From assembly GCA_937894775.1 (NCBI GenBank), contig CALAXC010000153.1, positions 17,802-81,801 on the forward strand: a stretch of DNA of 64,000 nucleotides. The letters run 5' to 3'. Below the pieces are notes generated by a model that was given only the letters and a program-made list of their open reading frames with translations, had not been told where the DNA came from and did no database searches. A program made the translations under genes and the position numbers. Below, piece by piece: positions 1 through 64,000 of the stretch (positions within the stretch are counted from its first letter, which is position 1; each line of letters starts with the position of its first letter). The DNA comes from an uncultured Clostridia bacterium. GTDB taxonomy: Bacteria > Bacillota > Clostridia > Oscillospirales > CAG-272.

Positions 1-938
1 TTGATAGTTTGAAGCTTTTCGCATCCGCTGAATACAGCATTGGGAATTCCCCAAAGAAGGCTGTTTTCTTCAATGGTAACTGTTTTAAGAGAAGAGCAGT
101 CCTGGAATGCCGCCGCTCCGATAGTTGAAACGGTTGCGGGAATTTTTATGGTTTCAAGATTTTTACATTCGTAGAAGGTCTCAGGACCGATATAAGTGTT
201 TCCTGTAGGAATATTTATGCTTGAAATACGACTGCAATTATAGAATGCTTTTTCACCGATACTTGTAACACTATCGGGAATGGTTATACTTTTCAAGTTT
301 GTGCAGTTATAAAAAGCATTACTGCAAATAGCTTTAGTGCCGTCTTTAACAACACACTGGCTTATTGTAACATCCTTTGCTTCAACAAGAACAAGGTGGG
401 GATTTGTAGCATTACCGAGATAGCAAGCATTTTCGTGTTCTGTGAGCTTAAGCTTATCGCAGTTTGCGAATGCGTTATCACCGACACTTGTTATTGTGCT
501 GGGGATAGAAATTTCCACAAGATTTGAAGCACCGTTGAAAGCGTCTGCAAGAATAGTTGAAACAGGCTTGCCGTTATAGGTTTCTGCAATAACTATTTTA
601 TCAAGATACTTTGCATTTCCCGCCATAACTCCGTATGTTCCGTTGGGGAGAAGAAGATAGCTGGGACTTCCTTCAGAGTCAGCAGCGCCGTCAACACCCA
701 AAGATCCAACATTTACGGGATTTTCAGGATCGTTGCTGTAGGTTACCCAAATGCAGCCGTCTTTAACTTCTGTTTTGATTATGTAATTTACTTCCGGAGT
801 CTTAGGTTCTTCTACATCGGTATCAGTAGATGTTTCTTCATCGACTGGCATTTCTTTTTTACACGACGTTAATAACGCAGTAGAAAAGACTAAAATAAAA
901 ACCAATAAAAGAGATAAAAATCTTATTGAATGTTTCAT
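1..938 (-). CDS. BspA-type leucine-rich-repeat surface lipoprotein (N-terminal part; C-terminus runs off the window)
   Basis: Own minus-strand translation from ATG at 938-936 (GGAGG complement at 944-948) gives MKHSIRFLSLLLVFILVFSTALLTSCKKEMPVDEETSTDTD..., a signal peptide plus L-T-S-C lipobox. The frame stays open to position 3 (last residues ...SLLWGIPNAVFSGCEKLQTI). The body is a run of repeats of the form 'I.IP..V..IG..AF..C..L', typical of LRR_5/BspA. It is absent from the ORF track because it has no stop in the window. Confidence 0.75.
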   Translation of the reverse strand, partial: MKHSIRFLSLLLVFILVFSTALLTSCKKEMPVDEETSTDTDVEEPKTPEVNYIIKTEVKDGCIWVTYSNDPENPVNVGSLGVDGAADSEGSPSYLLLPNGTYGVMAGNAKYLDKIVIAETYNGKPVSTILADAFNGASNLVEISIPSTITSVGDNAFANCDKLKLTEHENACYLGNATNPHLVLVEAKDVTISQCVVKDGTKAICSNAFYNCTNLKSITIPDSVTSIGEKAFYNCSRISSINIPTGNTYIGPETFYECKNLETIKIPATVSTIGAAAFQDCSSLKTVTIEENSLLWGIPNAVFSGCEKLQTI

Positions 939-1278
939 TTTTTCCTCCTGATATTTTTTTTAAAAAATTGGGATTTACACTATTGTATCATTTTTTGAGA
1001 TTTTTGTCAATATTTTTGAATTATTTTGATTTCTTTTTCGTGAATCTATCTAATTTGTTGCTTTTGGACTTGGTTGTTTCGCTTATCTTAAAAATCTTTT
1101 TTACTAACGGTGATAAAAATGCAGGTGTACGTAATAATACTATTTTCATAAAAGACCTCCTCAGATTTTGTTTGTTTTTGGATTTCATTACAGTATATGC
1201 AATTTTTTTAAAAGTGACTTATTTTTTTAAAAAGAGAGCCATAATATGTATATGAAAAGAAATTTAACGGAGGGATAT

Positions 1279-2496
1279 ATGAGCGCAATAGGCGGAGTAA
1301 TAGATTTTAAGCATAAGGAAGTTGATTTTGCAACGGTAAATGCTATGAGAAGTGCGCTAAGCTTAAGAGGACGTGAAAAAAGCTCGGCATATTTTGATAA
1401 CGGGCTGGGAGTGTTTTATAATTGTGACGGAGTATTTGAAGGTAACGGAGCAGATCAACCCCTCCTTTCTGAACGCAAAGGAAAGGTGAGTATCCTTTTG
1501 GCAGACTGCAACGGTATTAACGCAAAAGGAATAATGGAGAAATATAGAACGGACGGTGTGGAGTGCTTGGGAAAGCTTTCAGAGCCTTTTGCAATAGCCA
1601 TTTATGATGCTGAAAGAAATATGCTTTTACTTGCACGTGATAAAAAGGGAAAAAAGCCGCTGTTTTATACTGCAAAAAAGGGAAGAATAAGCTTTTCCTC
1701 TGAGGCAAAAGGACTTCTTGCTATTGAAAACAACGGAATAAACGTGAATCGAGATCTTCTTTCTTATCATTTAACCTCGGTAAGCGGAGTTTATAAAGCT
1801 TCGGATATTTATTCTGATATATCCGAAATAGCGGCAGGGGAATGTATTTTGTTTACCGAAATGGGTATTAGTAAATTCTTTTATAGAGAAGAGGATATTT
1901 CTAAAAAGTACAGACATTATTTGAACGATAATAATATCGAAGAAACAGTCGAACCGTATTGTGGCGTAACTAAAAGCTCTTTATCCAATATATTAAGCGA
2001 TAGCTTGGTAGCGTTTGATATTCCGCAGTTTGACGTATTATCTCCGAGTATATATGAAATTTTTTCTTCGATGCGGAAAAACCAAAAAAAGATTTTTAGT
2101 TTTTATGACAGATTAAAATATAAAAGTGTTTCTTATTCTTATGACAGAGCCGATAGGTTCAGTTCCTTTTTTGGGGTGAGTGGAAACAGCGTTATGCCAA
2201 AAAACGGGCATAAACTTTTGGAAGACTGTGAGATAGAGTCATTTAAACTATATTCCTATCTTGTTGAGCATTTTTCTCAAACGGATAGCGAAAATATGTC
2301 GCTTATACGAAGGATATTCGGTGATGCAAAAATGAATCATATTATGCGTACAGTTGCATCTGGAAAAATAAAAAAAGAAGATACGGAAATATCTATCCGT
2401 ATCCTCGGTATGCTGTGTCAGATCTCAGAGTGGAATACTTTGTACAAACTTAATATAAAAAGCTTTGAAGAAAGGATATATAGCTTTTCAGATTGA
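1279..2496 (+). CDS. Asparagine-synthase-B-like protein, apparently degenerate (Ser in place of the Ntn Cys; no PP-loop seen)
   Basis: ORF 1246-2496. GGAGG at 1269-1273 favours ATG 1279, giving N-terminus MSAIGGVIDF, colinear with the MCGI(A/C)G start of class-II amidotransferases. 'LLLARDKKGKKPLFY' and 'FSSEAKGL' resemble the AsnB blocks RD..G.KPLYY and FASE.KAL. Confidence 0.6.
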   Translation: MSAIGGVIDFKHKEVDFATVNAMRSALSLRGREKSSAYFDNGLGVFYNCDGVFEGNGADQPLLSERKGKVSILLADCNGINAKGIMEKYRTDGVECLGKLSEPFAIAIYDAERNMLLLARDKKGKKPLFYTAKKGRISFSSEAKGLLAIENNGINVNRDLLSYHLTSVSGVYKASDIYSDISEIAAGECILFTEMGISKFFYREEDISKKYRHYLNDNNIEETVEPYCGVTKSSLSNILSDSLVAFDIPQFDVLSPSIYEIFSSMRKNQKKIFSFYDRLKYKSVSYSYDRADRFSSFFGVSGNSVMPKNGHKLLEDCEIESFKLYSYLVEHFSQTDSENMSLIRRIFGDAKMNHIMRTVASGKIKKEDTEISIRILGMLCQISEWNTLYKLNIKSFEERIYSFSD

Positions 2497-2519
2497 TTGT
2501 ATCGGTATTAAAGTTTGCA

Positions 2520-3182
2520 TCAGTCAGAGGACTCTATTATGAGGAGTCCTCCTTTTTTTATCGAAATAAAAGCGCAGTTTTCAGTTATCTCATTTGAAAT
2601 TCCAAGCCCTTGTGATTCCTGAGCAAGTGATGCATTCTTTAAAGGATATTTGCATCCGAGAATTGTAATTCCTTTTGTCTTTGGAGTTCTTGGAATAAGT
2701 GAAAGATATTTGAAATGACTTTTTGGAATGAGTGTGCTCGTGGACTCTATGTATCTTACTCGGTTTTTTCCGTTCGTTATTAATGCATAGATCCTGATTT
2801 TGCTGAGATTTTCAATAATAGATAAATTTGCAAGTGTGTGATCTAATCGTCCGTCAAGACCGCCTATTATAACTATATCTTCTGCACCTTTTTTAATAGC
2901 TGTATTGACGGCAAGCTCGGTATCGGTAAAATCTTTTTCAGCAGGTACAGAGGTAATATCTGCTTTGGGAAATTCAGCTTTTATTTTTGAAAGCTCACCG
3001 GAATCAAAATCACCTACGATGATGTCGGGAGTATCTCCAAGCCTTTTTGCATTAAGATAGCCTACGTCTGCGGCTATGCAAAGATCGTCTGATTTGGGAT
3101 GCTCGGTTATGTTTTCAGGATATACCGAACCACCTGTATATATAAAAGCCTTCATTTGTAATATATTCTCCTTGATTACCAT
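2520..3182 (-). CDS. thiN: Thiamine diphosphokinase
   Basis: 220-aa ORF with 'VGDFDS' and 'GGLDGRLDHTLANL' motifs. It lies directly downstream of rsgA, as in the Bacillus ylo region. Confidence 0.8.
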   Translation of the reverse strand: MVIKENILQMKAFIYTGGSVYPENITEHPKSDDLCIAADVGYLNAKRLGDTPDIIVGDFDSGELSKIKAEFPKADITSVPAEKDFTDTELAVNTAIKKGAEDIVIIGGLDGRLDHTLANLSIIENLSKIRIYALITNGKNRVRYIESTSTLIPKSHFKYLSLIPRTPKTKGITILGCKYPLKNASLAQESQGLGISNEITENCAFISIKKGGLLIIESSD

Positions 3183-4141
3183 TTTGTTTTTTGCTTTAAA
3201 ACATCAAAAAGCTCGCAATAGCTTTGATGACGGCTTTTTTCTATATCGCCTTGTTTTATCGCTTCTATTATAGCGCATCCTTGTTCCTTTGTGTGAGAAC
3301 ATTTTTTGTAATAGCATTTTCCTATGTAAGGACGGAATTCACGCATGGTATAAACGAGATCGTCCTTTTCAAAAAAGTCAAATCTTTCAAAATCAAGCAT
3401 TGAAAATCCTGGTGTATCCGCTATATATCCGCAATCGGACGTGCCTGACGGATTAACGACGGGGAATAATTCTACTTTTCGAGTAGTGTGTTTTCCTCTT
3501 TGGATTTTTTTGCTGATATCCGAAGTACTAAGTGACAGATCGGGAAAAAGTCTGTTGAGGAGTGTTGATTTCCCTATTCCCGAAGCACCTGCAAAAGCGG
3601 CAGTATGTGAGGGAAGGTGGGATCTTATAAAATCATCTATCGGTTCAATTCCGATGTTTTCCGCTGCGCTCAAACAAAACACTTTAAATCCGCTTTTTTC
3701 GTATATATTTTTTATTTTATTTGCATATTCGGTGTCAAGCTCACATTTCGTTATGACTATCACAGGTTCTATATCGTTGAATTCTGCAATGGAAATAAGC
3801 TTGTCAACGGTAGAAAGAATGGGCGAGGGAGCTGCGGCAGCAAGAGTTATAAATATAATATCAAGATTTGCTAACGGTGGACGGATAAGAGAGTTCTTAC
3901 GATCGCATATTTTTTCTATTACGTATGTCGCACCGTCTTTTTCTCCCGCCTCACTCGCTATGTCTATAATAACGTTGTCACCGGAAAGAGGCGATGTGTT
4001 ACTGTGCCTGAATGATCCACGCGCTCTGCATGGTACAGTCGTACCTATAAGAGGAGAATCTTTTTCGCCTGCGATCGAGTGTATTCGTACTAAATAAAGA
4101 CCTCCAACGCCTTGCGTTATTTTTCCGTATATTTCTGCCAT
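3176..4141 (-). CDS. rsgA: Ribosome small-subunit-dependent GTPase A
   Basis: 321 aa. P-loop 'GASGIGKSTLLNRL', 'DTPGF', and C-terminal zinc knuckle 'CSHTKEQGCAI', in the circularly permuted GTPase layout. Confidence 0.9.
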   Translation of the reverse strand: MAEIYGKITQGVGGLYLVRIHSIAGEKDSPLIGTTVPCRARGSFRHSNTSPLSGDNVIIDIASEAGEKDGATYVIEKICDRKNSLIRPPLANLDIIFITLAAAAPSPILSTVDKLISIAEFNDIEPVIVITKCELDTEYANKIKNIYEKSGFKVFCLSAAENIGIEPIDDFIRSHLPSHTAAFAGASGIGKSTLLNRLFPDLSLSTSDISKKIQRGKHTTRKVELFPVVNPSGTSDCGYIADTPGFSMLDFERFDFFEKDDLVYTMREFRPYIGKCYYKKCSHTKEQGCAIIEAIKQGDIEKSRHQSYCELFDVLKQKTKW

Positions 4142-4158
4142 AGTTTGCCTTTCTTGAG

Positions 4159-5139
4159 TTATTCGGTAGAATAATCGCCACCGCTTATTGTGAGTGAAAT
4201 TTTACTTCCTTCCCGCACAGATGAACCGCTTTTTACACTTTGCTCAATAACAGTTCCAAGAGGAAGAGGAGATGACCTATATTGAACGTCATTTAACGTT
4301 AGCTTTTGCTTTTTTATAAGCGTGATAGCGGCACTTTCGGACAATCCGATAAGATTTGGAGTATCTGTATAGACCGCTTTTTTTCCAAGACTTACCGTAA
4401 GGGTAATTGAGTCGCCTTTTGATATTTTACTTCCCGCGCTATGCGAGGAGCTGATTATTTTTCCCGATGAGATATCATTTGAATAAATTTCATTGGTGTT
4501 TACCAGAACTCCCGCGTTTTTTAATTCGAGCTCAACGTTTCTTGCGTCTAAACCATGAAGCTCAGGAATGGTTATGGGCTCATCTTTTTTATTTACTGTA
4601 AGCTTGACCGTTATTTTGCCATTGATGCCGTATAGCTTTCGCACAGTGTTTGGCTTTGGAATTTGTGAAATAACGGTATCTGGCGCAGATGTTGGGTTTT
4701 CGGCATAAGTTATTTCATATTTGAACTTTCCCGATCTGCTTTTTAAAAGCTTAATTGCATCTTGCTCGGTCATATCTATGAATGAAGGAACGGTGATGGT
4801 ATGATGGATACCGCCCGATTTTGAAAAGAGAAGCAGAAAGGTAACAGTGCCCGAAAATGCAAGTATGCATAGAGCACCGCATAAAATTCCCGCAAAAAAA
4901 CTCGGTGGAGTTTTTGGCGGCGGCATTGTCTTTTTTTTCTTTTTTATTGTACGCGGATATTCGATAAAAGGATCGTTTTCATCAAATGTTCCAAATTTGT
5001 AAGATTCGTCTTCATATACCTGAAGACCTCGGTATATTTGAGGAAGGTATTCTTCTTCATTTTTTTTGTTGATTTGCAGATCTTTGGGTACTATCTGGCA
5101 AGTTGGATTTTTTTTGCGCTTGGAAAATTTAAATTTCAT
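4159..5139 (-). CDS. Membrane protein with three PASTA domains and no kinase domain
   Basis: 326 aa: a ~75-aa basic/Pro-rich N-terminus (KKKKKTMPPPKTPP), one TM (FFAGILCGALCILAFSGTVTFLLLF), then three ~65-aa PASTA-like repeats (VPSFIDMTEQDAIKLL..., IPELHGLDARNVELELKNAG..., TPNLIGLSESAAITLIKKQKL...). RBS GGAGAGAG lies upstream of ATG 5139. Confidence 0.7.
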   Translation of the reverse strand: MKFKFSKRKKNPTCQIVPKDLQINKKNEEEYLPQIYRGLQVYEDESYKFGTFDENDPFIEYPRTIKKKKKTMPPPKTPPSFFAGILCGALCILAFSGTVTFLLLFSKSGGIHHTITVPSFIDMTEQDAIKLLKSRSGKFKYEITYAENPTSAPDTVISQIPKPNTVRKLYGINGKITVKLTVNKKDEPITIPELHGLDARNVELELKNAGVLVNTNEIYSNDISSGKIISSSHSAGSKISKGDSITLTVSLGKKAVYTDTPNLIGLSESAAITLIKKQKLTLNDVQYRSSPLPLGTVIEQSVKSGSSVREGSKISLTISGGDYSTE

Positions 5140-5194
5140 ATCTCTCTCCGTGATATTTATGAGTAATATGTAGAGAGAATCTGATAAATATATG

Positions 5195-6259
5195 TTATTC
5201 GGATTTGCTTTGCTGTTCTCGGCGTAACTGACCGCAAGATGCGTTTATATCTGCGCCAAGTCTGCGTCTTACCGTTGCGCGTATTCCTTTGCTTTCGAGG
5301 ATCTCGGCAAATTTTTTAACCGCAAGCTTGTCCGACGGCGAAAATTCGGTTTCCGTTACGGGATTTACAGGTATAAGATTTACGTGTATCGGAAAAGGTT
5401 CGCCTTGTTTCTTTTTGCGAAGACTTCTGTTAAGAAGCTCTGCAAGCTCTATAGCTGAGCGTTCGGAATCGTTTTTCTTCGCTATGAGCGTGTATTCAAA
5501 GGATATTCTGCGCTTGGTGGTGTTGTAATATCTTAAGCAGGCATCAAGCAGAGCCGAAATATTCCATTTTTTATTTATCGGCATTATCGAGCTTCTTGTT
5601 TCATCGTTTGATGCGTGAAGCGATATCGAAAGAGTAATAGGAAGATCTTCCTTTGCAAGTGCATCAATACGTTCAACAAGACCGCAGGTAGAGAGCGAGA
5701 TGTGTCTGTATCCGATATTCATTCCGTCAGGATCTCCGACAAGCTTAAGAAAACGGATAACGTTATCGTAATTGTCAAGAGGTTCTCCGATCCCCATCAT
5801 AACGATATTGGAAATTCTTTCTCCGATATCTATTTGCGCAGTGAGCACCTGACCAAGTATTTCCGATGCATTAAGATCTCTTATCTTTCCTCCTATAGTA
5901 GAGGCACAGAAAGCACATCCCATACGGCAACCTACCTGGGAGGAAACGCATATTGTATTTCCGTGCTTGTACTTCATAACCACACATTCGACGGTGTTCT
6001 TATCGGAAAGCTCCAATAGATATTTAACAGTTCCGTCTATAGCGGAAACAAGTTTTACGCGTATTTTTGGAAGATGGAAAAAAGATATTTCTGCGAGCTT
6101 TTGCTTTGTAGCCTTGCTGAGATTGGTCATATCTTCGGGAGAGATGCCCCTATGTATCTGGGTAAAGATCTGCTTTGCGCGATATGCGGGTTCTCCTATC
6201 GAGAGAATGAGCGACTTCAGCTCATCTGGATAAAGTGATAAAAGATCGGTTTTATTCAT
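5195..6259 (-). CDS. rlmN: 23S rRNA (adenine2503-C2)-methyltransferase, radical SAM
   Basis: 354 aa with 'VGCRMGCAFCAS' radical-SAM cluster motif and 'GIGEPLDN'. Conserved position after rsmB. Confidence 0.9.
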   Translation of the reverse strand: MNKTDLLSLYPDELKSLILSIGEPAYRAKQIFTQIHRGISPEDMTNLSKATKQKLAEISFFHLPKIRVKLVSAIDGTVKYLLELSDKNTVECVVMKYKHGNTICVSSQVGCRMGCAFCASTIGGKIRDLNASEILGQVLTAQIDIGERISNIVMMGIGEPLDNYDNVIRFLKLVGDPDGMNIGYRHISLSTCGLVERIDALAKEDLPITLSISLHASNDETRSSIMPINKKWNISALLDACLRYYNTTKRRISFEYTLIAKKNDSERSAIELAELLNRSLRKKKQGEPFPIHVNLIPVNPVTETEFSPSDKLAVKKFAEILESKGIRATVRRRLGADINASCGQLRREQQSKSE

Positions 6260-6289
6260 AGAGTTATGTCCTCTGAGATTACTTAAAGT

Positions 6290-7573
6290 TTAGTTTTTTA
6301 TAAGCTTAGCTATGAAGAATCCGTCGGTGCTGTGCACGTGAGGTAAAAGCGTGATCATTCCGCTTTTTGCTTCAATATTGCCGACTTTCCACGGAAGCAG
6401 CGAAAATTCAGGATGCCTTTTTAAAAAAGCTGAAATATTATCTTCGTTTTCCGTTGGTAAAACCGTGCATGTGGAATAAAGTAAAATACCGCTTTTTTTT
6501 ACATAATGGCAGGCGTTATCCAATATATCACTCTGTATTTTCGGTAATGATGCCGATGCAGATGGATCTTTATATCTTAATTCGGGTTTTTTTGATAAAA
6601 CACCAAATCCCGAGCAGGGAACGTCACAGATCACTTTGTCGGCAATACCGTTAAATTTTGAAATGTTAATACGAGCATCTGCGGCAGCGGTTTCTATAAT
6701 ATTTATTTTTAACCGATCCGCACCGTTTATTACAAGTGAAAGTTTATTTTCGTGAAGATCAAAGGAATATATCTTACCTTTGTTTTTCATTTCTATTGCA
6801 GCACCGAAGCTTTTTGAACCTGGACAGGAGCAAAGATCGACAACGGTGTCGTTTTCTTTTAAGCCGAGAGCCTCAACGGCTATTTGTGAAGCTTCATCCT
6901 GAACAAAAAAGTATCCTTCGTCAAATCCGTAAAGATCTCTGACCGAGCCTTTAGCATAAACACCCGAAGAAGAATTTTCGGTCGGTTTGGATGTGTCGAT
7001 ATTTTCGAGAAGTTGAGCTCTTGAACAGAGAAGTGTATTCGTTCTCAAAGTAATATCGTTAGGCGTATTTATTGCAGTGAGGAAACGTTCTGTTTCTGCT
7101 TCGCCGAATATTCTCAAAAAAAGCGATGCAAGAGGTTGACATACAGAATAACAAATCGAAATATATTGCTCGATATTGTCCTTACTTGGCAAAAAGGGAG
7201 ATCCCTTTCTTTGAAAGGCACGTAATATAGCATTTACAAATCCTGCGCTCTTTTTTGATACAAGGTTTACAGATTCATTAATGGCTGCGTGAGGCGGAAC
7301 TCTGTCGAGATATATAAGTTGATAAAGTCCCATTCTGAGCGCAGTCAACGTATTTATATCGATATCTTCGATAGTGCGTGAAGAAAGAGAGCTGATCTGA
7401 TGATCAAGAAAAAGCTTTCTTTCGGTCACACCGTAAAATATAATAGATACCAGCTTTTTGTCAGCATGTGAAAAATTCTGCTTTGACAGAGCGTTATCCA
7501 GAGTGATATTTGAATATTGAGCCGATTTCTCGGCTTTTATCAGTAATTCATGGGCAAGTTTTCTTGGTGTCAT
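6290..7573 (-). CDS. rsmB: 16S rRNA (cytosine967-C5)-methyltransferase
   Basis: NusB-like N-domain plus MTase motifs 'DLCSCPGSKS', 'DVPCSGFG' and 'YSTCT'. I start it at the internal ATG 7573 (MTPRKLAHELL). The longer track ORF (to 7645) would overlap the upstream gene by 70 nt and adds only a hydrophobic junk leader. Confidence 0.9.
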   Translation of the reverse strand: MTPRKLAHELLIKAEKSAQYSNITLDNALSKQNFSHADKKLVSIIFYGVTERKLFLDHQISSLSSRTIEDIDINTLTALRMGLYQLIYLDRVPPHAAINESVNLVSKKSAGFVNAILRAFQRKGSPFLPSKDNIEQYISICYSVCQPLASLFLRIFGEAETERFLTAINTPNDITLRTNTLLCSRAQLLENIDTSKPTENSSSGVYAKGSVRDLYGFDEGYFFVQDEASQIAVEALGLKENDTVVDLCSCPGSKSFGAAIEMKNKGKIYSFDLHENKLSLVINGADRLKINIIETAAADARINISKFNGIADKVICDVPCSGFGVLSKKPELRYKDPSASASLPKIQSDILDNACHYVKKSGILLYSTCTVLPTENEDNISAFLKRHPEFSLLPWKVGNIEAKSGMITLLPHVHSTDGFFIAKLIKN

Positions 7574-7574
7574 A

Positions 7575-8270
7575 TCAGTTTCTTCTTCCGTTTGAAAGTA
7601 AAAGTAAACGAAGGAGAGTAAGAAGTGAGGTAAGAAGTGCCGCAACGTAGGTCATAGCAGCGGCGGTAAGAACCTTTCGCGACGCACGAAGTTCGCTTTC
7701 GTTAAGAATACCTGTAGATGCAAGAACAGACATAGCTCTTGAGGATGCATCGAATTCCACGGGAAGAGTAACGAGCTGAAAAAGTGCGACTAAAGAATAA
7801 AGGAATATGCCTACGACTGTTAAAGGATAATAAGTAAAAATAAGACCTATAAAAAAGAGAGGCATAGAAAGTGCAGAGCCGATATTGGTTATCGGAACGA
7901 GCTTTGCTCTTATGTTTATAGGGGTATAATTTCTTGCGTGCTGGATCGCGTGTCCTGCTTCGTGCGCCGCAACTCCTATTGCTGCAGGGGATGTGTTGTG
8001 ATATACTGATTCCGAAAGTCTTATAACATTTGCTTTGGGATCGTAATGGTCGGTAAGCTCACCGCGTATTTGAACGACTTGAACGTGTGCAAGTCCGTTA
8101 GCATCAAGTATTCTTCTTGCCGCACCGTATCCCGAAAGACCTTTTACAGTATTCATTTTTGAATACTTTCTGAAGGTCGTGCTGACTTTGATCTGCGCCC
8201 AAAGTGAAATTATAAAACCGGGAATTACAAGCAGAATAGTCCAGTCAAATGCAAATAAACCGAATATCAT
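7575..8270 (-). CDS. Membrane zinc metallopeptidase (YugP / Zn_peptidase_2-like)
   Basis: 231 aa with an N-terminal TM, the 'HEAGHAIQH' zinc motif and C-terminal TM helices. Confidence 0.8.
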   Translation of the reverse strand: MIFGLFAFDWTILLVIPGFIISLWAQIKVSTTFRKYSKMNTVKGLSGYGAARRILDANGLAHVQVVQIRGELTDHYDPKANVIRLSESVYHNTSPAAIGVAAHEAGHAIQHARNYTPINIRAKLVPITNIGSALSMPLFFIGLIFTYYPLTVVGIFLYSLVALFQLVTLPVEFDASSRAMSVLASTGILNESELRASRKVLTAAAMTYVAALLTSLLTLLRLLLLSNGRRN

Positions 8271-8300
8271 TTTTTCGTATTACCTCGTGTGAAATATATT

Positions 8301-9245
8301 TTAGCAAAGAATATCTCCAACCGATACAGAGCGGCCTCTTATGAAATCGGCAGCCGCCATTCTTGATTTTCCTTCGGGGAGTATACGCGTCAAAGAAATC
8401 GAACCTACACCGCAGGCTATTTCTATGCCGTCATCAAGTGAGAGGACAGTTCCGACATTTGCGTGGACGGTGCTGCGATCGGTTATTTTTGAAGAGATGA
8501 CTTTGAGTATCTTTCCGTTTGGAAGATGTGTAAAGCTTAAGGGAATAGGGGAAAGACCTCGTATCTGATCGTGAATTTCTTTTGCGCTTTTTGAAAAATC
8601 TATTAAGCAGTCTTCTTTTGAGATCTTTTTTGCATAAGTAGAAAGACTGTCATCCTGCGGAATTCTTACCGCTGTTCCGTTTTGCAGCATCGGTATGATC
8701 TCCTGAAGCATTTGAGCACCGAGGATTCCGAGTTTATCGTGTATGTTTTCAAAATTATCGTTTTCATCTATTAAGATCTCACGTGTGAGTAACATATCAC
8801 CTGTGTCAAGACCTTCGGCCATATACATTATCGTTATGCCGGTCTTTTCTTTTCCGTCTATAATAGCTCGTTGCATAGGAGCCGCACCTCTGTATTCGGG
8901 AAGAAGAGATCCGTGAACGTTTATGCAACCGTATTTAGGATAATCAATAACATTTTTCGGCAATATCTTTCCGTAAGCAACAACTATAATAAGATCGGGT
9001 GAAAGCTCACATAAAAGCTGTTCGAATTCTTCACCTTTAAGAGTGCTTGGCTGATATACATCAAGTCCTACCGAAAGCGCATACTCTTTTACGGGTGGAG
9101 GCAGGAGCGCATAACCTCTTCCTTTGGGTTTGTCGGGTTGAGTGATAACTCCGCAAATGCTGATATCTGAATTCTTTGAATATTCTACTAATGATTTAAG
9201 TGAAAACAGAGCAAAATCGGGAGTTCCCATAAAAAGAATTTTCAT
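8301..9245 (-). CDS. fmt: Methionyl-tRNA formyltransferase
   Basis: 314 aa. Motifs 'MKILFMGTPDFA' and 'NVHGSLLPEYRGAAP'. Follows def. Confidence 0.95.
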   Translation of the reverse strand: MKILFMGTPDFALFSLKSLVEYSKNSDISICGVITQPDKPKGRGYALLPPPVKEYALSVGLDVYQPSTLKGEEFEQLLCELSPDLIIVVAYGKILPKNVIDYPKYGCINVHGSLLPEYRGAAPMQRAIIDGKEKTGITIMYMAEGLDTGDMLLTREILIDENDNFENIHDKLGILGAQMLQEIIPMLQNGTAVRIPQDDSLSTYAKKISKEDCLIDFSKSAKEIHDQIRGLSPIPLSFTHLPNGKILKVISSKITDRSTVHANVGTVLSLDDGIEIACGVGSISLTRILPEGKSRMAAADFIRGRSVSVGDILC

Positions 9246-9264
9246 AACAGTGTTTCTCCAAGAT

Positions 9265-9720
9265 TTATGCGTTTTCCATCTTTATAGCACAGTCTATATA
9301 GAGCTTGCCGTCGAGATGGTCTATTTCGTGACAGAATGCTTTTGCTAAAAGCCCAGATCCGTTTATTTCTATTGTTTCACCTTTTCTGTTAAGCGCTTTT
9401 ACCGTGACGTGCATCGGTCTTACGGTGATTCCCCATTTGTTAGGAACTGAAAGACATCCTTCCTGAGTGCGCTGTTCACCTGCAAATGCTATTATTTTGG
9501 GGTTGATGAGCTCAATAAGACCTTCTTCCGGCGTTTCGATAACTACTATTCTTCTCAAAACACCGACCTGAGGTGCAGCAAGACCTACTCCGTCAGCCGC
9601 ACGCATGGTTTCTATCATATCATCTAAAAGCTGTAAGGTTCTCGGAGTGATCTGCTCTACGGGACGACATACCTTGCGAAGGATCGGATCTCCTACTTTA
9701 ACTATTTTTAATTTTGCCAT
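9265..9720 (-). CDS. def: Peptide deformylase
   Basis: 151 aa carrying the three PDF motifs 'GVGLAAPQVG', 'EGCLS' and 'HEIDHL'. Confidence 0.95.
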   Translation of the reverse strand: MAKLKIVKVGDPILRKVCRPVEQITPRTLQLLDDMIETMRAADGVGLAAPQVGVLRRIVVIETPEEGLIELINPKIIAFAGEQRTQEGCLSVPNKWGITVRPMHVTVKALNRKGETIEINGSGLLAKAFCHEIDHLDGKLYIDCAIKMENA

Positions 9721-9748
9721 AATATTTCTCCTGATGTATGAGTTAAAT

Positions 9749-12268
9749 TTATAAGCTCGAAGGATTAAGATCTATCGAGAAAGAAATAAGCTTCATATTA
9801 AGATTTGAAAAGCTTTTTATAAGAGTTGTAAACATTTCGCGCGAACGTTTGTTCAGGCGGCATTTAAGTACTATTCTTATTCTGTACTTGTTTTCTACTT
9901 TATATACCGGAGCTTCGAACGGTCCGAATATCATAAGCGGAACGTCTGAATATTCTCCTTTCGAAAGTTCAGCAAGCTTTTGCGCAACGATATGTGAAAT
10001 TTTTTGTATCTCGTTTTCGAGAGGGCAAGAAAGTGTTATGACCGCTATATCACAATAGGGAGGGAAACACAGTTCTTTACGTAATTTCATTTCAAGCTTG
10101 TAAAATTCTTCATAATTTTGTTGGCAGGCAAGCTTTATACATTCGTGGTTTGGATTAGAAGTCTGTATAATGGCTTCACCTTCTTTATCGGCTCTTCCGG
10201 CTCTGCCTATTACCTGTGTAAGCATAGCAAACGTGCGTTCGCCTGCACGGTAATCATCAAGATAAAGGGAAGAGTCTGCCGATAAGACACCGACCAGTGT
10301 GACAGCAGGAAAATCGTGCCCCTTTGTCACCATCTGAGTTCCGACGAGAACGTCAGCCTCGCGCGCTCTGAACTGACCTAAAAGGTTTTCATAAGCGCTT
10401 TTGGTTGAAGTCGTATCTGTGTCCATACGAAGAATACGTGCTTTTGGAAGAAGAGCGGTAAGCTCTTGTTCAACACGCTGTGTTCCAAATCCCATCTTGG
10501 TAAGATGAGGACTCTTGCATTCGGGACATTCGCTCGGAAGATCCATATGTCTGCCGCACCAATGACATCTGAGTTCACCTGCGCTATATGATTTTCCGTA
10601 GGTATGATAGGTCATGGAAACGCTGCACGTTGGACAGGTTACAGCCGCTCCGCAATTTTGACAGCTGATAAAATTATTATATCCGCGTCGGTTTAGAAAA
10701 AGAATAGACTGATTGTTTTTCGCAATGTTGTCTACAAGCTTTTCGCAGATGAGATTTCCAAGTGGGGAATTAATGCCCCCCGATCCCGCTTTTCTCATGT
10801 CGACTATCGATACTTTGGGAAGATGCGCTTTTCCATATCTTTTTGTAAGCTTTATCAAGGCGTATTTTCCTTCTTGTGCCTTATGAAAGCTTTCAAATGA
10901 CGGAGTTGCCGATGCAAGAAGCATAAGCGCATTGTTGTATGCACATCTGAATCTTGCAATGTCACGTGTGTGATATTTTGGGTTTTGGTCTGATTTATAT
11001 GTGTGCTCCTGTTCCTCGTCTATAATTATTAATCCTAAACGGGAGAGTGGAGCGAATACAGCAGAACGCGTACCGATTACTATGTCGGCACCACCGCTTT
11101 TTATTCTTCTGAAGGTATCAAGTCTTTCACCTGCAGAAAGTCCTGAATGTATGATAGCAACTCTCTCACCGTAGCGTGAGCAGAAGATCCCGAGTGTCTG
11201 CGGAGTAAGAGATATTTCGGGCAGAAGAACTATCGCTTGCTTGTTGTTTGAAATAACATGATCTATAGTTTTCAGCATGACCGATGTTTTTCCGCTTCCC
11301 GTAACTCCAAAGAGAAGGGCAGCCTTAGCAGCTTTACTGTCAGAAAAGCCTTTGAGAGTTTTAAACGCTGCTTCCTGTTCATCACTTAAAACTATCGGAG
11401 TAGCGGCAGCTTCGTTTATAGCTGGCTTTATGAGTGCTATCCCTCTGTCGACTTCTCTGGTAGTGCGGTTGATGATTTCTTTGGTCACTAACGGCTTAAA
11501 GTGTGTATATGTTGCGTTGTATTTTTCGTACAGAATCTCTCTGCATACTTCTTCACCGTCTTTAAGTGTAAGAAGATGCTTGATAATGTCTATCTGAGTA
11601 AGTGAACGTACGCGGTAAAATTTGTCGCTTCTGTCTACTATAGCCTCAGCATCTTTACGCGGAATAGCGAGGGAATAGTAGCTTTCGTATTTTTTTGGCG
11701 GATCGTGTATTTCATAATCCTTATATATCACTTTGGCATTTATAAGCTCGGTGATGAATTCGTCGATCAATGGATTGAATTTCATCTTTACTTCATCGAC
11801 GGTCGTTTTTTTCTTTTTTCTTATATAATCTCCAATGATCCTTGAAGGCTCGCGTACAACACCTTTTGGAATCTTTGTTGCATATTGCTCGGATATCACG
11901 ATTATTTCGTGCGGATCCGTCAATGCCGCAGAGGGGATCATTACCCGAATAGCATCACCGACAGAACAAAGCGTTTGTTCCTTCATAAAAAGACAAAGCT
12001 TGAGCATTTCTTCGGAAAGTGAAAGCTTTTTGTCGCAGACAGAGAAGATAGGCTTGTATTTGATTTCATTTTTTTCGTCATCGACGTCGGGTAAATCTTT
12101 AAGGGAGATCACTAAAGCGATCTCCCTCTTGTTAGATTTTCCAAAGGGAACGGCTACAAAATCTCCCACAGCTATCGAATCGCGGAGATCGGGCGGAATA
12201 AAATAGTCGTAAGCAGCGTCTATATGAAATGGATTACTTAAAATATGAAGACCTGCATATTCCGACAT
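9749..12268 (-). CDS. priA: Primosomal protein N' (replication restart helicase)
   Basis: 839 aa. Walker A 'GVTGSGKT', 'IIIDEEQE', and the Cys-rich zinc module 'CQNCGAAVTCPTCSVSMTYH...LRCHWCG...CPECKS'. Confidence 0.9.
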   Translation of the reverse strand: MSEYAGLHILSNPFHIDAAYDYFIPPDLRDSIAVGDFVAVPFGKSNKREIALVISLKDLPDVDDEKNEIKYKPIFSVCDKKLSLSEEMLKLCLFMKEQTLCSVGDAIRVMIPSAALTDPHEIIVISEQYATKIPKGVVREPSRIIGDYIRKKKKTTVDEVKMKFNPLIDEFITELINAKVIYKDYEIHDPPKKYESYYSLAIPRKDAEAIVDRSDKFYRVRSLTQIDIIKHLLTLKDGEEVCREILYEKYNATYTHFKPLVTKEIINRTTREVDRGIALIKPAINEAAATPIVLSDEQEAAFKTLKGFSDSKAAKAALLFGVTGSGKTSVMLKTIDHVISNNKQAIVLLPEISLTPQTLGIFCSRYGERVAIIHSGLSAGERLDTFRRIKSGGADIVIGTRSAVFAPLSRLGLIIIDEEQEHTYKSDQNPKYHTRDIARFRCAYNNALMLLASATPSFESFHKAQEGKYALIKLTKRYGKAHLPKVSIVDMRKAGSGGINSPLGNLICEKLVDNIAKNNQSILFLNRRGYNNFISCQNCGAAVTCPTCSVSMTYHTYGKSYSAGELRCHWCGRHMDLPSECPECKSPHLTKMGFGTQRVEQELTALLPKARILRMDTDTTSTKSAYENLLGQFRAREADVLVGTQMVTKGHDFPAVTLVGVLSADSSLYLDDYRAGERTFAMLTQVIGRAGRADKEGEAIIQTSNPNHECIKLACQQNYEEFYKLEMKLRKELCFPPYCDIAVITLSCPLENEIQKISHIVAQKLAELSKGEYSDVPLMIFGPFEAPVYKVENKYRIRIVLKCRLNKRSREMFTTLIKSFSNLNMKLISFSIDLNPSSL

Positions 12269-12298
12269 AATTATTGCCTCCGTTCTTTTTGGTTTGTA

Positions 12299-12622
12299 TT
12301 ATTCTTCCTCTGTGCTTTCTTCAACCGCAGGCGCAGCCTCAGCATTAGCAACAGCTTCGGTTTCACCGCGTACTATTTGATATTCACCGTTATAGATACG
12401 GGAAATAGCATATTTAACAGCTTTCTCATCACGGTATTCTTTTTTGATCATGTTGATGAGGTTGCGTTCAGCTTCTTTGCTTCCGTTTGCAGATTCTTCA
12501 GCAGCCGCTCTTTGAGCTACGTATTCGTCTGTGATTATTCTCGCACATTTTGCGGTAGCAAGTGCAAGCTCATAACGGTTGAATTCGTCTTTTGTGAGTT
12601 CTGTGATTGTTGGATAAAGCAT
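12299..12622 (-). CDS. rpoZ: DNA-directed RNA polymerase subunit omega
   Basis: Starts at internal ATG 12622 (MLYPTITELTKDEFNRYELALATAKCARII), with AAGGAG complement 7 nt upstream. The longer track ORF would overlap gmk. Typical gmk-rpoZ pairing. Confidence 0.8.
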   Translation of the reverse strand: MLYPTITELTKDEFNRYELALATAKCARIITDEYVAQRAAAEESANGSKEAERNLINMIKKEYRDEKAVKYAISRIYNGEYQIVRGETEAVANAEAAPAVEESTEEE

Positions 12623-12659
12623 AAAAATCTCCTTGAAATAATTGTATGTAAATATATTT

Positions 12660-13274
12660 TTATTTTTTGATTTCAAAATATTTTCTTGCAACTTCGGGGT
12701 TTCTTTTTATCGATGATTCTTCGGCTTCGATAATAGAAACTATGCGGTTTGCTGTATCAAGAGTTTTATCGTCATAATTATATACTACGTAATCATAACG
12801 GTTTATGAGCTCAAGTTCTTCTTTGGTTCGGTTAAGACGCGCAATTATTTTTTCTTCGGTCTCCGTTCCTCTGCCTCTTAAACGTCGCTCCTGAATGTCA
12901 AATGTAGGAGGGAGAAGGAAGATGAGAACGGTATCTTGATACTGTGATTTGATATTGAGGCCGCCCTCGATTTCGATTTCGAGAATAAGATTTTTTCCTG
13001 TTTCGAGAATTTTATCAGCTTCTTCTTTAAGCGTACCGTAAAAATTACCGCAGTATTCTGTGTACTCAAGCATCTCACCGTGTTCGATCTTTGATAAAAA
13101 ATCCTCACGGCTGATAAAGTGATAACTCTTTCCGTCTATTTCTCCGGGACGCGGTGCGCGAGTTGTTGCGGAAACAGCAACCGCAAAATCATCACGTTGA
13201 GTCAAATGATTGCAAACCGTACCTTTGCCGCTGCCGGCAGGTCCCGAGATAACGAGCATAATTCCTTTTTTCAT
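12660..13274 (-). CDS. gmk: Guanylate kinase
   Basis: 204 aa. P-loop 'GPAGSGKGT' and 'SATTRAPRPGEIDGKSYHF'. Confidence 0.9.
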   Translation of the reverse strand: MKKGIMLVISGPAGSGKGTVCNHLTQRDDFAVAVSATTRAPRPGEIDGKSYHFISREDFLSKIEHGEMLEYTEYCGNFYGTLKEEADKILETGKNLILEIEIEGGLNIKSQYQDTVLIFLLPPTFDIQERRLRGRGTETEEKIIARLNRTKEELELINRYDYVVYNYDDKTLDTANRIVSIIEAEESSIKRNPEVARKYFEIKK

Positions 13275-13292
13275 ACAGCACCTCTTAGATCA

Positions 13293-13556
13293 TCAGTTGT
13301 CCGGATCGTCTTCGACGTCGGTCTCGGTTATAAGGCGGTTCGCTATAGTTTCAGACTGTATAGCGCTGAAGATTATGTGATTGCTATCGGTTATAATGAC
13401 AGCTCTTGTACGCCTTCCGCAAGAAACATCTATAACGCGTCCTTCGCTTTTTGCATCTTGCATTAATCTTTTGATAGGAGCCGAATCCGGACTTACTATG
13501 GTTACTATTCGGTCTGCGGCTACCATATTTCCAAAGCCTATATTAATGAATTTCAT
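13293..13556 (-). CDS. remA: RemA/YlzA (DUF370) regulator
   Basis: 87 aa, '[31 protein letters not shown]...[15 protein letters not shown]'. Position between yicC and gmk matches Bacillus. Confidence 0.85.
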
Positions 13557-13601
13557 ATTGGTATTCCTCTTGAAGCTTACGTAGAAGCGGGGTGGTTTTA
13601 T

Positions 13602-14489
13602 TTACTCGATGTTTTGTATTTGTTCGCGTATTTTTTCGAGCTCGCATTTTATGTCAACGACTAATCTTGCTATTGCAGAATTCTGACATTTTGAACCTAT
13701 AGTATTTGTTTCTCGGTTCATTTCCTGAAGCAAAAAATCAAGTTTTCTGCCTGCAGGCTCATTCGATTCAAGAATATCTGTGAAGGCAGAGAAGTGTGAG
13801 TTTAATCGCACGATCTCCTCATCAATAGCGATCTTGTCTGCAAATATCGCACACTCGGTAAGAATACGAGCTTCGTCAAATATTAATTTGTTATCCGATA
13901 GCATATCGCGTAATCTCGATTCGAGCTTTTCACGGTATGACTGTGTATCCAAAAGGGAAAGGGATTCGATTTTTTCAACGAGCAAAGAAATGTTTTTAAC
14001 TTTTGATTTTATGTCAAGTTCTATGTTGGCACCTTCTCGCCGTCTTGCAATAATGAATTTTTCAAGAGCCTCATCAAGGACTTGACGAAGGTCGTTCCAT
14101 TCTTTTTCGGTGTCCTCTTCGGATTTTTTGATAACAAAAATGTCACGGTTTTGAGCAACGTTCATAACACTTATATCGTTTTTTAAAGAGTACTTGTCTG
14201 CGAGGTCGTTAAGTGCTTTGATGTATGCTGATGCATATCCGTCATCAACGGTTATATCGGGCATAGGAGAGTCTATAACGTCAATGCTGATATAAATGTC
14301 AACTTTTCCGCGCGATACTGAATTTTGCTGAAGATAGGGTTTTATCTTTTCTTCGAGATAGCTGAAAGCACGCGGAAGCTTAGCTGAACAGTCGAAAAAA
14401 CGGTTGTTTACCGATTTTATCTCTACAGTTATGTCTTTGCCTCCAACTGTCTTTCTTGCACGTCCGAAGGCAGTCATACTTTTTATCAT
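13602..14489 (-). CDS. YicC/YloC family stress-induced endoribonuclease
   Basis: 295 aa. N-terminus 'MIKSMTAFGRA' and C-terminal 'REMNRETNTIGSK' block, typical of YicC. Confidence 0.85.
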   Translation of the reverse strand: MIKSMTAFGRARKTVGGKDITVEIKSVNNRFFDCSAKLPRAFSYLEEKIKPYLQQNSVSRGKVDIYISIDVIDSPMPDITVDDGYASAYIKALNDLADKYSLKNDISVMNVAQNRDIFVIKKSEEDTEKEWNDLRQVLDEALEKFIIARRREGANIELDIKSKVKNISLLVEKIESLSLLDTQSYREKLESRLRDMLSDNKLIFDEARILTECAIFADKIAIDEEIVRLNSHFSAFTDILESNEPAGRKLDFLLQEMNRETNTIGSKCQNSAIARLVVDIKCELEKIREQIQNIE

Positions 14490-14690
14490 AAATGCATCCT
14501 TTCGAAGTAAGCATACTCAATAATAACAATATTTAAATATATTATAAACTTTTTTTCTTCAAAAGTCAATGAATTTTTTTATTTTGTGGAGATATATACA
14601 ATAAATATGTAAAAAAACAACATTTTTATGGTGAAAAAGGCAAGTAGAGGAAAAATATTTAAAGAGTTTTAAGAAAAATAAAAAAAAGAC

Positions 14691-14719
14691 TTGCAATTTT
14701 TTGTAAAATGAGGTATAAT
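14691..14719 (+). promoter_or_regulatory. Sigma-A-type promoter for efp operon
   Basis: TTGCAA (14691-14696), a 17-nt spacer, then TATAAT (14714-14719), about 45 nt upstream of the efp ATG. Confidence 0.55.
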
Positions 14720-14764
14720 GTTTTTGTGTAAATTTAGACTTATTTTTTGGAGGTACATAAAAAA

Positions 14765-15322
14765 ATGGTTGTAGCAGGCGATTTTAAGAACGGAATTACG
14801 TTTGATATGGACGGCGCCGTATTTCAGGTGGTTGAGTTTCAGCACGTAAAACCCGGTAAAGGTGCGGCATTCGTTCGTACAAAAATTAAAAACGTTATCA
14901 CGGGTGCTGTGATCGAAAGAACTTTCAGCCCTACGGATAAATTTGAGAATGCTTACATCGAAAGAAAAGAAATGCAGTATTCTTATAATGACGGTGATCT
15001 TTATTACTTTATGGATATGGAAACATACGATATGCTTCCTCTTAACAGTGATAAGCTTCCCGATAGCTTTAAATTTGTAAAGGAAGAAATGATGTGTAAG
15101 ATCATTTCTTATAAGGGTAACGTATTCGGAGTAGAGCCTCCTACGTTTGTTGAGCTTGCTGTTACTCAGACTGATCCTGGCTTTGCAGGTAATACAGCAA
15201 CAAACACACTCAAGCCCGCAACACTTGAAACAGGTGCTGTTATTAAGGTTCCGCTCTTCATTAATGAGGGTGAGATCCTTAAGATAGATACAAGAACAGG
15301 CGAATATCTTTCCAGAGCATAA
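14765..15322 (+). CDS. efp: Elongation factor P
   Basis: GGAGG at 14749-14753, then ATG 14765 ([13 protein letters not shown]...). '[16 protein letters not shown]' loop. Confidence 0.95.
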
Positions 15323-15341
15323 TTATCAGGAGGAAATTAAT

Positions 15342-15824
15342 ATGACACTTAGTGAAAAGGCAGCTTACATTCAGGGACTTGCAGACGGTCTCGATCTTGA
15401 CGAAACAACTAAAGAGGGCAAACTTATAGCAGCTCTTATAGATCTTGTAGGAGAAATGACCGATGCTATAAATGCACTCGAAGAGGATGTTGACACTCTT
15501 AACGATTACATTGAGGAGATTGATGAGGATCTTGGCTCTGTAGAGGAGATCGTTTATGAGGATTGCGGTTGTGATTGTGACGATTGCTGTGACGATGACG
15601 ACTACGATTGTGATGATTTTGATGAGTGCGATGGCAACTGCGATGATTGCGATGAGGATTGCGCGCTTGCAGATGATGAGTATTTTGAGGTAGAGTGTCC
15701 TTCTTGCGGAGAGACTATCTGCTTTGACGGAAGCATTGATCCTGAAGAACTTGCTTGTCCCGCATGCGGAGAAAAGTTTGAGTGCCTCGTATCCGAAGAG
15801 GATCTCAGAGCACTTGATCAGTAA
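15342..15824 (+). CDS. Acidic Cys/Asp-rich zinc-ribbon protein (resembles the family NCBI labels 'CD1247 N-terminal domain-containing protein')
   Basis: 160 aa. Helical N-domain, a 35-aa stretch with 10 Cys and 17 Asp, and a C-terminal CPSCG...CPACG zinc ribbon. Good RBS (AGGAGG) upstream. Confidence 0.55.
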   Translation: MTLSEKAAYIQGLADGLDLDETTKEGKLIAALIDLVGEMTDAINALEEDVDTLNDYIEEIDEDLGSVEEIVYEDCGCDCDDCCDDDDYDCDDFDECDGNCDDCDEDCALADDEYFEVECPSCGETICFDGSIDPEELACPACGEKFECLVSEEDLRALDQ

Positions 15825-15853
15825 TCAGGGGGCATAGATTATAATGGTAAAAA

Positions 15854-15882
15854 GCGTGTTCGCGTTTGCGAATGCGTTTTTT
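15854..15882 (+). terminator. Rho-independent terminator after efp operon
   Basis: GCGTGTTCGC-gttt-GCGAATGCGT stem (10 bp including G-U pairs) followed by a T6 run. Confidence 0.6.
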
Positions 15883-15922
15883 ACTTTTTATTGAAAAATG
15901 TTGAAAAAGTTGCAAAAAAGTA

Positions 15923-15951
15923 TTGACATAATGAATGATGAGTGATATAAT
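15923..15951 (+). promoter_or_regulatory. Sigma-A-type promoter for rpmG-secE-nusG
   Basis: TTGACA (15923-15928), a 17-nt spacer, then TATAAT (15946-15951) with an extended -10 TG at 15943-15944. Confidence 0.6.
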
Positions 15952-16118
15952 AGTTATACCTCTGCGAGCAGGCTTTTTTGTTGTGCAATGGTTTGCGCCA
16001 TAGCCGAAAGGCACTGTTGCACACGGCTCGGTGAGGGAGGTACACGGACTGTTGTCCTTGTGCGCTTGAGCGCAAGAGGCGTTCAGTCAAATATTTTGAA
16101 AATGGAGGTGCCGCAAAA

Positions 16119-16280
16119 ATGGCTAATGATGCAAGAGTTAAAATTACTTTGGTATGTACAGAGTGCAAGCAGAGAAATTATGACACGAAGAAAAACAAAA
16201 AGAATGACCCTGACAGATTAGAACTCAACAAGTACTGCAGGTTCTGCCGCAAGCACACTCTTCATAAAGAATCTAAGTAA
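16119..16280 (+). CDS. rpmG: 50S ribosomal protein L33
   Basis: Own translation: [53 protein letters not shown] (53 aa, too short for the track). GGAGG at 16104-16108. Precedes secE-nusG as usual. Confidence 0.9.
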
Positions 16281-16295
16281 TTTCGGGAGGTTAAG

Positions 16296-16583
16296 ATGGC
16301 AGATAAGGAAAATAAAGCCGCAGAAATCGAAACCAAAGAAGCTAAAGCGAAGCCCGAAAAAGCTAAGAAAGAAAAGAAGGGTAAAATAAAAAATGCTTGG
16401 AAGGGATTCAGAAGCGAGCTTAAGAAAATAGTTTGGCCTTCGTGGAAGCAAGTGCTTAAAGGAACGGGAGTTGTTGTTTTGGTCGTTATTATTTGTGCAG
16501 TAGCGATAGGAGGACTTGACTGGACCTTTAGCAAAGGCATGAAGGGACTTTTAGATCTCTTTACTAATCTCTTTAGTAAATAA
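16296..16583 (+). CDS. secE: Preprotein translocase subunit SecE
   Basis: 95 aa. Lys-rich N-terminus, 'ELKKIVWPSWKQV', and a single C-terminal TM. Position between rpmG and nusG. Confidence 0.85.
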   Translation: MADKENKAAEIETKEAKAKPEKAKKEKKGKIKNAWKGFRSELKKIVWPSWKQVLKGTGVVVLVVIICAVAIGGLDWTFSKGMKGLLDLFTNLFSK

Positions 16584-16595
16584 GAGGGAAAAAAC

Positions 16596-17132
16596 ATGAG
16601 TGATATCAATGAAATGAATGTCGGTGTCAGATGGTATGTGGCGCACACTTATTCCGGCTATGAAAACAAGGTTAAGGCAAGCCTTGAAAAGATCGTTGAA
16701 AACAGAGGCCTCGGACATCTTATATTTGATGTAAAGATCCCTGTTGAAATCGTTGTTGAGCAAAACGGTGAAGAAGTGAAGGAAAAAGAAGTAAAGCTTT
16801 TTCCGTGCTATGTTCTTGTCAAAATGATAATGACTGAAGAAAGCTGGCACGCAGTGAGAAACATCACCGGTGTTACGGGATTTGTTGGTCCCGGATCACG
16901 TCCTACGCCGCTTTCTCAGGCAGAGGTCGATGCGCTCAATATTGAAGTCAGAAGAGTTGAGCTTAAGTTTAAGGTTGGTGATAACGTAGTTATTACTGCA
17001 GGAGAACTTATTAATTGTACCGGAACGGTACAGGCTGTATCTGAAGATCTTAAAGTTGTTACGGTACTTGTTAATAAAGGACGCCGTAATTTGCCTATAC
17101 AGTTTGACGCAAGCCAGATAAAGCTTGCATGA
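16596..17132 (+). CDS. nusG: Transcription termination/antitermination factor NusG
   Basis: 178 aa. 'RWYVAHTYSGYENKV' NGN domain and C-terminal KOW 'FKVGDNVVITAGELINCTGTV'. Confidence 0.95.
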   Translation: MSDINEMNVGVRWYVAHTYSGYENKVKASLEKIVENRGLGHLIFDVKIPVEIVVEQNGEEVKEKEVKLFPCYVLVKMIMTEESWHAVRNITGVTGFVGPGSRPTPLSQAEVDALNIEVRRVELKFKVGDNVVITAGELINCTGTVQAVSEDLKVVTVLVNKGRRNLPIQFDASQIKLA

Positions 17133-17134
17133 TC

Positions 17135-17181
17135 GTGACAAAAGTCACAGTGGGAGGGAGAAAAATTTTTCGAATTCTCCC
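17135..17181 (+). promoter_or_regulatory. Two hairpins in the nusG-rplK spacer (possible attenuator or L1-binding leader element)
   Basis: GTGAC-aaaa-GTCAC (17135-17148) and GGGAGAA...TTCTCCC (17156-17181). No T-tract follows, so this is not a clear terminator. Function is not established from sequence. Confidence 0.25.
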
Positions 17182-17213
17182 GTAAATTCACCACATTGGA
17201 GGTATTTTAAATC

Positions 17214-17639
17214 ATGGCAAAGAAAGTAATGGGCTATATTAAATTGCAGTTGCCCGCCGGAAAAGCAACTCCTCAGCCCCCTGTAGGTCCGGCACTTGGT
17301 CAGTACGGTGTAGCGATTCCCGTATTTACAAAAGAATTTAATGAAAGAACAAAGAATGATATGGGTCTTATCATCCCTGTAGTTATTACAGTATATGCAG
17401 ACCGTTCATTCACATTTATAACTAAGACTCCTCCTGCGCCTGTTCTTATAAAGAAGGCAGTAGGTATTGAGTCAGGATCTGCAAAGCCTAACAAGACAAA
17501 GGTAGCAAAGCTTACCAAAGAGCAGGTTCGTAAGATAGCAGAAACAAAGATGCCCGACCTTAACGCAGCAAGTATCGAGACCGCGATGAGCATGGTTGCA
17601 GGTACTGCACGTAGTATGGGCGTAGAAGTTGAAGACTAA
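17214..17639 (+). CDS. rplK: 50S ribosomal protein L11
   Basis: 141 aa, '[22 protein letters not shown]'. Confidence 0.95.
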
Positions 17640-17653
17640 GGAGGGTGCTGAAA

Positions 17654-18340
17654 ATGGGAAAGAAATATATTGACAGCGCAAAGCTTATTGAAAAATCAAA
17701 GGCGTATGACCCTTCTGAGGCATTAGAGCTTGTATGTAAGACCTCTAAGGCTAAGTTTGATGAAACTATAGAGATCCACATCCGTCTTGGCGTTGACTCA
17801 CGTCACGCAGATCAGCAGGTAAGAGGAGCTGTAGTTCTTCCTAACGGAACAGGTAAGAATGTAAAGGTGCTCGTATTTGCAAAGGGTGATAAGGTTCAGG
17901 CTGCTCTCGATGCAGGCGCAGATTACGCAGGCGGTGTAGAGTATGCAGATAAGATTGTTCAGGAAAACTGGTTCGATTTCGATGTTGTTGTTGCAAGCCC
18001 TGATATGATGGGTGTTATCGGTAAACTCGGTAAGGTTCTCGGTCCTAAGGGACTTATGCCTTCTCCTAAGGCAGGAACTGTTACTCCCGATGTTGCAAAG
18101 GCAGTAACTGAGGCTAAGGCGGGTAAGATCGAATACCGTCTTGATAAGACAAACATAATCCATTGCCCGATCGGAAAAGCATCGTTCGGTGTTGAAAAGC
18201 TCACAGAGAACTTTGATACTCTCGTTGGCGCAGTTATTAAGGCTAAGCCCGCTGCAGCAAAGGGTCAGTATATCAAGAGCTGTGTTATAGCAAGCACAAT
18301 GGGACCTGGTATCAAGATAAATCAGGCAAAACTTGGCTAA
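17654..18340 (+). CDS. rplA: 50S ribosomal protein L1
   Basis: AAGGAGGG at 17639-17646, then ATG 17654 ([11 protein letters not shown]...). Motifs '[13 protein letters not shown]' and '[19 protein letters not shown]'. Confidence 0.95.
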
Positions 18341-18352
18341 TATAGCTAAATT

Positions 18353-18415
18353 AAAAAGGACAAGATATTGTGGTGATCAGATATAGATCGGTCACACTTT
18401 AGCTTGTCCTTTTTG
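18353..18415 (+). terminator. Terminator-like long hairpin after rplA
   Basis: AGGACAAG (18357-18364) pairs with CTTGTCCT (18403-18410) and is followed by TTTT. The interior carries further short palindromes (GATC...GATC). Confidence 0.5.
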
Positions 18416-18472
18416 TTGTTTTATTAATAAAATGTTCTTTATTTATTTTATAGTTTTTAATATATAAAAGGG

Positions 18473-18501
18473 TTGACAAAGCAACTAAAAAAGTGTATAA
18501 T
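18473..18501 (+). promoter_or_regulatory. Sigma-A-type promoter for rny
   Basis: TTGACA (18473-18478), a 17-nt spacer, then TATAAT (18496-18501) with an extended -10 TG. Confidence 0.6.
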
Positions 18502-18602
18502 TAACGTGTATATATGTGTCATAATTTCGGTAGAGTACCGTATATGATATATCTATAATCTTTGAAAAATAAATAGAAAAAAAAGACAAGGAGGTGCAGA
18601 AA

Positions 18603-20168
18603 TTGGATTTGATTTATGCAATCTTGATGGCTGTCGCTGCTTTTGCGGTCGGTTCACTTGTTTTTGCTATAATCTTCCGTAAGGTTGGATACGATGCTCG
18701 CAAGCGTATTGCGGAATCGGAGATCGGCTCGGCAGAGGAAGAGGCAAAACGTATTCGTGAAGACGGTATGAAGCAGGCTGAAACCATGAAGAAAGAAGCC
18801 TTACTCAGCGCAAAAGAAGACATTCTTAAGCAACGAAATGAAGCTGAGAAAGAACTTAAAGAACGCAGAGCTGACATTTCAAGAACAGAGCGCCGTTTGG
18901 TTCAGAAGGAAGAAAATCTGGATAAAAAGGCAGAATCGCTTGAAAGTAAAAGCGAAATACTTGATCGTAAGATAAAGGAAAATGACGTTCTTAAGGAGCA
19001 GATAAACGAGCTTCGTGTAAAGGAACTCAATATTCTCGAAAGAATATCGGGATATTCCGCACAAGAGGCTAAGGATGAGTTGGTATCGCGTGTTGAATCG
19101 GAGATCAAACACGAATTGGCTCAAAGACTTGATGCTCTTGAAACACAGTTTAAGGAAGATGCTGATGCAAAGGCTAAGAACATAATTTCTCTTGCAATTC
19201 AGAGATGTGCCGCAGACCATGTGGCAGAAACGACGGTTTCGGTTGTATCGCTTCCAAGTGAGGATATGAAGGGACGAATCATAGGTAGAGAAGGTCGAAA
19301 TATCCAGATGCTTGAAAAGCTTACAGGTGTAGAGCTCATTATTGACGATACTCCCGAGGCGATAACTCTTTCGGGCTTTGATCCGGTCCGCAGAGAGATT
19401 GCCCGTATTACGCTTGAAAAATTGATCTCTGACGGAAGAATACATCCGTCGCGTATTGAAGAGATGGTTGAGAAAGCAACCCGTGAGGTTGAAACAGGAA
19501 TCAAGCAGGCGGGCGAGAGAGCAACCTTTGATGTAGGTATTCACGGAATAAATACCGATCTTGTAAGAATGCTCGGAAGACTTCGTTACAGAACAAGTTA
19601 CGGTCAAAACGTACTTAAACACTCTATAGAAGTTGCTCTTATTGCAGGAATGATAGCAGATGAACTTGGAGTTGACAGTACAGTAGCAAAACGTGCAGGT
19701 CTTTTGCACGATATCGGAAAAGCACAAACACACGAAATGGAAGGCTCACACGTTGAGCTTGGTGTAAATCTCGCAAAGAGATACAAAGAAAGCCGTGATG
19801 TAATTCACGCGATCGAGGCTCACCACGGAGATGTTGAACCTCAAACGATCACTGCTGTAATCGTTCAGGCGGCAGACGCCATATCGGCGGCAAGACCCGG
19901 AGCGAGAAGAGAGGATCTTGAAAATTATATTAAGCGTCTTGAAAAGATAGAAGAAATAGCTAAGGGCTTTTCGGGCGTTGATAAGGCATTTGCTGTTCAG
20001 GCAGGACGCGAAATACGCGTAATGGTAAAACCTGAAGAAGTAAATGATGACGGAATGAAGCTTATTGCCAGAGAGATGGCTGTTAAGATTCAGGAAGAAG
20101 TAAAATATCCCGGTCAGATAAAGATAAATATTATCAGAGAAAGCCGCGCGGTAGATTACGCAAAATAA
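18603..20168 (+). CDS. rny: Ribonuclease Y
   Basis: N-terminal TM, coiled coil, KH '[11 protein letters not shown]' and HD 'GLLHDIGK'. The track start GTG 18594 overlaps the AAGGAGG RBS (18588-18594). In-frame TTG 18603 sits 8 nt after it, so I prefer that start, which remains uncertain. Confidence 0.93.
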
Positions 20169-20274
20169 TGGCAGTAAAAGCTATATAAAATTCACCTAAA
20201 AGGTGTTATCCATATATATTTCATATAAAACCATTAAGGTAACATAGCGCATTTGCGTTTGAGATAAATTGGAT

Positions 20275-20316
20275 AGGGGTTGTTTTGAATTTAATTCAGG
20301 ACAACCCCGATTTTTT
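20275..20316 (+). terminator. Rho-independent terminator after rny
   Basis: GGGGTTGT...ACAACCCC stem (20276-20283 / 20301-20308) with an inner TGAAT/ATTCA extension, followed by a T6 run. Confidence 0.7.
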
Positions 20317-20412
20317 ATAATAATAATTCTAATTTTGATAAAAACACTTGCATATAGAATAAAAAAATGTTAAAATAAAAAAGATAAGTTTGCATAAAGG
20401 AAGGTGTGGTAT

Positions 20413-20853
20413 GTGAAAAAAGTTGAGCTTTATACAGATGGAGCTTGTCGCGGAAATCCTGGAAATGGAGGCTGGGGAGCAATATTGGTATACGGTAATG
20501 TGGAAAAAGAGCTTTCAGGCGGTGAAGAGCAAACCACCAATAACAGAATGGAGCTGATGGCAGCAATAGCAGGGATGGAAGCCCTTAAGGAGCCGTGTGA
20601 GATAACTTTGACATCGGATTCGAAATATTTAACCGATGCTATTAATAAGGGGTGGCTTGATTCTTGGAAGGTAAAGGGATGGCGTAAGGCGGATAAATCG
20701 CCTGTTCTTAATGTTGAACTTTGGAAAAGATTAGATGCTCTTTTATCAATTCATAAGGTAACTTTTGTGTGGGTACAAGGACATGCAGGGCATCCGTATA
20801 ACGAAAGATGCGATGCTCTTGCTACGGAATTTGCCGATAGTTTTAAAAAATAA
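20413..20853 (+). CDS. rnhA: Ribonuclease HI
   Basis: '[11 protein letters not shown]', 'TNNRMEL' and '[12 protein letters not shown]' motifs. AAGGAAGG at 20398-20405 favours GTG 20413 ([10 protein letters not shown]) over the track start 20404. Confidence 0.9.
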
Positions 20854-20865
20854 AATATTATTAAA

Positions 20866-20907
20866 ATGACGGATGATTTTTATTAGAAAAACATTCGTCA
20901 TTTTTTT
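20866..20907 (+). terminator. Terminator after rnhA
   Basis: ATGACGGATG...CATTCGTCAT stem (one mismatch) followed by a T7 run. Confidence 0.6.
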
Positions 20908-20936
20908 GAAAAACATCAATTTTTTACTGTAAAATA

Positions 20937-20965
20937 TTGAAAAAATATTTAATATATGATATAAT
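20937..20965 (+). promoter_or_regulatory. Near-consensus sigma-A promoter heading the 20.9-39.8 kb operon
   Basis: TTGAAA (20937-20942), a 17-nt spacer, then TATAAT (20960-20965) with an extended -10 TG at 20957-20958. The predicted TSS (~20972) excludes the track TTG start at 20969. Confidence 0.6.
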
Positions 20966-20998
20966 GTATTGGATAATGCTATTTTTAGGACGTTTAAT

Positions 20999-21844
20999 AT
21001 GCAATTAATAAAAAATGAAAGATTTGATGAGGAAAGAGCTTTTTATTCAAGCAAAGAAGTAAAGCTTATAGAATGTAGCTTTGACGGCATAGCCGACGGT
21101 GAAAGCGCTTTTAAAGAAAGCTCTGATATTGAGATAGAGGATTGTTTCTTTAATTTGAGATATCCGTTTTGGCACGATAAAAACATATTGATAAAAAATT
21201 CAAAAATGACTTCGCTCTGCAGGGCGGCAATTTGGTATTCTGACAGCATAAGTGTTCAAAACACAGATATGCACGGAATAAAAGCATTAAGAGAGTGCAA
21301 AAACGTTGAAATAATCAATAGCGATATAATATCTACCGAGTTTGGATGGCTTTCCGAAAATATTATCCTTGATTCAACAAGAGCGGAAGGCGAATATTTT
21401 ATGTTTATGTCAAAAAACATAAACGCAAGGGAATTGAGCTTTAAAGGAAAATATTCTTTTCAGTACATAGAGAATGCGGTTTTTGAAAATTGTGATATAG
21501 ACACTAAAGATGCTTTTTGGCACGCAAAAAACGTGCTTGTTAAAAATTGTCGGATAAACGGTGAATATCTTGCTTGGTATAGCGAGAATATCACTTTTGA
21601 AAATTGTATTATTTCAGGAACACAGCCTTTGTGCTATTGCAAGGGCTTGAAACTTATAAATTGCGAGATGAACGGTGCGGATCTCTCTTTCGAGCTTTCC
21701 GACATATATGCAACCCTTAATTCGTACGTTATAAGTGTTAAAAATCCGTTGTCAGGGTATATAGAGCTTCCGTCAGTCGGTGAGATTATTCTTGATAACG
21801 TAAATTCTGAATGTGAAATTTTTGTAACACAACACAATGATTGA
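20999..21844 (+). CDS. Beta-helix repeat protein (DUF3737-like)
   Basis: Starts at ATG 20999 (MQLIKNERF). Repeated ~22-aa units ending in 'I.N(S/C)' with W(H/Y) pairs (FWHDKNILIKNSKM, IWYSDSISVQNTDM, FWHAKNVLVKNCRI, AWYSENITFENCII). From memory this resembles DUF3737, a right-handed beta-helix. Confidence 0.55.
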   Translation: MQLIKNERFDEERAFYSSKEVKLIECSFDGIADGESAFKESSDIEIEDCFFNLRYPFWHDKNILIKNSKMTSLCRAAIWYSDSISVQNTDMHGIKALRECKNVEIINSDIISTEFGWLSENIILDSTRAEGEYFMFMSKNINARELSFKGKYSFQYIENAVFENCDIDTKDAFWHAKNVLVKNCRINGEYLAWYSENITFENCIISGTQPLCYCKGLKLINCEMNGADLSFELSDIYATLNSYVISVKNPLSGYIELPSVGEIILDNVNSECEIFVTQHND

Positions 21845-21861
21845 TTTTGCTTTAGGAGATA

Positions 21862-23556
21862 ATGAAGATGGTACTTAGTTTACTTTCAGTCGCAATACTT
21901 TTGATTGCGATATTTGAAATTATAATGGAAACGGTCAAGGCTGTTAATAAGGGCTTGAAAAAATCCCTTGTTACGTTAGCTTCAATTATGCTTTCTATAT
22001 TTTTGTCCTTGGTATTGACACAACCGGTGTCAAATCTTTTGGTAAACCCGATAGCAAATTTATTGAAAAAGCTTGTGAATCTTTCGGCGCTTGAGAATAC
22101 TGTTCCAAGCTTGCCGTTAGTGATTGGTGCTTATGCTGATGCATTGATATCACCGCTTATATTTTTGATATTATTCTTTTTGATCAGGGCGATAATCGCA
22201 ATCGTTGTTTTGATCGTTATGCGTTCGAGAGAAAAAAAGAAGATCGATACTAATAATTATGAAAACGAGGATGCTCCTGCGTTTAAGAAAAACCCCAAAG
22301 CCGCAAGCGGAGTAGTGGGATTTGTGTGCGGTATTTTGTTGATAACAACTTTTACAGCGCCTATTATGGGAACTCTTAAGGTCGCAGAAAAAACTTTTTC
22401 CGCAGTTAATAATAATTCCGATGTTTACGGAGCTAAGATCAATTCAAAAGCAGTTTCGGTTATCAAGCTTTTTTCAAAGGATATGATAGGAAACGCATTG
22501 TATTATTGCGGTGGAAACCTTATATACAAAGCAAGCGCTACGTCGATGCTTAACGATAATTATTTTCAGCTTGAAAATGAAGCCGTTCAAACGGTAAACA
22601 CGGCAGACGATCTTATGCTTGTTACGAGTATACTTGGAAATATAAATTCTTCAACAGAGGAGCAGAGAAACTCAATGAAGGTTCTCGGCAAGGAAATAAA
22701 TAAAGCAGAAACGCTTAAAACTGTTGCCGCGGATATAGTTCCGGAGCTCTCAAAAAATTGGCTTGACGGAAAACCTTACTTGGGTACTGATAAGCCTAAA
22801 TTCAATAAGATCTCGGAAAGCGTTTTTAATAAAATGCTTTATGTGTGTAAATCGAGTACTGTTGATACTGTAGGTGATGACCTTAATACTCTTTTGAATG
22901 TTTATATGATAGCATATGAGCATGATATGTTGGTTTCGGGAGATTATAAAACGGTAATTGAAACAGCCAGCAGAACCGGTGCTTTTGATCTCATAAGACA
23001 AGAACTGAGTAAAAACAGAAGAATGGCAGGTATTACTTTAGATATCGATACGATGTCGATACGTACAATAGCATCTGCAATTCAGTCCTTTAACTTGGAA
23101 AACTATGATATTCTTATGAATAACATAACTAATACGCTTAACGTTGCGCTCAAATATGAGGGCGAAGCAAGAAAGCAGTATATTACCGATCTTACAAGAC
23201 AGTATATTAATTCTTACGGAATCAATATTGGCGAGGCTGAAACTATTAAGTTGGCTGAAAAACTTAATGATGAAGTTATCGGCAATAGAAAGAGCGTGTC
23301 TATTGACGATGTTAGATCATTCTGGGATAAATATTCTGTGAAGAATAAGGATAATAATACTCAGGTACAGCAAACTCCCGTTATATCTGTACCCGATCAG
23401 ACGGTTGATGATACTGTTGAAGGAGAAACAGATTTGGACACAGAGAATGAAGGCGGAGAAGGTTATCCCGAAAATCCTGAGTCTTATGCGGATGGATATG
23501 TTGAGCCTGAAAACGGGCAGGAAAATATTGAAAACGAGTATAATAGCATCGCATAA
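21862..23556 (+). CDS. Polytopic membrane protein with ~390-aa soluble domain and acidic tail (N-terminal TM bundle weakly CvpA-like)
   Basis: 564 aa. About 5 hydrophobic segments in the first 180 aa. The C-terminal 60 aa is D/E/N/G-rich. Starts 17 nt after the preceding gene, with RBS AGGAG. Confidence 0.6.
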   Translation: MKMVLSLLSVAILLIAIFEIIMETVKAVNKGLKKSLVTLASIMLSIFLSLVLTQPVSNLLVNPIANLLKKLVNLSALENTVPSLPLVIGAYADALISPLIFLILFFLIRAIIAIVVLIVMRSREKKKIDTNNYENEDAPAFKKNPKAASGVVGFVCGILLITTFTAPIMGTLKVAEKTFSAVNNNSDVYGAKINSKAVSVIKLFSKDMIGNALYYCGGNLIYKASATSMLNDNYFQLENEAVQTVNTADDLMLVTSILGNINSSTEEQRNSMKVLGKEINKAETLKTVAADIVPELSKNWLDGKPYLGTDKPKFNKISESVFNKMLYVCKSSTVDTVGDDLNTLLNVYMIAYEHDMLVSGDYKTVIETASRTGAFDLIRQELSKNRRMAGITLDIDTMSIRTIASAIQSFNLENYDILMNNITNTLNVALKYEGEARKQYITDLTRQYINSYGINIGEAETIKLAEKLNDEVIGNRKSVSIDDVRSFWDKYSVKNKDNNTQVQQTPVISVPDQTVDDTVEGETDLDTENEGGEGYPENPESYADGYVEPENGQENIENEYNSIA

Positions 23557-23612
23557 TATTTTAAGCGTTGTAGACCCGAGTAAAAACTGTAAATGAAAAT
23601 GGCAGGTAAGAT

Positions 23613-24308
23613 ATGGAAATAATTATGGCTTATATAGCAAAGGGAATCGTACTTCTAATGAGTATGGTACTGTATGTATACCTCTTTTCAGCGGTAGTCC
23701 CTAAATTTATTATGAAGCTCAGATGCAAAGTAAATACGTGCGACAGAGGTATAAGAAAATATAAATATCCTGATGGAAGATGCGTTGTTTACGAACCTGA
23801 AATTTCTTTAAGAAAATATGTTGAAAGTTATGCACTTTACGTTCGTGACGGATATAAATACATTACTTGTAAGACAACAGAAAATGTAAAAGATATAAGA
23901 TACGAGGTCTATGCTTTTGATATAAACAATAAGCTTATAGACATTTTATCGGTACTTGAAACTGTGAATAACGGTTGCACACAGGAAGTTTCTATCCCCC
24001 CTGAAACATCGTATGTAAGATTGGTGCTCAGACGAGTTGATAATGAGTATTATTCAAGAAAGATAGTGGCAGAATACTCTGTTTTCAGTTATTGTTTGTG
24101 CGCTATAGTAGTTGCTGTAGCAACACTTGTAGAGTCTTTTATCGTTTATTTCTTGGCAAAAGATATTTTGATCAGCGGCTTAAGACTCAGAATGACTCTT
24201 ATAGGAGTCGGCGGTATGTTTTTTATGGCAATTTTGATATCTTTGATAGTAGCGGGACTTACTGTTCTTGCATATCGCAGAAACTGTAAAAAGGTGATAA
24301 ACAAATGA
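23613..24308 (+). CDS. Hypothetical membrane protein
   Basis: 231 aa: an N-terminal TM, a ~120-aa beta-rich domain, then 2-3 C-terminal TMs. Its stop overlaps the next start (ATGA at 24305). Confidence 0.55.
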   Translation: MEIIMAYIAKGIVLLMSMVLYVYLFSAVVPKFIMKLRCKVNTCDRGIRKYKYPDGRCVVYEPEISLRKYVESYALYVRDGYKYITCKTTENVKDIRYEVYAFDINNKLIDILSVLETVNNGCTQEVSIPPETSYVRLVLRRVDNEYYSRKIVAEYSVFSYCLCAIVVAVATLVESFIVYFLAKDILISGLRLRMTLIGVGGMFFMAILISLIVAGLTVLAYRRNCKKVINK

Positions 24309-24952
24309 AAAGAGATTTGCAAATTATATCGAAAGGTCTGTACGATAAACCCAATGAAGATTGTGCACTGATTGCAGCAAAACAGTATATTTTTGCAAGG
24401 CAAAAAGGAAGAAAGATCTTAATTGTAAGATTCGAAAACCTTTCTAACCATAGAATAGAAGATATGTCATTTTGGTTGGTTCAGTTGAATTCTGACGGTG
24501 TTGAGATATCGTCTAAAAAGATAACATTAAAAAGTATCGGCTGTGCACCAAGGGAAATTTTTTCTCCAAATAATTGTTTTTACGTAGATAATAAATGCGT
24601 GGATTTTGAGATCCGAATGATTTCTGTTACTTCGGGCGGCTTTGAATATTTATCAAAAAACGGAGAGGGATTTGTAAAATATCCTCTTGAGGAGAGCTGG
24701 TCATATGCTTCATCGCAAAGTGTTTCGGGATATAAATATTCTAAAATACAAAATAACAGAGTTAAATTTTCAAAAGCAATTTTGATATTGGCATTGTTTT
24801 TAATCGCTCTTGCGGTTATTTGGCCATTCTTTGCAAATACGTTGTGTCCCGCAATTGCAGATGTTCTGGATAGATTTTGGAAAATGGTTGCTGAGGATAC
24901 GAAGGAACTTTTCAGACGTATTGCAGAGTCATTCGAGAAGAAGAATGTTTAA
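24305..24952 (+). CDS. Hypothetical protein with C-terminal TM anchor
   Basis: 215 aa with a soluble ~155-aa domain, then the TM 'AILILALFLIALAVIWPFF'. AAGGTG RBS. Translationally coupled to the previous ORF. Confidence 0.55.
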   Translation: MKRDLQIISKGLYDKPNEDCALIAAKQYIFARQKGRKILIVRFENLSNHRIEDMSFWLVQLNSDGVEISSKKITLKSIGCAPREIFSPNNCFYVDNKCVDFEIRMISVTSGGFEYLSKNGEGFVKYPLEESWSYASSQSVSGYKYSKIQNNRVKFSKAILILALFLIALAVIWPFFANTLCPAIADVLDRFWKMVAEDTKELFRRIAESFEKKNV

Positions 24953-24972
24953 ATTATCAGTAGGAGAATGAT

Positions 24973-27900
24973 ATGTTAAAACATAAATTTATAGTTGATA
25001 AGCTTAGCGAAGCGCAAAAGATAACGCTTTTGTCTGACGTGAGAGTGCTTTCGACTGCGGAATATACTAAGTTTGGTATTCCAATGCTCAGTATTGAATC
25101 GATATACGGATATAAAACTGATGTTTATCCAAGTCCGATAAGTCTTGCGAATTCTTGGAATGAGAGAATAGTTGGCGAGGTCGCAAGTGATATCGCAGTT
25201 TCTATGTCCGCAGAACAAATAAATGTAGCGGGAATACTCAGCCCTATTCCAAAACTTAATATGACAGATAGAGCGATTTCGGAAGATCCGCTTCTTTCGG
25301 CAAAGATCTCATCTGCGTATATGGGCTCTATAGGAAAGACGGGAATAGCGGTAACACTTGATGATATTTTCTTTGATGAGCAGGATGTTTCTTGCTTGGA
25401 TCATACGCCAAACAGTAGATTTTTAAATGAATTTGTTTACAGAGCGGTATCTAATACAGTTGAAAATAAAAAATGTCATGCTGTAACGGTTGGAGCAGAT
25501 ATAGATATAAAAGGCTACGAAAATATAAACAGTGAGATCACCGAGAGAGTCGCAACTATCGGCGGTGAAAAATTCGTTTTGTGTAAGAATATCGCACCGG
25601 AAGATACGGTTATAAGAATCGTAAAGGGGCAGATATGCTTAGACGGCTGTGAGCCTGTTCTCAAAGCGGCTATCGATAGATATGCACGTTTGAAAGAGGG
25701 AATAAAGCGAGGCAGAGTTACGGTATGCGAGCTTGAAGCTGAGATAGAAAACGGAAGCGCTTTCCCACCTGAAAAGATAGATGAGGCGGTAGACAAGGTT
25801 ATAGATTTTGCTTTTGAAATGACAAATGCGAATAAAGGTAAGCTTGCTTCCTATACCCCTACTTCAACAGTGGTGAAAAATGCTGCTTATGAATCAACGG
25901 TCCTTTTGAAAAACTATAAAACAGTTTTGCCGTTAAAGCCGGGTACTCTTGTAACTTTGGCAGGAGATATATTGGTGAATTATAACGGAGAAGACGCGGA
26001 TTATTCGGATAAAGCAAATGAAGCTGCATATTATCTCAGAGGTCTTGGCTGTGCTTCTCAAGGATTTGTCCGTGCATATTCTATGGCAGAAGACAGAAGC
26101 GATAAGCTTTTTATGCAAATGGAAGGATCTGCGCTGAACACCGATACGGTAATTCTCTTTATGGGAACTAATCCCCAAAAAGAGAAGGCAATTACCAGAA
26201 CCGAGAATCTGTATCTCCCCGCAAATCAGCTTGCTGCCTTGGAGAAGCTTTATAAGATGGGTAAAAAGATAATCGCTGTAGTGTCAAGCGATTATGCAAT
26301 AGATGTTACTTTTGCAGACAAGGTTGACGCACTTTTGGTAGCTCCGTTGAATACAAAATATGGCGTTGAAGCGGTATTCGATATCATTACAGGCAGAATG
26401 GGCCCGGTAGGACGACTTGCGACAACTTGGTATAAAAATACAGATAGGGCAAATAAAAAACATAGATTTTATTGTTCAATGCCAAACTCAAAGGTCGGCA
26501 CTTATTTGGGTTACAGATATTATGATAAATCCGATTATGATGTGGGTTATCCTTTCGGATACGGATTGGCATTTTCAACCTTTGTTTATTCAAAGCTTTC
26601 GGTTCAGGGAACTAACGTTGTTTTCACCGTAAAGAATAAAGCTAAGGTTGCGGGAACCGAAGTAGTCCAAGTTTATTTAGGTATTAATAATTCAGCAATT
26701 CAACGACCTAAAAAGGAGCTTGTCGGATTTGAAAAGATATATCTTCAGCCGGGAGCTTCGACAACAGTTTCGATTCCTATGTCGAATATAGAAAGCTTTG
26801 ATCCCGAAAGTAAACGGTGGATTATGGAGCGTGGCGAATACACAGTATATGTAGGCTCTTCGGTTAAAGATATAAAGCTTACAGCGAAGGTGTCGCTTGG
26901 ACAGGATATTGTGAATTCTCCTGCGGAAGATCCGTCCGATTATTTACAGTCGGAAAGTAATATTATTTCAAACAGATACACATTGGAGGCAGATTATAAG
27001 CTTATGAAAAGGAATATTAGAAATATAGTATTTGGTATAGGCGCCCTTGTTTTGGCGGTGGCTATGTTTGTCTTCTCGATATTTTCGGGAAAGGTAAGTA
27101 TTTTCTTAAACGTTGTTGCGTCTATATTGGCTTTGGCGGGAGTGGTGTTCTTTATTTTGGAAGGTACTGACCGTAAAAAAGCGCATAACGAAGAAAGAAA
27201 CCGTGTAAATGAAGCGAATAAGGCTCATTTTGAAAATGCAACGGATATTGCAGATTTCTCTACAAATGCCGTATTTAGCGAGGAATTCGACAGAGTCGAG
27301 CAGAAGATATCTTTCACAAAAGATACGGCTCCCTCAAAGGCAGAAAGCTATCTTGCTTTTGTAAATGAGAGTCTTACATATGATGCAGCAATTTCTCAGT
27401 TTATTGCGTTTGCCGCTGCTAAAGGTTTTAAGTTTAATGAAAGCAACGCACGCGAGCTTTTTGCAGCTATGTCTGCATCAAGACTTATCATCACAAAGGG
27501 AATGTCTAATGACGTATTTGCCGAGCTTGTAAGAGTAGTAAGCGAATATTTTGGAACTCCTATGTTTGTGGATGCGGTTGATTATTCTTATGAAAATGAT
27601 AATTCCGCACTCTTTAAGGGGGTAGGTGCTGCAAAGCAGAGAACAAATCTCACCAATGCTATTTATGCGGCAATTGAAAGCTCCGATAAGGTTCATATTG
27701 CAGCGCTTACAGATGTTAATTTTGCAGATCTTTCAAAGTATTTTGTTCCGTTTGCAAGATATATTCGTAATCCACGTAATGCAAACATTATTTCTACGGT
27801 CGATCAGACAGGTGAAAAGACTCAGATCACGATGCCACAGAATATGTGGTTTATGCTTAATTTGAGAATGGGCGAGACCATGAGTAATATACCTGAATAT

Positions 27901-28350
27901 ATCACTGAGCTTGCTTCGGTTATAAAGGTGGATTATATAAGAACTGCTCCTACAATGCTTTATACGCAGATTGTTCCGTTTAGTTATTATCAGTTTGATT
28001 TCTTGCTTGATAAGGTGAAAACAAGATTTATTATTTCTGAGGATACTTGGAAGAAGTTTGACCGTTTTGAAGCTTTTGTAAACGGTGTTTCTCCATATGC
28101 TCTTGAAAATAGAGTATGTATAGCCGTTGAGAGATTTTTTGCAGTATTCTGTGCCGCAGGCGGAGATACGAATGAGGCGATCGACAGAGCTATCAGTGCA
28201 AGAATACTTTCTTCGGTGATTATAACGCTTAATAATGCCGAGGACAAGGAAAATAGAAATCTTACCGAAAAGCTTGAGATGATATTCGGCGAAGAAAACA
28301 TAGATGTTTGCCGAGCTTTCATCAGAGCGGCAGGATCAAATCTTATCTGA
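24973..28350 (+). CDS. Fusion protein: GH3-like domains (N-domain, alpha/beta sandwich, Fn3-like), a 2-TM hairpin, and a degenerate McrB-like AAA+ domain
   Basis: 1125 aa. GH3-type blocks: 'KLSEAQKITLLS', 'GIPMLS', 'ISEDPLL', 'STVLLKNYKTVLPL', 'GPVGRLATTWY', 'GYRYYDKSDYDVGYPFGYGLAFSTF', 'EVVQVYLG'. TMs at about nt 27024-27165. The C-terminal ~390 aa aligns colinearly with the neighbouring ATPases but has destroyed NTP motifs (see findings). Confidence 0.75.
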   Translation: MLKHKFIVDKLSEAQKITLLSDVRVLSTAEYTKFGIPMLSIESIYGYKTDVYPSPISLANSWNERIVGEVASDIAVSMSAEQINVAGILSPIPKLNMTDRAISEDPLLSAKISSAYMGSIGKTGIAVTLDDIFFDEQDVSCLDHTPNSRFLNEFVYRAVSNTVENKKCHAVTVGADIDIKGYENINSEITERVATIGGEKFVLCKNIAPEDTVIRIVKGQICLDGCEPVLKAAIDRYARLKEGIKRGRVTVCELEAEIENGSAFPPEKIDEAVDKVIDFAFEMTNANKGKLASYTPTSTVVKNAAYESTVLLKNYKTVLPLKPGTLVTLAGDILVNYNGEDADYSDKANEAAYYLRGLGCASQGFVRAYSMAEDRSDKLFMQMEGSALNTDTVILFMGTNPQKEKAITRTENLYLPANQLAALEKLYKMGKKIIAVVSSDYAIDVTFADKVDALLVAPLNTKYGVEAVFDIITGRMGPVGRLATTWYKNTDRANKKHRFYCSMPNSKVGTYLGYRYYDKSDYDVGYPFGYGLAFSTFVYSKLSVQGTNVVFTVKNKAKVAGTEVVQVYLGINNSAIQRPKKELVGFEKIYLQPGASTTVSIPMSNIESFDPESKRWIMERGEYTVYVGSSVKDIKLTAKVSLGQDIVNSPAEDPSDYLQSESNIISNRYTLEADYKLMKRNIRNIVFGIGALVLAVAMFVFSIFSGKVSIFLNVVASILALAGVVFFILEGTDRKKAHNEERNRVNEANKAHFENATDIADFSTNAVFSEEFDRVEQKISFTKDTAPSKAESYLAFVNESLTYDAAISQFIAFAAAKGFKFNESNARELFAAMSASRLIITKGMSNDVFAELVRVVSEYFGTPMFVDAVDYSYENDNSALFKGVGAAKQRTNLTNAIYAAIESSDKVHIAALTDVNFADLSKYFVPFARYIRNPRNANIISTVDQTGEKTQITMPQNMWFMLNLRMGETMSNIPEYITELASVIKVDYIRTAPTMLYTQIVPFSYYQFDFLLDKVKTRFIISEDTWKKFDRFEAFVNGVSPYALENRVCIAVERFFAVFCAAGGDTNEAIDRAISARILSSVIITLNNAEDKENRNLTEKLEMIFGEENIDVCRAFIRAAGSNLI

Positions 28351-28377
28351 AAATAACGGATTAAGGAGAACAAGTAA

Positions 28378-29703
28378 ATGTTAGAATTAGCTCGCTGTTT
28401 TGGAGGAAAGGCATTAGCATTTGATAAAGAAGCTATGCTTGATATGTTTACCTCTGAAATTGCAATAATCATATATATTTTTATTATTCTTGCGATAGTT
28501 GCGGTTCTTGTTGTAGCGCTTATTTTCTTCCAGCGCAAAGATGAATCGGATGAGGAAAATATTGCACCTGACAATGCGGGTGCTCAAGCTCCAAACGATG
28601 ATGAGGTCGAGAAGGAAGAAACCACCGAGCGTTTTTGTATGTTGAGTGCGATCGACAGAAGAAGAAACAGCTATGGACACGTGAAGTACGCAACAAACGT
28701 AACGCTTGAAGATTTCTGTGAGAATTTCAGGAATTATGCGGCATACAGACACGGATTATACTATGATATAGAAGATATAAGAAGATTCATAGCAGGAATG
28801 TCAGTGTCACATATGCTTATATTACAGGGTATGTCGGGAACAGGTAAAACCTCGTTGGCACACGCGATAGGATCATTTGTTGATAATAGCTCAACGATAA
28901 TTCCCGTGCAGCCAATGTGGAAGGAAAGAACCGACCTTATAGGTTATTATAACGAATTTACAAGAAGATTTAACGAGACATTATTGCTTACAAAGATGTA
29001 TGAGGCAAATTATAGCAAAGACGTCTATGTAACGGTTCTCGATGAAATGAATATTGCAAGAGTAGAGTATTATTTTGCTGAATTTTTGTCTTTGCTCGAG
29101 CTTCCGAATCCTGAGGAAAGATACCTCGATGTAGTATCGGACAAATGGGAAAACGATCCCACTCAGCTCAAAGACGGAAGAATAAAGCTTCCTACAAATA
29201 TGTGGTTTGTGGGAACGGCAAATAATGACGACTCAACATTCCTTATATCGGATAAGGTTTATGACCGAGCAATGATACTTGACCTCGATCAGAAAACCGA
29301 AAGATTCGTAGCGCCGCCAACCGAAAAGATGATAATATCTGCAGAACAGTTCGACGCACTTGTAGTATCTGCGCAGAAGGAATATGAGATAAGCAGCCGA
29401 AACAAGAAGAGACTTGAAGCGTTCGATGAATATCTTATAGCGCATTTCCACGTAACGTTCGGAAACCGAATTATGAAGCAGATATTGACATATATCCCCG
29501 TATATATAGCATGCGGCGGAGAAGAGCTTTTTGCGCTTGACGATATACTTTCAAAGAAGGTAATAAGAAAGCTCGAATCACAGAATCCTATATACTTCAA
29601 GAATGCGGCAGACGGATTGATCGCGTATATGGACGATCTTTTTGGCGCAGAAAATATGACTCTCTGCAAGGAGCATATAAGAAGAATTTTGAGAAATGCT
29701 TAA
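28378..29703 (+). CDS. Membrane-anchored McrB-like AAA+ NTPase, copy A
   Basis: 441 aa. One TM (IAIIIYIFIILAIVAVLVVALIFF) and an acidic linker. Walker A 'GMSGTGKT' (28828-28851), Walker B 'VLDEMN' (29035-29052), and 'GTANNDDS' (NxxD-type, 29221-29232). 'PVQPMWKERTDLIGYY' and 'EYYFAEFLSLLE' parallel the McrB blocks 'QFHPSYSYEDFVEGY' and 'IFGELMMLIE' (from memory). Confidence 0.75.
   Translation: MLELARCFGGKALAFDKEAMLDMFTSEIAIIIYIFIILAIVAVLVVALIFFQRKDESDEENIAPDNAGAQAPNDDEVEKEETTERFCMLSAIDRRRNSYGHVKYATNVTLEDFCENFRNYAAYRHGLYYDIEDIRRFIAGMSVSHMLILQGMSGTGKTSLAHAIGSFVDNSSTIIPVQPMWKERTDLIGYYNEFTRRFNETLLLTKMYEANYSKDVYVTVLDEMNIARVEYYFAEFLSLLELPNPEERYLDVVSDKWENDPTQLKDGRIKLPTNMWFVGTANNDDSTFLISDKVYDRAMILDLDQKTERFVAPPTEKMIISAEQFDALVVSAQKEYEISSRNKKRLEAFDEYLIAHFHVTFGNRIMKQILTYIPVYIACGGEELFALDDILSKKVIRKLESQNPIYFKNAADGLIAYMDDLFGAENMTLCKEHIRRILRNA
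28624..29703 (+). repeat. 1080-bp direct repeat, copy 1 (ATPase core)
   Basis: Matches 31736-32815 at a constant offset of 3112 nt. Every stretch I compared by eye was identical. The + frame and two minus-frame track ORFs (29233-29451 = 32345-32563; 29289-29669 = 32401-32781) translate identically. Flanks diverge immediately (c vs t upstream; ttttta vs aaaaaa downstream). Confidence 0.9.
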
Positions 29704-29736
29704 TTTTTAAGATAAATTTTACAAAGGAAAATTTGT

Positions 29737-31428
29737 ATGAATCAATTGGATGTTTATTACAGAGCCCAGCTTGATTATAAAAATGCGATAGAGTCCGATA
29801 AAGAGTGCTCGAAATTAAACTCTGCGTTCCTTTCAGCTGATGCAGAAAGCGACCGTTTGGTAATAACAAGAGCGTTTTGCACGGTTGATGAAGAATGGGT
29901 TGCCGAGATAGAAAAGGGCTTGGTTTTTATAGAAAAAGCTATAAAAGAAGACCGTCAGTTTATTCTTTCTCAAGGCGAGGTAGTTCCGATAGAAAAGGTT
30001 AAGTCTGTGTCAAAGGAATCGGTGCAGCATCTTGCAAAGCACAGTGATCTTATAACCGAGTATGAAGAGGGAGAGGATATTATTCCCGATAAGCTTTATA
30101 CGGTTGAGAGATTAAACGATTATACCGTTTATGAGAACAGATTCCTTTATATGTTGCTTTGCTATCTTCGAGATTTTGTTTCGCTAAGATATACGAAGAT
30201 CGTTGAAGCAACAAATAAATATGATGCCAAGCTTTCGATCAACAAAGATTTTATGATTGGTAAGGAAACTATCTCTTATACCGTAAATATACATGACGTA
30301 AGACAGGATGATGAATATCTTAAGGAGCACAATACCGCAAAGGATATCATCGATAGAATAATGCTTATTCTTAAAGCGATACTTGCATTTTTGGCGACAC
30401 CTCTTATGGAATATCAGGCAAAAGTCCCAATGATAAAACCCCCTATAACCAAGACTAATGTTCTTAAAATGAATAATAATTTCAAGGGCGCAGTAGCACT
30501 TTATGATTATATTATTTCTTATGATAAACAAGGCTTTGAAATCGAAAATCAGGTCACAAATATATCTCCGTTTACAATCGAGATGGGCTCTGATTTTGCT
30601 TTGGCAGGTGGAATGATGACGTTTCTTTCTTATCAGTATGGTTTAGGACTTAAGAGTGAGCTTAAGGCTTCCTACGATAAAGAAGAAGAACGTCGCAAGG
30701 ATGAGCTTGTAAAGCGAAACAGAGAGCTTATTGCAGCGCTTGATAAGAGACTTCAAAGATCTGAGATAACTCATAGCGAATACATAATCAAGCTCGAAGA
30801 ACAGATAAAGCTCCTTGAAAAGCAGTGTGAACGTTTAGAGTTTATGCGCAAAGAGGTCGAGCGTCTTAAAACAAGTGAAAATAAGCTTTTGGCGGATATA
30901 AAGATATCTTATCTTGAAATATCTAAGCTCAAGAGTGATATGCTTTCTAAAGAACATGAGCATGCAGAGGCGGTCGAGCGCGTTCAAAGAGAGTGCTCCA
31001 ACAAAATGCTCGAAATGTCGCAGGCATTTAATCAGGAGAAGATAGAGGCTACCGCTTCGCTTGTGGCAGAGGTAAGCGGCTTGCAAAACAGAGTTGCTGA
31101 GTTGATTGAAAGCAACAGGGTTGAACGTGAGGAATCCAAGAAGGAACTTAATGCACTTCAGGAAGAATATGATAAGCTGATGCAGGATTTCAACGAGCTT
31201 CAGGAAACGAAACGTCTTATAAACGCAAGGCTCAGATCCTATCTTTTTAAGAACGGTGAAGTTCCCGCAGGTGAGGATAACACCGATAAAGAGAAATTTG
31301 ATGAACTTGAAAATGAACTTGAGGTATTTATTAAGTTCTATAAAAAAGAATGGAATAAAACCAAAAAGCGTATACGTAAGGAGCTTTTGAATATCAAAAA
31401 TATCAGAAAGCAGGATGAGCAGGAATGA
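29737..31428 (+). CDS. McrC-N-terminal-like (DUF2357-like) protein with ~200-aa C-terminal coiled coil; no nuclease motif seen
   Basis: 563 aa. 'YTVYENRFLYMLLCYL' resembles the ENR(F/L) block of McrC-family N-domains (recalled, not searched). Residues ~310-500 are heptad-like and E/K/L/Q-rich. It lies between the two McrB-like genes. Confidence 0.5.
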   Translation: MNQLDVYYRAQLDYKNAIESDKECSKLNSAFLSADAESDRLVITRAFCTVDEEWVAEIEKGLVFIEKAIKEDRQFILSQGEVVPIEKVKSVSKESVQHLAKHSDLITEYEEGEDIIPDKLYTVERLNDYTVYENRFLYMLLCYLRDFVSLRYTKIVEATNKYDAKLSINKDFMIGKETISYTVNIHDVRQDDEYLKEHNTAKDIIDRIMLILKAILAFLATPLMEYQAKVPMIKPPITKTNVLKMNNNFKGAVALYDYIISYDKQGFEIENQVTNISPFTIEMGSDFALAGGMMTFLSYQYGLGLKSELKASYDKEEERRKDELVKRNRELIAALDKRLQRSEITHSEYIIKLEEQIKLLEKQCERLEFMRKEVERLKTSENKLLADIKISYLEISKLKSDMLSKEHEHAEAVERVQRECSNKMLEMSQAFNQEKIEATASLVAEVSGLQNRVAELIESNRVEREESKKELNALQEEYDKLMQDFNELQETKRLINARLRSYLFKNGEVPAGEDNTDKEKFDELENELEVFIKFYKKEWNKTKKRIRKELLNIKNIRKQDEQE

Positions 31429-31444
31429 TGCTTGGGTGGAATAG

Positions 31445-32815
31445 ATGACGAAAAATGTTAAAAGAAATATAAAAAGAGTTATTTTACTTATCGTTTCTCT
31501 TGCGCTTGAGGGAATACTCGCATTTATGCTTATAGGCGGTATTGCAAATCACGGGCTTGCAGAATCTAAAGTAATAACGCTTATAATAATTCTTATGCTT
31601 ATGATACCGCTTGCTTTGTTGGCACTTTTGTTTGTTGTTTCTTTTAGAAAAAAGCAACAAGCAAAAGTATCCAAAAGGCAAGAGACCGATAAAAAAACGG
31701 GTAAGAAGAAAAAGAAAAACGAAGATAACGGTGATACCGAGCGTTTTTGTATGTTGAGTGCGATCGACAGAAGAAGAAACAGCTATGGACACGTGAAGTA
31801 CGCAACAAACGTAACGCTTGAAGATTTCTGTGAGAATTTCAGGAATTATGCGGCATACAGACACGGATTATACTATGATATAGAAGATATAAGAAGATTC
31901 ATAGCAGGAATGTCAGTGTCACATATGCTTATATTACAGGGTATGTCGGGAACAGGTAAAACCTCGTTGGCACACGCGATAGGATCATTTGTTGATAATA
32001 GCTCAACGATAATTCCCGTGCAGCCAATGTGGAAGGAAAGAACCGACCTTATAGGTTATTATAACGAATTTACAAGAAGATTTAACGAGACATTATTGCT
32101 TACAAAGATGTATGAGGCAAATTATAGCAAAGACGTCTATGTAACGGTTCTCGATGAAATGAATATTGCAAGAGTAGAGTATTATTTTGCTGAATTTTTG
32201 TCTTTGCTCGAGCTTCCGAATCCTGAGGAAAGATACCTCGATGTAGTATCGGACAAATGGGAAAACGATCCCACTCAGCTCAAAGACGGAAGAATAAAGC
32301 TTCCTACAAATATGTGGTTTGTGGGAACGGCAAATAATGACGACTCAACATTCCTTATATCGGATAAGGTTTATGACCGAGCAATGATACTTGACCTCGA
32401 TCAGAAAACCGAAAGATTCGTAGCGCCGCCAACCGAAAAGATGATAATATCTGCAGAACAGTTCGACGCACTTGTAGTATCTGCGCAGAAGGAATATGAG
32501 ATAAGCAGCCGAAACAAGAAGAGACTTGAAGCGTTCGATGAATATCTTATAGCGCATTTCCACGTAACGTTCGGAAACCGAATTATGAAGCAGATATTGA
32601 CATATATCCCCGTATATATAGCATGCGGCGGAGAAGAGCTTTTTGCGCTTGACGATATACTTTCAAAGAAGGTAATAAGAAAGCTCGAATCACAGAATCC
32701 TATATACTTCAAGAATGCGGCAGACGGATTGATCGCGTATATGGACGATCTTTTTGGCGCAGAAAATATGACTCTCTGCAAGGAGCATATAAGAAGAATT
32801 TTGAGAAATGCTTAA
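31445..32815 (+). CDS. Membrane-anchored McrB-like AAA+ NTPase, copy B
   Basis: 456 aa with a 2-TM hairpin N-terminus and a Lys-rich linker. From 'TERFCMLSAIDRR' to the C-terminus the protein is identical to copy A (359 aa). Confidence 0.75.
   Translation: MTKNVKRNIKRVILLIVSLALEGILAFMLIGGIANHGLAESKVITLIIILMLMIPLALLALLFVVSFRKKQQAKVSKRQETDKKTGKKKKKNEDNGDTERFCMLSAIDRRRNSYGHVKYATNVTLEDFCENFRNYAAYRHGLYYDIEDIRRFIAGMSVSHMLILQGMSGTGKTSLAHAIGSFVDNSSTIIPVQPMWKERTDLIGYYNEFTRRFNETLLLTKMYEANYSKDVYVTVLDEMNIARVEYYFAEFLSLLELPNPEERYLDVVSDKWENDPTQLKDGRIKLPTNMWFVGTANNDDSTFLISDKVYDRAMILDLDQKTERFVAPPTEKMIISAEQFDALVVSAQKEYEISSRNKKRLEAFDEYLIAHFHVTFGNRIMKQILTYIPVYIACGGEELFALDDILSKKVIRKLESQNPIYFKNAADGLIAYMDDLFGAENMTLCKEHIRRILRNA
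31736..32815 (+). repeat. 1080-bp direct repeat, copy 2 (ATPase core)
   Basis: See copy 1. Confidence 0.9.
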
Positions 32816-32842
32816 AAAAATAAAGATTTGAGATTATAGATT

Positions 32843-34738
32843 ATGTTTAAAGATAGTAAATATGTAAAGTTAATATGCATAGTCTTGGTTTTTTCTGCTT
32901 TGGCGTTGGCACTTTCGATGGGGATTTTAGCTATCAGCGCTTTGCGGAATGAAACTTTTGCTGATCCGCTTGACGGTTATCAGGAAAACCTCGAGAAAGA
33001 AACGGTGACCCTTCCGCCTCCTGTTCCCCCTGACGGACCCGATCCTGACGACGATCCGGACGGAGATAATACAAGCCCGTATCAAGTGTATTCCGATCAA
33101 GCTGTAGATGCTCTCTATTTGAGGGGGGAGGCTTTTGGAAATTATAACGGAAAAGGATGGGATGAGGCAGTTCCGTATACAAATTTGATAGATGATAAAT
33201 ATCCTGCAACCTATCTTGGAAGTTTGATGATAGAAGAGTGGAGCCGAGCTTGGGGCATGTCTCCGATAGCTCTTTCTATAAAGCCGAATGATGCTGAAAT
33301 GATCATACCTTCCTATACGGCAACATCGGAATATGTTGCAGATCTTATGGGAACAACGGATTATAAAGAAGAGTATTTAATTCCGGAAGATGATGTTACG
33401 GCAAATCCAAAGAGCTCAGAAATTTACCGTATGCATTATTATAATTACACAAATGTCAGCAAGAAAAAGGAAACTCCTACCACTTATGCACTCTATGAAA
33501 GGGTATACCGCGACTTTGTATATGACCATTATCTTTATGTAGATGATACAACAAAGTCCTATATGCTTGATATTATAGATAAGCAAAAGTTTGATTTTTA
33601 TGATCAGAATGTTGCTCAGAATATTTCGGATTATGTTTCCGGATTAGGCGAATATCTCATTACTTATGATCAAGCCCTTGATCAAGAGGAAAATATGGTT
33701 ATTGCCTTTATTGAAAAATATAAAGCAGGAACGTGTAAGCATTTTGCAAGTACTGCCACACTTATTTTCAGATCAATGGGAATTCCCGCAAGATATGTTA
33801 CGGGATATATGACAGCAACAGAAGCGGGAGAATGGGTGCAGCTCGATAATTTCAATTCACACGCTTGGGTAGAAATATATGTTGACGGCTTTGGCTGGAA
33901 AACGGTAGAGGTAACACCCGCACAGCAAAAAGATCCTATAGAGATAAAGCCTGTTGATGTTAAGAAAAAATTTGACGGAACTCCGATTTTCCCTGAATAT
34001 AAGATAGAAGGCTTTGAAGAGTACGAAAAGCTTGGATATACTTATGAGGTGGTTATAAGCGGAGAACGTACCGAACCGGGTGTGTCTGAAAGTATTATTG
34101 AAGATATAAAGATATTCGATTCCAATAAAACTGAAGTAACAGATAATTTTCTATTTGAAAAAAAGCCGGGAAAAATTATTGTTCTTGTTAGCGGAGTTGT
34201 TTTGAGGAGCGAGTCGATATCTCAGGTATATGACGGAATTCCGAGGACTTCGGATCTTTCAAAATGCAGTATAGATTTTGAAGATGGTGCAAAGCTTTTG
34301 GAAGGACATACTATCAGAATGGAAGCGAGATTACTTGAGACTAAGATAGGTGTTCATTCGCATGCATTTGATGTTATTGTGGAAGACAGTGAAGGTAATA
34401 ATGTTACGGATGTGTATCTTTTCTCGTATGATTTAGGTAAATATGAAATATCTCCGATATCTATAACCATTAAAGCGGGAAGCGCTGAACAAGAATATCT
34501 TCCTGGAAAGATACTTACTTGTGATCAGTATGAAATAACATCAGGAAAGCTTATGGAAGGTGATTATATTCCCGATGATATAGTTATTACCAAAGGAGAG
34601 CAAAAGGTACCGGGAAGAAGTCCTAACACAATAGATCGTAGTAAAATAGTTATTTTAAATTCCGAGGGTGAAGATGTTTCGTCTAACTATGTAATTCGTA
34701 CAGAGGTTGGAGAGTTACGTCTTTATGAAAGTGAATAA
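32843..34738 (+). CDS. N-terminally anchored transglutaminase-core protein with C-terminal YDG-type repeats
   Basis: 631 aa. Signal-anchor 'LICIVLVFSALALALSMGILAI' and a Pro/Asp-rich linker. TGase core 'GTCKHFASTATLIFRSMGIPARYVTGY...HAWVEIYVDGFGWKTVEVTP'. The C-terminal ~260 aa holds repeats containing 'YDG' and 'EGH'. Confidence 0.75.
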   Translation: MFKDSKYVKLICIVLVFSALALALSMGILAISALRNETFADPLDGYQENLEKETVTLPPPVPPDGPDPDDDPDGDNTSPYQVYSDQAVDALYLRGEAFGNYNGKGWDEAVPYTNLIDDKYPATYLGSLMIEEWSRAWGMSPIALSIKPNDAEMIIPSYTATSEYVADLMGTTDYKEEYLIPEDDVTANPKSSEIYRMHYYNYTNVSKKKETPTTYALYERVYRDFVYDHYLYVDDTTKSYMLDIIDKQKFDFYDQNVAQNISDYVSGLGEYLITYDQALDQEENMVIAFIEKYKAGTCKHFASTATLIFRSMGIPARYVTGYMTATEAGEWVQLDNFNSHAWVEIYVDGFGWKTVEVTPAQQKDPIEIKPVDVKKKFDGTPIFPEYKIEGFEEYEKLGYTYEVVISGERTEPGVSESIIEDIKIFDSNKTEVTDNFLFEKKPGKIIVLVSGVVLRSESISQVYDGIPRTSDLSKCSIDFEDGAKLLEGHTIRMEARLLETKIGVHSHAFDVIVEDSEGNNVTDVYLFSYDLGKYEISPISITIKAGSAEQEYLPGKILTCDQYEITSGKLMEGDYIPDDIVITKGEQKVPGRSPNTIDRSKIVILNSEGEDVSSNYVIRTEVGELRLYESE

Positions 34739-34756
34739 TAAGTAAAGGGTGGTATA

Positions 34757-37700
34757 ATGTTATACGATAGCTACCATAAAAAAATATCGAAGGTCGTTGA
34801 TGTTTTACGCAAGGTATTTAAGCACATAGTCCTGATCAGCATTGTTTTAGGACTTTTGCTTGCGTTTCTCATTACTTTTATGGTTACAAAGGGAATGATT
34901 ATTGACGATAAAAATGTGTCTAATAAATTCGCTGTAACTTACGGAGAAGACCTTCCATTGAAGACGAGCGCTATGTTCGCTTCACATAAATATCAATATT
35001 CCGAAAACGGAAGAAAATGGAGCGATGCTTTTCCGTCAGAACCGGGAACATACCGGGTCAGGGCAGTTGCTAAAGGAATATTCGGAAATGAGAGATACGG
35101 AAAGATCTATACTTTTGTTTTAAAAGCAAAGGAAATTGATGTTTCTGTAGTCGAAGATGAAATTATATATGGAGAACTTCCAACGGTTGAAGCTAAGCTT
35201 TCTTATGAAGATACTATCAGCTGTGACGGTTTTGTTTATGAAGACCGCTTTTCGGCAAGCACTAAGGTAACTCCGAATGCAGAGGACATTACGATTCTTA
35301 ATAAAGACGGTGAAGATGTTACCTCTTCTTATGAGATAAACGTTGAAAGTACCGACATCAACGTGCTTCAAAGAGAAATTCTGGTTACTGTATCCGATCA
35401 GTCAATGATATATAATGATGTAAAGTTTAGTTATGACGGATACGAATTAAGTAACGGAACTTTAGCCGACGGTGATACTATTCAGGCGGTATTTGATAAG
35501 TATCTTATAGATGTAGGTGAGATCGAGAATACCCCCCAGCTTAAGGTCGTTACATCAGACGGTTTTGATATTTCAATGCATTATTCTATCCAAACACAGA
35601 TAGGTAAGCTTAAAGTTGACTACCGTCCGTTGATAATTAAAACGCCAAGTGCTGAAAAGGTATATGATGCAAACGCTCTTTCAAATTCCGAGTACGAGAT
35701 AGTAGGGGAATACGGTCTTGTTGAAGGACATACGATGATCTGTATTTCCAACACTTCTATAACGGACGTTGATGAGGTTGAGAACGTTCTTGATTTTGAG
35801 ATCAAGAATGCGGCAGGAGAAGATAAGACTCCTAACTATTCTTTCTTCTATGAAAGAGGAATGCTTAAAGTAACCGAAAGACCTCTTAATGTTTCGTTTG
35901 TGAGTGGAACTTGGATGTATGATAACAAGTGGCATAAGGGTGAAATAAAGCTTGAAGGCCTTTGCGAAGGACATAAAGCGACTTATGATATACCGAGTAT
36001 AATCGATACAGGTAAGATAGAAAACTCTACCGAGATAACCGAGATTTATGATGCTCACGGAAAAGATGTTTTCTTGAATTATGATATCATTTACGGTGAT
36101 TTCGGTACTCTTGAAGTTACAAAACGTCCGATAACTATTACTACTGAGAGTCAGACTTTGACTTATGACGGTGTTATCAGAGTTTTTGATAAGTATGAAA
36201 TTACATCTGAAATAAAGCTTGCTGACGGTGAAGAGCTTCAGCTTACCTTTAACGAGTTCTACAAGGCAGGAACTTATGACAATAATATTGTTTCTGCTAT
36301 GATAAACTACAGCCGAACAGGTACAGGCGTTCCGGATGAAAACGGTTGGTATCAGGTAGGCAGCAGTGGAGTTGCCGATGCTGCTCAAAACTATGAGATA
36401 ACTGAGGTAATAGGAAAGATAATTATTAATAAGTGTCCGATTACTTTGCGTCCTGTTGATATAGCGCATGTGTATGACGGTACGTTGATTGTTCCTACTG
36501 AATTCGATATCGTTTCGGGAGAGCTTCCTCCAAGTCATACTATATATCCCGAGTATATAGGTTCACTTACCGATGCGGGAGAAATAGATACGGATATAGA
36601 TCTTACAAAGACTATAGTTAAAGTGCTTCGTGATGACGGTTCGGAAGAAGATGCTACCGAGAACTTTGAGATCACAGTTCAAAAGGGTAAGATCACTATC
36701 AGTAAAAGACAGATCACCGTTAGAACCGAAACAGTTGAAAAGATATACGATGGAACTCCGTTATCAAGTAATAATTGGGAGATCGTAAGCGAAACACAGC
36801 TTGTTGAAACTCATACGCTTAATCTTGAATGTAATGTTTCAAGAATTTATCCAGGTGAAAGTGATAATCTTGTAGATCTTGATTCTGTCACGATCGTTGA
36901 TGAAAATGAAAATGACGTTCTTAAGAATTATGAGATAACTTACGAGTACGGTAAGCTTATAGTACATAAGCGACCGATAACTATTGTTGCTTCAAGTGCG
37001 AGAAAGACCTATGATGGAACACCTCTTGTTTCTACAGAATATTCTATCTTGGATGCTGATTTAGAGGATTACGGATTATTGGAAGGTCATACCCTCAAGG
37101 CAACGACAAGCGGTTCTATAACCAACAAGGGTGAGACCTCAAATAAGATCGATATCGATAAAGTGAGAATACGTAATGCTTCAAATAAAAACGAAACAGA
37201 GTATTATGAAATTACTTGTTCTGACGGAACACTTACTATTGATCCGATAATTGTCAATATCACTACTTCGTCTGTAAATAAAATCTATGACGGTACCTCT
37301 ATAAATCCTAAGATCGATACCGTAGTCGATTCGGATATCGAAGAGAAAATCATTGCGGGACACACTTATTCGATCACAGTAGCGGATAAGGAGCTTATAA
37401 ATGTAAAAGATTCTCCGCTGGAAAATGAAGCGATTTTGGTAGTTTACGATGAAAAAGGTGCAGATATGACTGCACTTGGAAATTATGAGGTAAACGGAAC
37501 TTGGGGAAGTATTATTATTCTTCCCAGAGTTATTAAAATACTTCCTAAACCATCAGTAACGAGTAAGGTTTATGACGGAAATCCGTTGACTTGTACCGAT
37601 TATGAGGATATTTCAAATGCTGAATTAAACGAAGGACTCCTCAGCAATCATTTGCTGGAGCAAATAGAATTTAATTCTCAAACAGATGCAACTGATTTCT

Positions 37701-39784
37701 CGGTTTCGATAGAAGTTATAGATGCTATTGTTCGTGATGAGTATGGTGAAGACGTTACGGAAAATTATAAGTTTGAAACGACGGGTATCAGCTATGAGAT
37801 ATCGAAGATAGTTATTTCTATAACATCGCACAGTGATAAAAAGTTATTTGACGGAACAAGATTGACAAACGGCAATTATGATCTTACGGGAAAAATTGTT
37901 TCAGGTCAAAATCTTACAGTTAACATAACAGGTTATCAGTTAGAAGAGGGTAAATCAAACAATACAGTAGAAAGCTTTAATATAACTTATAATGGTGAAG
38001 ATGTTACACACAATTATGATGTAACGGTAATTGAAGGTACTCTTGAGGTTTATAAAGAAGTTGTTGCAAAGGTAACTTCTACAAAAGATGGATATATTTA
38101 TCTTAAGCAAAAGGCTTATGGAGATTATAGCGGTCGAGGCTTTTATGATGCTTACTCCTCAAATTATTATTTGACGAGAAACGGATATAATCATAATTAT
38201 ATGCTGTGGATGTCATTGAATCTTGCTCAAAATAACTTCACAACCGATACGCTTACTGTAAAAGATGCTAAAACTTATATGCTTCCGTACTATTATACCT
38301 TAGGCGGAAACTATGACTATCCTTCTTATGATAGTGAGGAATATACTTCAAATCTGACTGATTATACAGTTCCGTATTATGATTATGATTTTTATTTAAG
38401 AGGCACAGAGCCCATTGAATATCGCGTTTACCAGAATAATTATAGATCATATACGAATTGGGTAAAGAGTGAATATACGTATATATCATCTTCTTTGAAG
38501 AGAAAGTTACTTAATGCGGTAGCAAATAATGGCTTTGAAGATATGGCAACCGAAGATGCAATAAATGCAGTTGCAAGATATATGCGCTTATTTGGCAATT
38601 ATAATCTTGAGTATGATAAAACACTCGATTCGAGGAGTGATGTAGTAACGGCATTCCTTACAGAATATAAGGAGGGTGTTTGCACCCATTATGCGATGAC
38701 AGCAACAATGCTTTACCGTGCTTTGGGTATTCCCGCAAGATACGTTGAAGGTTATTTGGTAGAAACAAAAGCAAATGAATCTACCGATGTTAAGGATGCG
38801 CACGCGTGGGTTGAGGTATTTGTTGAAGGATGTGGCTGGGTACAGATCGAGGTAACGCCGACAGGTCCTAATCAAGAAGCTATAGATATACTTGTAAAGA
38901 CTAAGGATGAGTCTGTACAGTATGACGGTGATGAGCATTTTGCACCTGAATTCCTTGAGGTAGTAAAACCTTCTGATGAGGTTAAAAAGCTTATTGATTC
39001 GGGATATACTGTAAAGGCTATAGAAACAGTAGGATCTTTGACTTATCCAGGAAAGATAAGAACTTCAGTTCTTCCTCAAAACGTTAGAATATATGATGAA
39101 GATGGGAAAGATGTAACCTATAAGTTTAATATTGAAACTGTTAGCGATGAAGATGAAAAAGGTTTGCTTACAGTAGAGCCAATTTTGATTGATATTTATT
39201 TACATTCTTATTCTAAACCGTATGATGGAAAACCGATAGATTATCAAAATCCTGATTATTCTATAATTGATCCTGACTTTGAGACGTTGGTAGCTTCGGG
39301 AGAACTTGTTCTTTCAATAACATTCAGTTGTCCTGAGATAAACATCTATACTATTAGCTCAAGCGATGTTTTTGAATCTGGATATTTCACTTTTACTATT
39401 ACTGATAAAGAAGGTAATGATTGCAGTAAGATATATGCTTTGCGTATCGTGAATAAATATGCTGAGCAAGATGAAGATCCATTTGTATATACAGTAATAG
39501 AAATATCTAAGAGGGAGATCGAGATAACAGCTGTTAGTGAAGAATGTCACTATAATGAGGGAGATATCTTAAGTAATCCTAATTATTTTATAACAACAGG
39601 ATCATTGGTTGAAGGTCATTATGAAGAAGTTACAATAACGTCTGAGCTTGATCATGTGGGTACTACTTTGAATGAAATAGAAACCTGTGTTATATATGAT
39701 GCAAACGGTGTGGATGTTACTAAAAATTATGCTATAGCACGTATTTCGGGAATTCTTTCCTTTGTAACAGAAAATGAATTTTAA
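34757..39784 (+). CDS. Giant N-terminally anchored surface protein: at least 10 YDG-type (MBG-like) repeats plus a transglutaminase core
   Basis: 1675 aa. TM 'IVLISIVLGLLLAFLITFMV'. Repeated '(K/H)(I/V)YDG(T/N)P(L/I)...(V/L)EGHT' units (KIYDGTPL, KTYDGTPL, KVYDGNPL, KIYDGTSI, LTYDGVIR, HVYDGTLI, KPYDGKPI and others). TGase core 'GVCTHYAMTATMLYRALGIPARYVEGY...HAWVEVFVEGCGWVQIEVTP' at about nt 38675-38860. Confidence 0.8.
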   Translation: MLYDSYHKKISKVVDVLRKVFKHIVLISIVLGLLLAFLITFMVTKGMIIDDKNVSNKFAVTYGEDLPLKTSAMFASHKYQYSENGRKWSDAFPSEPGTYRVRAVAKGIFGNERYGKIYTFVLKAKEIDVSVVEDEIIYGELPTVEAKLSYEDTISCDGFVYEDRFSASTKVTPNAEDITILNKDGEDVTSSYEINVESTDINVLQREILVTVSDQSMIYNDVKFSYDGYELSNGTLADGDTIQAVFDKYLIDVGEIENTPQLKVVTSDGFDISMHYSIQTQIGKLKVDYRPLIIKTPSAEKVYDANALSNSEYEIVGEYGLVEGHTMICISNTSITDVDEVENVLDFEIKNAAGEDKTPNYSFFYERGMLKVTERPLNVSFVSGTWMYDNKWHKGEIKLEGLCEGHKATYDIPSIIDTGKIENSTEITEIYDAHGKDVFLNYDIIYGDFGTLEVTKRPITITTESQTLTYDGVIRVFDKYEITSEIKLADGEELQLTFNEFYKAGTYDNNIVSAMINYSRTGTGVPDENGWYQVGSSGVADAAQNYEITEVIGKIIINKCPITLRPVDIAHVYDGTLIVPTEFDIVSGELPPSHTIYPEYIGSLTDAGEIDTDIDLTKTIVKVLRDDGSEEDATENFEITVQKGKITISKRQITVRTETVEKIYDGTPLSSNNWEIVSETQLVETHTLNLECNVSRIYPGESDNLVDLDSVTIVDENENDVLKNYEITYEYGKLIVHKRPITIVASSARKTYDGTPLVSTEYSILDADLEDYGLLEGHTLKATTSGSITNKGETSNKIDIDKVRIRNASNKNETEYYEITCSDGTLTIDPIIVNITTSSVNKIYDGTSINPKIDTVVDSDIEEKIIAGHTYSITVADKELINVKDSPLENEAILVVYDEKGADMTALGNYEVNGTWGSIIILPRVIKILPKPSVTSKVYDGNPLTCTDYEDISNAELNEGLLSNHLLEQIEFNSQTDATDFSVSIEVIDAIVRDEYGEDVTENYKFETTGISYEISKIVISITSHSDKKLFDGTRLTNGNYDLTGKIVSGQNLTVNITGYQLEEGKSNNTVESFNITYNGEDVTHNYDVTVIEGTLEVYKEVVAKVTSTKDGYIYLKQKAYGDYSGRGFYDAYSSNYYLTRNGYNHNYMLWMSLNLAQNNFTTDTLTVKDAKTYMLPYYYTLGGNYDYPSYDSEEYTSNLTDYTVPYYDYDFYLRGTEPIEYRVYQNNYRSYTNWVKSEYTYISSSLKRKLLNAVANNGFEDMATEDAINAVARYMRLFGNYNLEYDKTLDSRSDVVTAFLTEYKEGVCTHYAMTATMLYRALGIPARYVEGYLVETKANESTDVKDAHAWVEVFVEGCGWVQIEVTPTGPNQEAIDILVKTKDESVQYDGDEHFAPEFLEVVKPSDEVKKLIDSGYTVKAIETVGSLTYPGKIRTSVLPQNVRIYDEDGKDVTYKFNIETVSDEDEKGLLTVEPILIDIYLHSYSKPYDGKPIDYQNPDYSIIDPDFETLVASGELVLSITFSCPEINIYTISSSDVFESGYFTFTITDKEGNDCSKIYALRIVNKYAEQDEDPFVYTVIEISKREIEITAVSEECHYNEGDILSNPNYFITTGSLVEGHYEEVTITSELDHVGTTLNEIETCVIYDANGVDVTKNYAIARISGILSFVTENEF

Positions 39785-39791
39785 AATAAAA

Positions 39792-39827
39792 AGCTATCAC
39801 AAATGAAAATTTGTGATAGCTTTTTTG
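39792..39827. terminator. Bidirectional hairpin terminator closing the operon
   Basis: AGCTATCACAAAT-gaaa-ATTTGTGATAGCT perfect 13-bp stem, flanked by an A-run upstream and a T6 run downstream. It sits between convergent genes. Confidence 0.8.
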
Positions 39828-39844
39828 TTATTAAATTTGTAATA

Positions 39845-40366
39845 TTAAATAACGTATTCCATAAAACACTGTTTGGGGCATTCTATCTTTGAATCAAGTA
39901 AAACTCTTCCGTATGCAACTATAGAAAATCCGTTTTTTTCATAGAGGCTAATTGCACCGAGATTTTTTGAGTTTGTGGCTAATCTTATAGAAGCACAGTT
40001 GAGAGAAGCAGCAAGTTCTTTCGCAAAAGTAAGCATTTCGGTAGCGATTCCCATTCCCATATGTTCGGGGGCAACGCAAAGCGTATGTATAACGAGCGCA
40101 TTACGGGGATCGTTTTTTGTTTTCCAATCAATAGAATAATATTCTTCAGATTGATTGCAATCAAGTATTACCGAACCGCCGATCTGCGTTCCGTTATCGT
40201 GTACGTAGAGAGTTCCAAGCGAAAATCCGAGCTCTGCAGTTTCTACAGTGGGGTATATATCTTTTTTCCAACTCATATAGCTGCCGTTTGCGTTTTGATA
40301 GTCGATAACGGTATCATAAAGCTCGGCAATAAGTGAAATGTCTTTTTCTTCAGCTTTTCGTATCAT
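39845..40366 (-). CDS. GNAT family N-acetyltransferase
   Basis: Starts at ATG 40366 (MIRKAEEKDISLIAELY); the track start 40408 would overlap the upstream gene. 'LCVAPEHMGMGIATEML' acetyl-CoA-binding-type block. Confidence 0.7.
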   Translation of the reverse strand: MIRKAEEKDISLIAELYDTVIDYQNANGSYMSWKKDIYPTVETAELGFSLGTLYVHDNGTQIGGSVILDCNQSEEYYSIDWKTKNDPRNALVIHTLCVAPEHMGMGIATEMLTFAKELAASLNCASIRLATNSKNLGAISLYEKNGFSIVAYGRVLLDSKIECPKQCFMEYVI

Positions 40367-40382
40367 ATTTGATTCCTTTTTG

Positions 40383-42020
40383 TTAACGTCCGTTAAGTGC
40401 TGTAGCAACGATATTCTCGTAGGATAAACCGTACTTATCTGCTATATCACGCGCATAGCTCTTTCCGTCAGGCTTCATACGGTATATTTTGAATGAACGC
40501 TTTCCATCTTCTATTCCTGCAACGAGAGAATCTATCTTAGATCCGCCGTCGGGAGCCGTGCGAGCGTTTATATTGTCTATTTCGGCTGCAAGCTCATGGA
40601 GGTGAGTGGAGAAAAGACAACGGCAACCAATACGGCTGAATCCCGCAAGAACTTCTCCCGCAATATAAGATGCTTCGTAAGAACCGGTTGAAGAAAGCGA
40701 TTCATCAAGTAAAACAAGGCTTTGACTTGTAACGTCCTGGAAAATATCTCTAAGACGCGCACATTCTTCACCGAGACGCCCTTTATCTATTGTGTCATCT
40801 GCTCCGGTTGGAAAATGAGTGTAGATTCCGTCTGCAATACTAATAGATGCAGAGTGGGCGGGAACAAACATTCCAAGCTGAAGCATAGCTTGAGCAAGAC
40901 CTATGGCACAGGTTATAACAGATTTTCCACCGCGGTTAGGACCTGTGAGAACGAAAATCATAATATCGTCTTTAAATTCAACGTCATTTGCGATGATCTC
41001 ATCGTCGACTTTGAGAGCTACACAAGGATTATAAATATCGTTTGCAACGAAAACATTTTTATCGGTAATTATTTCAGGTTTGCAAAGTTCAAGACCTCTT
41101 TCCTTAAGGGCTCTGAGAAGATTTGTTCCTTTTACCAAAAATTCTATTTCGGGCATGAGATTAAGCAGAAAATCTGTATTTTCAAGAACGAAGCTTTGAA
41201 CGATTTTTTTCCAAGAGCGTAATGACTGCTTGTAAACATCATTTATAGCTGAATTGAAAGCAAGGCTCAAAGCAGTGCGTTGATTTTCAGATTGCTTTTT
41301 GTTAAAGGGAACGAGATTTGCTATGCATGTATATTCATCGTCTTTAAAATTAAGACGAAGAATTTTATCGATAACATCGCCCGAACGAAAAGATTCGGGA
41401 TTTATCGAAAGAACTCCTGCACTTGAAGGTCTTAACTGAGCATCAAGATTTACACCGATTGTAACGCTCTTTATATCTCGTACACGGTTTGTAAGTTCTG
41501 AAAGCTTTGCATTGAGTTCGGCATAGTATTCGCTACATACAAGGTCATCAATACGTTTTGCCAATGTTTTGAAGGCTTCGCTTTTTACTTGATCTTTGAT
41601 CTCTGAGAAGCCTGAGTGAAGGGTGGAGATGCTCGAGATGTAAAGCTCAATTTCGGTTATGCTTTCAAGATAGGATTCTGTGTTGTCTCCAAAGTCCGCT
41701 TCAAGACGGCGAAGCTCCATTATATCGGTAAGAATTGGAATCAAACGGTTAAGCGTGACTGATATTTGCGGAAATTCGAGCATATCGGAAAATACTGCCA
41801 TTCGATGTTCGATAACTTTTGAGTTTGTGGTAAAATGCTCGTTGAGATCGCTGTTTTTAAGGTTGAATATTTCGAGAAGTCCAAGTTCTTCAAGTACAAA
41901 CATATCTATTATGGGACTGTCTTTTCCCTCGTAATGATCTATTTGCGTTTGCTCATCGGGATATATAAGACTGAATTTTGAAAGATCTATCTCGTTGAGT
42001 AATTTTTCTGTTTTTTCCAT
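40383..42020 (-). CDS. MutS-related ATPase (core/clamp-like region plus domain V only)
   Basis: 545 aa. Walker A 'LTGPNRGGKSV', 'LVLLDESLSSTGSYEA' and 'STHLHEL'. No mismatch-binding N-domain and no Smr domain. Confidence 0.75.
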   Translation of the reverse strand: MEKTEKLLNEIDLSKFSLIYPDEQTQIDHYEGKDSPIIDMFVLEELGLLEIFNLKNSDLNEHFTTNSKVIEHRMAVFSDMLEFPQISVTLNRLIPILTDIMELRRLEADFGDNTESYLESITEIELYISSISTLHSGFSEIKDQVKSEAFKTLAKRIDDLVCSEYYAELNAKLSELTNRVRDIKSVTIGVNLDAQLRPSSAGVLSINPESFRSGDVIDKILRLNFKDDEYTCIANLVPFNKKQSENQRTALSLAFNSAINDVYKQSLRSWKKIVQSFVLENTDFLLNLMPEIEFLVKGTNLLRALKERGLELCKPEIITDKNVFVANDIYNPCVALKVDDEIIANDVEFKDDIMIFVLTGPNRGGKSVITCAIGLAQAMLQLGMFVPAHSASISIADGIYTHFPTGADDTIDKGRLGEECARLRDIFQDVTSQSLVLLDESLSSTGSYEASYIAGEVLAGFSRIGCRCLFSTHLHELAAEIDNINARTAPDGGSKIDSLVAGIEDGKRSFKIYRMKPDGKSYARDIADKYGLSYENIVATALNGR

Positions 42021-42049
42021 AACGTTTCCTTTCGGGGCGTTTTTTACAG

Positions 42050-42349
42050 TTATTTGAGAAGGATGTATCCTGTAACGATAAGGGAGACCTGTAAAATAAT
42101 AATAACTGGTATTCCAAGCATAAATTTAACGTGCTTTGTTTTGTGACGTGTTAAAAGCATAGTTGTAAGCATAGCTACCGAGCCACCGAGAGCGCTGAGG
42201 ATGAGTAATACAGCTTCGGGAATTCTAAGCTCAACTTTGTTTTTCTTTGATATTTTTTTATCCCAAATACAAACTATAATAGAAATAAGTGACATAATGG
42301 CAATGTAGCCAATAGCAATATAAAGCAATATGTTAGTATCAAAAGGCAT
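42050..42349 (-). CDS. DUF1294 family membrane protein
   Basis: 99 aa, 'WDKKISKKNKVELRIPEAVLLILSALGGSVAMLTTMLLTRHKTKH'. Confidence 0.7.
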   Translation of the reverse strand: MPFDTNILLYIAIGYIAIMSLISIIVCIWDKKISKKNKVELRIPEAVLLILSALGGSVAMLTTMLLTRHKTKHVKFMLGIPVIIILQVSLIVTGYILLK

Positions 42350-42430
42350 GATCTTGATCTCCTTAATTAAATTTTTATTTTTTTAAGCGCAGTATAATGA
42401 TTTTATTTGAATACGGCGATCCTAATAGAA

Positions 42431-44089
42431 TTATTTTTTAGCAGGGAAGCTGTCTTTAAGTCCAACTATACGGTTGAATGTGTTAGGATGCTTTGTATCC
42501 TTGCAATAATATCCGTCACGTACAAATTGGAATTTATCGCCTTCCTTAGCATCGGCAAGTGTAGGTTCGATCATTGCGTTTTCAACAACCGTAAGAGATT
42601 CGGGGTTGAGGTAGTCATTGTAAGTCTTATCTTCCGGAATGTCATTTACGTTTTCAATGGTGAAAAGTTTGTCATAAAGCATAAGAGTGGTCTTTTGAGC
42701 ATATTTTGCCGAAAGCCAATGAATAGTACCTTTTATTTTTCTGCCGTCAACGGGATTTCCGTTTCTCGTTTCAAGATCCGCTGTTGCGTGTATTTCAACT
42801 ATATTTCCATCGTTGTCCTTTATGATCTCACCGCATTTAATGATATATGCGCCCATAAGTCTTACTTCGCCTTCGGGTTTAAGTCTGAAAAATTTAGGAG
42901 GTGGAACTTCAGCAAAATCCGCAGCATCAATGTAGATCTCACGTGTAAAAGCAAGAGAACGGGTGCCAAGCTCGGGCTTTTGAGGATGATTTGGAAGCTC
43001 AAAGGTTTCCTCTTTATCTGCCGGGTAGTTGTCAATAACGACCTTTATAGGACGCTCTATTGCTATTCGGCGAGGAGCATTTTCGTTAAGTTCTTCACGG
43101 ATACAGTGCTCGAGCATATTGATGTCAACGAGGCTGTTTGCCTTTGAAACACCTGCGGCTCTTACAAAATTGAATATCGAAGAAGGTGTATATCCGCGTC
43201 TGCGAAGAGCACAGATCGTAGGAAGTCTGGGGTCATCCCAACCGTCTACCATATCATTTTCAACAAGATAGCGGAGATAACGTTTCGACATAACAGTGTT
43301 CGTTACGTTAAGACGCGCAAATTCTCTTTGCTTGGGCTCGGGATCGAAAATACCGATATTTGTAATGACCCACTCATAAAGCGGTCTGTGGTTCTCAAAT
43401 TCGAGCGAGCAGAGGGAATAGGTTATTCCTTCGAGCGCATCCTGGATGGGGTGTGCATAGTCATAAAGCGGATAGATACACCATTTATCGCCTTGACGGT
43501 GGTGCGACGTATGAACTATACGGTATATAGCAGGGTCGCGCATATTGATATTAGGTGATGCCATATCTATCTTTGCTCTCAGAGTATGAGTTCCATCTGC
43601 AAACTCTCCCGCTTTCATTCTGCGAAATAGATCAAGATTTTCTTCGACGGTTCTGTTGCGGTAAGGACTTTCCTTTCCGGGAGTGGTGAGCGTACCTCTG
43701 TATTCTTTCATTTCCTCAGCCGAAAGGTCGCAAACGTAAGCTTTTCCATCCATTATAAGCTTTTCGGCATATTCGTAGCATTTGTCGAAATAATCGGATC
43801 CGTAAAAGATACCGCCGTTCGGAATTGCTCCGAGCCAAGTAAGATCTTCAAGTATAGATTCAACATATTCTGTATCTTCCTTAGCGGGGTTTGTGTCATC
43901 ATAACGAAGATTAAAAAGACCGCCGTATTTTTTCGCAGTTTCAAAATTGATAAGAATAGCTTTAGCAGATCCTATGTGAAGATAACCGTTAGGTTCAGGT
44001 GGAAAACGGGTGTGGATCTTTGTATCGGGATTCTTTTTTAAATCTTCGTCGATAATATCGTGTATAAAGTTACTTGCAATTTCTACCAT
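42431..44089 (-). CDS. glnS: Glutamine--tRNA ligase
   Basis: 552 aa. 'RFPPEPNGYLHIGSAKA' (HIGH) and 'VMSKR' (KMSKS). C-terminal anticodon-binding beta-barrel length fits GlnRS. Confidence 0.9.
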   Translation of the reverse strand: MVEIASNFIHDIIDEDLKKNPDTKIHTRFPPEPNGYLHIGSAKAILINFETAKKYGGLFNLRYDDTNPAKEDTEYVESILEDLTWLGAIPNGGIFYGSDYFDKCYEYAEKLIMDGKAYVCDLSAEEMKEYRGTLTTPGKESPYRNRTVEENLDLFRRMKAGEFADGTHTLRAKIDMASPNINMRDPAIYRIVHTSHHRQGDKWCIYPLYDYAHPIQDALEGITYSLCSLEFENHRPLYEWVITNIGIFDPEPKQREFARLNVTNTVMSKRYLRYLVENDMVDGWDDPRLPTICALRRRGYTPSSIFNFVRAAGVSKANSLVDINMLEHCIREELNENAPRRIAIERPIKVVIDNYPADKEETFELPNHPQKPELGTRSLAFTREIYIDAADFAEVPPPKFFRLKPEGEVRLMGAYIIKCGEIIKDNDGNIVEIHATADLETRNGNPVDGRKIKGTIHWLSAKYAQKTTLMLYDKLFTIENVNDIPEDKTYNDYLNPESLTVVENAMIEPTLADAKEGDKFQFVRDGYYCKDTKHPNTFNRIVGLKDSFPAKK

Positions 44090-44118
44090 GATTTTTTTCC
44101 TCTTTGCTTTTAGAGCGT

Positions 44119-45807
44119 TTAAAGTGTTGCTATCATATTTTCTATACGTGCGATAACACGTTCTTTTCCGAGTATCTGCATCACAGAATACATATCGGGT
44201 GAGTTGAGTTTACCTGTAACAGCAAGGCGAATAAACATACTTATATCCGCAACGTTGCCTTTGTAAGCCGAAGGATCGGCTTTATAAGCCTTCATATCCG
44301 AGGTGTAGCCTAAACCTTCACCGATGGCTTTTATTTTTTCAAACCAGGTGTTCATATCGTCATTTATATCAAAGCTGTCGATAAATGAACTAAGTGCGGA
44401 TTTTATATCCTTTTGATCATAGTTATCCGCGTAGCTATCCTCGAGAGTGAATATTTCATCAAAGAAGAATCCCATATAACCTTTTGCGTCAGCCCAGGTT
44501 GTAAGATCTTTTCTTGGCTTTTTACCGCCTCTTCCGATAGCAAATATTTTCCTCGTATATTCACGGTCTGCGGAGAGAAGCTTTCCAAAGGCGGGATCAA
44601 ATTCAAGAGCCCATTCGGTAACTTTGTCTGTAACATCGTCAGCGCTCATTTTTGAAATTACATTTTTAGAAACGTCGCCGAGCTTATTAAAGTCAAACAG
44701 ACAACCTGAGGAGGACATCTTTTTGATGTTGAAAGGGAAGTCGGTATAGGGCTTATCGGGGTTTTGCATATGCCATTCTTCGTAGTTTGAATTAAGAAGT
44801 GTCATAATGTATTCGCACACAGCTTCAGGACAGTAGCCGAGGCGGGTGTAATCATCCATATTAGCTCCCATATCGCGTTTTGAAAGCTTTTTCTTGTTTC
44901 CTGCTTCGTCAAGACGCATTATCTGGGCAATATGCATATATTTTGGAAGCTTGAAATTAAGATAACGGAAAAGCTGCAGATGTTTTGCAAGGCTTGGCAA
45001 CCATTCCTCGCCTCTGACAACGTGAGTTGTTCCCATAAGATGATCGTCAACTGCGTGAGCAAAATGGTAGGTCGGAATTCCGTCGGATTTTAAAAGCACG
45101 AAGTCTTCATCGTTTTCAGGGATCTCCATCGTACCTTTAACAAGATCCGTAAACTTTATTTTCTTTTGAGGATCGCCATCGGCTAAGATACGAAGGACAA
45201 AGGGATTGGAAGCTTTAAGATTTTCTTCTACTTCTTCCATGGTGATCTGGCGTCTTTTAAGCATTTCAGCGTGTCTTGCTTCTGCTTCTGCTTGCCAATC
45301 TGTGTTTTTGATCTCTTGCTTTTTATCTATGCTGTGAAGTTCCTCAAGCTCTTCTTCAGTGGTAAAGCAGGGATATGCTTTTCCTTCTTTTACAAGCTGC
45401 TTTGCATAAGTCTGATATATCGATGCTCTCATGCTTTGCTTGTAAGGACCGTAAGCACCCTTGTCGGATATGTTTCCGTTTTCATCAAGGATAGCACCTT
45501 CGTCAAAATTTATCCCGTACTTGGCAAGAGTTTTTATAAGACCTTCAGCCGCACCTTCAACTTCTCGCTTGGCATCGGTATCTTCTATTCTGAGATAAAA
45601 AACACCGCCTGACTGATGTGCAAGACGTTCTCCAACGGTTGAGGGAAAGAGTCCGCCAAAATGAACGAATCCTGTTGGACTGGGAGCAAATCTTGTTACC
45701 TTTGCGCCTTCGGGAAGAGATCTTTGAGGGAATCTGCTTTCGATATCCAAAGGAGTTTCTGTTATATGCGGAAAAAGAAGTTCCGCAAGTTTTTCGTGGT
45801 CTAACAT
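44119..45807 (-). CDS. gltX: Glutamate--tRNA ligase (long form)
   Basis: 562 aa. 'RFAPSPTGFVHFGG', 'LRIEDTD' and 'KLSKR'. Confidence 0.85.
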   Translation of the reverse strand: MLDHEKLAELLFPHITETPLDIESRFPQRSLPEGAKVTRFAPSPTGFVHFGGLFPSTVGERLAHQSGGVFYLRIEDTDAKREVEGAAEGLIKTLAKYGINFDEGAILDENGNISDKGAYGPYKQSMRASIYQTYAKQLVKEGKAYPCFTTEEELEELHSIDKKQEIKNTDWQAEAEARHAEMLKRRQITMEEVEENLKASNPFVLRILADGDPQKKIKFTDLVKGTMEIPENDEDFVLLKSDGIPTYHFAHAVDDHLMGTTHVVRGEEWLPSLAKHLQLFRYLNFKLPKYMHIAQIMRLDEAGNKKKLSKRDMGANMDDYTRLGYCPEAVCEYIMTLLNSNYEEWHMQNPDKPYTDFPFNIKKMSSSGCLFDFNKLGDVSKNVISKMSADDVTDKVTEWALEFDPAFGKLLSADREYTRKIFAIGRGGKKPRKDLTTWADAKGYMGFFFDEIFTLEDSYADNYDQKDIKSALSSFIDSFDINDDMNTWFEKIKAIGEGLGYTSDMKAYKADPSAYKGNVADISMFIRLAVTGKLNSPDMYSVMQILGKERVIARIENMIATL

Positions 45808-45842
45808 TTTAGAATTCCTTTCTGAAAAATATATGTTATCAA

Positions 45843-46478
45843 TTAAAAATCAAAGAAATATGCGGTGCAGTCAAGAGCATTTCCAAGAGTAGTGATATTA
45901 TTGTGTCCCGGATATATAAGTGCGCTTTTGTCAAATCGATAAAGTTTTTTTATTGAAGCGGCAAGCTCTTTGTGGCTTCCACCGTAAAGATCGCAGCGTC
46001 CTACAGAATCCGAGAAGAGTGTATCTCCTGTTATTACAGCAATTCCGTGTTCGTCGGTAGGAATTATAAAGCAACAAGATCCTTTTGAGTGTCCCGGAGT
46101 GTGCAATACCTCTATTTGTTCATTTCCCAATGAAATTTTTTGTCCGTCTTCTAAAAACAGATCGGCGGGCTTGTGGAAAAATTCTCTTTGAAATAATGTA
46201 TAAGAACCGTTAATTTTTCCGTCTGTGAGCATAGGCGCATCAGCAGAATGAATGTAGACGGGTATGTTCAGCCTTTCTCTGAGAGTATCTATTGAAAAAA
46301 TGTGATCAAAATGTCCGTGTGTGAGAAGTATTCCTTCGAGAGATGCATTGAATTTTTTGACACTGTCAATAATTGCATCTACCGAAACGGAAGGGTCTAT
46401 TACAAAAGCAGAACTTCCTGATATCAAAAGATAGGTGTTTGATGCAAAGGATTTTGGACAAATCTGAATTATTTGCAT
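45843..46478 (-). CDS. MBL-fold metallo-hydrolase (glyoxalase II-like)
   Basis: 211 aa. 'LLTHGHFDH', 'HTPGHSKGS' and 'GDTLF'. Confidence 0.8.
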   Translation of the reverse strand: MQIIQICPKSFASNTYLLISGSSAFVIDPSVSVDAIIDSVKKFNASLEGILLTHGHFDHIFSIDTLRERLNIPVYIHSADAPMLTDGKINGSYTLFQREFFHKPADLFLEDGQKISLGNEQIEVLHTPGHSKGSCCFIIPTDEHGIAVITGDTLFSDSVGRCDLYGGSHKELAASIKKLYRFDKSALIYPGHNNITTLGNALDCTAYFFDF

Positions 46479-46650
46479 ATAAGCTCCTTTTCACAACAAA
46501 TATTCATTATATTATATCATAAAAAGCATTCAAAGTCTATAGAAATATAGAAAAAATCTTTTTTAAAGGCAAAAAATCCAACGATTCTATTGAAAAATCT
46601 TTTGTGTTTTGATATAATTGACTTTAATATAAGAGAAAGGAGGATCAAAT

Positions 46651-47625
46651 ATGTCATCTGAAAATTTTATTACTTTTTTGAAAAATGATAAAACGAGGAT
46701 TATAGCGGCAAAAATGCTATCACAAAAAGAAAATAAAGCTGATGTTTTTTGTCTTTCGGATTATGAGGTTTTCTCTGCGTTTTGCGATTTTTATCTGCTT
46801 CTGACGGGACATCCTATAAGAACAGTTCTTGACGGCGTTTTTTCGGAAAATCAAATTATCCCTGAGCCTTTTAAATTACCAAACAGCGAATATAAAAAAG
46901 CAATATGGAAAAGGATCTTTTCTTTTGAAGCTAACGTTTTTGATCCTGCTTTATGTGTGAAAGATAATTGTTTGCCAAAGGTTGGATCAAAATACGATAA
47001 AGAAGAGTTCTTTTATCTTAATAATGAAATAGTCAGCGGATACAGCGATGTTTTTTCGCTTTTGGAATATATTATCGAGAAGATCTCAAAAGAGAATAAA
47101 AGCATTATATATTGTGATGTATCAAACATAGAATATGCAAATACCGATGATTATCACGCAAATATAGCATACGGTAAATTGAAAAACGGAGAAAATCTTT
47201 CAGCAGAGCTTTTGTTGTGGGTTATTTGCAGAATACTTATGTGTACACCTGTTTCGCTTTACTTGAAAACCGATTCTTCGGAAAAAGCAAAGCAGATAAT
47301 AGACCTTATTTATGCAAGGCGTATTTCTTCTCGAATACATCTTTCTTTTCTCGCAGAGGAAAGAGAAAAAATTGAGAATATATTTGAATTTTATTTAAAA
47401 AAATGCAAAAAAAATATTTCCTTGGAGTTCTATTTTTCCAAGGAAATATCAAGTCAAAAAGTAACTGAAATACTTGCAGAAATCTATAGTATTATCCCTT
47501 TTGGTTTAATAAAACCGTCTGCGGTCGATGTCAATACTGATCTATACAGAAAAGCATTGAATGATTGGCTTAACTGTATTGTAAACACGCAGAAAGAAAA
47601 AGATTTTTTGATTAATTATTATTAA
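46651..47625 (+). CDS. Hypothetical protein
   Basis: 324-aa ORF with an AGGAGG RBS at 46638-46643. No family recognised. Confidence 0.55.
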   Translation: MSSENFITFLKNDKTRIIAAKMLSQKENKADVFCLSDYEVFSAFCDFYLLLTGHPIRTVLDGVFSENQIIPEPFKLPNSEYKKAIWKRIFSFEANVFDPALCVKDNCLPKVGSKYDKEEFFYLNNEIVSGYSDVFSLLEYIIEKISKENKSIIYCDVSNIEYANTDDYHANIAYGKLKNGENLSAELLLWVICRILMCTPVSLYLKTDSSEKAKQIIDLIYARRISSRIHLSFLAEEREKIENIFEFYLKKCKKNISLEFYFSKEISSQKVTEILAEIYSIIPFGLIKPSAVDVNTDLYRKALNDWLNCIVNTQKEKDFLINYY

Positions 47626-48352
47626 GCTTGGGCAGAAAGAATGCGCCGCCGATATCTGTGAGCGGGGCATCTGTAAGAGAGTTTATATGAAAATCGTGTT
47701 TCTCGCAAAAGGCTGAAATGATTTCATAATTTTTGTGTTTTGAAACGTCACCGAAAAAGAACACGGTATTATTATATACTGCGGATGCGCCTCCGATAAA
47801 ACCGTAGTTATATCCATTTAATATAATATTTTCCGAAGAGTTTTCAATCTTTAAAATGTCTATTCCAAGCTTTAATGCGGAACTTGAAATGCGGTCATCT
47901 GCACAGACGATCGCTTTTTCATTTAAAATGAGTGAAGAGCATTTTGCATATCCTTGTTTTACCGAAATATAAGTATATCCGTTATTGCTTGCAAAGTTTA
48001 ATATTTCTTTTGCGCAAGCATCTTTTTTTCCTATGATATAGTTTCCGATAACAGCTTGATTAAGTTGAATATCAAAAGGATATTCTTTTTTGCGCTCTAT
48101 GTCACACAGAATCGGAGAATATCCGAAATCTTCAATTTTGCTAAATAAGTTTTTGTTTTTGCTGTAATAATTTTTACTGCAAAAAAAGTAATGATCTATA
48201 ACACAAAGAAGCATATCTGCGTGAGAGGAGATGGGGGACGCCAAACCTCCTTCAGCTGGGAGTGTTACTACATCAAAGCCAAGCTTGGTGATAGCTGTAT
48301 GGATCTTTTCGTCGGCATTTTCGCCAATGATTACTAATACATTTTTATTCAC
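47612..48352 (-). CDS. Hypothetical protein (possibly the DUF6873-type fold; weak recollection only)
   Basis: 246-aa ORF whose 3' end overlaps the convergent gene by 14 nt. Contains 'SSHADMLL'. No firm family call. Confidence 0.5.
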   Translation of the reverse strand: MNKNVLVIIGENADEKIHTAITKLGFDVVTLPAEGGLASPISSHADMLLCVIDHYFFCSKNYYSKNKNLFSKIEDFGYSPILCDIERKKEYPFDIQLNQAVIGNYIIGKKDACAKEILNFASNNGYTYISVKQGYAKCSSLILNEKAIVCADDRISSSALKLGIDILKIENSSENIILNGYNYGFIGGASAVYNNTVFFFGDVSKHKNYEIISAFCEKHDFHINSLTDAPLTDIGGAFFLPKLNNN

Positions 48353-48384
48353 GGTATTCTCCTGATATCAAACAATAGAAAACA

Positions 48385-48418
48385 AAAAAGCAGCTTCCCA
48401 TAGAAACTGCTTTTTATG
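48385..48418 (-). terminator. Terminator after rpmB
   Basis: On the minus strand: AAAGCAGTTTC...GAAGCTGCTTT hairpin followed by a T-run. Confidence 0.6.
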
Positions 48419-48428
48419 ATTACAGAAC

Positions 48429-48614
48429 TTAAGCTCTGCTAACTTTGCCTGAACGAAGGCAACGAGAGCAAACAGCAATAGTCTTGGGCGTACCATCAAC
48501 AATAGCTTTTACTTTGCGAATGTTGGGCTTCCAAGCTCTGTTTGTTTTACGATGCGAGTGAGAAACGGCCTGTCCGAATACAACGCCTTTTCCGCAAACA
48601 CTACACTTTGCCAT
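48429..48614 (-). CDS. rpmB: 50S ribosomal protein L28
   Basis: 61 aa, 'MAKCSVCGKGVVFGQAVSHSHRKTNRAWKPNI'. AGGAGG RBS. Confidence 0.9.
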   Translation of the reverse strand: MAKCSVCGKGVVFGQAVSHSHRKTNRAWKPNIRKVKAIVDGTPKTIAVCSRCLRSGKVSRA

Positions 48615-48725
48615 ATTGACACCTCCTAATGCACATATGCATAACTAACATTTGTTTATAAACCATAGAACATTTGATATTATATCATAATTGTTGAAAA
48701 AAAGCAAGAGCTTTTTAGAAAAAAA

Positions 48726-50516
48726 TTAAAAGTTTTTGTCACCTTCCGTTTTTATGGTGGGAGTAGCCACAAGTATAGCATCTTCAAATGAAAAAGCGCA
48801 ATTATTTTTAAGCTCGAAAAGAAGTCCGTGAGCATTTGAAAAGTCATTTATATCAAAGTCTTCGCTAAAATTTAATGTTACTGTTTGCGAAGCATTTTCG
48901 ATAACGTCTTTTAAGTTTTCATTGATAGCAAATGCCGAAATTACAAGATCGTTTTCTATGCAATAGCTAAACTCTTCGATCATTTTTCTGTAAGCAGGGT
49001 AATCAGGGCAACCGTCTTGTAAAAACTTATAGGGAATAAAAAATATCAAAGAATTTTCTCCGCCAAAAGAACCGTTAATCTTCTTTATCGGTGGTTTTGC
49101 AGATGCTATGCAGGTTATCGAGCGTTCGCTTTTGTTATAGCTTATTCTTGGCGGGGCATCTGAAAGGCAAAGCTCTATCATTGAACGGTAAGCACCGAGA
49201 ACCGATGCAAGATTTTTTCCAAGCTCAATGCTGTTGTCAGTACCGCAAGGGAATGAATATGCGATGGAAAGCTTTATTTCACTTTTTGGCACACCTTTTG
49301 CGATAAGTGTAGATGCGACATCAAGAACGGCAACAGCAGATGTTTTAAACGGAGAGGAGTATAGGTTTCGTGAGGTTGCCGTTGCTACGGCTTTGTTGAA
49401 TTTTAAAATTCGTTCAGCACGGTATGTGCGACGTGTTTGGGCGGTTCTATCTGTAAGATAAACAGGGGCTTTTTTATCAAGAGTGCTGTTTGTTTCGTCA
49501 GAAAAAACATATTGTTTGTGTTCTCTGAAATTTATAAGAGAATCCAAAAAGTTAAAGCTTACCTGTAGAATAGGATTTTTAACGGTATCCCAGGATATCA
49601 CTTTTGTTGTGTTTCTTATGGCAAAAATACAAGCGCGTAAACCGTATTCTCCCGCTATGCGGTCGAGCATAGCAACAGAAACAGCGGGAGCTGTAAAAAT
49701 ATACCGATTTTTACAGTCTGTTACCAAAGATTCAAGATATATAACCTTTCCGTTTTCGTCTTTGTCTATTTCGGGGATATTTGAAAGATTTATAAATATC
49801 CCGCCGCGTTCTTTTTTTATTACATCAAGAAGTCCGAATTCATTGGAAACTTTTGAAAGCTCGGAAATAAGACTTTCTACTTCATAAAGCTTTGTGAAAC
49901 TATCTGCAAAGGTATTGTAATCAAAAAATATATCAGATGATATGGGACAAAGCATTACCCACGCATTTTTATCGTTTGCAGAAGAAGCTTGATCTTTTTC
50001 GGAAGTATCCGAATCAATGCAGAGATTAAAAAGCGGGATATCCTTTTCGGTATGGATATAATATCCCTCGGGTTTTGTCGAAGGAGAGTGGATGAAAAAA
50101 TCCGAAGAGGTATTCGTACCGATATATTTGTGATAGTCGTAAGATACTCTTGCTGCTACCGATATAGGCATAGCACCGAATGTTTTTGGTTGGCATACGG
50201 TATGCTTTTTTAAAAGATCTTTGCTTGTTTGCATAATATAATCGGAATCACCGCCTTCGGAGGTTGCCGAATATATCAAAAAATCTTTTTTCTGTGCGGT
50301 ACGTATTTGGTTTATACGGTCAAAAAGCTTTATTTGATTGTGTGTAGGTTGTGTCTGCATTTCATTTTTGAAGTAACACTGTATGTGAAACATAAGCTCG
50401 GAGGATAAAGTTAAGCTGTATTTTTCTGAAAATGCGATAAGCTCGTCTTTAGTCATAGCGGTGAATCCTTGAATTTTGGATTCAAGTAAATCTGTTATAT
50501 CACTGTCGTTAAACAT
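48726..50516 (-). CDS. Hypothetical protein (N-terminus faintly FGAM-synthase/PurL-linker-like)
   Basis: 596-aa ORF with no catalytic motif recognised. 'LSSELMFHIQCYFKNEMQTQPTHNQIKLF' resembles the PurL linker 'L..i..yF....R.PT..EL', but the SEHC block is absent. Confidence 0.5.
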   Translation of the reverse strand: MFNDSDITDLLESKIQGFTAMTKDELIAFSEKYSLTLSSELMFHIQCYFKNEMQTQPTHNQIKLFDRINQIRTAQKKDFLIYSATSEGGDSDYIMQTSKDLLKKHTVCQPKTFGAMPISVAARVSYDYHKYIGTNTSSDFFIHSPSTKPEGYYIHTEKDIPLFNLCIDSDTSEKDQASSANDKNAWVMLCPISSDIFFDYNTFADSFTKLYEVESLISELSKVSNEFGLLDVIKKERGGIFINLSNIPEIDKDENGKVIYLESLVTDCKNRYIFTAPAVSVAMLDRIAGEYGLRACIFAIRNTTKVISWDTVKNPILQVSFNFLDSLINFREHKQYVFSDETNSTLDKKAPVYLTDRTAQTRRTYRAERILKFNKAVATATSRNLYSSPFKTSAVAVLDVASTLIAKGVPKSEIKLSIAYSFPCGTDNSIELGKNLASVLGAYRSMIELCLSDAPPRISYNKSERSITCIASAKPPIKKINGSFGGENSLIFFIPYKFLQDGCPDYPAYRKMIEEFSYCIENDLVISAFAINENLKDVIENASQTVTLNFSEDFDINDFSNAHGLLFELKNNCAFSFEDAILVATPTIKTEGDKNF

Positions 50517-50542
50517 TGTTTCTCCTTGTGATTATTTTCAAT

Positions 50543-51865
50543 TTAGTTTATCAATCTGCCAAAGCAGATATCTCCGTCGGTGTTTTCTATTTTTACAGGT
50601 AAGATCAGTCCGCGTAGGTCTTTTTCTGACTTTACAGATACTTCGATAAAATTATCTGTGTGCCCGTGCGCTGAGATTCCGTCAAAGGTTTCAAAAAGAA
50701 CTTTTTTTATGGGGCAGTTCAATATTTGCTTGGATATAAAGTCTTTTTTAGTTTCTTTCGCTGTTTTTTCAAGTATGTGAAGACGGCGGTTTTTTTCTTC
50801 GGAATTAAGTTGACCTTTCATTTTAGAGGCTTCCGTTCCTTTTCTGTTTGAATAGGAAAAGAGATGAACGGTTAAAAATTCAGCTTTTCTTATGAAATCT
50901 GCCGTTTCAAGAAGATCAGCTTCGGTTTCTTGCGGGAATCCGACAATCACATCTGTGGTAAAGCTTACGTTTGGAATGCTGTTCTTTAAGAGCCTTATTG
51001 CATTCATTGCCATTTCGGCATTGTATTTTCTTCTCATCAAAGCAAGGATCCTGCTGCTTCCGCTTTGAAGCGACAGATGAAAGTGTGGGGCAAGGGAAGT
51101 GAGTTTTGATATCTTTTCAACGAATTCGGGTTTTATAAGAGAAGGATCAAGAGAGCCGAGTCTGATCCTTTCGAGCCCCTTTATTTTATCGACCTTGCAA
51201 AGAATATCCGCAAGAGTAATACCTTCAAGATCTTTTCCGTACGATGCTGTTTCTATTCCTGTAAGAACGACCTCCTTACAGCCGTTTTTAACAAGAGCCT
51301 CGACTTCTGCAATAAGCTTGTTTGGATCTTTTGATCTAACCTTGCCGCGTGCAGAAGGAATTATACAGTAAGCACATCGGTTTTCACATCCGTCCTCTAT
51401 TTTTACGTAAGCTCTTGTTCTTTCAAATTTATGGATACTCATATCCTCGAATTGGGCGTTTTGAATATCTTTGACGAGAACTGTTGGATTGCTTTTTTTT
51501 ATAGAACTATTGAAAAAGTCTATAATATATTTTGCAACTTCAAGTTTATCGGTATTTCCGCAAATGAGATCCACACCGTTTATTTTTGCAATTTCTTCGT
51601 GAGAAGTCTGCGCAAAACATCCGGTTACAGCAATATAAGCATTGGGATTTTTTGAGATGGCGCGTCTTATGAATTGACGGGCTTTTCTGTCCGATTCAGC
51701 GGTAACGGTGCAGGTGTTTATTATATATGCATCGCATATTTCCGACGGTGATAATATTTTTATTCCGTTTTCTTCGAGTGCTTCGGCAATAGCTTCTGAT
51801 TCATATTGATTTACCTTACAGCCTAAAGTATATATTGCCGCTGTCTTTGTATTTATATTTTTCAT
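50543..51865 (-). CDS. mtaB: tRNA methylthiotransferase (MtaB/MiaB-like radical SAM MTTase)
   Basis: 440 aa. N-terminal MTTase 'YTLGCKVNQYESE', radical-SAM 'GCENRCAYC' and a C-terminal TRAM-like region. Confidence 0.8.
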   Translation of the reverse strand: MKNINTKTAAIYTLGCKVNQYESEAIAEALEENGIKILSPSEICDAYIINTCTVTAESDRKARQFIRRAISKNPNAYIAVTGCFAQTSHEEIAKINGVDLICGNTDKLEVAKYIIDFFNSSIKKSNPTVLVKDIQNAQFEDMSIHKFERTRAYVKIEDGCENRCAYCIIPSARGKVRSKDPNKLIAEVEALVKNGCKEVVLTGIETASYGKDLEGITLADILCKVDKIKGLERIRLGSLDPSLIKPEFVEKISKLTSLAPHFHLSLQSGSSRILALMRRKYNAEMAMNAIRLLKNSIPNVSFTTDVIVGFPQETEADLLETADFIRKAEFLTVHLFSYSNRKGTEASKMKGQLNSEEKNRRLHILEKTAKETKKDFISKQILNCPIKKVLFETFDGISAHGHTDNFIEVSVKSEKDLRGLILPVKIENTDGDICFGRLIN

Positions 51866-52034
51866 GGTGAAAACCTCATTAAGTATTTATAACATTGTAA
51901 CATAAAAAAATCTTTTTGTAAAGAAATTTACATTTTTTGAATTCTTATTTTTGATAAATAAAATAAATTCTTGACAAAAGCTTTGTATATGCTATATAAT
52001 AATTATAAATTATGATTTGATTTTGGATGGTAAA

Positions 52035-52991
52035 ATGCGTATTTTAACGGTGAAAAAGAATGATTCCGGTCAGCGACTTGATAAGTTTCTTTCAAAGGCT
52101 GTCAAGGGCTTACCGATGTCAATGATGTACAAGTTTATAAGAACGAAAAAAATAAAAGTAAATCGAAAAAGGGCCGAGCAGAATTATATTTTGTGCGAGG
52201 GCGATGAGATACAGCTGTTTATTAAGGATGAATTTTTTGATTCTCCCGAAAAGGATACCGATGCCTTGTTTAAAATAGCACCTAAACTCAATATTCTTTA
52301 TGAAGATGACAATATAATGCTTTTAAATAAGCGACCCGGTGTTCTTGTTCATGAAGATGAAGGAGCGGGGGATAATACCCTTATTATGCATATAAAAGCA
52401 TATCTTACGCAAAAAGGAGAATATGATCCTGCAAAAGAGCAGAGCTTTTCTCCTGCACTTTGTAACAGAATAGACAGAAATACGGGTGGAATAGTTATTG
52501 CTGCCAAAAATGCCGAGTCTTTGCGCGCTATGAATGAGCGTATAAAGAATAACGAAATAACAAAAAAATACCTTTGCTTGGTAAACGGTATTCCACATCC
52601 GAGGACTGCTACTTTGAAAGCTTATTTGCGTAAGGACAGTAAAAATAATATGGTTGAGGTAAGGGAGAAGTACTTTCAAGGTGCGAAAGAGATAATCACC
52701 GTTTACCGTGTGCTTTCATCATATACAGACAGTTCTTTATTGGAAGTTGAGCTGATAACGGGAAGAACGCATCAGATAAGAGCCCATATGGCACATATCG
52801 GGCATAGCCTTATAGGTGACGGTAAATACGGAATAAACCGTAATGATAGAGCAAAAGGATATAAATATCAAGCTCTGTATTCTTATAAGCTGTATTTCAA
52901 AAAGACTTCAAAAAATGATGTGATTTCTTATCTTGAAGATAAGACCTTTGAAATAAATAAAGAAGATATATGGTTTTTAAATGAAATATAG
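52035..52991 (+). CDS. RluA-family 23S rRNA pseudouridine synthase (S4 domain plus catalytic domain)
   Basis: ATG 52035 (MRILTVKKNDSGQRLDKFL). Catalytic Asp block 'NRIDRNTGG' and 'GRTHQIRAH'. Confidence 0.85.
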   Translation: MRILTVKKNDSGQRLDKFLSKAVKGLPMSMMYKFIRTKKIKVNRKRAEQNYILCEGDEIQLFIKDEFFDSPEKDTDALFKIAPKLNILYEDDNIMLLNKRPGVLVHEDEGAGDNTLIMHIKAYLTQKGEYDPAKEQSFSPALCNRIDRNTGGIVIAAKNAESLRAMNERIKNNEITKKYLCLVNGIPHPRTATLKAYLRKDSKNNMVEVREKYFQGAKEIITVYRVLSSYTDSSLLEVELITGRTHQIRAHMAHIGHSLIGDGKYGINRNDRAKGYKYQALYSYKLYFKKTSKNDVISYLEDKTFEINKEDIWFLNEI

Positions 52992-53009
52992 ATTAAAGTA
53001 GGGGGAAAA

Positions 53010-54671
53010 ATGAGTTTTTCAAAAAAACTTGAGCTTTTTCTGAACAAGGATATAAAATTTGGTTTTCGAATATTGATATTGACTTTAAGCGGTGCTTTGA
53101 CGGGCTTGACTCTGGCTTTTCCAAAACTTGGATTCTTAGAGTGGATATCTATAATCCCGGCCGCTGTGATACTGTTAAAGCGAGGAGCTGATAAGAATAT
53201 AAGATTACGTTCGGTATATTTTGACGGATTGGTATTCTTTTATGGGTTTTATTTGCTGTGTTATCATTTCTTTTTGAGTATGTATCCGTTAGAATTTATC
53301 GACGGAATGACTAAAGGCTCTGCAACTGTTGTTGTGGTTGTTTCTTGGTTAGGTCTTTCACTTTTGCAGGGGTTGATGGGCGGATGTGTATTTTTGCTTT
53401 CTGCCGTCGCTTTCAGGACTAATCTGTTGCAAAAGATATCTTGGCTTAGAATTATTTTAATTGCCGCAATTTGGTCTATATTCGAATGGTCTCAGAATTT
53501 TGGATGGTGGGGAGTTCCTTGGGGGAAGCTTCCTCTCGGGCAAACTGAATATATAGTAGGAATTCAAAATGCTTCTTGGTTTGGTTCTTATTTCTTAACT
53601 TTTGTAATAGTTGTTGTAAATTTTTTCTTTGCGTTTGCGCTTATAAACATAACAAAAATAAAAATTGTAAGAGTGGCATCGCTCACAGCGATTTCTTTGA
53701 TAGCTTTTCAATATTTATCGGGTACAGTAATATGGTTTTCAAATGATATACACAAAGGTGAAACGGTGAAGATCGCGTGTGTTCAGGGAAATATATCCGC
53801 AAGTAACAAATGGGAGGCTGATACCCTTGCCACAATAGAAAAAGTCTATACTGAACAGACAAAAGCAGCAGCAGAAAATGGGGCAGAGATCGTACTTTGG
53901 CCGGAAACGGCGATTCCGTATGATATTACTGTAGGCAAATATACTAAATTTCAAACTGATTTTTGTGCACTTGCTAAAGAAACACAAACGTATATTATAG
54001 TGGGGGCATATTCGCAAACCGGTGAAGGTGGTTCTTATAATTCGCTTATCTGTTTTACTCCCGAAGGGGAGAGGCTTGAACCTATCTATAATAAACGCCG
54101 TCTTGTTCCGTTTGGGGAGTTTGTTCCAATGAGAAAGGTTTTTGAAACTCTTATTCCGCCGCTTACTGAGATACTCATAGCAAATGAAGATATAGTAGCC
54201 GGTGATGGTTCTAATCTTATGGATATAGGTGGGCATTCGGTGGGCTGTCTTGTTTGTTTTGATTCGATATACGACGGTCTTACGCTTGAAAGTGTCAGAG
54301 ACGGTGCCGAGGTTATATGCTTATCTACAAACGACTCTTGGTTTGAAGGCTCTGCTGCACTTGGCATACACAATTCACACGCACAGCTGAGAGCTATTGA
54401 GAGTGGTAGATATGTTACAAGAAGTGCAAGTACGGGTATTTCCACCATAATATCTCCTCGCGGTGAAGTTTTAAAACATATTGAACCTGATACTGAAGGT
54501 GTTATTGTTTATGATGTTAATTTTAGACAGAATAAAACACTGTGGTTTTATTTAGGAAATTCATTTATTTATTTGTGTGTGATGATATGTGTTTTTTTAG
54601 CAGTGCATCAGATCGTTGTTTTTATTAAAACAAAAAAGCAAAAATCTATTGACTTTGTGACGGAATTGTGA
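53010..54671 (+). CDS. lnt: Apolipoprotein N-acyltransferase-like protein
   Basis: 553 aa. About 8 N-terminal TMs followed by a CN-hydrolase domain with 'VLWPETA' (Glu), 'YNKRRLVPFGEFVP' (Lys) and 'LVCFDSIY' (Cys), then a C-terminal TM. Confidence 0.75.
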   Translation: MSFSKKLELFLNKDIKFGFRILILTLSGALTGLTLAFPKLGFLEWISIIPAAVILLKRGADKNIRLRSVYFDGLVFFYGFYLLCYHFFLSMYPLEFIDGMTKGSATVVVVVSWLGLSLLQGLMGGCVFLLSAVAFRTNLLQKISWLRIILIAAIWSIFEWSQNFGWWGVPWGKLPLGQTEYIVGIQNASWFGSYFLTFVIVVVNFFFAFALINITKIKIVRVASLTAISLIAFQYLSGTVIWFSNDIHKGETVKIACVQGNISASNKWEADTLATIEKVYTEQTKAAAENGAEIVLWPETAIPYDITVGKYTKFQTDFCALAKETQTYIIVGAYSQTGEGGSYNSLICFTPEGERLEPIYNKRRLVPFGEFVPMRKVFETLIPPLTEILIANEDIVAGDGSNLMDIGGHSVGCLVCFDSIYDGLTLESVRDGAEVICLSTNDSWFEGSAALGIHNSHAQLRAIESGRYVTRSASTGISTIISPRGEVLKHIEPDTEGVIVYDVNFRQNKTLWFYLGNSFIYLCVMICVFLAVHQIVVFIKTKKQKSIDFVTEL

Positions 54672-54711
54672 TAGAATTATACCGTATTAAAAATCATGAA
54701 AGGAGAAAATC

Positions 54712-55068
54712 ATGAAAAAGACAATTAGAATCATTGCTGTTGCAATGGTGGCTGTTATGCTTTGCCTTTGCCTTGCATCCTGCGGAAAGACTCTTTCCGG
54801 TGAGTACTATTTAGGTGATAAGACTGTTACTAAGTCCTATACTACATATACTTTCAAGGGTAACAAGGTTTCTGTAGAAGTATACCTTCTCGGTCAAAAG
54901 GTAGGAGATGATTCATTCGAGGGTACTTATGAAATTAAGGACAACGAAATCAAGATCTCCTATAAGAATGCTGCAGGCGAAGAGAAATCTTCTACACAGG
55001 CATTCGAAGAGCTTGATGATGGTTCTATTAAGATTGGCATTTTGACTTATAAGAAAGCTGAAAAGTAA
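54712..55068 (+). CDS. Small lipoprotein
   Basis: 118 aa, 'MKKTIRIIAVAMVAVMLCLCLASCGK' (lipobox L-A-S-C). AGGAG RBS. Confidence 0.7.
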   Translation: MKKTIRIIAVAMVAVMLCLCLASCGKTLSGEYYLGDKTVTKSYTTYTFKGNKVSVEVYLLGQKVGDDSFEGTYEIKDNEIKISYKNAAGEEKSSTQAFEELDDGSIKIGILTYKKAEK

Positions 55069-55075
55069 TAAAGAC

Positions 55076-55119
55076 TAGAAGCAAAAAAGCATCTGAATTT
55101 TCAGATGCTTTTTTGCTTC
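55076..55119. terminator. Bidirectional terminator
   Basis: Perfect palindrome AGAAGCAAAAAAGCATCTGA-attt-TCAGATGCTTTTTTGCTTCT between convergent genes. Confidence 0.8.
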
Positions 55120-55130
55120 TAACAGCATAT

Positions 55131-56201
55131 CTATTCAATAATTCCGCCGCCGACAACGATATCCCCGTCATATAATACTACTGATTGTCCGGGTGTTATA
55201 GCGCGTTGGGGGTCATCAAATGTTATTGATATACGGTCAGTGTCGGTGCGAATAACGGTCGCTGCGGTCGGAGTATGGCGATATCTTATCTTTGCCGATA
55301 AGCGCGTTGGATGTTCGAGTGTATCATTAATAAGCAGGTTTATTGATGAAGCTTGTAATTCTTTTTTATAAAGTTCAAGATCAGTACAGAGAGTGACTGA
55401 GTTTGTTGAGGGATCTTTCTTTGCTACGAACATAGGCTTTCCCAAAGCAATTCCGAGCCCTTTGCGTTGACCTATAGTGTAATTTTCCAAACCTGTGTGC
55501 TTTCCTAAAATATTTCCGTAAATATCTACGAAATTACCGATATTAAAATCTGTATGTCCGTTTCTTCTTAAAAAATCTGTATAATTTCCATCAGGGATAA
55601 AACAGATATCCTGACTTTCCGAACGGTCTGCACTTGCAAAATTGTTATCTCTTGCTATTGCTTTTATTTCTTCTTTGGTATAGTCTCCCAACGGAAAGAG
55701 CACTTTTGAAAGCGTATCTTGGTTAAGCGTCCATAAAAAATAGGTCTGATCTTTCTTTTCATCTGTAGCTTTTTTTAAAAAGAAGTTTCCGTTATTATCT
55801 TTTTCTATCTTTGCATAGTGCCCGGTAACTAAATAATCAAAGTGCTTTTCTTCTGTGATATCAAGCAACTTTCCAAATTTTATGTGCTTGTTGCATTGAA
55901 CACAGGGATTAGGCGTTTTGCCGCTCTTATAGTCTTCAATGAAGGGAGCTATAACGCAGCGCAAAAAACTCTCCCCTAAAGATACCGAAAAATGCGGAAT
56001 GTTTAAAAGTTTGGCGGTTCTTTTGGCTTGTATGGAATTATCATCAAGATATTCGGGGATACCGTCGCTAAGAACTTTTTCACCGTCAAAAAGTTGCATA
56101 GTAACGGCTTCGGTTTGGTATCCCATATTTTTAATGAGAAGTGCTGCAACAGCGCTGTCCACCCCACCGCTCATAGCAATCAAGGCTTTTTTGTTTGTCA
56201 T
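55131..56201 (-). CDS. mnmA: tRNA 2-thiouridine(34) synthase
   Basis: ATG 56201 (MTNKKALIAMSGGVDSAV) with GGAG 6 nt upstream; the track start 56219 would overlap trmL. PP-loop 'SGGVDS'. Confidence 0.9.
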   Translation of the reverse strand: MTNKKALIAMSGGVDSAVAALLIKNMGYQTEAVTMQLFDGEKVLSDGIPEYLDDNSIQAKRTAKLLNIPHFSVSLGESFLRCVIAPFIEDYKSGKTPNPCVQCNKHIKFGKLLDITEEKHFDYLVTGHYAKIEKDNNGNFFLKKATDEKKDQTYFLWTLNQDTLSKVLFPLGDYTKEEIKAIARDNNFASADRSESQDICFIPDGNYTDFLRRNGHTDFNIGNFVDIYGNILGKHTGLENYTIGQRKGLGIALGKPMFVAKKDPSTNSVTLCTDLELYKKELQASSINLLINDTLEHPTRLSAKIRYRHTPTAATVIRTDTDRISITFDDPQRAITPGQSVVLYDGDIVVGGGIIE

Positions 56202-56212
56202 TTTTTCTCCTT

Positions 56213-56728
56213 TTACCAATCACGTGAAGTCAGATTTCCGTCTTCTCTTAAACCTTCAAAATTCCATCTGCGAAGGATTTCATATACGGCTATAGCTACA
56301 GAATTTGAAAGATTGAGAGATCTTAGTGTATCACGCATAGGGATTCTTACACAGTATTCACGGTTTTCGTATAAAAGATCTTCGGGGAGTCCTTTGGTTT
56401 CTTTGCCGAACATAATAAAAACATTGTCGGGATATTCAGAAACTTCTGTATATGAATGAGGAGCTTTTGTAGTGAAATAAAATGTGCTTTTGATAGATTC
56501 GGGGTGCTTGTTTAAAAAATCTTGGTAATTATTGTAGTAGGTTATATCGAGCTTGTCCCAATAATCAAGTCCCGCACGTTTTAGCTTTTTGTCGTCCACG
56601 GTGAATCCCATAGGTTGGATTATGTGAAGAGAAGCACCGGTAGCGGCACAGGTACGTGCTATATTTCCGGTATTTTGCGGTATTTCAGGTTCGTGTAAAA
56701 TTATATTTATATGTTTTGATGGTTGCAT
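56213..56728 (-). CDS. trmL: tRNA (cytidine/uridine34-2'-O)-methyltransferase, SpoU/TrmL family
   Basis: 171 aa. 'IILHEPEIPQNTGNIARTCAATG' and the 'SLNLSNSVAIAVYE' knot motif. Confidence 0.85.
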   Translation of the reverse strand: MQPSKHINIILHEPEIPQNTGNIARTCAATGASLHIIQPMGFTVDDKKLKRAGLDYWDKLDITYYNNYQDFLNKHPESIKSTFYFTTKAPHSYTEVSEYPDNVFIMFGKETKGLPEDLLYENREYCVRIPMRDTLRSLNLSNSVAIAVYEILRRWNFEGLREDGNLTSRDW

Positions 56729-56871
56729 ATTGTATTCCTTTTTGTTTTTTAGTTTTATTCTTTCTTACACTATTATAGTACGTTTTTAAGAGTTTTTCAA
56801 GTGTGAATAAAAAATAAAGAATAAAACTTAAAAAAATTTACAAGTATAAAGCGGTAAAAGTTGTAAAAGAC

Positions 56872-56900
56872 TTGCAATTTTATCAAAAATAAAGTATAAT
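56872..56900 (+). promoter_or_regulatory. Sigma-A-type promoter for secA
   Basis: TTGCAA (56872-56877), a 17-nt spacer, then TATAAT (56895-56900). Confidence 0.55.
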
Positions 56901-56931
56901 AAATATATATTGCTTTTAAGGAGATATAATA

Positions 56932-59673
56932 ATGGGATTGTTTGGAACATATAGCGAAAGACAACTGAAGAAGATAGATAAAATAGTCAAGATCATCGAG
57001 AGCCTTGCGCCGAAATATGCTCAGATGACTAACGATGAACTTTCAAACACAACAGTGATTTTGAAAGAGAGGCTTGCAAACGGAGAAACGCTTGACGATA
57101 TTCTTCCTGATGCATTTGCGGCAATACGCGAGGCGGATGACAGAGTTCTTGGGAAAAGACCTTTCCGTGTACAGCTCATAGGCGGAATTATTCTTCATCA
57201 GGGAAGAATCGCTGAGATGAAGACCGGAGAAGGAAAAACACTCGTTGCAACTATGCCCGCATATCTTAATGCGCTTGCAGGTAAAGGAGTACATGTTGTA
57301 ACTGTAAACGATTATCTTGCACGTCGAGATAGTGAAGAGATGGGCAGAGTGTATGAGTTTATGGGACTTACTACAGGTATAATCGTTCATGGACTTTCAC
57401 TTCAGGAAAAACAGGCGTCTTATAATGCGGATATAACTTACGGAACAAATAATGAATTTGGATTTGACTATCTCCGCGATAATATGGTAGTTTATAAAGA
57501 AAGAATGGTTCAGAGAGGACATAATTTTGCTATCGTCGATGAGGTGGACTCAATATTGGTCGATGAAGCAAGAACACCTCTTATAATTTCAGGATACGGA
57601 ACTAAGTCTACCGAAATGTATGAAAGAGCGGATGAATTTGCGAGAAAGCTTCGTAAACTCGTAATCAAGGAAATGGATTCAAAGGAAAGTTATGATGACG
57701 TTGATGCTGATTATATAGTTGATGAAAAAGCTAATAATGCTATTTTGACGCCTAAGGGTACAGACAAGGCAGAGGAATTTTTTGGCATTGAGAATCTTTC
57801 TGATCCTGCAAATTCCGAAATAGCTCACCATATAAATCAGGCTATCCGTGCTCACGGCATTATGAAACGTGACGTTGATTATGTCGTTAATCAGAACGGA
57901 GTAATGATAGTAGATGCATTTACAGGAAGAATAATGCCGGGACGTCGTTATTCTAACGGTTTGCATCAGGCGATTGAGGCAAAAGAAGGTGTAAAGGTTG
58001 AAAACGAGAACAAGACGGTAGCAACTATAACCTTCCAGAATTATTTCAGAATGTATGATAAACTTTCAGGTATGACGGGTACTGCGCTCACTGAGGAATC
58101 TGAATTCAGAGAGATATACGCACTTGACGTAGTTGAAATACCGACAAACCGTCCTATGATAAGAATAGATCACAATGATGTGGTTTATAAATCTGTCAAC
58201 GGAAAGTATAATGCTATAGTTGAGCAGGTAAAGGAATGTCACGCAAAGGGACAGCCTGTGTTGGTAGGTACGGTATCTATTGAAAAGTCTGAAGAGCTTT
58301 CAAGACGTCTTAAGAGAGAGGGCATAGCACATACTGTTCTTAACGCAAAGCATCACGAAAAAGAGGCAGAGATCGTAGCTCAGGCAGGTAAGCTTGGAGC
58401 GGTAACCATTTCTACCAATATGGCGGGACGAGGAACAGATATTATGCTTGGCGGTAATCCCGAATATATGGCAAAAAAAGAAATGCGCCGCTTGGAGATT
58501 GATGAGGATCTTATAGCGATGGCTACGGGTACTGCTGATATTGACGATGAAGAAATTTTGAATGCCAGAAAGACTTTCCGCGAGCTTTATGAAAAATATA
58601 AAGAGGAGATAGCACCCGAAGCACAGCTTGTAAGGGAAGCAGGCGGATTGTTTATATTAGGTACGGAAAGACACGAAAGCAGACGTATAGATAATCAGCT
58701 TAGAGGACGGTCAGGACGTCAAGGTGATCCCGGCGAATCACGGTTCTTTATTTCTTTTGAAGATGATCTTATGAGACTTTTTGGGTCTGATAGAATGATA
58801 GGTGTCGTGAATGCACTTAAGCTTCCTGAGGATGCGCCTATAGATGCTAAAATCCTTTCTAATACCATAGAATCGGCGCAAAAGAGAATAGAAGATCAAA
58901 ACTTCAAACGCCGTAAATACGTGCTTTCTTACGACGATGTAATGAACCAGCAGAGAAATATCATATATTCTCAGCGTAACAGTGTTCTTAACGGTGAAGA
59001 TATTAGCGCAACCATAATTAAAATGATAGAGTCTACGATTTTAGAAAATGTAGCTTCCTATCTTAACGGTGATGATCGGCAGCTTTGGGATTTTGTAGGT
59101 TTGCGTGAGGTTTATAAGGGGCTTATTACTTTTCCTGAAGATTTTGAGTATGACGAAAAAGAGCTTAAGAAGGTAAAGCCCGACGATATTGCTAATATGC
59201 TTTATGATAGAGCTATTTCGATTTATAAGGCAAAAGAAGATCTTTTTGGAACAGAAGTCTTTAGAGAGGTCGAAAGATCTATATTGCTCAGAAATGTTGA
59301 TGATAACTGGATGGAGCATATAGATGCTATGGATGATCTGAAGGATACTATAAGACTCCAGGCATATGCGCAACGTGATCCTATAAATGAATACCGTTTG
59401 CAGGGTGCAGATATGTTTGATGCGATGATAGCAGATATTCGTGACAGAACTGTTAGAATGGTTTTGTCGGTTGTTCCTAATGTTTCTAAGGTTGAGAGAG
59501 TACAGGTTGCAAATCCTATTTCCGAAGGATTTGAAGGCGACGGTGCTAAAAAGCCTAAGAAAGTAAAAATTGCTAAAAAATCAGAGAACAGTGTGGGAAG
59601 AAACGATCCTTGTCCTTGCGGATCGGGCAAGAAATATAAAAAGTGTTGTGGAGCACCTAATTCCGAACAATGA
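56932..59673 (+). CDS. secA: Preprotein translocase ATPase SecA
   Basis: 913 aa. 'MKTGEGKTLVA', 'DEVDSILVDEARTPLIISG', and a C-terminal zinc site 'CPCGSGKKYKKCCG'. Confidence 0.97.
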   Translation: MGLFGTYSERQLKKIDKIVKIIESLAPKYAQMTNDELSNTTVILKERLANGETLDDILPDAFAAIREADDRVLGKRPFRVQLIGGIILHQGRIAEMKTGEGKTLVATMPAYLNALAGKGVHVVTVNDYLARRDSEEMGRVYEFMGLTTGIIVHGLSLQEKQASYNADITYGTNNEFGFDYLRDNMVVYKERMVQRGHNFAIVDEVDSILVDEARTPLIISGYGTKSTEMYERADEFARKLRKLVIKEMDSKESYDDVDADYIVDEKANNAILTPKGTDKAEEFFGIENLSDPANSEIAHHINQAIRAHGIMKRDVDYVVNQNGVMIVDAFTGRIMPGRRYSNGLHQAIEAKEGVKVENENKTVATITFQNYFRMYDKLSGMTGTALTEESEFREIYALDVVEIPTNRPMIRIDHNDVVYKSVNGKYNAIVEQVKECHAKGQPVLVGTVSIEKSEELSRRLKREGIAHTVLNAKHHEKEAEIVAQAGKLGAVTISTNMAGRGTDIMLGGNPEYMAKKEMRRLEIDEDLIAMATGTADIDDEEILNARKTFRELYEKYKEEIAPEAQLVREAGGLFILGTERHESRRIDNQLRGRSGRQGDPGESRFFISFEDDLMRLFGSDRMIGVVNALKLPEDAPIDAKILSNTIESAQKRIEDQNFKRRKYVLSYDDVMNQQRNIIYSQRNSVLNGEDISATIIKMIESTILENVASYLNGDDRQLWDFVGLREVYKGLITFPEDFEYDEKELKKVKPDDIANMLYDRAISIYKAKEDLFGTEVFREVERSILLRNVDDNWMEHIDAMDDLKDTIRLQAYAQRDPINEYRLQGADMFDAMIADIRDRTVRMVLSVVPNVSKVERVQVANPISEGFEGDGAKKPKKVKIAKKSENSVGRNDPCPCGSGKKYKKCCGAPNSEQ

Positions 59674-59697
59674 TTTTGAGAAGAAGGAGATGAAGTA

Positions 59698-60423
59698 ATG
59701 GGATTTGGGATACTATTCTTTGGGTATTTTATAACTACTATGATGTCTATTCCGTTATCAAGACTTTTGCCTATTGACCTTGGCGGTCTTGTAAAGCTGA
59801 TTGGATATATTTTGATAGTGGTAGCGGCAAAGAAATTAAGTGATTATAATTCAAGTTTCAAATCCTTGACTTTGTCTTCAATGTTGATGGCAGGCATATC
59901 TGCTGTTCAATTTTTCTTTGATATTTGCACGTTTATTAGCATTAATCAAATAGCTGTTCTGCCTTTTTGGAATTTTGTTGATTATATAAATAATATGCAG
60001 ATTATGGACTATTTGTCGTTTACGGCAACGATATTATTTGTTTCAATGCTTTGTCTTTCGATTAAACAAATCGCATTTGATACAGGAGTAAAAAAAATAT
60101 ATGTGTCTGCAACAAGGAATTTTGTCTTTTACTGTATATTTTTTGTAGTTCAGGCAATATCGTTTATGCCTTTTGAATGGATAAAGATATATAGGTCCGT
60201 TTTTGTAGCTGCTTTGCTTATTATTGAGCTTTTGTGCTGGATATTAAATCTTTATATGATCTTTTCGTGCTATGCAAAGATATGTGATTCAGGTGATGTT
60301 GAAATGAAACAGAAGCCCTCAAGGTTTGCGTTTGTAAATAAAAAGAGAAAAGAGCGGGAAGTGGAGCGGCAAAAAATACTTGATGAATATGCCGCCGAAA
60401 AAGAAAAAAAGCACACTAAATAA
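59698..60423 (+). CDS. Hypothetical polytopic membrane protein
   Basis: 241 aa with about 6 TMs and a basic C-terminal tail. AGGAG RBS. Confidence 0.6.
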   Translation: MGFGILFFGYFITTMMSIPLSRLLPIDLGGLVKLIGYILIVVAAKKLSDYNSSFKSLTLSSMLMAGISAVQFFFDICTFISINQIAVLPFWNFVDYINNMQIMDYLSFTATILFVSMLCLSIKQIAFDTGVKKIYVSATRNFVFYCIFFVVQAISFMPFEWIKIYRSVFVAALLIIELLCWILNLYMIFSCYAKICDSGDVEMKQKPSRFAFVNKKRKEREVERQKILDEYAAEKEKKHTK

Positions 60424-60457
60424 TAATGGTAATTTTGTAAAAAAAGGGGGTATAACT

Positions 60458-61852
60458 GTGAAAAACAAGAAAAGTAATATTTCTTGGGGATTGATGGCAT
60501 TTTCTTTTGTGTTTTTGTTTAATCCTAATATTGCTGTTGTAGACCCTTTGCCAGATGCAATAGGTTATATTCTTATTAGTGTTGCACTTACACGTTTGGC
60601 TATGATCAATGAAAATTTGTATGATGCTAAGCGTTCCTTTGATAGATTGATCATTCTTGATCTTGGTAAGATAATTTCGATCTTTTGGATTTTTGGAATG
60701 GATTCCTTGAGCGAAAGAAACTCTTCGTTGCTTCTCTGGAGCTTTGTCTTTGGTGTGCTTGAGAGTATTTTTGCGATACCTGCTTTTGTTAAGCTTTTTG
60801 ACGGACTTTCATCACTTGGAAATTTTCACCCAAATACAGCTATTCACGGAAGAAAGAATGAGAGAAGCAAAAGCTATACTGAAAAAATAAAAGGATTTTC
60901 GGTTTTTTTTGTAGCTTTTAAAGCGGCATTTACTTGCCTTCCCGAAGTGGCTGTCTTAGGATCAATGTCTTACGATGATTCTTCGGCGCTTTTTAATGTT
61001 TACAGATATATTGGTGTTATACGTTTTATGTGTATAGTGCCGGTGATAATAGTTGGTTTTACGTGGCTGATTTCAGCGATAAAATATTTTTTGAGGATAA
61101 AGAAGGACAAAGAGTTTTCTTTTTCTGTAAATAATAAATATGCTGAAAAAGCAGAAAATCAAAAGGGTGAATTCATAATACGCGATGTTAAGATAGCAAC
61201 AGCGTTTTTTGTTGTGGGAAGTGTTTTGACTCTTGATTTCAATCTTGATAAAGTAAATGTTATACCGGATATTTTTGTTGTTGTTGCTTTAGCTATTTCG
61301 TTGTTTTATTTTGCAAAAGTAACAAGATTGAAAAAGATCTTTCCGATTATTTCCTTTGTTATATATTCGGCAGCAACTGTTTTTGAGGATTATAGCCGAT
61401 ATAATTTTATAAATAATTACAGTTACAGCGCAATAGATAAAAATGAAAAGGCGTTCTTTCTTTACATAATTACAGTTGTAGCTGTTGTTATAGAGGGGAT
61501 ATGTCTTGTTGTGATGTATTCGGCTATAGTAAAGACGATAAACGGTGTAATACGGGAAAGAACGGGTTATGTACTTGGCAGAGAAATAAATAGCGAAGCG
61601 GAAGACCGAAATATAGTGTTAGTACAAAAACGCCTTTCTAAGAATTTTTCTGTAGTTTTAGATGTGGTGGTTTTGTCTGTATTGGCGGATGTTTTCTGTT
61701 CGCTTTACGGTGCTTTCTACGCATTTATGAATAAAAATTTTGGTTGGATGAGTCTTATAAGTGTTGCGTGCGGTCTTTTTCTTATTGGAATGACTGTAAA
61801 AGCTGTAAGTGAGTTGAGAGAGGCAGTTCAGACAAAATATATGCTCGAATAA
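60458..61852 (+). CDS. Hypothetical polytopic membrane protein
   Basis: AGGGGG at 60445-60450, then GTG 60458 (MKNKKSNISWGLMAF). The track start 60380 lies inside the previous gene. About 10 TMs. Confidence 0.6.
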   Translation: MKNKKSNISWGLMAFSFVFLFNPNIAVVDPLPDAIGYILISVALTRLAMINENLYDAKRSFDRLIILDLGKIISIFWIFGMDSLSERNSSLLLWSFVFGVLESIFAIPAFVKLFDGLSSLGNFHPNTAIHGRKNERSKSYTEKIKGFSVFFVAFKAAFTCLPEVAVLGSMSYDDSSALFNVYRYIGVIRFMCIVPVIIVGFTWLISAIKYFLRIKKDKEFSFSVNNKYAEKAENQKGEFIIRDVKIATAFFVVGSVLTLDFNLDKVNVIPDIFVVVALAISLFYFAKVTRLKKIFPIISFVIYSAATVFEDYSRYNFINNYSYSAIDKNEKAFFLYIITVVAVVIEGICLVVMYSAIVKTINGVIRERTGYVLGREINSEAEDRNIVLVQKRLSKNFSVVLDVVVLSVLADVFCSLYGAFYAFMNKNFGWMSLISVACGLFLIGMTVKAVSELREAVQTKYMLE

Positions 61853-61874
61853 TAGATTTTTTTTAAAAATGCTA

Positions 61875-61903
61875 TTGCAAAGTTCGATAGAATCTGTTAT
61901 AAT
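61875..61903 (+). promoter_or_regulatory. Sigma-A-type promoter for SRP RNA
   Basis: TTGCAA (61875-61880), a 17-nt spacer, then TATAAT (61898-61903). Confidence 0.55.
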
Positions 61904-61940
61904 ATATAGGCACGTAATGTGCAATTGAACTGTAAAATAA

Positions 61941-62210
61941 GGCCATACTAGTCGGGGAATTAGCGGAGCCCTGTACCTGAAATCCGCTACAGCAGGGGTG
62001 AATTCCATTTCTGAGGGTTAGATCAAAGCAGTCTGACCTGCGCCTTCTGCGTTGAAGAGTGGGTCTTGCGCAATCGGGAGTTGTGAACCATGTCAGGTGG
62101 GGAACCAAGCAGCATTAAGCAATTAACTCGATGTGCCGCGAGGGTGCCTGCTCTGAGCAGGAGATGCGGATATCGTGTGGCGACGAGATTCGATTTAATG
62201 GTGTATGGTC
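61941..62210 (+). ncRNA. ffs: Signal recognition particle RNA, large Bacillus type (~270 nt)
   Basis: Contains 'GGAGCCCTGTACCTGAAATCCGCTACAGCAGGGGTGAATTCC' (Alu-like domain) and domain-IV 'CATGTCAGGTGGGGAACCAAGCAGCATTAAG ... GTGCCGCGAGGGTGCCTG'. The termini GGCCATAC / GTATGGTC pair. Located directly upstream of dnaX, as in Bacillus. Ends are approximate. Confidence 0.8.
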
Positions 62211-62258
62211 TTACTTTACAGTTCATTTTGTTTTATTTTTTACTAATGGGAGGTAGTT

Positions 62259-63839
62259 ATGCATCAGGCTTTATATAGAAAATGGCGTCCGCAAACCTTT
62301 GATGATGTTTATGGGCAGGAACATATTACCTCGATTTTGAAATATGAAATACAAAACACTAAGTTTTCACATGCATATCTTTTTTGCGGTTCTCGAGGAA
62401 CCGGAAAAACAACGTGCGCAAAAATACTGTCCAAGGCAGTAAACTGCGAGGCTCCGATAAATGGAAATCCTTGCAATTGCTGTGCTTCCTGCCGTTCTAT
62501 TGATGCGGGAATTGCTACAGATGTGCTTGAAATGGATGCGGCATCAAATAATGGGGTTGAGCATATTCGTGATATTCGTGATGAAGTAATATATACACCG
62601 TCAGTTCTTAAATATAGAGTTTATATTGTTGACGAGGTACATATGCTCAGTGCAAGTGCTTTCAATGCACTTTTAAAGACATTGGAAGAGCCACCGGCTC
62701 ATGTGGTATTTATACTTGCAACTACCGAGCTGCATAAGCTTCCTGCAACAATAATTTCGAGATGTCAGAGATATGATTTCCGTCGTATAACGACAGATGT
62801 TATAATGGAAAGACTTTCACTTATTGCGGATAGTGAAAAAATAGAATATACCCCAGATGCGTTAAGAATTATTGCTAAAATGGCACAGGGCGGAATGAGA
62901 GATGCGATAAGCTTGCTCGAGCTTTGTGCGGGAACAAGACAGAATCTTACTGCTCAGCTTGTTAATGATACGCTTGGTGCAGGAGGAAGAGAGAATCTTG
63001 AGAAAATGGCAAAAGCCATTTTGAAAAGTGACTTTGAGGCTGTTTTTGAAACTTTTTCAGAAATTGTTACTTCTTCGAAAGATGTATCTGTGTTCTGGCA
63101 GGATCTTGTGGCTTTTTATAGAGATATGTTAGTAGTTAAAACAACGTCATTTGCTAAAAAGTATCTTGATCTTACAGATGATGAATATTTAAAGCTTAAT
63201 GATCTTGCCTCTATGTTTACAAAAGAAATGCTTTTGTATCATTGTAGAGTTCTTGATGATTCTTATGCTATGATGTTAAGATCCTCTGTGGCGAAGAGAA
63301 CTGTTGCAGAGATGGCTCTTGTCAAGATGTGCGATCCTATGCTTGATGATAAAACAGATGCTTTAGCATCAAGAATTTCAAAGCTTGAAAATATTATTGA
63401 AACAGGAAATTTTGTTTCGTCTGCTTATAAAGACGAGCCAAGCAAAGAGGTCAATGTTGCTTCAATGGAGCCAACGGATAATCCGGATCACCTTGCGGAA
63501 GAAAAAAATGTTGAAAAGATTGAAACTGAAGTTACTCTTAAAGTTCTCAGAGGATGGAATGAGGTTGCACAAAAGGTTGCACTTTCAAATTCAGATCCTT
63601 CATTGATAGGCTTTTTAAAGATGGGAAAGGCATTGATAGATACAAACGGTCATATATATATAAGATTTCCAAACGACTTTGCTTTAGATCTTGCAGTTAG
63701 CAATCGAAAGGTGAAGGATTCGATATGTGCTACCTTGTCATCGTTGTTAAAGCGAGCACTTACTGAAAAAGAAATAACTTTCGGCGTTTTTGAAGGAAAT
63801 GAAAATTCTGCCGAAGAATTAGACGAGTTAAATATTTAA
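62259..63839 (+). CDS. dnaX: DNA polymerase III subunit gamma/tau
   Basis: 526 aa. 'GSRGTGKTT', zinc module 'CNCCASC', 'IVDEVHMLS' and 'SRCQRYDF'. Confidence 0.95.
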   Translation: MHQALYRKWRPQTFDDVYGQEHITSILKYEIQNTKFSHAYLFCGSRGTGKTTCAKILSKAVNCEAPINGNPCNCCASCRSIDAGIATDVLEMDAASNNGVEHIRDIRDEVIYTPSVLKYRVYIVDEVHMLSASAFNALLKTLEEPPAHVVFILATTELHKLPATIISRCQRYDFRRITTDVIMERLSLIADSEKIEYTPDALRIIAKMAQGGMRDAISLLELCAGTRQNLTAQLVNDTLGAGGRENLEKMAKAILKSDFEAVFETFSEIVTSSKDVSVFWQDLVAFYRDMLVVKTTSFAKKYLDLTDDEYLKLNDLASMFTKEMLLYHCRVLDDSYAMMLRSSVAKRTVAEMALVKMCDPMLDDKTDALASRISKLENIIETGNFVSSAYKDEPSKEVNVASMEPTDNPDHLAEEKNVEKIETEVTLKVLRGWNEVAQKVALSNSDPSLIGFLKMGKALIDTNGHIYIRFPNDFALDLAVSNRKVKDSICATLSSLLKRALTEKEITFGVFEGNENSAEELDELNI

Positions 63840-63863
63840 GTAAAATAAAAGGAGATAAAAACA

Positions 63864-64000
63864 ATGAGAGCAAATATACCGAAGGGAATGGGTGGCGGTC
63901 CTCAGAATATGAACGCAATGATCAAGCAGGCACAGAAGATGCAGGAAGATATGGAAGCTCTTCAGGCTGAGCTTGATGAAAGAGAATATGATATTTCTGC
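63864..64000 (+). CDS. ybaB: Nucleoid-associated protein YbaB/EbfC (N-terminal part, truncated by window end)
   Basis: Own translation from ATG 63864 (GGAG at 63851-63854): MRANIPKGMGGGPQNMNAMIKQAQKMQEDMEALQAELDEREYDIS... Canonical position after dnaX. Confidence 0.8.
   Translation, partial: MRANIPKGMGGGPQNMNAMIKQAQKMQEDMEALQAELDEREYDIS

Follow-up and report, generated by a model that had tools for sequence, protein, structure and literature searches.

What does a McrBC-like ATPase module do in an operon whose other products are membrane proteins and giant surface proteins? The locus lies in a 64,000-nucleotide stretch of DNA, referred to here as the window. Ten plus-strand ORFs, O1 to O10, run from 20999 to 39784 with successive gaps of 17, 56, -4, 20, 27, 33, 16, 27, and 18 nt, reproducing the coordinates and spacing (-4 to 56 nt) of the initial annotation. 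The proposed near-consensus promoter at 20937 to 20965 is borne out: this sigma-70-type promoter-like site (+ strand; TTGAAA, a 17-nt spacer, TATAAT, and an extended -10 TG) has 11 of 12 matches and is the top-scoring plus-strand site of the region. A terminator had been described as a perfect 13-bp hairpin at 39792 to 39827; the terminator stands, but the hairpin is larger and stronger, with a 17-pair stem followed by a T-run (39788 to 39825, + strand). Neither promoter-like nor terminator-like sites in general exceed their frequency in shuffles, and the two bracketing sites alone stand out.

The flanks are housekeeping, as originally stated: nusG, rplA, rny, and rnhA precede the operon, and it is followed by genes for a GNAT protein and a MutS-domain protein and by glnS and gltX. 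No tRNA gene was found in the window, the surroundings of the operon included. A Pfam scan of 20 ORFs, comprising the cassette and its flanks (about 4 kb upstream and 8 kb downstream), found no integrase or transposase. The earlier statement that the window is free of all three therefore holds for tRNAs and, as regards integrases and transposases, for the 20 scanned ORFs.

The domain calls made for the ten ORFs hold up against Pfam, PDB, and TM prediction. The two ATPases, O6 (ATPase A; 28378 to 29703, + strand) and O8 (ATPase B; 31445 to 32815, + strand), match AAA_5 in Pfam. E. coli McrB is their sole sequence match among solved structures in the PDB; the match itself is weak (E about 1e-3), and Walker A, Walker B, and the signature are all aligned, in keeping with the McrB-like label. 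The family invariants (GxSGTGKT, DExN, and N-x-D-[D/E]) agree with the NxD branch of McrB GTPases (PMC11090510). These motifs place both O6 and O8 in the NxD-type McrB GTPase subfamily, and in each protein Walker A, Walker B, and the signature are intact. O6 has an uncharged N-terminal tail, one TM helix, an acidic linker, and the NxD-type McrB-like core at residues 83 to 441. O8 has a basic N-terminal tail, a TM hairpin, a basic linker, and a core identical to that of O6. The core also matches the PADLOC candidate PDC-M26A with an E value of 1.5e-45.

Between the ATPase genes lies O7 (29737 to 31428, + strand), with a DUF2357 domain (residues 1 to about 320), a coiled coil of about 240 residues, and a conserved basic C-terminal helix. 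The full-length protein has no Pfam match. Scanned alone, the N-domain matches DUF2357 (E 4e-6; 26.6 bits against a gathering threshold of 23.3), and profile-profile alignment with hhalign to plasmid DUF2357-nuclease proteins, the partners of the nearest ATPase relatives, gave a probability of 97.2% (E 2.8e-11). The tail matches coiled-coil proteins only and consists of 54 to 57% E/K/Q/R/L. No nuclease was found in O7 by Pfam, tail searches, or composition, or in any of the ten ORFs by domain-profile and PADLOC scans, as the initial annotation had maintained. These profile matches identify O7 as a true DUF2357 (McrC-N) homologue in which the coiled coil takes the place of the nuclease, in agreement with its earlier description as a nuclease-less McrC-N-like coiled-coil protein. 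In McrBC, the N-terminal region of McrC enters the McrB hexamer and boosts GTP hydrolysis. A similar insertion of O7 into an ATPase ring is suggested solely by the DUF2357 sequence homology, because a Foldseek search of the PDB with the N-domain model returned no match, McrC included. In the AF2 model of O7 (pLDDT 81.7), the conserved segment 71 to 130 is disordered.

O5 (24973 to 28350, + strand) was analysed by Pfam, PDB, and an alignment of 25 relatives. It fuses a pseudo-GH3 domain (residues 1 to about 650), a TM hairpin (about 685 to 730), and a pseudo-McrB-like domain (about 800 to 1125). The C-terminal domain is 24% identical to O6 (E 6e-18), and it lacks Walker A, Walker B, and the signature motif in 25 of 25 relatives, so that the "dead" label originally given to it applies to every relative examined. 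The GH3 part has GH3_C and Fn3-like Pfam matches, no signal peptide, and a GH3 beta-glucosidase as the top PDB match (E 2.5e-48). Indeed, this domain looks catalytically dead as well: the nucleophile motif SDW aligns with non-acidic residues of O5, and the aligned stretch holds no conserved Asp or Glu in the 25 relatives. The initial annotation had the architecture right and overlooked the GH3 inactivity. O5 is thus a predicted scaffold subunit, doubly dead as a pseudo-GH3 and a pseudo-NTPase.

Pfam, topology, and repeats agree that the last two genes encode N-terminally anchored proteins with transglutaminase cores and YDG repeats, as first read. O9 (32843 to 34738, + strand) has an N-terminal signal-anchor, an extracytoplasmic transglutaminase-like core (Transglut_core, E 3e-19) with conserved catalytic Cys and His and Glu as the third residue, and three YDG units. 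O10 (34757 to 39784, + strand) has an N-terminal signal-anchor, at least 12 YDG (MBG-like) units, and a transglutaminase-like core (Transglut_core, E 1.5e-21), plus AgI_II_C2 matches. The repeat unit is about 90 aa in both. The catalytic Cys and His are kept across relatives, and the transglutaminase/cysteine-protease cores look catalytically intact.

Genes 2 to 4 encode membrane proteins, as had been called. O2 (21862 to 23556, + strand) is predicted to have four TM helices, an all-helical domain of about 330 aa, and a disordered acidic tail (TM prediction and AF2). It is fast-evolving, with just 35 detectable homologues; Pfam gives a weak CvpA/Colicin_V match (E 3e-3), and Foldseek found no PDB match for its AF2 model (pLDDT 76.8). 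O3 (23613 to 24308, + strand) has one TM helix, a predicted cytoplasmic domain of about 130 aa, and two C-terminal TM helices; Pfam and PADLOC scans gave no family match. O4 (24305 to 24952, + strand) has a cytoplasmic N-domain of about 155 aa and one TM helix, both by prediction. Domain and structure searches yielded no family assignment and no functional clue for these three proteins. In Christensenella-like relatives, an O4-type N-domain and TM helix are followed by 1,200 to 1,600 aa of extracellular BspA-type leucine-rich repeats (LRR_5, E down to 5e-227); O4 aligns to residues 1 to 175 of these giants, whose TM helix lies at about 156 to 174. By predicted topology, then, O9, O10, and in some lineages O4 as well are giant proteins anchored with the N-terminus inside and the C-terminus outside, and they bear adhesin-type repeats (MBG-like or BspA-LRR).

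The first ORF stands apart. O1 (20999 to 21844, + strand) encodes a predicted cytoplasmic DUF3737 right-handed beta-helix protein (Pfam, E 3e-105) and is co-transcribed here by position, within the promoter-terminator bracket. However, no related locus examined carries it upstream of O2, so its inclusion in the system did not survive: the conserved cassette begins with O2. About 30 long loci in MAGs of gut Clostridia keep the order O2 to O10, down to about 40% O7 identity, and lineages labelled Oscillospiraceae and Christensenellaceae share it. A profile scan of species-representative genomes found 366 loci, and the best 80 of these, which were inspected, are all from gut Clostridia. Chromosomal neighbourhoods vary among genomes, those in the window being housekeeping, and no relative was found among 2.9 million viral contigs. 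O2 to O10 thus appear to be chromosomally fixed in gut Clostridia. The surface and membrane parts diverge much faster (23 to 37% identity) than the ATPase (54 to 75%), as expected of exposed proteins. The large cassette is not obligatory for an O7-like/ATPase pair, since one divergent relative (L087) has an O7-like gene followed by a B-type ATPase only, with O2 to O6 absent upstream. The gene neighbourhood is strongly conserved, which leaves the proposed system standing. Moreover, PADLOC, the McrBC census paper with its supplements, and full-text literature searches turned up no already described system with these neighbours, and the literature searched holds no description of the cassette as a system.

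The two ATPase cores are encoded by a direct repeat of 1,080 bp (copy 1, 28624 to 29703; copy 2, 31736 to 32815; both + strand) with 100% DNA identity, and the identical tract stops exactly at the stop codon. Core identity within a genome is 94 to 100% in 19 of 20 genomes; between genomes it is 70 to 90%. The homogenised tract (1,080 to 1,200 nt) extends from linker to stop codon, while the 5' anchor-coding parts stay distinct, and the O6 and O8 anchor types are each conserved in 19 genomes. This pattern points to long-lasting concerted evolution of the cores by ongoing gene conversion, with anchors that diverged anciently. The concerted evolution had gone unflagged in the initial annotation.

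Our best reading is that the cassette encodes a membrane complex around a McrBC-type GTPase module derived from restriction/defence ancestors. That this exapted module serves giant surface proteins as a motor or switch bound to the membrane seems to us about evenly balanced between right and wrong. Protomers of both ATPases, perhaps joined by the pseudo-subunit O5, would form one mixed ring beneath the membrane. Identical cores would make all ring interfaces and the O7 contact interchangeable, and the differing anchors could dock differing membrane partners. The disordered, highly conserved segment 71 to 130 of O7 may become ordered inside the ring and trigger GTP hydrolysis, and the coiled coil may dimerise or serve as a stalk. 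GTP-driven conformational work would then pass through the anchors and O2 to O4 to the assembly, positioning, activation, or turnover of the giant surface enzymes and adhesins. If so, the cassette is not a nuclease-based restriction system. Against the motor reading, we know of no way in which a McrB ring with a McrC-like shaft plugged into it acts on membrane proteins.

The leading alternative, a membrane-sited anti-phage or conflict system, is a weaker though real contender, and a conflict role is kept in play because the ATPase has its nearest relatives in defence-type contexts. The variable surface giants (TGase/MBG, LRR) would sense phage adsorption or envelope damage, or act as decoys, and pass a signal to the McrB-like ring tethered in the membrane and to its coiled-coil partner. 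Such logic would resemble that of Zorya, in which a motor in the membrane carries a long coiled-coil tail into the cytoplasm. The effector would be O2 or another membrane protein, or else the protease-like cores, and a nuclease would play no part. Consistent with this are the match of the ATPase core to the defence candidate PDC-M26A (E 1e-45), the plasmid-borne ATPase and DUF2357/nuclease-type modules that are its nearest annotated relatives (several next to IS elements or a methyltransferase), and the fast divergence of the surface components. Nuclease-less coiled-coil McrC homologues are also known from defence-type CoCoNuT systems, but these are reported always to be paired with another nuclease (PMC11090510), and no nuclease, HEPN, or other recognised effector was found here. 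Only the ATPase core matches PADLOC, even when the O7 N-domain, the O5 C-domain, the ATPase core, and O2 to O4 were rescanned at E values up to 1. Defence systems are usually patchy and island-borne, whereas the nine-gene order is kept across Oscillospiraceae- and Christensenellaceae-labelled lineages, with housekeeping flanks, no mobile-element gene in the scanned flanking ORFs, and no occurrence on viral contigs.

We regard as improbable a MoxR-adaptor-transglutaminase type of module for chaperoning or maturation, such as has been proposed for MoxR-DUF58-TGase clusters like the bifidobacterial PFNA operon. The ring would act once, as an assembly/insertion factor or nucleotide-gated switch for the membrane transglutaminases, without mechanical work on surface proteins. 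The overall logic matches the PFNA cluster (PMC8430577), the TGase cores appear catalytically intact, and the dead GH3 and AAA domains suggest scaffolding over catalysis. Yet the ATPase is McrB-type, not MoxR, and a DUF58/vWA protein is absent; a simple chaperone would hardly seem to need a 240-aa coiled coil or a pair of differently anchored ATPases with identical cores, and the function of the MoxR triad is itself obscure, so the analogy explains little. The chance that a McrBC remnant merely adjoins surface-protein genes, or that the duplicated ATPase is an assembly artefact, is very slight. Since its proteins recur on a 97-kb public NCBI/ENA contig, the window most probably comes from a metagenome assembly; SPAdes-type repeat resolution can place one consensus in both repeat positions, and one contig (L001) skips O7 and O8 exactly at the repeat. 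Nevertheless, the nine-gene order recurs in about 30 independent assemblies from varied studies and assemblers, both anchor types are conserved in 19 genomes, and several genomes resolve a few differences between the core copies (94 to 99.8% identity). Among 44 short contigs from MEGAHIT, an assembler that does not resolve repeats, 34 at each end break off within the cores, and the copies are 95.6 to 100% identical where they overlap. Comparative data thus essentially refute both chance and artefact.

Compared with McrBC, the cassette shares the AAA+ core (Walker A, DExN Walker B, and N-x(-x)-D signature) and an adjoining partner with a DUF2357/McrC N-terminal domain, in the same ATPase-then-partner order. 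In contrast to McrBC, it has TM anchors in place of the N-terminal DNA-binding domain, a coiled coil in place of the PD-(D/E)xK nuclease, an O7 N-domain model without a Foldseek match to McrC, and two ATPase paralogues plus a dead third copy. Its ATPases sit inside a nine-gene membrane/surface operon that lies on the chromosome and keeps its synteny across families instead of being patchy. The closest ATPase subfamily is that of PDC-M26 (E 1e-45 to PDC-M26A) and of plasmid proteins (27 to 40% identity); the literature searched contained no publication on PDC-M26. The plasmid relatives form three-gene modules of a hypothetical protein, an ATPase (PDC-M26A-like in both scanned against PADLOC), and a partner annotated as a DUF2357 or nuclease-domain protein (hypothetical in one case) and homologous to the O7 N-domain. 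One partner carries DUF2357 and PD-(D/E)xK (PDDEXK_7) in Pfam and two more are annotated as nuclease-domain proteins, whereas O7 has no nuclease; the plasmid ATPases are 650 to 810 aa with a soluble N-terminal region, whereas those of the cassette are TM-anchored. The modules are mobile (IS elements, conjugative plasmids) and lack GH3, transglutaminase, and LRR neighbours. As judged by sequence, these nuclease-bearing relatives fix the ancestry of the ATPases; the initial annotation had missed them.

CoCoNuT and CoCoPALM systems belong to the NxD branch of McrB GTPases (Bell et al., eLife 2024, PMC11090510). The cassette shares with CoCoNuTs the NxD-[D/E] signature and a coiled coil on the McrC homologue, which there is sometimes nuclease-less. 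With CoCoPALMs it has in common a GTPase fused to a TM-containing segment, and for them too a link to a surface structure has been proposed. However, a CoCoNuT always comes with HEPN or some other nuclease in its neighbourhood, and its GTPase bears coiled coils, while the defining marks of CoCoPALMs are an FtsB-like fusion and neighbours of the signal-peptidase family (PMC11090510); none of these was found in the cassette, and transglutaminase and GH3 go unmentioned in that paper and in the supplements searched. The comparison with MoxR-DUF58-transglutaminase clusters drawn at the outset is fair as a functional analogy, not as homology at the level of the adaptor. The bifidobacterial PFNA operon (composition in PMC8430577) and Bat-like operons are likewise conserved clusters of gut bacteria in which an AAA+ protein and an adaptor are encoded together with a surface adhesin and a transglutaminase-like enzyme anchored in the membrane. 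Theirs are MoxR and DUF58/vWA proteins, whereas the cassette has a McrB-type ATPase, membrane-anchored and duplicated, a DUF2357-coiled coil adaptor, and no kinase. Concerted evolution within operons over long spans is described for duplicated mtrA of methanogens (PMC4632066) and in a survey (PMC6053082), where operon paralogues are closer within a genome than to orthologues elsewhere, as here. Compared with those cases, the cassette homogenises only a sharply bounded domain-coding tract, keeps its anchors distinct, and has direct repeats that flank an essential partner gene, O7.

The ten open reading frames (O1 to O10) that the initial annotation assigned to a single operon do lie on one strand, starting at 20999 or 20969 and ending at 39784, with gaps of -4 to 56 nt. 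Upstream of most of the ORF starts are purine-rich (AGG/GGAG-like) stretches that resemble ribosome-binding sites. A promoter-like site at 20937-20965 on the + strand (11/12 matches plus a TG extension, the top + strand site of the region) and a terminator-like hairpin at 39788-39825, just downstream of O10 (17 pairs followed by a T-run), are the predicted bounds of the operon. As a class, promoter-like and terminator-like sites showed no enrichment over shuffled sequence, and only the two bracketing sites are notable. The flanks are indeed housekeeping genes, with nusG, rplA, rny and rnhA upstream and GNAT, MutS-domain protein, glnS and gltX genes downstream, and ARAGORN found no tRNA genes in the window, both as initially described. 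The tandem class-I Glx-type aminoacyl-tRNA synthetase genes, one glnS-like and one gltX-like, occupy 42431-45807 (- strand), and a single Rfam family, the bacterial large SRP RNA (RF01854, 168 bits) at 61943-62208 (+ strand), scores above threshold anywhere in the window. A 285-aa antisense ORF within O10 (35681-36538, - strand) is probably a side effect of the repeats in that coding sequence; nothing indicates that it is a gene.

Homologs of the ATPases O6 and O8 number in the thousands, and the N-domain family of O7, the McrC-like coiled-coil protein encoded between them, falls into 1,236 clusters (50% identity). Scanning one genome per species with a profile returned 366 loci, the best 80 of which are all from gut or fecal Clostridia metagenome-assembled genomes (MAGs), labeled Oscillospiraceae, Christensenellaceae, Ca. 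Scatosoma, Pumilibacteraceae or "Eubacteriales". The proposal that these genes belong together is upheld by their neighborhood: the order O2-O3-O4-O5-O6-O7-O8-O9-O10 is identical in about 30 sufficiently long loci, down to about 40% O7 identity. The genes flanking this cassette vary between genomes, and O1, a DUF3737 beta-helix protein according to Pfam, is not conserved with it. Identity to the window proteins is 54-75% for the ATPases, 39-50% for O7, 24-38% for O5 (the GH3-like fusion protein) and 23-37% for O2, O9 and O10. The minimal core is the pair found at L087:5085-8118, where an O7-like gene (34% identical to O7) is followed by an ATPase gene with the anchor type of O8; no O2-O6 block lies upstream, where an oppositely oriented MFS transporter gene is found, and the contig stops short of the place where a transglutaminase gene could follow. 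One MAG, JAZRGJ01, has two O7 homologs (L010 and L020, 51% identical) on contigs that differ in GC content (47.5% versus 41.8%); the genome may have two systems or the bin may be contaminated, and the GC difference suggests the latter as a possibility. No relatives were found on IMG/VR viral contigs. A marginal match in a phage collection, at 24% identity, was treated as chance.

Pfam places O6 and O8 above threshold in AAA_5. Their Walker A (GMSGTGKT) and Walker B (LDEMN) motifs align with GPPGVGKT and IDEIN of McrB and are invariant throughout the gut and plasmid ATPase family. The signature TANNDDS is aligned by HMMER without gaps to the NTAD of McrB, and core residues N200 and D202 are invariant and followed by D or E. 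An NxD-[D/E] variant of the signature defines the NxD branch of McrB GTPases (PMC11090510), to which the family can therefore be assigned. The only PDB sequence match of O6 and O8 is E. coli McrB, and it is weak (E 1.3e-3 with a single sequence, 1.7e-3 with a profile); the NCBIfam McrB model matches at E 3e-3, far below the family cutoff. With both Walker motifs and the signature in place, O6 and O8 are predicted to be GTPases of the McrB family of AAA+ proteins. Neither has an N-terminal DNA-binding or specificity domain; instead, transmembrane (TM) anchors and low-complexity linkers precede the cores. Anchor type A, in O6, is a single TM helix preceded by an uncharged tail, and type B, in O8, is a TM hairpin preceded by a basic tail. 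Three database relatives of O6 (P0001-P0003, 92% identical) bear the precomputed Pfam accession PF27867.1, so part of this ATPase may already be covered by a family in a later Pfam version.

The N-terminal part of O7 resembles the DUF2357 region of McrC-type partners. Full-length O7 has no Pfam hit because the coiled coil dominates the scoring, and searches of the whole protein against Pfam and PDB were swamped by coiled-coil matches. We therefore scanned the N-domain alone: residues 1-320 match DUF2357 (PF09823) at E 4e-6 and 26.6 bits, the gathering threshold being 23.3. Moreover, hhalign aligned the O7 family profile with DUF2357-nuclease partners encoded on plasmids (97.2%, E 2.8e-11, O7 residues 59-259), taking in the conserved RQFI...PIEKV...HLA-HS and YENR motifs. 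No C-terminal PD-(D/E)xK endonuclease was found in O7; a coiled coil stands in its place, residues 321-563 matching coiled-coil families and proteins only and consisting of 54-57% E/K/Q/R/L. A crude heptad score did not tell this tail apart from the N-domain and was left out of the evidence. The McrC link of O7 rests on profiles and is unconfirmed by structure: Foldseek with the N-domain model (pLDDT 81.7, the DUF2357-homologous segment being partly of low confidence, which makes the comparison a weak one) gave a best E of 0.5 against PDB and no McrC, and the plasmid DUF2357 profile did not match McrC among PDB sequences either.

Relatives on plasmids point to the origin of the O6/O7/O8 module. 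A tblastn search returned 285 plasmid records, with cores 27-40% identical among the 15 matches listed, and hosts that include Klebsiella, Bacillus, cyanobacteria, Deinococcus, beta-proteobacteria and lactic acid bacteria. All six plasmid contexts that we inspected have the order hypothetical protein, ATPase (650-810 aa) and partner (about 600-700 aa), the last two in overlapping reading frames in 5/6; the partner is annotated as DUF2357 (three), "nuclease domain-containing" (two) or hypothetical (one). Several of these modules adjoin IS elements or a methyltransferase gene. Unlike O7, the partner on the B. pseudomycoides plasmid has both DUF2357 and PDDEXK_7 by Pfam. The PADLOC defense candidate PDC-M26A also matches the O6/O8 core (E ~1e-45, at profile positions ~311-430 of 724). 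Taken together, this match, the DUF2357 partners on plasmids, the DUF2357 region of O7 and the NxD signature argue that O6/O7/O8 is a derived McrBC-type module, in which membrane anchors have replaced the DNA-binding N-domain and a coiled coil of about 240 aa the nuclease. Nuclease-bearing relatives also occur on food and dairy plasmids of lactic acid bacteria, namely Lactococcus lactis p275A (L092) and a plasmid of Companilactobacillus futsaii (L091), and the p275A module is flanked by ISS1-type IS6 elements. A position between such elements is a classic setting for phage-resistance cargo.

The two ATPase copies had been named in the initial annotation, but not the fact that they share a direct repeat: 28624-29703 and 31736-32815 show 100% identity along all of their 1,080 bp, which run from the linker before the core to the stop codon. 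Identical pairs of promoter-like sites 3,112 bp apart, with 9-10/12 matches (29485-29512/32597-32624 and 28957-28984/32069-32096), recur because they lie inside the duplicated cores and so give no evidence of internal promoters. The repeat is not peculiar to this contig. Twenty genomes carry the O6 and O8 genes on one contig, and in 19 of these the identity between the two cores is 94-100%, and this includes third codon positions; identity to the nearest core of another genome is only 70-90%. In the same genomes the homogenized tract always starts 1,080-1,200 nt before the stop codon and ends 0-5 nt past it. The A and B anchors are unlike each other, and each is conserved over the 19 genomes examined. 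Distinct, individually conserved anchors on near-identical cores indicate that the duplication is old and that the cores are continually homogenized by gene conversion. Long-lasting concerted evolution of paralogs within an operon is described as rare in prokaryotes (PMC6053082, PMC4632066).

A few differences between the copies are resolved in several assemblies. MEGAHIT, which does no repeat resolution, yields contigs that break within the cores: among 44 short contigs, 34 begin in the core 3' end, 34 finish in the core 5' end and 26 do both, and the A/B overlaps are 95.6-100% identical, often over exactly the k-mer length. The resolved differences and these breaks argue against an assembly artifact. 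Two contigs of a single species, L001 and L002, share the same sequence as far as the ATPase stop codon (11329), after which L001 continues with O9 and L002 with O7. The single-ATPase architecture of L001 was rejected as a distinct variant; O7 and O8 are skipped by a jump through the repeat, caused by a repeat-mediated deletion or else by a shortcut in assembly.

In O5, a GH3-like region that lacks a signal peptide leads into a TM hairpin, and the C-terminal region after it shares 24% identity with the ATPases. This C-domain has neither of the Walker motifs (A and B), nor the signature, in any of the 25 homologs examined, which marks it, on motif content, as a conserved pseudo-NTPase and no recent pseudogene. 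The GH3 region aligns well with true GH3 beta-glucosidases (E 2.5e-48), its match to the Pfam GH3 N-domain is sub-threshold, and it has an invariant SEDP motif. In the best PDB match (7ms2), however, the nucleophile motif SDW faces the non-acidic IVKGQ of O5, and opposite the SDW stretch there is no column of at least 75% Asp/Glu in the 25 homologs; the catalytic Asp nucleophile of an active GH3 glycoside hydrolase was not found. In contrast to these dead domains, the transglutaminase motif G-x-C...HAW...[E/D]-x-T is kept in O9, O10 and 22 of 26 homologs scanned, with mostly Glu as the third residue; its Cys and His are conserved in nearly every O9/O10 homolog. The cytoplasmic side thus looks like scaffold and motor, and the transglutaminase-like cores outside look catalytically competent.

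Both O9 and O10 have an N-in signal-anchor, a transglutaminase core and YDG repeat units of about 90 aa, three in O9 and at least 12 in O10. O2 combines four TM helices with an all-helical domain and a tail that is acidic and disordered; Foldseek with its AF2 model, likewise all-helical, gave no match and no functional clue. O3 and O4 are both small and membrane-bound, their predicted cytoplasmic domains measure 130-155 aa, and they have no detectable similarity to each other. In Christensenella-like loci the O4 position encodes an O4-type cytoplasmic domain, one TM helix and, beyond these, BspA-type leucine-rich repeats (LRR) spanning 1,200-1,600 aa. These giants, of 1,341-1,762 aa (L064:881-5290, L065:1-5289, L072:317-5296, L076:339-5195 and L049:1189-5214), have Cys-rich C-terminal motifs in some cases and, by predicted topology, put another adhesin-like array outside the cell.

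In established structural work on McrBC, summarized in part in PMC11090510, McrB assembles into a hexamer, which McrC enters with its N-terminal part to stimulate GTP hydrolysis. By extension, A and B protomers would form a membrane-proximal ring, possibly with O5 as a pseudo-subunit; the conserved, poorly modeled O7 segment 71-130 would insert into it, and the O7 coiled coil would serve as stalk or dimerizer. Identical cores would make every ring and adaptor interface interchangeable, and the distinct anchors would allow docking to different partners in the membrane, namely O2-O4 and the O9 and O10 N-terminal anchors; conformational work or switching that depends on GTP would in turn act on the giant surface proteins. 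We offer, tentatively, the idea that the cassette is a transmembrane mechanochemical machine of a new kind, a non-defense exaptation of a restriction motor in which a McrBC-derived GTPase ring on the inner membrane face, held by two alternative anchors and a pseudo-enzyme scaffold and with its cores kept identical by perpetual gene conversion, passes work or a signal through the membrane to giant surface adhesin-enzymes. That the cassette works in a way different in kind from restriction is a real possibility, but less likely than not.

A membrane-sited defense system would agree with the ancestry of the ATPase module and with the fast evolution of the surface parts. Such a function, and with it assignment to type IV restriction, is nevertheless doubtful: there is no nuclease or other effector in the ten ORFs, the nine-gene synteny is conserved, the window flanks are housekeeping genes and viral contigs have no relatives. 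A MoxR-like chaperone module, suggested by analogy with the bifidobacterial PFNA operon, is unlikely given that the protein families differ. Chance juxtaposition or an assembly artifact is effectively excluded by the conserved synteny, the conserved anchor types and the breaks and overlaps of the MEGAHIT contigs.

McrBC-type motors have so far been understood almost only as nuclease-coupled restriction devices. Should the mechanochemical reading be correct, the cassette would be a case of such a motor being re-used for cell-envelope biology, in a widespread, vertically kept, nuclease-free, membrane-anchored and surface-linked derivative, and a handle on the way in which abundant, uncultured gut Clostridia (Oscillospiraceae, Christensenellaceae and relatives) produce or regulate the giant surface adhesins and enzymes exposed to host and phage. 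Gene conversion here is confined to the domain-coding part of two paralogs in one operon, in many species, and the suggested link between interchangeable ring subunits and concerted evolution is testable. On the practical side, the exact 1.1-kb repeat is a systematic cause of broken metagenome assemblies from short reads at this locus and can yield false "single-ATPase" contigs.

Among known systems, the MoxR-DUF58-transglutaminase triad shares the transglutaminase with the cassette, whose ATPase is of McrB type and which has no DUF58/vWA domain. The NxD branch of McrB includes the coiled-coil CoCoNuT and CoCoPALM systems (PMC11090510). CoCoNuT combines a coiled-coil GTPase with a HEPN or other nuclease, whereas O6 and O8 match no coiled-coil family and the operon has no nuclease. 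CoCoPALM fuses an FtsB-like TM and coiled-coil segment to the GTPase and has signal-peptidase-family neighbors; the TM anchors here have no FtsB/DivIC match at E up to 0.01, and no ORF encodes such a neighbor. The sole likeness is the coiled coil on the McrC homolog (O7), and clade-level kinship with CoCoPALM, a system merely sketched in PMC11090510, is possible. No PADLOC model matched the non-ATPase cassette parts at relaxed thresholds; in the full PDC-M26 protein set the ATPase core is the only cassette match, and the composition of that candidate is not documented in the literature searched. We found no description of the cassette in PADLOC, the McrBC census (PMC11090510) with its supplements, or full-text searches, whose coverage is incomplete; Bell et al. 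(PMC11090510) announce further work on related clades. The component families are thus already described, as is an NxD McrB branch with nuclease-less coiled-coil McrC homologs. What appears to be new is the predicted duplicated, TM-anchored GTPase, the predicted pseudo-GH3/pseudo-NTPase scaffold, the apparent joining of transglutaminase/MBG/LRR giants to a McrBC-type module without any nuclease, and the concerted evolution of both ATPase cores.

Follow-up and report, generated by a model that had tools for sequence, protein, structure and literature searches.

The g4 open reading frame is found in a 64,000 nt stretch (the window) of contig CALAXC010000153.1 (GCA_937894775.1) from an uncultured Clostridia bacterium and belongs to a conserved nine-gene membrane operon (g1–g9) of gut Clostridia. 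Sequence alignment and structure prediction confirm its C-terminal domain as an inactivated paralogue of the adjoining McrB-like NTPases, as a sequence-only reading of this DNA had proposed. By its residues the GH3-like half of g4 is a pseudoenzyme too, a point which that reading missed. The order of parts in g4 is a pseudo-GH3 module, a two-helix membrane hairpin, a linker beyond the second membrane helix (aa 733–799), and the dead McrB-like AAA+ domain (Table 1).

Table 1. Positions in the window of g4, its parts, and neighboring features
Feature	Position	Strand	Description	Basis
g1–g3	21862..24952	+	conserved membrane proteins, 564, 231 and 215 aa	synteny, membrane helices
g4	24973..28350	+	1125 aa predicted double pseudoenzyme	ORF list; Pfam GH3_C and Fn3-like
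Pseudo-GH3 module of g4	24973..26950	+	aa 1–~660; degenerate N-terminal barrel, GH3_C sandwich, Fn3-like
Membrane hairpin of g4	27025..27162	+	aa 685–730	hydropathy scan and sequence reading
Dead McrB-like AAA+ domain of g4	27370..28335 (approximate)	+	aa ~800–1121	BLASTP, hhalign, AF2, Foldseek
Walker A remnant GMSNDVFA	27499..27522	+	aa 843–850	aligned to GMSGTGKT
Walker B remnant LTDVN	27706..27720	+	aa 912–916	aligned to LDEMN
NxxD-equivalent RMGE	27865..27876	+	aa 965–968	aligned to NNDD
g5	28378..29703	+	McrB-like AAA_5 NTPase, anchor type 1, one N-terminal membrane helix	Pfam, phmmer
Exact 1080-nt direct repeat, copy 1	28624..29703	+	whole soluble ATPase core through stop codon
g6	29737..31428	+	McrC N-terminal domain (DUF2357) and E/K/L-rich coiled-coil tail
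g7	31445..32815	+	same McrB-like NTPase core, anchor type 2 (2-helix hairpin)
Exact 1080-nt direct repeat, copy 2	31736..32815	+
g8, g9	32843..39784	+	signal-anchored transglutaminase-like proteins, 631 and 1675 aa; repeated extracytoplasmic modules
Terminator-like hairpin	39788..39825	+	17-bp stem, then T-rich tail	directly 3′ of g9

A BLASTP comparison of g4 positions 733–1125 with the g5 product gives a single colinear alignment with a composition-adjusted E-value = 3e-19. It joins g4 positions 814–1118 to g5 positions 122–435 with 24% identity over 326 columns, and all five peptide pairs previously matched by eye are present in it. The homologous domain had been put at ~390 aa, a figure that is too large; it is approximately 325 aa. 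When the dead domain is searched against the whole window by tblastn, the two ATPase genes are the only matches (E-value ~2e-17), and an hhalign comparison of 12 dead domains with 4 ATPase cores gives a probability of 99.7% and an E-value = 1.2e-25 over 320 columns. The nearest relative of the dead domain is, on sequence, the ATPase lineage of the same operon; the two have in common the lineage-specific lid motifs GN[KR], ACGG[DE]..A.D, and FGE.N...C.

The AF2 model of the dead domain, built from an 88-sequence alignment, displays an AAA+ fold with an alpha/beta core and a helical lid (pLDDT 94.9, pTM 0.91). Top Foldseek matches are to E. coli McrB (6hz4/6ut6), and further matches are to MCM, NorQ, CbbQ, BchI, RavA, and dynein; these are helix-2-insert-clade AAA+ proteins, all with a probability of 1.00. 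A sequence search of the PDB with the dead domain shows no significant match to any McrB. The full-length g4 model, made without an alignment, has a pLDDT of 36 and nothing is concluded from it.

The losses of Walker A, Walker B, and NNDD reported earlier for g4 are borne out by the alignment, and the arginine finger is lost as well, with YDRA in the live ATPase replaced by TELA (aa 978–981). These four motifs are variable in 112 members of the dead family and 100% conserved in 119 live ATPases. A P-loop of the form GxxGxGK[ST] is found in none of the 112. The Walker B columns, invariantly D and E in the live family, show T (31%) and G (29%) as the commonest residues in the dead family; variability extends to the NxxD columns, and V, I, L, or T stands opposite the arginine finger (R297, invariant in the live family as is NNDD). 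Outside of the chemistry, 19 columns are conserved in both families and include S836, P934, P955/N957/W959/F960, N1046, D1071, F1105/G1106, and C1113. Still present in the dead domain are the NP loop that follows the Walker B helix, the PxNxWF strand, and the lid motifs. Compared across one set of genomes, the dead domain shows 28–39% identity versus 73–80% for the ATPase, and its divergence rate is that of the other non-ATPase proteins of the operon.

An exhaustive HMMER search places the g4 family in 223 clusters of 50% identity at E < 1e-30, and most members are 1050–1300 aa long with the dead domain at the C-terminal end. This refutes the idea of a rare family; earlier word-indexed searches had given few matches, i.e. 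3 with the dead domain and 1 with a 12-sequence profile. One apparent fusion of an aminotransferase with the dead domain (P0003, locus L001) is an assembly chimera of phi29-like phage genes, a SufS fragment, and the operon, and was left out of the profiles.

The N-terminal half of g4 matches the Pfam families GH3_C (PF01915, E-value = 1.5e-23) and Fn3-like (PF14310, E-value = 1e-20), and phmmer aligns it colinearly with the beta-glucosidase B 7ms2 over positions 51–643 (E-value = 3e-48). The match to the Pfam GH3 N-domain is below threshold (16 bits versus a cut-off of 27). In GH3 enzymes the nucleophile Asp (SDW) and the KH and DGPxG residues are the catalytic and substrate-binding residues. 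In the 7ms2 alignment, SDW is replaced by I-V-K in g4, with V217 at the nucleophile position, and the KHF motif by D-D-I. Among 112 family members, KH[FYW] is not found in the GH3 region of any, the DGPxG-motif residues are absent, and [ST]D[WYF] is found anywhere in that region in only 6, the aligned columns being variable. With the canonical −1 subsite residues gone, sugar sensing by the pseudo-GH3 module is unlikely.

The membrane hairpin of g4 reads IVFGIGALVLAVAMFVFSIF-SGKVS-IFLNVVASILALAGVVFFIL and is flanked on both sides by K/R-rich segments, KLMKRNIRN ahead and DRKKAHNEERNR behind. No N-terminal signal peptide is seen on reading the g4 sequence. The charged flanks and the lack of a signal peptide suggest that both large modules are cytoplasmic, and the GH3-like half would thus be cytoplasmic and not extracellular, which the earlier reading likewise did not notice.

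The products of g5 and g7 are putative McrB-like GTPases by sequence. Their Pfam AAA_5 score is 29.8 bits (cut-off 22), and the best PDB matches by phmmer are to E. coli McrB 6hz4/6ut6; in the 6hz4 alignment GMSGTGKT, LDEMN, and NNDD are in register without gaps and show NxxD spacing. The two live NTPases described earlier beside g4 are not two different enzymes: they are one soluble core, identical over 359 aa (1080 nt) and carried on two anchors. Core identity between g5 and g7 within a genome is 99.3–100% in each of four genomes (99.3–99.8% in L001, L010, and L014) and 66–75% between genomes. No coiled coil is seen on either protein. The 1.08-kb repeat systematically breaks short-read assemblies at this locus. 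The ATPase is represented by at least 8000 clusters of 90% identity.

Situated between the two ATPase genes, g6 has a DUF2357 score of 26.6 bits (cut-off 23.3), and the domain is matched in all six orthologues, g6 included. This membership rests on Pfam; a profile search with the N-terminal domain gave no PDB relative. The orthologues also match coiled-coil Pfam families, and the tail of g6 consists of 18% E, 13% K, and 12% L. No nuclease or DNA-binding family is found in the operon products by Pfam, NCBIfam, or PADLOC.

Adjacent genes from g0 to g9 are −4 to 56 nt apart, and between the terminator-like hairpins at 20276 and 39788 no further strong one is seen; both features argue for co-expression as an operon, and the hairpin at 39788 is probably the end of the transcription unit. 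In loci L002–L014, g1–g3 always precede g4. The g1 product has a weak CvpA/Colicin_V match, and g3 is fused to BspA-type LRRs in L014. An ATPase gene comes after g4 in 11 of 13 genome loci, the other two contigs stopping before this point, and the g1–g9 order is intact wherever contigs extend. This constancy argues for an obligate partnership. The g8 and g9 products match Transglut_core (E-value = 3e-19 and 1.5e-21), have predicted N-terminal anchors, and are conserved in L001, L010, L014, and L015–L018. All related loci are from Eubacteriales/Clostridia gut MAGs. No description of the g1–g9 system was found in the literature searched. The ATPase matches the PADLOC candidate PDC-M26A (E-value = 1.5e-45), and given this match the operon may have a defence role; PADLOC shows no matches among the partner genes, and with a match at the ATPase level only, the operon is not filed as a defence system.

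The lost catalytic residues suggest that g4 can neither bind or hydrolyse nucleotide nor cleave glycosides and would thus be a structural or regulatory subunit. The preferred reading, with a probability of about 0.55, is that g4 is a non-catalytic subunit of a McrBC-like GTPase complex tethered to the cytoplasmic face of the membrane, docked AAA+-to-AAA+, and that the operon couples cytoplasmic GTP hydrolysis to cell-surface events and not to DNA restriction. By analogy with E. coli McrBC, the live g5/g7 subunits would form a GTP-dependent ring, plugged and stimulated by the g6 DUF2357 domain. The dead module would most likely dock through an AAA+-to-AAA+ contact, either as a fixed non-hydrolysing seam at one ring position or by binding the ring laterally, and in either mode the large pseudo-GH3 scaffold would become linked to the motor. 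Some lineages may have variants without the GH3 module in which the hairpin and the dead domain are still present, which suggests that the scaffold is not essential to the core function.

The dead domain may plausibly have its position in or on the GTPase ring. The hetero-oligomeric ring suggested earlier is consistent with the common anchor-linker-AAA+ layout, the conserved NP loop, and the PxNxWF strand, but the lost arginine finger and the far faster evolution of the dead domain are complications. Without a trans-acting Arg, the dead domain as a ring member would disable its own and one neighbor's nucleotide site, and the difference in identity between dead domain and ATPase is no less compatible with a peripheral adaptor than with a ring subunit. 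In such an arrangement, judged somewhat improbable, the ring would be a g5/g7 homohexamer, and the dead fold would serve solely as a platform to bring in the pseudo-GH3 module or the small membrane proteins; it might, for instance, bind the coiled coil of g6 or a live subunit's lid. Fast divergence beside an ultra-conserved ATPase and the missing arginine finger agree with this, as does the homogenisation of g5 and g7, expected if ring interfaces must match; however, the NP loop, the PxNxWF strand, and the anchor-linker-AAA+ geometry of the live subunits are all kept.

Another candidate is an assembly inhibitor or checkpoint, where the dead domain would cap a live protomer and block hexamer closure until a signal arrives; this could be a ligand for the pseudo-GH3 module or for g1–g3, or one of their partners. 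This would amount to a dominant-negative-like regulator in cis. An AAA+ fold without any catalytic or trans-acting residue, tethered to the membrane beside live subunits and joined to a large module that potentially binds a ligand or partner, would suit such a role. It is nevertheless considered quite unlikely: loss of the canonical −1 sugar subsite residues makes sugar sensing unlikely, no regulatory domain was found, and the idea is purely inferential. That the C-terminal domain is an evolutionary relic, a decaying duplicate carried by the GH3-like protein, could account for the loss of all active-site residues and the quick divergence. This is largely refuted and very improbable, as the domain keeps its place in hundreds of divergent clusters, has about 19 columns conserved in common with the live family, yields a very confident AF2 model, would be retained with the hairpin in the possible GH3-less variants, and diverges no faster than the other non-ATPase operon proteins.

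Dead paralogue subunits recur in AAA+ rings, where they give asymmetry or regulation, e.g. in the clamp loader, ORC, dynein, and Torsin-LAP1. McrB rings are intrinsically asymmetric already, and to our knowledge no dead paralogue subunit has been described for the McrB lineage. The g4 subunit is easily recognised, is fused to a second dead enzyme, and is found in a very abundant unnamed operon of gut Clostridia. It provides an entry point to the job of a nuclease-less, membrane-bound McrBC-like motor, to how pseudo-subunits shape McrB-type rings, and to why two copies of one core stay identical by gene conversion. A wider reading, tentative and rather doubtful, is that gut Clostridia carry a widespread envelope machine derived from the McrBC motor, in which a membrane-tethered GTPase ring, made from one catalytic core on two anchor types whose copies gene conversion keeps identical, with g6 as activator and the doubly dead g4 as seam or stator, would pass GTP-driven changes through the membrane to giant transglutaminase-like or adhesin-like surface proteins. 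If true, AAA+ machines would gain a new class, and McrB rings their first example with a dedicated pseudo-subunit. Current annotation of the operon proteins, e.g. "MoxR-like ATPase", misleads carbohydrate-enzyme surveys of gut metagenomes.

Re-use of a McrB-family protein is represented by PcdA of Staphylococcus aureus, which functions in division-plane selection (PMC10602043). Similar to the g4 domain, PcdA belongs to the McrB lineage of AAA+ proteins, has a degraded Walker A, and serves a role other than restriction; its Walker B is without Glu and one Arg finger is lost (PMC10602043). However, PcdA keeps the Mg-chelating Asp, a sensor Thr, a putative Arg finger, and NTPase activity (PMC10602043), whereas the g4 domain has lost all of these residues. 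PcdA also has EVE domains and neither a McrC-NTD partner nor an adjoining live paralogue (PMC10602043); the g4 domain has both live paralogues and a McrC-NTD protein encoded alongside it.

The CoCoNuT/CoCoPALM systems resemble g6 in having McrC homologues with coiled coils, often without a nuclease (Bell et al., eLife 2024; PMC11090510), and this coiled-coil homologue is the sole feature common to them and the operon. CoCoPALM GTPases are membrane-anchored through an FtsB-like segment (PMC11090510). Both systems have an NxD motif, coiled coils on the GTPase, and either nucleases (HEPN or others) or signal-peptidase/pilus genes (PMC11090510). In g5/g7 the gap-free alignment to E. coli McrB shows NxxD spacing, and neither a GTPase coiled coil nor partner genes of these kinds were found in the operon. 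Membership of the operon is rejected on these differences. The words transglutaminase and glycoside hydrolase are absent from PMC11090510 and the supplement material searched.

For a dead partner subunit the nearest functional analogy is Torsin with LAP1/LULL1 (PMC4999309), membrane-tethered AAA+-like activators that bind no nucleotide and work with a live AAA+ ATPase. LAP1/LULL1 supply the arginine finger that Torsin lacks, whereas in this operon the live ATPase has an Arg of its own and the dead domain, with V, I, L, or T in this column, has none to supply. Torsin is in the eukaryotic ER lumen and belongs to an unrelated lineage; the g4 system would be in the bacterial cytoplasm. With GH3 beta-glucosidases (BglB, 7ms2) g4 has in common the GH3_C and Fn3-like domains, but the g4 family is without the nucleophile Asp, KH, and DGPxG residues, its N-domain is under the Pfam cut-off, and a membrane hairpin and the dead AAA+ domain follow its GH3 module in one polypeptide.

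In E. coli McrBC, McrB forms a GTP-dependent hexamer ring that is plugged and stimulated by McrC. This system (6hz4, 6ut6) is the top structural match of the dead domain and the top PDB sequence match of the live ATPases. Like McrB, g5 and g7 contain the Walker A and B motifs, the NxxD spacing, and a single arginine of the RRR motif, and the partner gene g6 encodes the McrC N-terminal domain DUF2357. Unlike E. coli McrB, g5 and g7 carry membrane anchors in place of the N-terminal DNA-binding domain, and in g6 a coiled coil replaces the PD-(D/E)xK nuclease of McrC; the two hallmarks of McrBC type IV restriction, the nuclease and the DNA-binding N-domain, are thus both missing. The operon adds a dead McrB paralogue and transglutaminase-like surface proteins, and its structure is conserved within Clostridia, without the look of a patchy defence island. 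The operon looks like a restriction-enzyme motor re-used in another role.

The C-terminal domain of g4 (the dead domain) is homologous to the two adjacent McrB-like NTPases, g5 and g7. A BLASTP comparison of amino acid positions 733–1125 of g4 with the g5 product gives one colinear alignment, positions 814–1118 with positions 122–435 (326 columns, 24% identity, composition-adjusted E-value = 3e-19), and hhalign of 12 dead domains with four ATPase cores gives an E-value = 1.2e-25 (probability 99.7%, 320 columns). When the domain is searched against the whole 64-kb window by tblastn, only the two ATPase genes are matched. The peptide pairs quoted in the sequence-only reading are all found in these alignments, as are the motif replacements it described: GMSGTGKT by GMSNDVFA, LDEMN by LTDVN and NNDD by RMGE. 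The homology it proposed stands but the size does not, the domain being ~325 aa (positions ~800–1121) instead of ~390 aa, with positions 733–799 forming a linker. The AlphaFold2 model of positions 773–1125, made from an 88-sequence alignment (pTM 0.91, mean pLDDT 94.9), finds its best PDB matches in the E. coli McrB chains 6hz4 and 6ut6, followed by MCM, NorQ, CbbQ, BchI, RavA, BrxL and dynein, i.e. AAA+ proteins of the helix-2-insert clade. Since the alignments and the structural test agree, the homology is confirmed as real and statistically solid, and sequence, predicted fold and the loss of catalytic motifs support the interpretation as an inactivated paralogue.

The dead domain is being maintained as a pseudo-ATPase and is no relic in decay. 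Exhaustive searching of 1.84 billion representative proteins with a profile yields 985 matches with E < 1e-3, of which 223 have E < 1e-30; the best 150 matches are mostly 1050–1300 aa in length and carry the domain at the C-terminal end. A P-loop is present in 0 of the 112 full-length members aligned. When these 112 dead domains are aligned with 119 live ATPases, the Walker A, Walker B, NxxD and Arg-finger columns are at least 95% conserved in the live set (all but one 99–100%); in the dead domains these positions vary, and the top residue reaches only 13–54%. The YDRA arginine, whose aligned counterpart in E. coli McrB is the RRR arginine-finger motif, is replaced by a hydrophobic residue. 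Nineteen non-catalytic columns are conserved in both sets, including S836, P934 (in the NP loop that follows the Walker B helix), P955/N957/W959/F960 (on the strand that runs into sensor 1), N1046, D1071, F1105/G1106 and C1113. Several of the common columns are lid motifs missing from E. coli McrB, and the dead domain sequence has no significant match among PDB chains, which together argue that the domain is a paralogue of the operon's own ATPase lineage.

Some family members of ~460–515 aa (P0066, P0075, P0080 and P0108) have an apparent start just before the membrane hairpin and would then consist of the hairpin and dead domain with no GH3 module. The shorter form may be a real variant of the family or the product of gene calls that were cut short. 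In the related locus L001, an ENA scaffold (positions 1–12025), the reading frame of a SufS-like aminotransferase fragment continues into that of the dead AAA+ domain (P0003). This is an assembly chimera, not a fusion, and it also contains phi29-like phage genes (major capsid protein, Gp16 ATPase, protein-primed DNA polymerase B).

The GH3-like half of g4 appears to be a pseudo-glycosidase. Pfam finds GH3_C and Fn3-like domains, and the GH3 catalytic N-domain reaches 16 bits, below the 27-bit cut-off. In the phmmer alignment with beta-glucosidase B 7ms2 (E-value = 3e-48), the SDW nucleophile motif lies opposite I-V-K and the KHF motif opposite D-D-I. KH[FYW] is found in none of the 112 family members, and the columns aligned to the GH3 nucleophile, KH, the DGPxG-motif region and the acid/base region are all variable. 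That GH3 enzymes use these positions for catalysis and for the −1 subsite is established for the family. The database name of the g4 family, "GH3 C-terminal domain-containing protein", is misleading in counts of carbohydrate enzymes. No signal peptide is predicted in g4. Two hydrophobic helices (positions 685–703 and 711–730) are situated five residues apart and both outer flanks of the pair are K/R-rich, so that the positive-inside rule probably puts the two large modules in the cytoplasm. Judged by its motifs, g4 can carry out the catalytic chemistry of neither parent family. It is conserved, and its folding is predicted with confidence.

The gene order g1, g2, g3, g4, ATPase, McrC-like, ATPase, transglutaminase-like 1 and transglutaminase-like 2 is kept to the contig ends in a sample of 13 genome loci, all from Eubacteriales/Clostridia MAGs of human and animal guts, and in L001. 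g4 is always directly upstream of the McrB-like/McrC-NTD gene set. Intergenic gaps in the operon are −4 to 56 nt (the g3 start overlaps the g2 end by 4 nt), and a terminator-like hairpin with a 17-bp stem is found 3′ of g9. In no other locus does the DUF3737 gene at the 5′ side accompany the operon, and for this reason it may simply share the transcript here. Between these genomes the ATPases are 73–80% identical; g4, g6, g1–g3 and the transglutaminases are 19–49% identical.

Features of the operon and of related loci
Feature	Position	Strand	Description
Promoter-like site	20906–20965		11/12, extended −10 near consensus, TTGAAA-17-TATAAT with TG; before DUF3737 gene
DUF3737 gene	20969–21844		beta-helix protein; ends 17 nt upstream of g1
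g3	24305–24952	+	215 aa; cytoplasmic N-domain, one membrane helix, short tail
g4 open reading frame	24973–28350	+	1125 aa
Putative pseudo-GH3 half of g4	24973–26950	+	catalytic motifs missing across 112 members
g5	28378–29703	+	AAA_5; one-helix N-terminal anchor
Exact 1080-nt direct repeat	28624–29703 = 31736–32815	+	soluble-domain start through stop codon
g6	29737–31428	+	DUF2357 (McrC N-terminal domain), 26.6 bits (cut-off 23.3)
g7	31445–32815	+	AAA_5; two-helix-hairpin N-terminal anchor
g8 and g9	32843–39784	+	transglutaminase-core proteins, 631 and 1675 aa, mutual paralogues
ATPase pair, L001	12053–13396 / 15906–17282		
ATPase pair, L010	7474–8796 / 10538–11896		
ATPase pair, L014	10983–12311 / 14287–15699		

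All operon products except g6 display membrane helices; g1 has four of them and a weak match to CvpA. g8 and g9 carry signal anchors, and their large domains on the outside consist of Transglut_core and repeats, among them several copies of a module ending in DGEDVT.NY (DNA repeat family D2). A match to the C2 domain of cell-surface antigen I/II in one stretch makes both look like surface or adhesin-type proteins. In locus L014 the g3 orthologue (positions 2099–7603, 1834 aa) has an outside extension of BspA-type leucine-rich repeats, which links the operon to surface display.

E. coli McrB is the best PDB sequence match of both g5 and g7, and the Walker A, Walker B and NxxD motifs align gap-free. 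The two are identical over 359 aa and differ in their N-terminal anchors only. Within a genome the pair is 99.3–100% identical (the window, L001, L010 and L014; 99.3–99.8% in the latter three), and the identity boundary is at the same place in these three loci. Core identity between genomes is 66–75%, and both anchor types are distinct and recognisably orthologous across genomes. It follows that the duplication is old and that gene conversion keeps the cores alike (concerted evolution). The McrC-like gene lies between the two repeat copies, which could also mediate its deletion. The 1080-nt repeat systematically fragments assemblies of the locus, and most short-read metagenome contigs with the locus (L002–L013, L015–L020) break off within an ATPase core or shortly before one, in keeping with the near-identical copies. 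Fragmentation probably explains why the operon went unnoticed. The ATPase is very abundant and is represented by at least 8000 clusters at 90% identity. PF27867 is listed in the precomputed annotation of the closest orthologues of the first ATPase (P0181–P0183).

DUF2357 is matched in all six g6 orthologues searched. The g6 tail is a ~240-aa E/K/L-rich coiled coil, and g6 contains no nuclease domain. In L001 and L014 the acidic tails of the g6 orthologues are longer and repeat-rich.

In E. coli McrBC, a GTP-dependent McrB ring is plugged and stimulated by McrC (Nirwan 2019 and Niu 2020, as summarised in PMC11090510). By extension, the live g5/g7 cores would form a GTP-dependent ring, which the DUF2357 domain of g6 would plug and stimulate, and since each subunit carries an N-terminal anchor the ring would sit against the inner membrane face. 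g4 shares the anchor–linker–AAA+ layout with the live subunits, and its NP loop, PxNxWF strand and lid motifs are retained. These features favour direct AAA+-to-AAA+ docking of g4 (probability about 0.55), as a fixed non-hydrolysing ring seam or as a lateral partner; in either form the motor would gain the pseudo-GH3 scaffold.

The hetero-oligomeric ring suggested by the sequence-only reading is a reasonable but hypothetical model. Against ring membership are the loss of the Arg finger, giving two dead sites per g4 subunit, and the fast divergence of the dead domain beside a nearly frozen ATPase. Because of these same two observations the dead domain may instead be an adaptor rather than a ring subunit, or a capping inhibitor; the retained layout and motifs favour direct docking. 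As to the role of the operon, the giant surface proteins, the conserved operon structure and the lack of any nuclease or DNA-binding domain among its products point away from classical restriction. A defence role may apply, since the ATPase matches the PADLOC candidate PDC-M26A.

A description of the g4-operon architecture was not found in the literature searched, and public records name the ATPases "MoxR-like ATPase" or "hypothetical protein". The operon resembles McrBC in fold, motifs and the DUF2357 partner but is membrane-anchored and without nuclease or DNA-binding domain. S. aureus PcdA, a McrB that has degenerated, now serves in cell division (PMC10602043); it keeps NTPase activity, and it has neither an McrC-NTD partner nor an adjacent live paralogue. 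The McrC homologues of CoCoNuT/CoCoPALM systems are similar in having coiled coils and in often being nuclease-less, and some of the GTPases are membrane-anchored (PMC11090510); however, these systems differ in their NxD motif, in the coiled coils that the GTPase carries and in having nucleases or signal peptidases as partners. The best functional analogy is Torsin with LAP1/LULL1, a nucleotide-free, membrane-tethered AAA+-like partner. In the Torsin system the Arg finger comes from the dead partner, whereas the g4 dead domain supplies none. What appears to be new is a putative dedicated pseudo-subunit for an McrB-type motor, fused to a second pseudoenzyme, in an undescribed and abundant membrane operon.

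Follow-up and report, generated by a model that had tools for sequence, protein, structure and literature searches.

The stretch of DNA analysed here (the window, 64 kb) contains a cassette of genes in the order GH3/dead-ATPase fusion, ATPase A, DUF2357 coiled-coil protein, ATPase B, transglutaminase. The two ATPase genes carry different N-terminal anchors and share one AAA+ core, present as an exact direct repeat. The features of the locus, in window coordinates, are as follows.

21862-24952, + strand: three membrane-protein genes of 564, 231 and 215 aa, with hydrophobic segments
24973-28350, + strand: upstream gene, 1125 aa, with GH3-like and Fn3-like domains (Pfam), a hydrophobic hairpin and a degenerate McrB-like domain
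28378-29703, + strand: ATPase gene A, 441 aa
28378-28623, + strand: A-type N-terminal anchor and acidic linker, 82 aa, one hydrophobic helix, outside the repeat
28624-29703, + strand: repeat copy A, the AAA+ core of gene A, 359 codons plus stop (Pfam AAA_5)
29704-31735, + strand: unique 2032-nt spacer between the copies, carrying the partner gene and the B anchor (repeat alignment)
29737-31428, + strand: partner gene, here called mid, 563 aa, a DUF2357 (McrC N-terminal-like) domain and, C-terminal to it, a long coiled coil (profile search)
31445-32815, + strand: ATPase gene B, 456 aa
31445-31735, + strand: B-type N-terminal anchor and lysine-rich linker, 97 aa, a two-helix hairpin, outside the repeat
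31736-32815, + strand: repeat copy B, the AAA+ core of gene B (identity with copy A)
32843-39784, + strand: two membrane-anchored transglutaminase-core proteins of 631 and 1675 aa (Transglut_core, 3.1e-19)

A preliminary description of this DNA had claimed a perfect 1080-bp repeat at an offset of 3112, running from the linker/core junction to the stop codon between unrelated flanks, and all of this is borne out by exact alignment. Positions 28624-29703 and 31736-32815 agree in all of their 1080 letters, 3112 nt apart throughout, and the identical run gains no further base at either end. The 5' border is formed in both ATPase genes by the codons ACC GAG CGT TTT (T-E-R-F), and the 3' border is in both the final base of the TAA stop codon. 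Over 50-400 nt per side the flanks of the two copies show 27-38% identity, no more than unrelated sequences do. Among direct and inverted repeats, no other reaches 60 nt anywhere in the 64-kb window, and a chance origin for a match of 1080 nt is impossible. Two minus-strand ORFs of 126 aa each, at 29289-29669 and 32401-32781, are a mechanical by-product of the repeat; another minus-strand pair spans the 5' border and is unequal in length (112 aa versus 126 aa).

Gene A has a Shine-Dalgarno sequence, AAGGAGA, upstream of its ATG. The upstream 1125-aa gene matches Pfam Glyco_hydro_3_C (1.5e-23) and an Fn3-like family (9.9e-21), and it contains the dead, diverged ATPase paralogue that had also been pointed out beforehand. 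This third paralogue (27100-28347) is indeed 24% identical to the core (E=3e-19) and has lost the ATPase motifs: the Walker A sequence GMSGTGKTS has become GMSNDVFAE, the Walker B sequence LDEMN has become LTDVN, and NNDD is gone. It is not homogenised with the A and B cores. Each transglutaminase gene encodes an N-terminal hydrophobic segment, and the gene table of a same-species assembly (L001) is concordant. In other species the GH3 fusion gene is kept 5' of gene A and both transglutaminase genes are kept 3' of gene B. The three membrane-protein genes at 21862-24952 gave no match in a Pfam search; tblastn places matches to them 5' of the GH3 fusion in L006, L009, L011 and others. More than 570 cassette loci are present in one genome-per-species collection.

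What kind of ATPase is the core? Pfam assigns it to AAA_5 (7e-7). Among solved structures the best sequence match is E. coli McrB (6hz4; phmmer E=8.5e-4, residues 51-238), a weak similarity, in which Walker A and Walker B are in register (GxxGxGKT, DExN) and the invariant NNDD of the core aligns with NTAD of McrB, readable as N-x-x-D or N-x-D. An AF2 model of the core (pLDDT 75) gave Foldseek matches to RavA (2.9e-5), MCM (1.3e-4) and T. gammatolerans McrB (2.8e-4), and so does not discriminate McrB from RavA/MoxR or MCM. RavA is the top match in that search at the level of the clade only. One source names a homologue 'MoxR-like ATPase'; a MoxR-type assignment was rejected, as the Pfam family is AAA_5 and not AAA_3, and the cassette encodes no VWA protein. 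The N-terminal DNA-binding domain of McrB is absent from A and B, which have instead the transmembrane anchors of 82 and 97 aa with their charged linkers.

Against the DUF2357 profile the first 340 aa of the partner reach 26.0 bits, where the cut-off is 23.3 (E=6.7e-6, residues 57-162), and DUF2357 is matched by 16 of 27 partner orthologues. For the C-terminal half the sole matches are coiled-coil proteins and families; no nuclease family was matched, and the PD-(D/E)xK nuclease domain found at the C-terminus of McrC was not detected in the partner. A profile of the whole partner returned only coiled-coil noise from the PDB sequences, such as apolipoproteins, and the N-terminal profile returned nothing significant. 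The AF2 model of the N-terminal part has a pLDDT of 77.7, with low confidence in the conserved segment 74-127, and a Foldseek search of the PDB with this model gave nothing below E=0.07 and no structural link to McrC. The locus points to a cassette that is membrane-anchored, nuclease-free, McrBC-like and widespread.

PADLOC gave a partial match to the candidate family PDC-M26A (1.5e-45, in two stretches) and, for the cassette proteins apart from that match, nothing. PDC-M26 is not mentioned in any paper that our literature search found, and we do not count the match as evidence of a defence role. Searches on McrB with transglutaminase and on CoCoPALM likewise turned up no description of this cassette. 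An origin of the cassette in a mobile element was considered and rejected, as the homologues in phage and plasmid collections are all distant, at 29-40% identity. One plasmid homologue (40% identity) likewise has a DUF2357 gene as the next gene.

How old is the duplication? The window was compared with 27 GTDB species representatives that carry the layout on a single contig, making 28 genomes. In each of these 27 species the upstream gene, A, mid, B and transglutaminase follow one another in that order on one contig. The anchors sort by position: for all 56 anchors, the best match in another genome is an anchor of the same type (Mann-Whitney p=8e-165). A anchors have one hydrophobic segment in 27 of the 28 genomes; B anchors have two in 24 and three in the remaining 4. 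The cores sort by genome: for 52 of the 56 cores the nearest neighbour is the other core of the same genome. In 26 of the 28 genomes core A and core B are 98.9-100% identical as protein, against a between-genome median of 65.7%, and 93.8-100% identical as DNA, against a between-species median of 64%; the two cores agree at every DNA position (100%) in 10 genomes, and in 19 the DNA identity is 99.4% or higher. The duplication is old, the cores are nevertheless alike within each of these genomes at synonymous sites too, and the same pattern is present in at least 26 gut-bacterial species.

One lineage, represented by L066 and L073, has a mosaic core. In these two genomes the central 600 nt or so of the core group by genome, at 97-99% identity within the genome and 85% between genomes, and the flanking parts of the core are 44-68% identical within the genome and 58-80% identical between orthologues, so that they group by position. 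The borders of the homogenised tract, as located by BLAST, shift from one lineage to another; the shift reaches about 120 nt on the 5' side and about 100 nt on the 3' side. At the 3' end identity reaches the last base of homology in most genomes.

These observations bear on the three origins between which the preliminary description had not chosen: a very recent duplication, gene conversion and an assembly artefact. Zero mismatches over 1080 nt with sharp borders is what one would see if a tandem duplication in the source strain were so recent that there had been too little time for divergence. The conserved layout and the type-specific anchors in 27 other species, at 59-93% identity in the core protein, lead us to reject this explanation, and we give it almost no credence. 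The A and B anchors are unrelated to one another, and yet each is orthologous to the anchor in the same position elsewhere; the core flanks of L066 and L073 group by position; and a fresh duplication would be expected to copy some flank or to leave a chimeric junction, and not to end at a domain border. Might strong purifying selection then keep the two proteins the same, with no exchange of DNA? Purifying selection does act on both copies: summed over the genomes, the codon differences between A and B are overwhelmingly synonymous (186, against 15 non-synonymous), and in the source species protein B is constant across strains whose cores differ by 6-8 nt. Selection on the protein cannot account for the identity of the cores, however, because the synonymous sites are homogenised as well. 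Within genomes the identity at four-fold degenerate sites is 0.81-1.0; between genomes these sites are near saturation, with a median identity of 0.37 and no value above 0.69. The core protein, moreover, differs by about 35% between species and is thus free to change, and the block-wise mosaic in L066 and L073 is not what selection alone would produce. We regard this explanation also as exceedingly improbable.

A further possibility is an assembly artefact, either a false second copy or one consensus standing for two slightly different copies. Short reads cannot span an exact repeat of 1080 nt. Two contig layouts look like those of unresolved assembly graphs: contigs of 3.1-3.3 kb with the order core tail, mid, core (L007, L030, L055, L064), and contigs that run from the upstream gene through one core to the transglutaminase gene without mid (L009, L011, L022, L054 and L059). 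The latter layout, in which anchor A and a core adjoin the transglutaminase gene directly, is also that of the deletion product predicted in the preliminary description as one outcome of recombination between the copies; it is on record as contigs in five MAGs, where it is indistinguishable from loop-skipping by the assembler. The other predicted outcome, amplification of the unit, found no support, as no three-copy allele was seen. A false duplication is rejected because independent assemblies and related genomes reproduce the two copies. Different assemblers yield the layout on single contigs, with 1-68 mismatches that tell the copies apart, and the cultured isolate Anaerocaecibacter muris (L044, 400-kb contig) has both copies, with 16 mismatches. 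Assembly graphs of the source species from other samples branch exactly at the borders of the repeat and join the spacer to the repeat on both sides, a topology that calls for two copies or more. In one independent sample, a Logan contig (L082) consists of the spacer plus exactly 30 nt (k-1) of the repeat per side. On balance an artefact seems quite improbable. The zero mismatches in the window and in the other MAGs at 100% could be a slight overstatement if an assembler used one graph edge twice, and smoothing of a few SNPs into a consensus in the window would leave the conclusion intact. Of the three origins, gene conversion is the one that is strongly supported.

Long-running gene conversion, limited to one domain, between tandem McrB-like AAA+ paralogues that flank an McrC-like partner is in our judgement very probably the explanation. 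The duplication is ancient, and the N-terminal anchors have since split into two conserved types. The cores would have been homogenised repeatedly by non-crossover homologous recombination between the direct repeats, within one chromosome or between sister chromatids, presumably in a RecA-dependent manner. The homogenised tract would end where homology ends, in the linker on the 5' side and at the stop codon on the 3' side, and crossover products, having lost the partner gene and the B anchor, would be selected against. Unequal crossing-over was rejected as the homogenising process by reasoning: with two copies, a crossover restores the parental ends and does not spread a mutation. One feature counts against the conversion reading. 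Classical double-ended conversion models predict some erosion at the 3' end, and would lead one to expect something other than identity to the last 3' base of homology.

Within the source species, conversion appears from the sequences to be recent; at repeat positions 729 and 990 both window copies carry derived alleles. Third codon positions account for every one of the 17 sites at which four same-species copies vary. Three independent metagenome assemblies of the species encode the 456-aa protein B without any change. An exact look-up of protein A found no record, and a metagenome scan with a codon-degenerate pattern over the junction of anchor A and core found no match. The contigs of three same-species assemblies (L001-L003) begin within copy A, 55-75 nt short of its end, and short-read assemblies of the source species probably cut gene A at the repeat, which keeps copy A of other strains out of the comparison.

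Is the identity of the cores of any use to the cell? Conversion may be real and yet neutral, a self-sustaining by-product of direct repeats that are long, near and similar; to this we grant a little under an even chance. It is well established that conversion becomes more frequent with identity and proximity, and the shifts of the tract borders among lineages fit limits of homology and not of function. One lineage has diverged in the C-terminal third of the core and has kept the cassette, and one MAG, L070, is apparently without gene A. Against neutrality, the arrangement has persisted in dozens of species despite the constant risk that crossover deletes the partner gene, which suggests selection for two copies, and in published surveys the prokaryotic genes that evolve in concert mostly code for members of one complex (PMC6053082); neither point is decisive. 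By analogy with E. coli McrB, identical cores might be useful if A and B subunits co-assemble in one ring round the same partner. The diverged C-terminal third in L066 and L073, with the cassette retained, would count against this rationale. A fuller proposal, which we put forward with considerable doubt, is that core identity is selected because A and B, perhaps with the degenerate paralogue of the GH3 fusion, form one membrane-tethered ring round the DUF2357 partner, with ring interfaces and partner contacts kept compatible by gene conversion. The cassette would then be a nuclease-free derivative of McrBC working as an envelope machine, in which NTP hydrolysis in the cytoplasm is coupled to giant extracellular transglutaminase-core proteins, and its hosts would be gut Clostridia, most of them uncultured.

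Comparison with known systems is instructive. The McrBC type IV restriction system consists of the AAA+ GTPase McrB and McrC, and the cassette resembles it in the AAA_5 core, the Walker A and B motifs, an NNDD aligned with NTAD of McrB and the adjoining DUF2357 gene. Unlike McrBC, the cassette has membrane anchors rather than a DNA-binding N-terminal domain, a coiled coil in place of the PD-(D/E)xK nuclease of McrC, two active-type paralogues plus a degenerate one, and transglutaminase-core membrane proteins as neighbours. In E. coli, McrB-L and McrB-S are made from one gene by means of an internal translation start; they share the GTPase core, differ in their N-termini and both act with McrC. 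By a speculative analogy, the cassette may likewise yield two products with an identical NTPase core, different N-termini and the same partner, but it uses two genes whose cores would be kept identical by conversion. A second likeness is to CoCoPALM, in which an McrB-like GTPase is fused to a transmembrane segment and the McrC homologue bears a coiled coil (Bell et al. 2024, PMC11090510); the cassette also joins a transmembrane McrB-like NTPase with a coiled coil on an McrC-like partner. CoCoPALM further includes an FtsB-like fusion and neighbours of the signal-peptidase family (PMC11090510). The cassette proteins have no FtsB/DivIC or signal-peptidase matches, and are on this ground tentatively set apart from CoCoPALM as it is briefly described.

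The locus is a new and clean case of a known phenomenon. Whole-length conversion is familiar from the tuf genes, the copies of which are dispersed; the ATPase copies lie 3.1 kb apart in direct orientation in one operon, with the partner gene between them, and one domain is homogenised while the anchors remain distinct. A survey of concerted evolution lists 26 genes among 682 species, and the known prokaryotic cases, mostly encoding parts of complexes, are attributed to gene conversion (PMC6053082). As in those cases, ancient paralogues are here closer within a genome than to their orthologues, at silent sites too and in many species; the ATPase gene is absent from the 26 listed. Concerted evolution of protein-coding paralogues, in its long-lasting form, is held to be rare in prokaryotes, and the locus adds a clear case in a large, mostly uncultured clade. 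Homogenisation of one domain, distinct and conserved anchors, a sandwiched partner gene and the shrunken tract in L066 and L073 are useful features, which allow a test of selected conversion in co-assembling subunits. The repeat also has a practical consequence: at this operon it systematically fragments the short-read assemblies of these gut bacteria, and MAGs can seem to be without the partner gene. Most database contigs with the partner gene are 2.0-2.3 kb long.

The segments at 28624-29703 and 31736-32815, set out in the preliminary description as an apparently perfect direct repeat, are indeed the same at 1080 of 1080 positions when the assembled copies are compared directly, and the identical run cannot be lengthened by one base at either end. 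Beyond the borders, identity over 50-400 nt drops to 27-38%, as low as between unrelated sequences, and unrelated flanks had also been claimed. Each copy forms the final 359 codons and stop of a plus-strand gene, and the shared stretch runs from the T-E-R-F codons to the last base of TAA, exactly where the borders had been placed. The minus-frame ORFs that translate identically are a mechanical by-product of the repeat, and no other repeat in the 64-kb window reaches 60 nt.

Genes carrying or separating the two copies
28378-29703, plus strand: gene A, 441 aa; its 3' part is copy A
29737-31428, plus strand: partner gene, 563 aa, between the copies; N-terminal DUF2357, C-terminal coiled coil
31445-32815, plus strand: gene B, 456 aa; its 3' part is copy B

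The core shared by A and B matches Pfam AAA_5, and its only relatives among sequences of solved structure are McrB proteins (6hz4, E=8.5e-4). Aligned to McrB, it has Walker A GMSGTGKTS, Walker B LDEMN, and an invariant NNDD opposite the McrB NTAD. An AlphaFold model (pLDDT 75) matched RavA, MCM and McrB about equally, so that the fold assigns the core to that AAA+ clade only. Ahead of the core, protein A has one hydrophobic helix and protein B a two-helix hairpin. DUF2357, the N-terminal domain of McrC (Bell et al. 2024, PMC11090510), was scored in the partner without its coiled-coil tail (26.0 bits, cut-off 23.3) and was matched in 16 of 27 partner orthologues; Foldseek did not provide structural confirmation of the assignment. 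The C-terminal half is coiled coil, and a search there for a nuclease family detected none.

Upstream, in a 1125-aa gene, GH3-like and Fn3-like parts are joined to a hydrophobic hairpin and to a third ATPase domain, now degenerate, the neighbor rightly called highly diverged: its identity to the core is 24%, and none of Walker A, Walker B and NxxD survives in it. The GH3-like part (24973-27100) is without a signal peptide; it aligns well with the GH3 C-terminal and Fn3-like domains, but its hit to the catalytic N-terminal domain of GH3 is faint and falls short of the cut-off (E=0.0077). Possibly this part binds sugars in the cytoplasm and has no catalytic activity. Downstream of gene B are two genes for membrane-anchored transglutaminase-core proteins (32843-39784), which in tblastn align with one another and with themselves at numerous offsets (23-36% identity). 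This points to a catalytic core set in putative long arrays of repeated domains, and versions in related species reach about 3000 aa. The cassette genes are predicted to form one operon, given the short distances between them and their Shine-Dalgarno sequences.

Is the second copy an artefact of assembly, one of three explanations left standing? The isolate Anaerocaecibacter muris CLA-AA-M11 has both copies on one 400-kb contig, with 16 mismatches, so the layout is not a MAG artefact. Three same-species ENA metagenome contigs (98.5-98.7% identity), which encode protein B unchanged, begin within copy A, 55 or 75 nt before its end, and continue through spacer and copy B into the transglutaminase genes; from a different sample, a Logan contig (99.2% identity) consists of the 2032-nt spacer with exactly 30 nt (k-1) of repeat on each side. 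Independent assembly graphs thus fork exactly at the borders first described and, since the spacer is joined to repeat at both ends, at least two copies are needed. False duplication is ruled out; the zero-mismatch state of the window copies is read from assembled sequence, and the finding is real. Most contigs in the databases that include the partner gene measure 2.0-2.3 kb, a signature common to many samples, and many MAGs have a separate contig of 3.1-3.3 kb (L007, L030, L055, L064, L050), about one repeat period in length, with the order core tail, partner gene, core. Short-read assemblies are thus systematically broken at this operon by the repeat.

Did the duplication itself occur very recently? 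Scanning a collection in which each species has one genome yielded at least 572 loci encoding relatives, of which 78 were fetched; the window and 27 fetched loci with both copies on one contig were compared (n=28, the taxonomic labels of MAGs being those of the submitters). All 28 have the order GH3 fusion, A, partner, B, transglutaminase. Within genomes, core DNA identity is 93.8-100% in 26 of 28 (exactly 100% in 10, at least 99.4% in 19) and core protein identity 98.9-100%; between genomes, the medians are 64% for DNA and 65.7% for protein (range 59-93%). The nearest neighbor is the partner core of the same genome for 52 of 56 cores. The anchors, that is, the N-terminal membrane part and linker, find their best cross-genome match in the same type in 56 of 56 cases (p=8e-165), and the one-helix (A) and two-helix (B) architectures are conserved across genomes. 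A duplication that predates these species thus carries young cores in every genome, which is the definition of concerted evolution; with type-matched anchors and the five-gene order in 27 other species, a very recent duplication is set aside. Nor can protein selection alone keep the cores alike. Purifying selection does act on both copies, as A and B differ, summed over all genomes, by 186 synonymous and 15 non-synonymous codon changes, but at four-fold degenerate sites identity is 0.81-1.0 within genomes versus a median of 0.37 (maximum 0.69) between them, so protein-level selection cannot be the cause.

Homogenisation has also acted on the time-scale of within-species polymorphism. Among the window repeat and three same-species B copies, 17 of 17 variable sites are third codon positions, and both window copies share, at repeat positions 729 and 990, the allele that comparison with two outgroup species marks as derived. 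With cores grouping by genome and anchors by type, ongoing gene conversion is the suggested option that the data bear out: the repeat is a new, unusually clean, domain-limited case of concerted evolution by gene conversion.

Homogenisation, the limits of its tract and the age of the duplication are matters of observation. The exchange would be non-crossover homologous recombination between direct repeats, on the same chromosome or between sisters, and the tract would be confined by the end of homology. Unequal crossing-over alone was rejected by reasoning, as it does not homogenise a two-copy array. In genomes other than the two mosaics described below, the tract begins in the linker, 0-117 nt ahead of the core, and usually ends no more than a few bases from the stop codon, occasionally up to 107 nt past it. 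In several genomes the few mismatches cluster close to the 5' edge; pooled over genomes they are commoner toward both edges, though a few genomes dominate and this carries little weight. The two exceptions among the 28 genomes are related species with mosaic cores (L066 and L073). Over the central ~600 nt, identity is 97-99% within a genome and 85% between the two species, whereas the first 90 nt and last ~400 nt are 44-68% identical within a genome versus 58-80% between orthologues. Such block-wise discordance is what would result from a shrunken conversion tract, and it exposes the old paralogy beneath. The C-terminal third of these cores is diverged between A and B (L066:6221-11071, L073:6015-11074), and their B anchors are about twice the usual length (204-206 aa, three hydrophobic segments).

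A crossover between the copies would remove the partner gene and the B anchor. The preliminary description foresaw such deletion, or amplification of the unit. Five MAG contigs have the deletion-like layout, GH3 fusion, single anchored core, transglutaminase, with partner gene and B anchor absent (core match at ~10001-11074 in L009, L011, L054 and L059, and 6893-7963 in L022); crossover deletion and an assembler skipping the repeat-spacer loop are equally expected here and indistinguishable. For amplification, no three-copy allele was seen among the relative loci examined. The Candidatus Borkfalkia stercoripullorum MAG (L070:4629-11074) may be a natural one-copy variant: its GH3/dead-ATPase gene (4629-7883) is directly followed by the DUF2357 partner (7926-9677) and gene B (9674-11074), gene A being absent from this cassette. 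Why does core identity persist? The closeness and likeness of the copies may sustain it neutrally, or it may be favored if A and B are subunits of one ring with one partner. As L066 and L073 show, identity need not extend over the full length of the core.

The same phenomenon is known from tufA/tufB and from the 26 concertedly evolving genes compiled by Wang & Chen 2018 (PMC6053082), a list on which this ATPase gene does not appear; the host operon is widespread but uncharacterised in gut Clostridia. The core resembles McrB and the partner McrC, but the DNA-binding N-terminus of McrB and the nuclease of McrC are both missing, and the cassette is therefore termed McrBC-like rather than a member. 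CoCoPALM shares the membrane segment and coiled coil, but its described FtsB-like and signal-peptidase components (Bell et al. 2024, PMC11090510) were not found in the cassette proteins. A literature search found no paper describing this cassette. On the Rhodoferax antarcticus plasmid NZ_CP019242.1 (L083:3624-7813), a 40%-identical core homologue precedes an annotated DUF2357 gene, with a macro-domain gene near the AAA gene; from this one plasmid inspected, the pair looks like a soluble, possibly defence-type relative. More widely, 285 plasmids, including 161 from Klebsiella, carry distant homologues of the core at 29-40% identity, as do two faecal contigs labelled as phage.

Elsewhere in the window, the bacterial large SRP RNA (61943-62208, 168 bits) is the sole Rfam family at gathering threshold, and 16001-20000 stands out by a strong positive AT skew (+0.13) and by a GC content of 0.42, above its surroundings.
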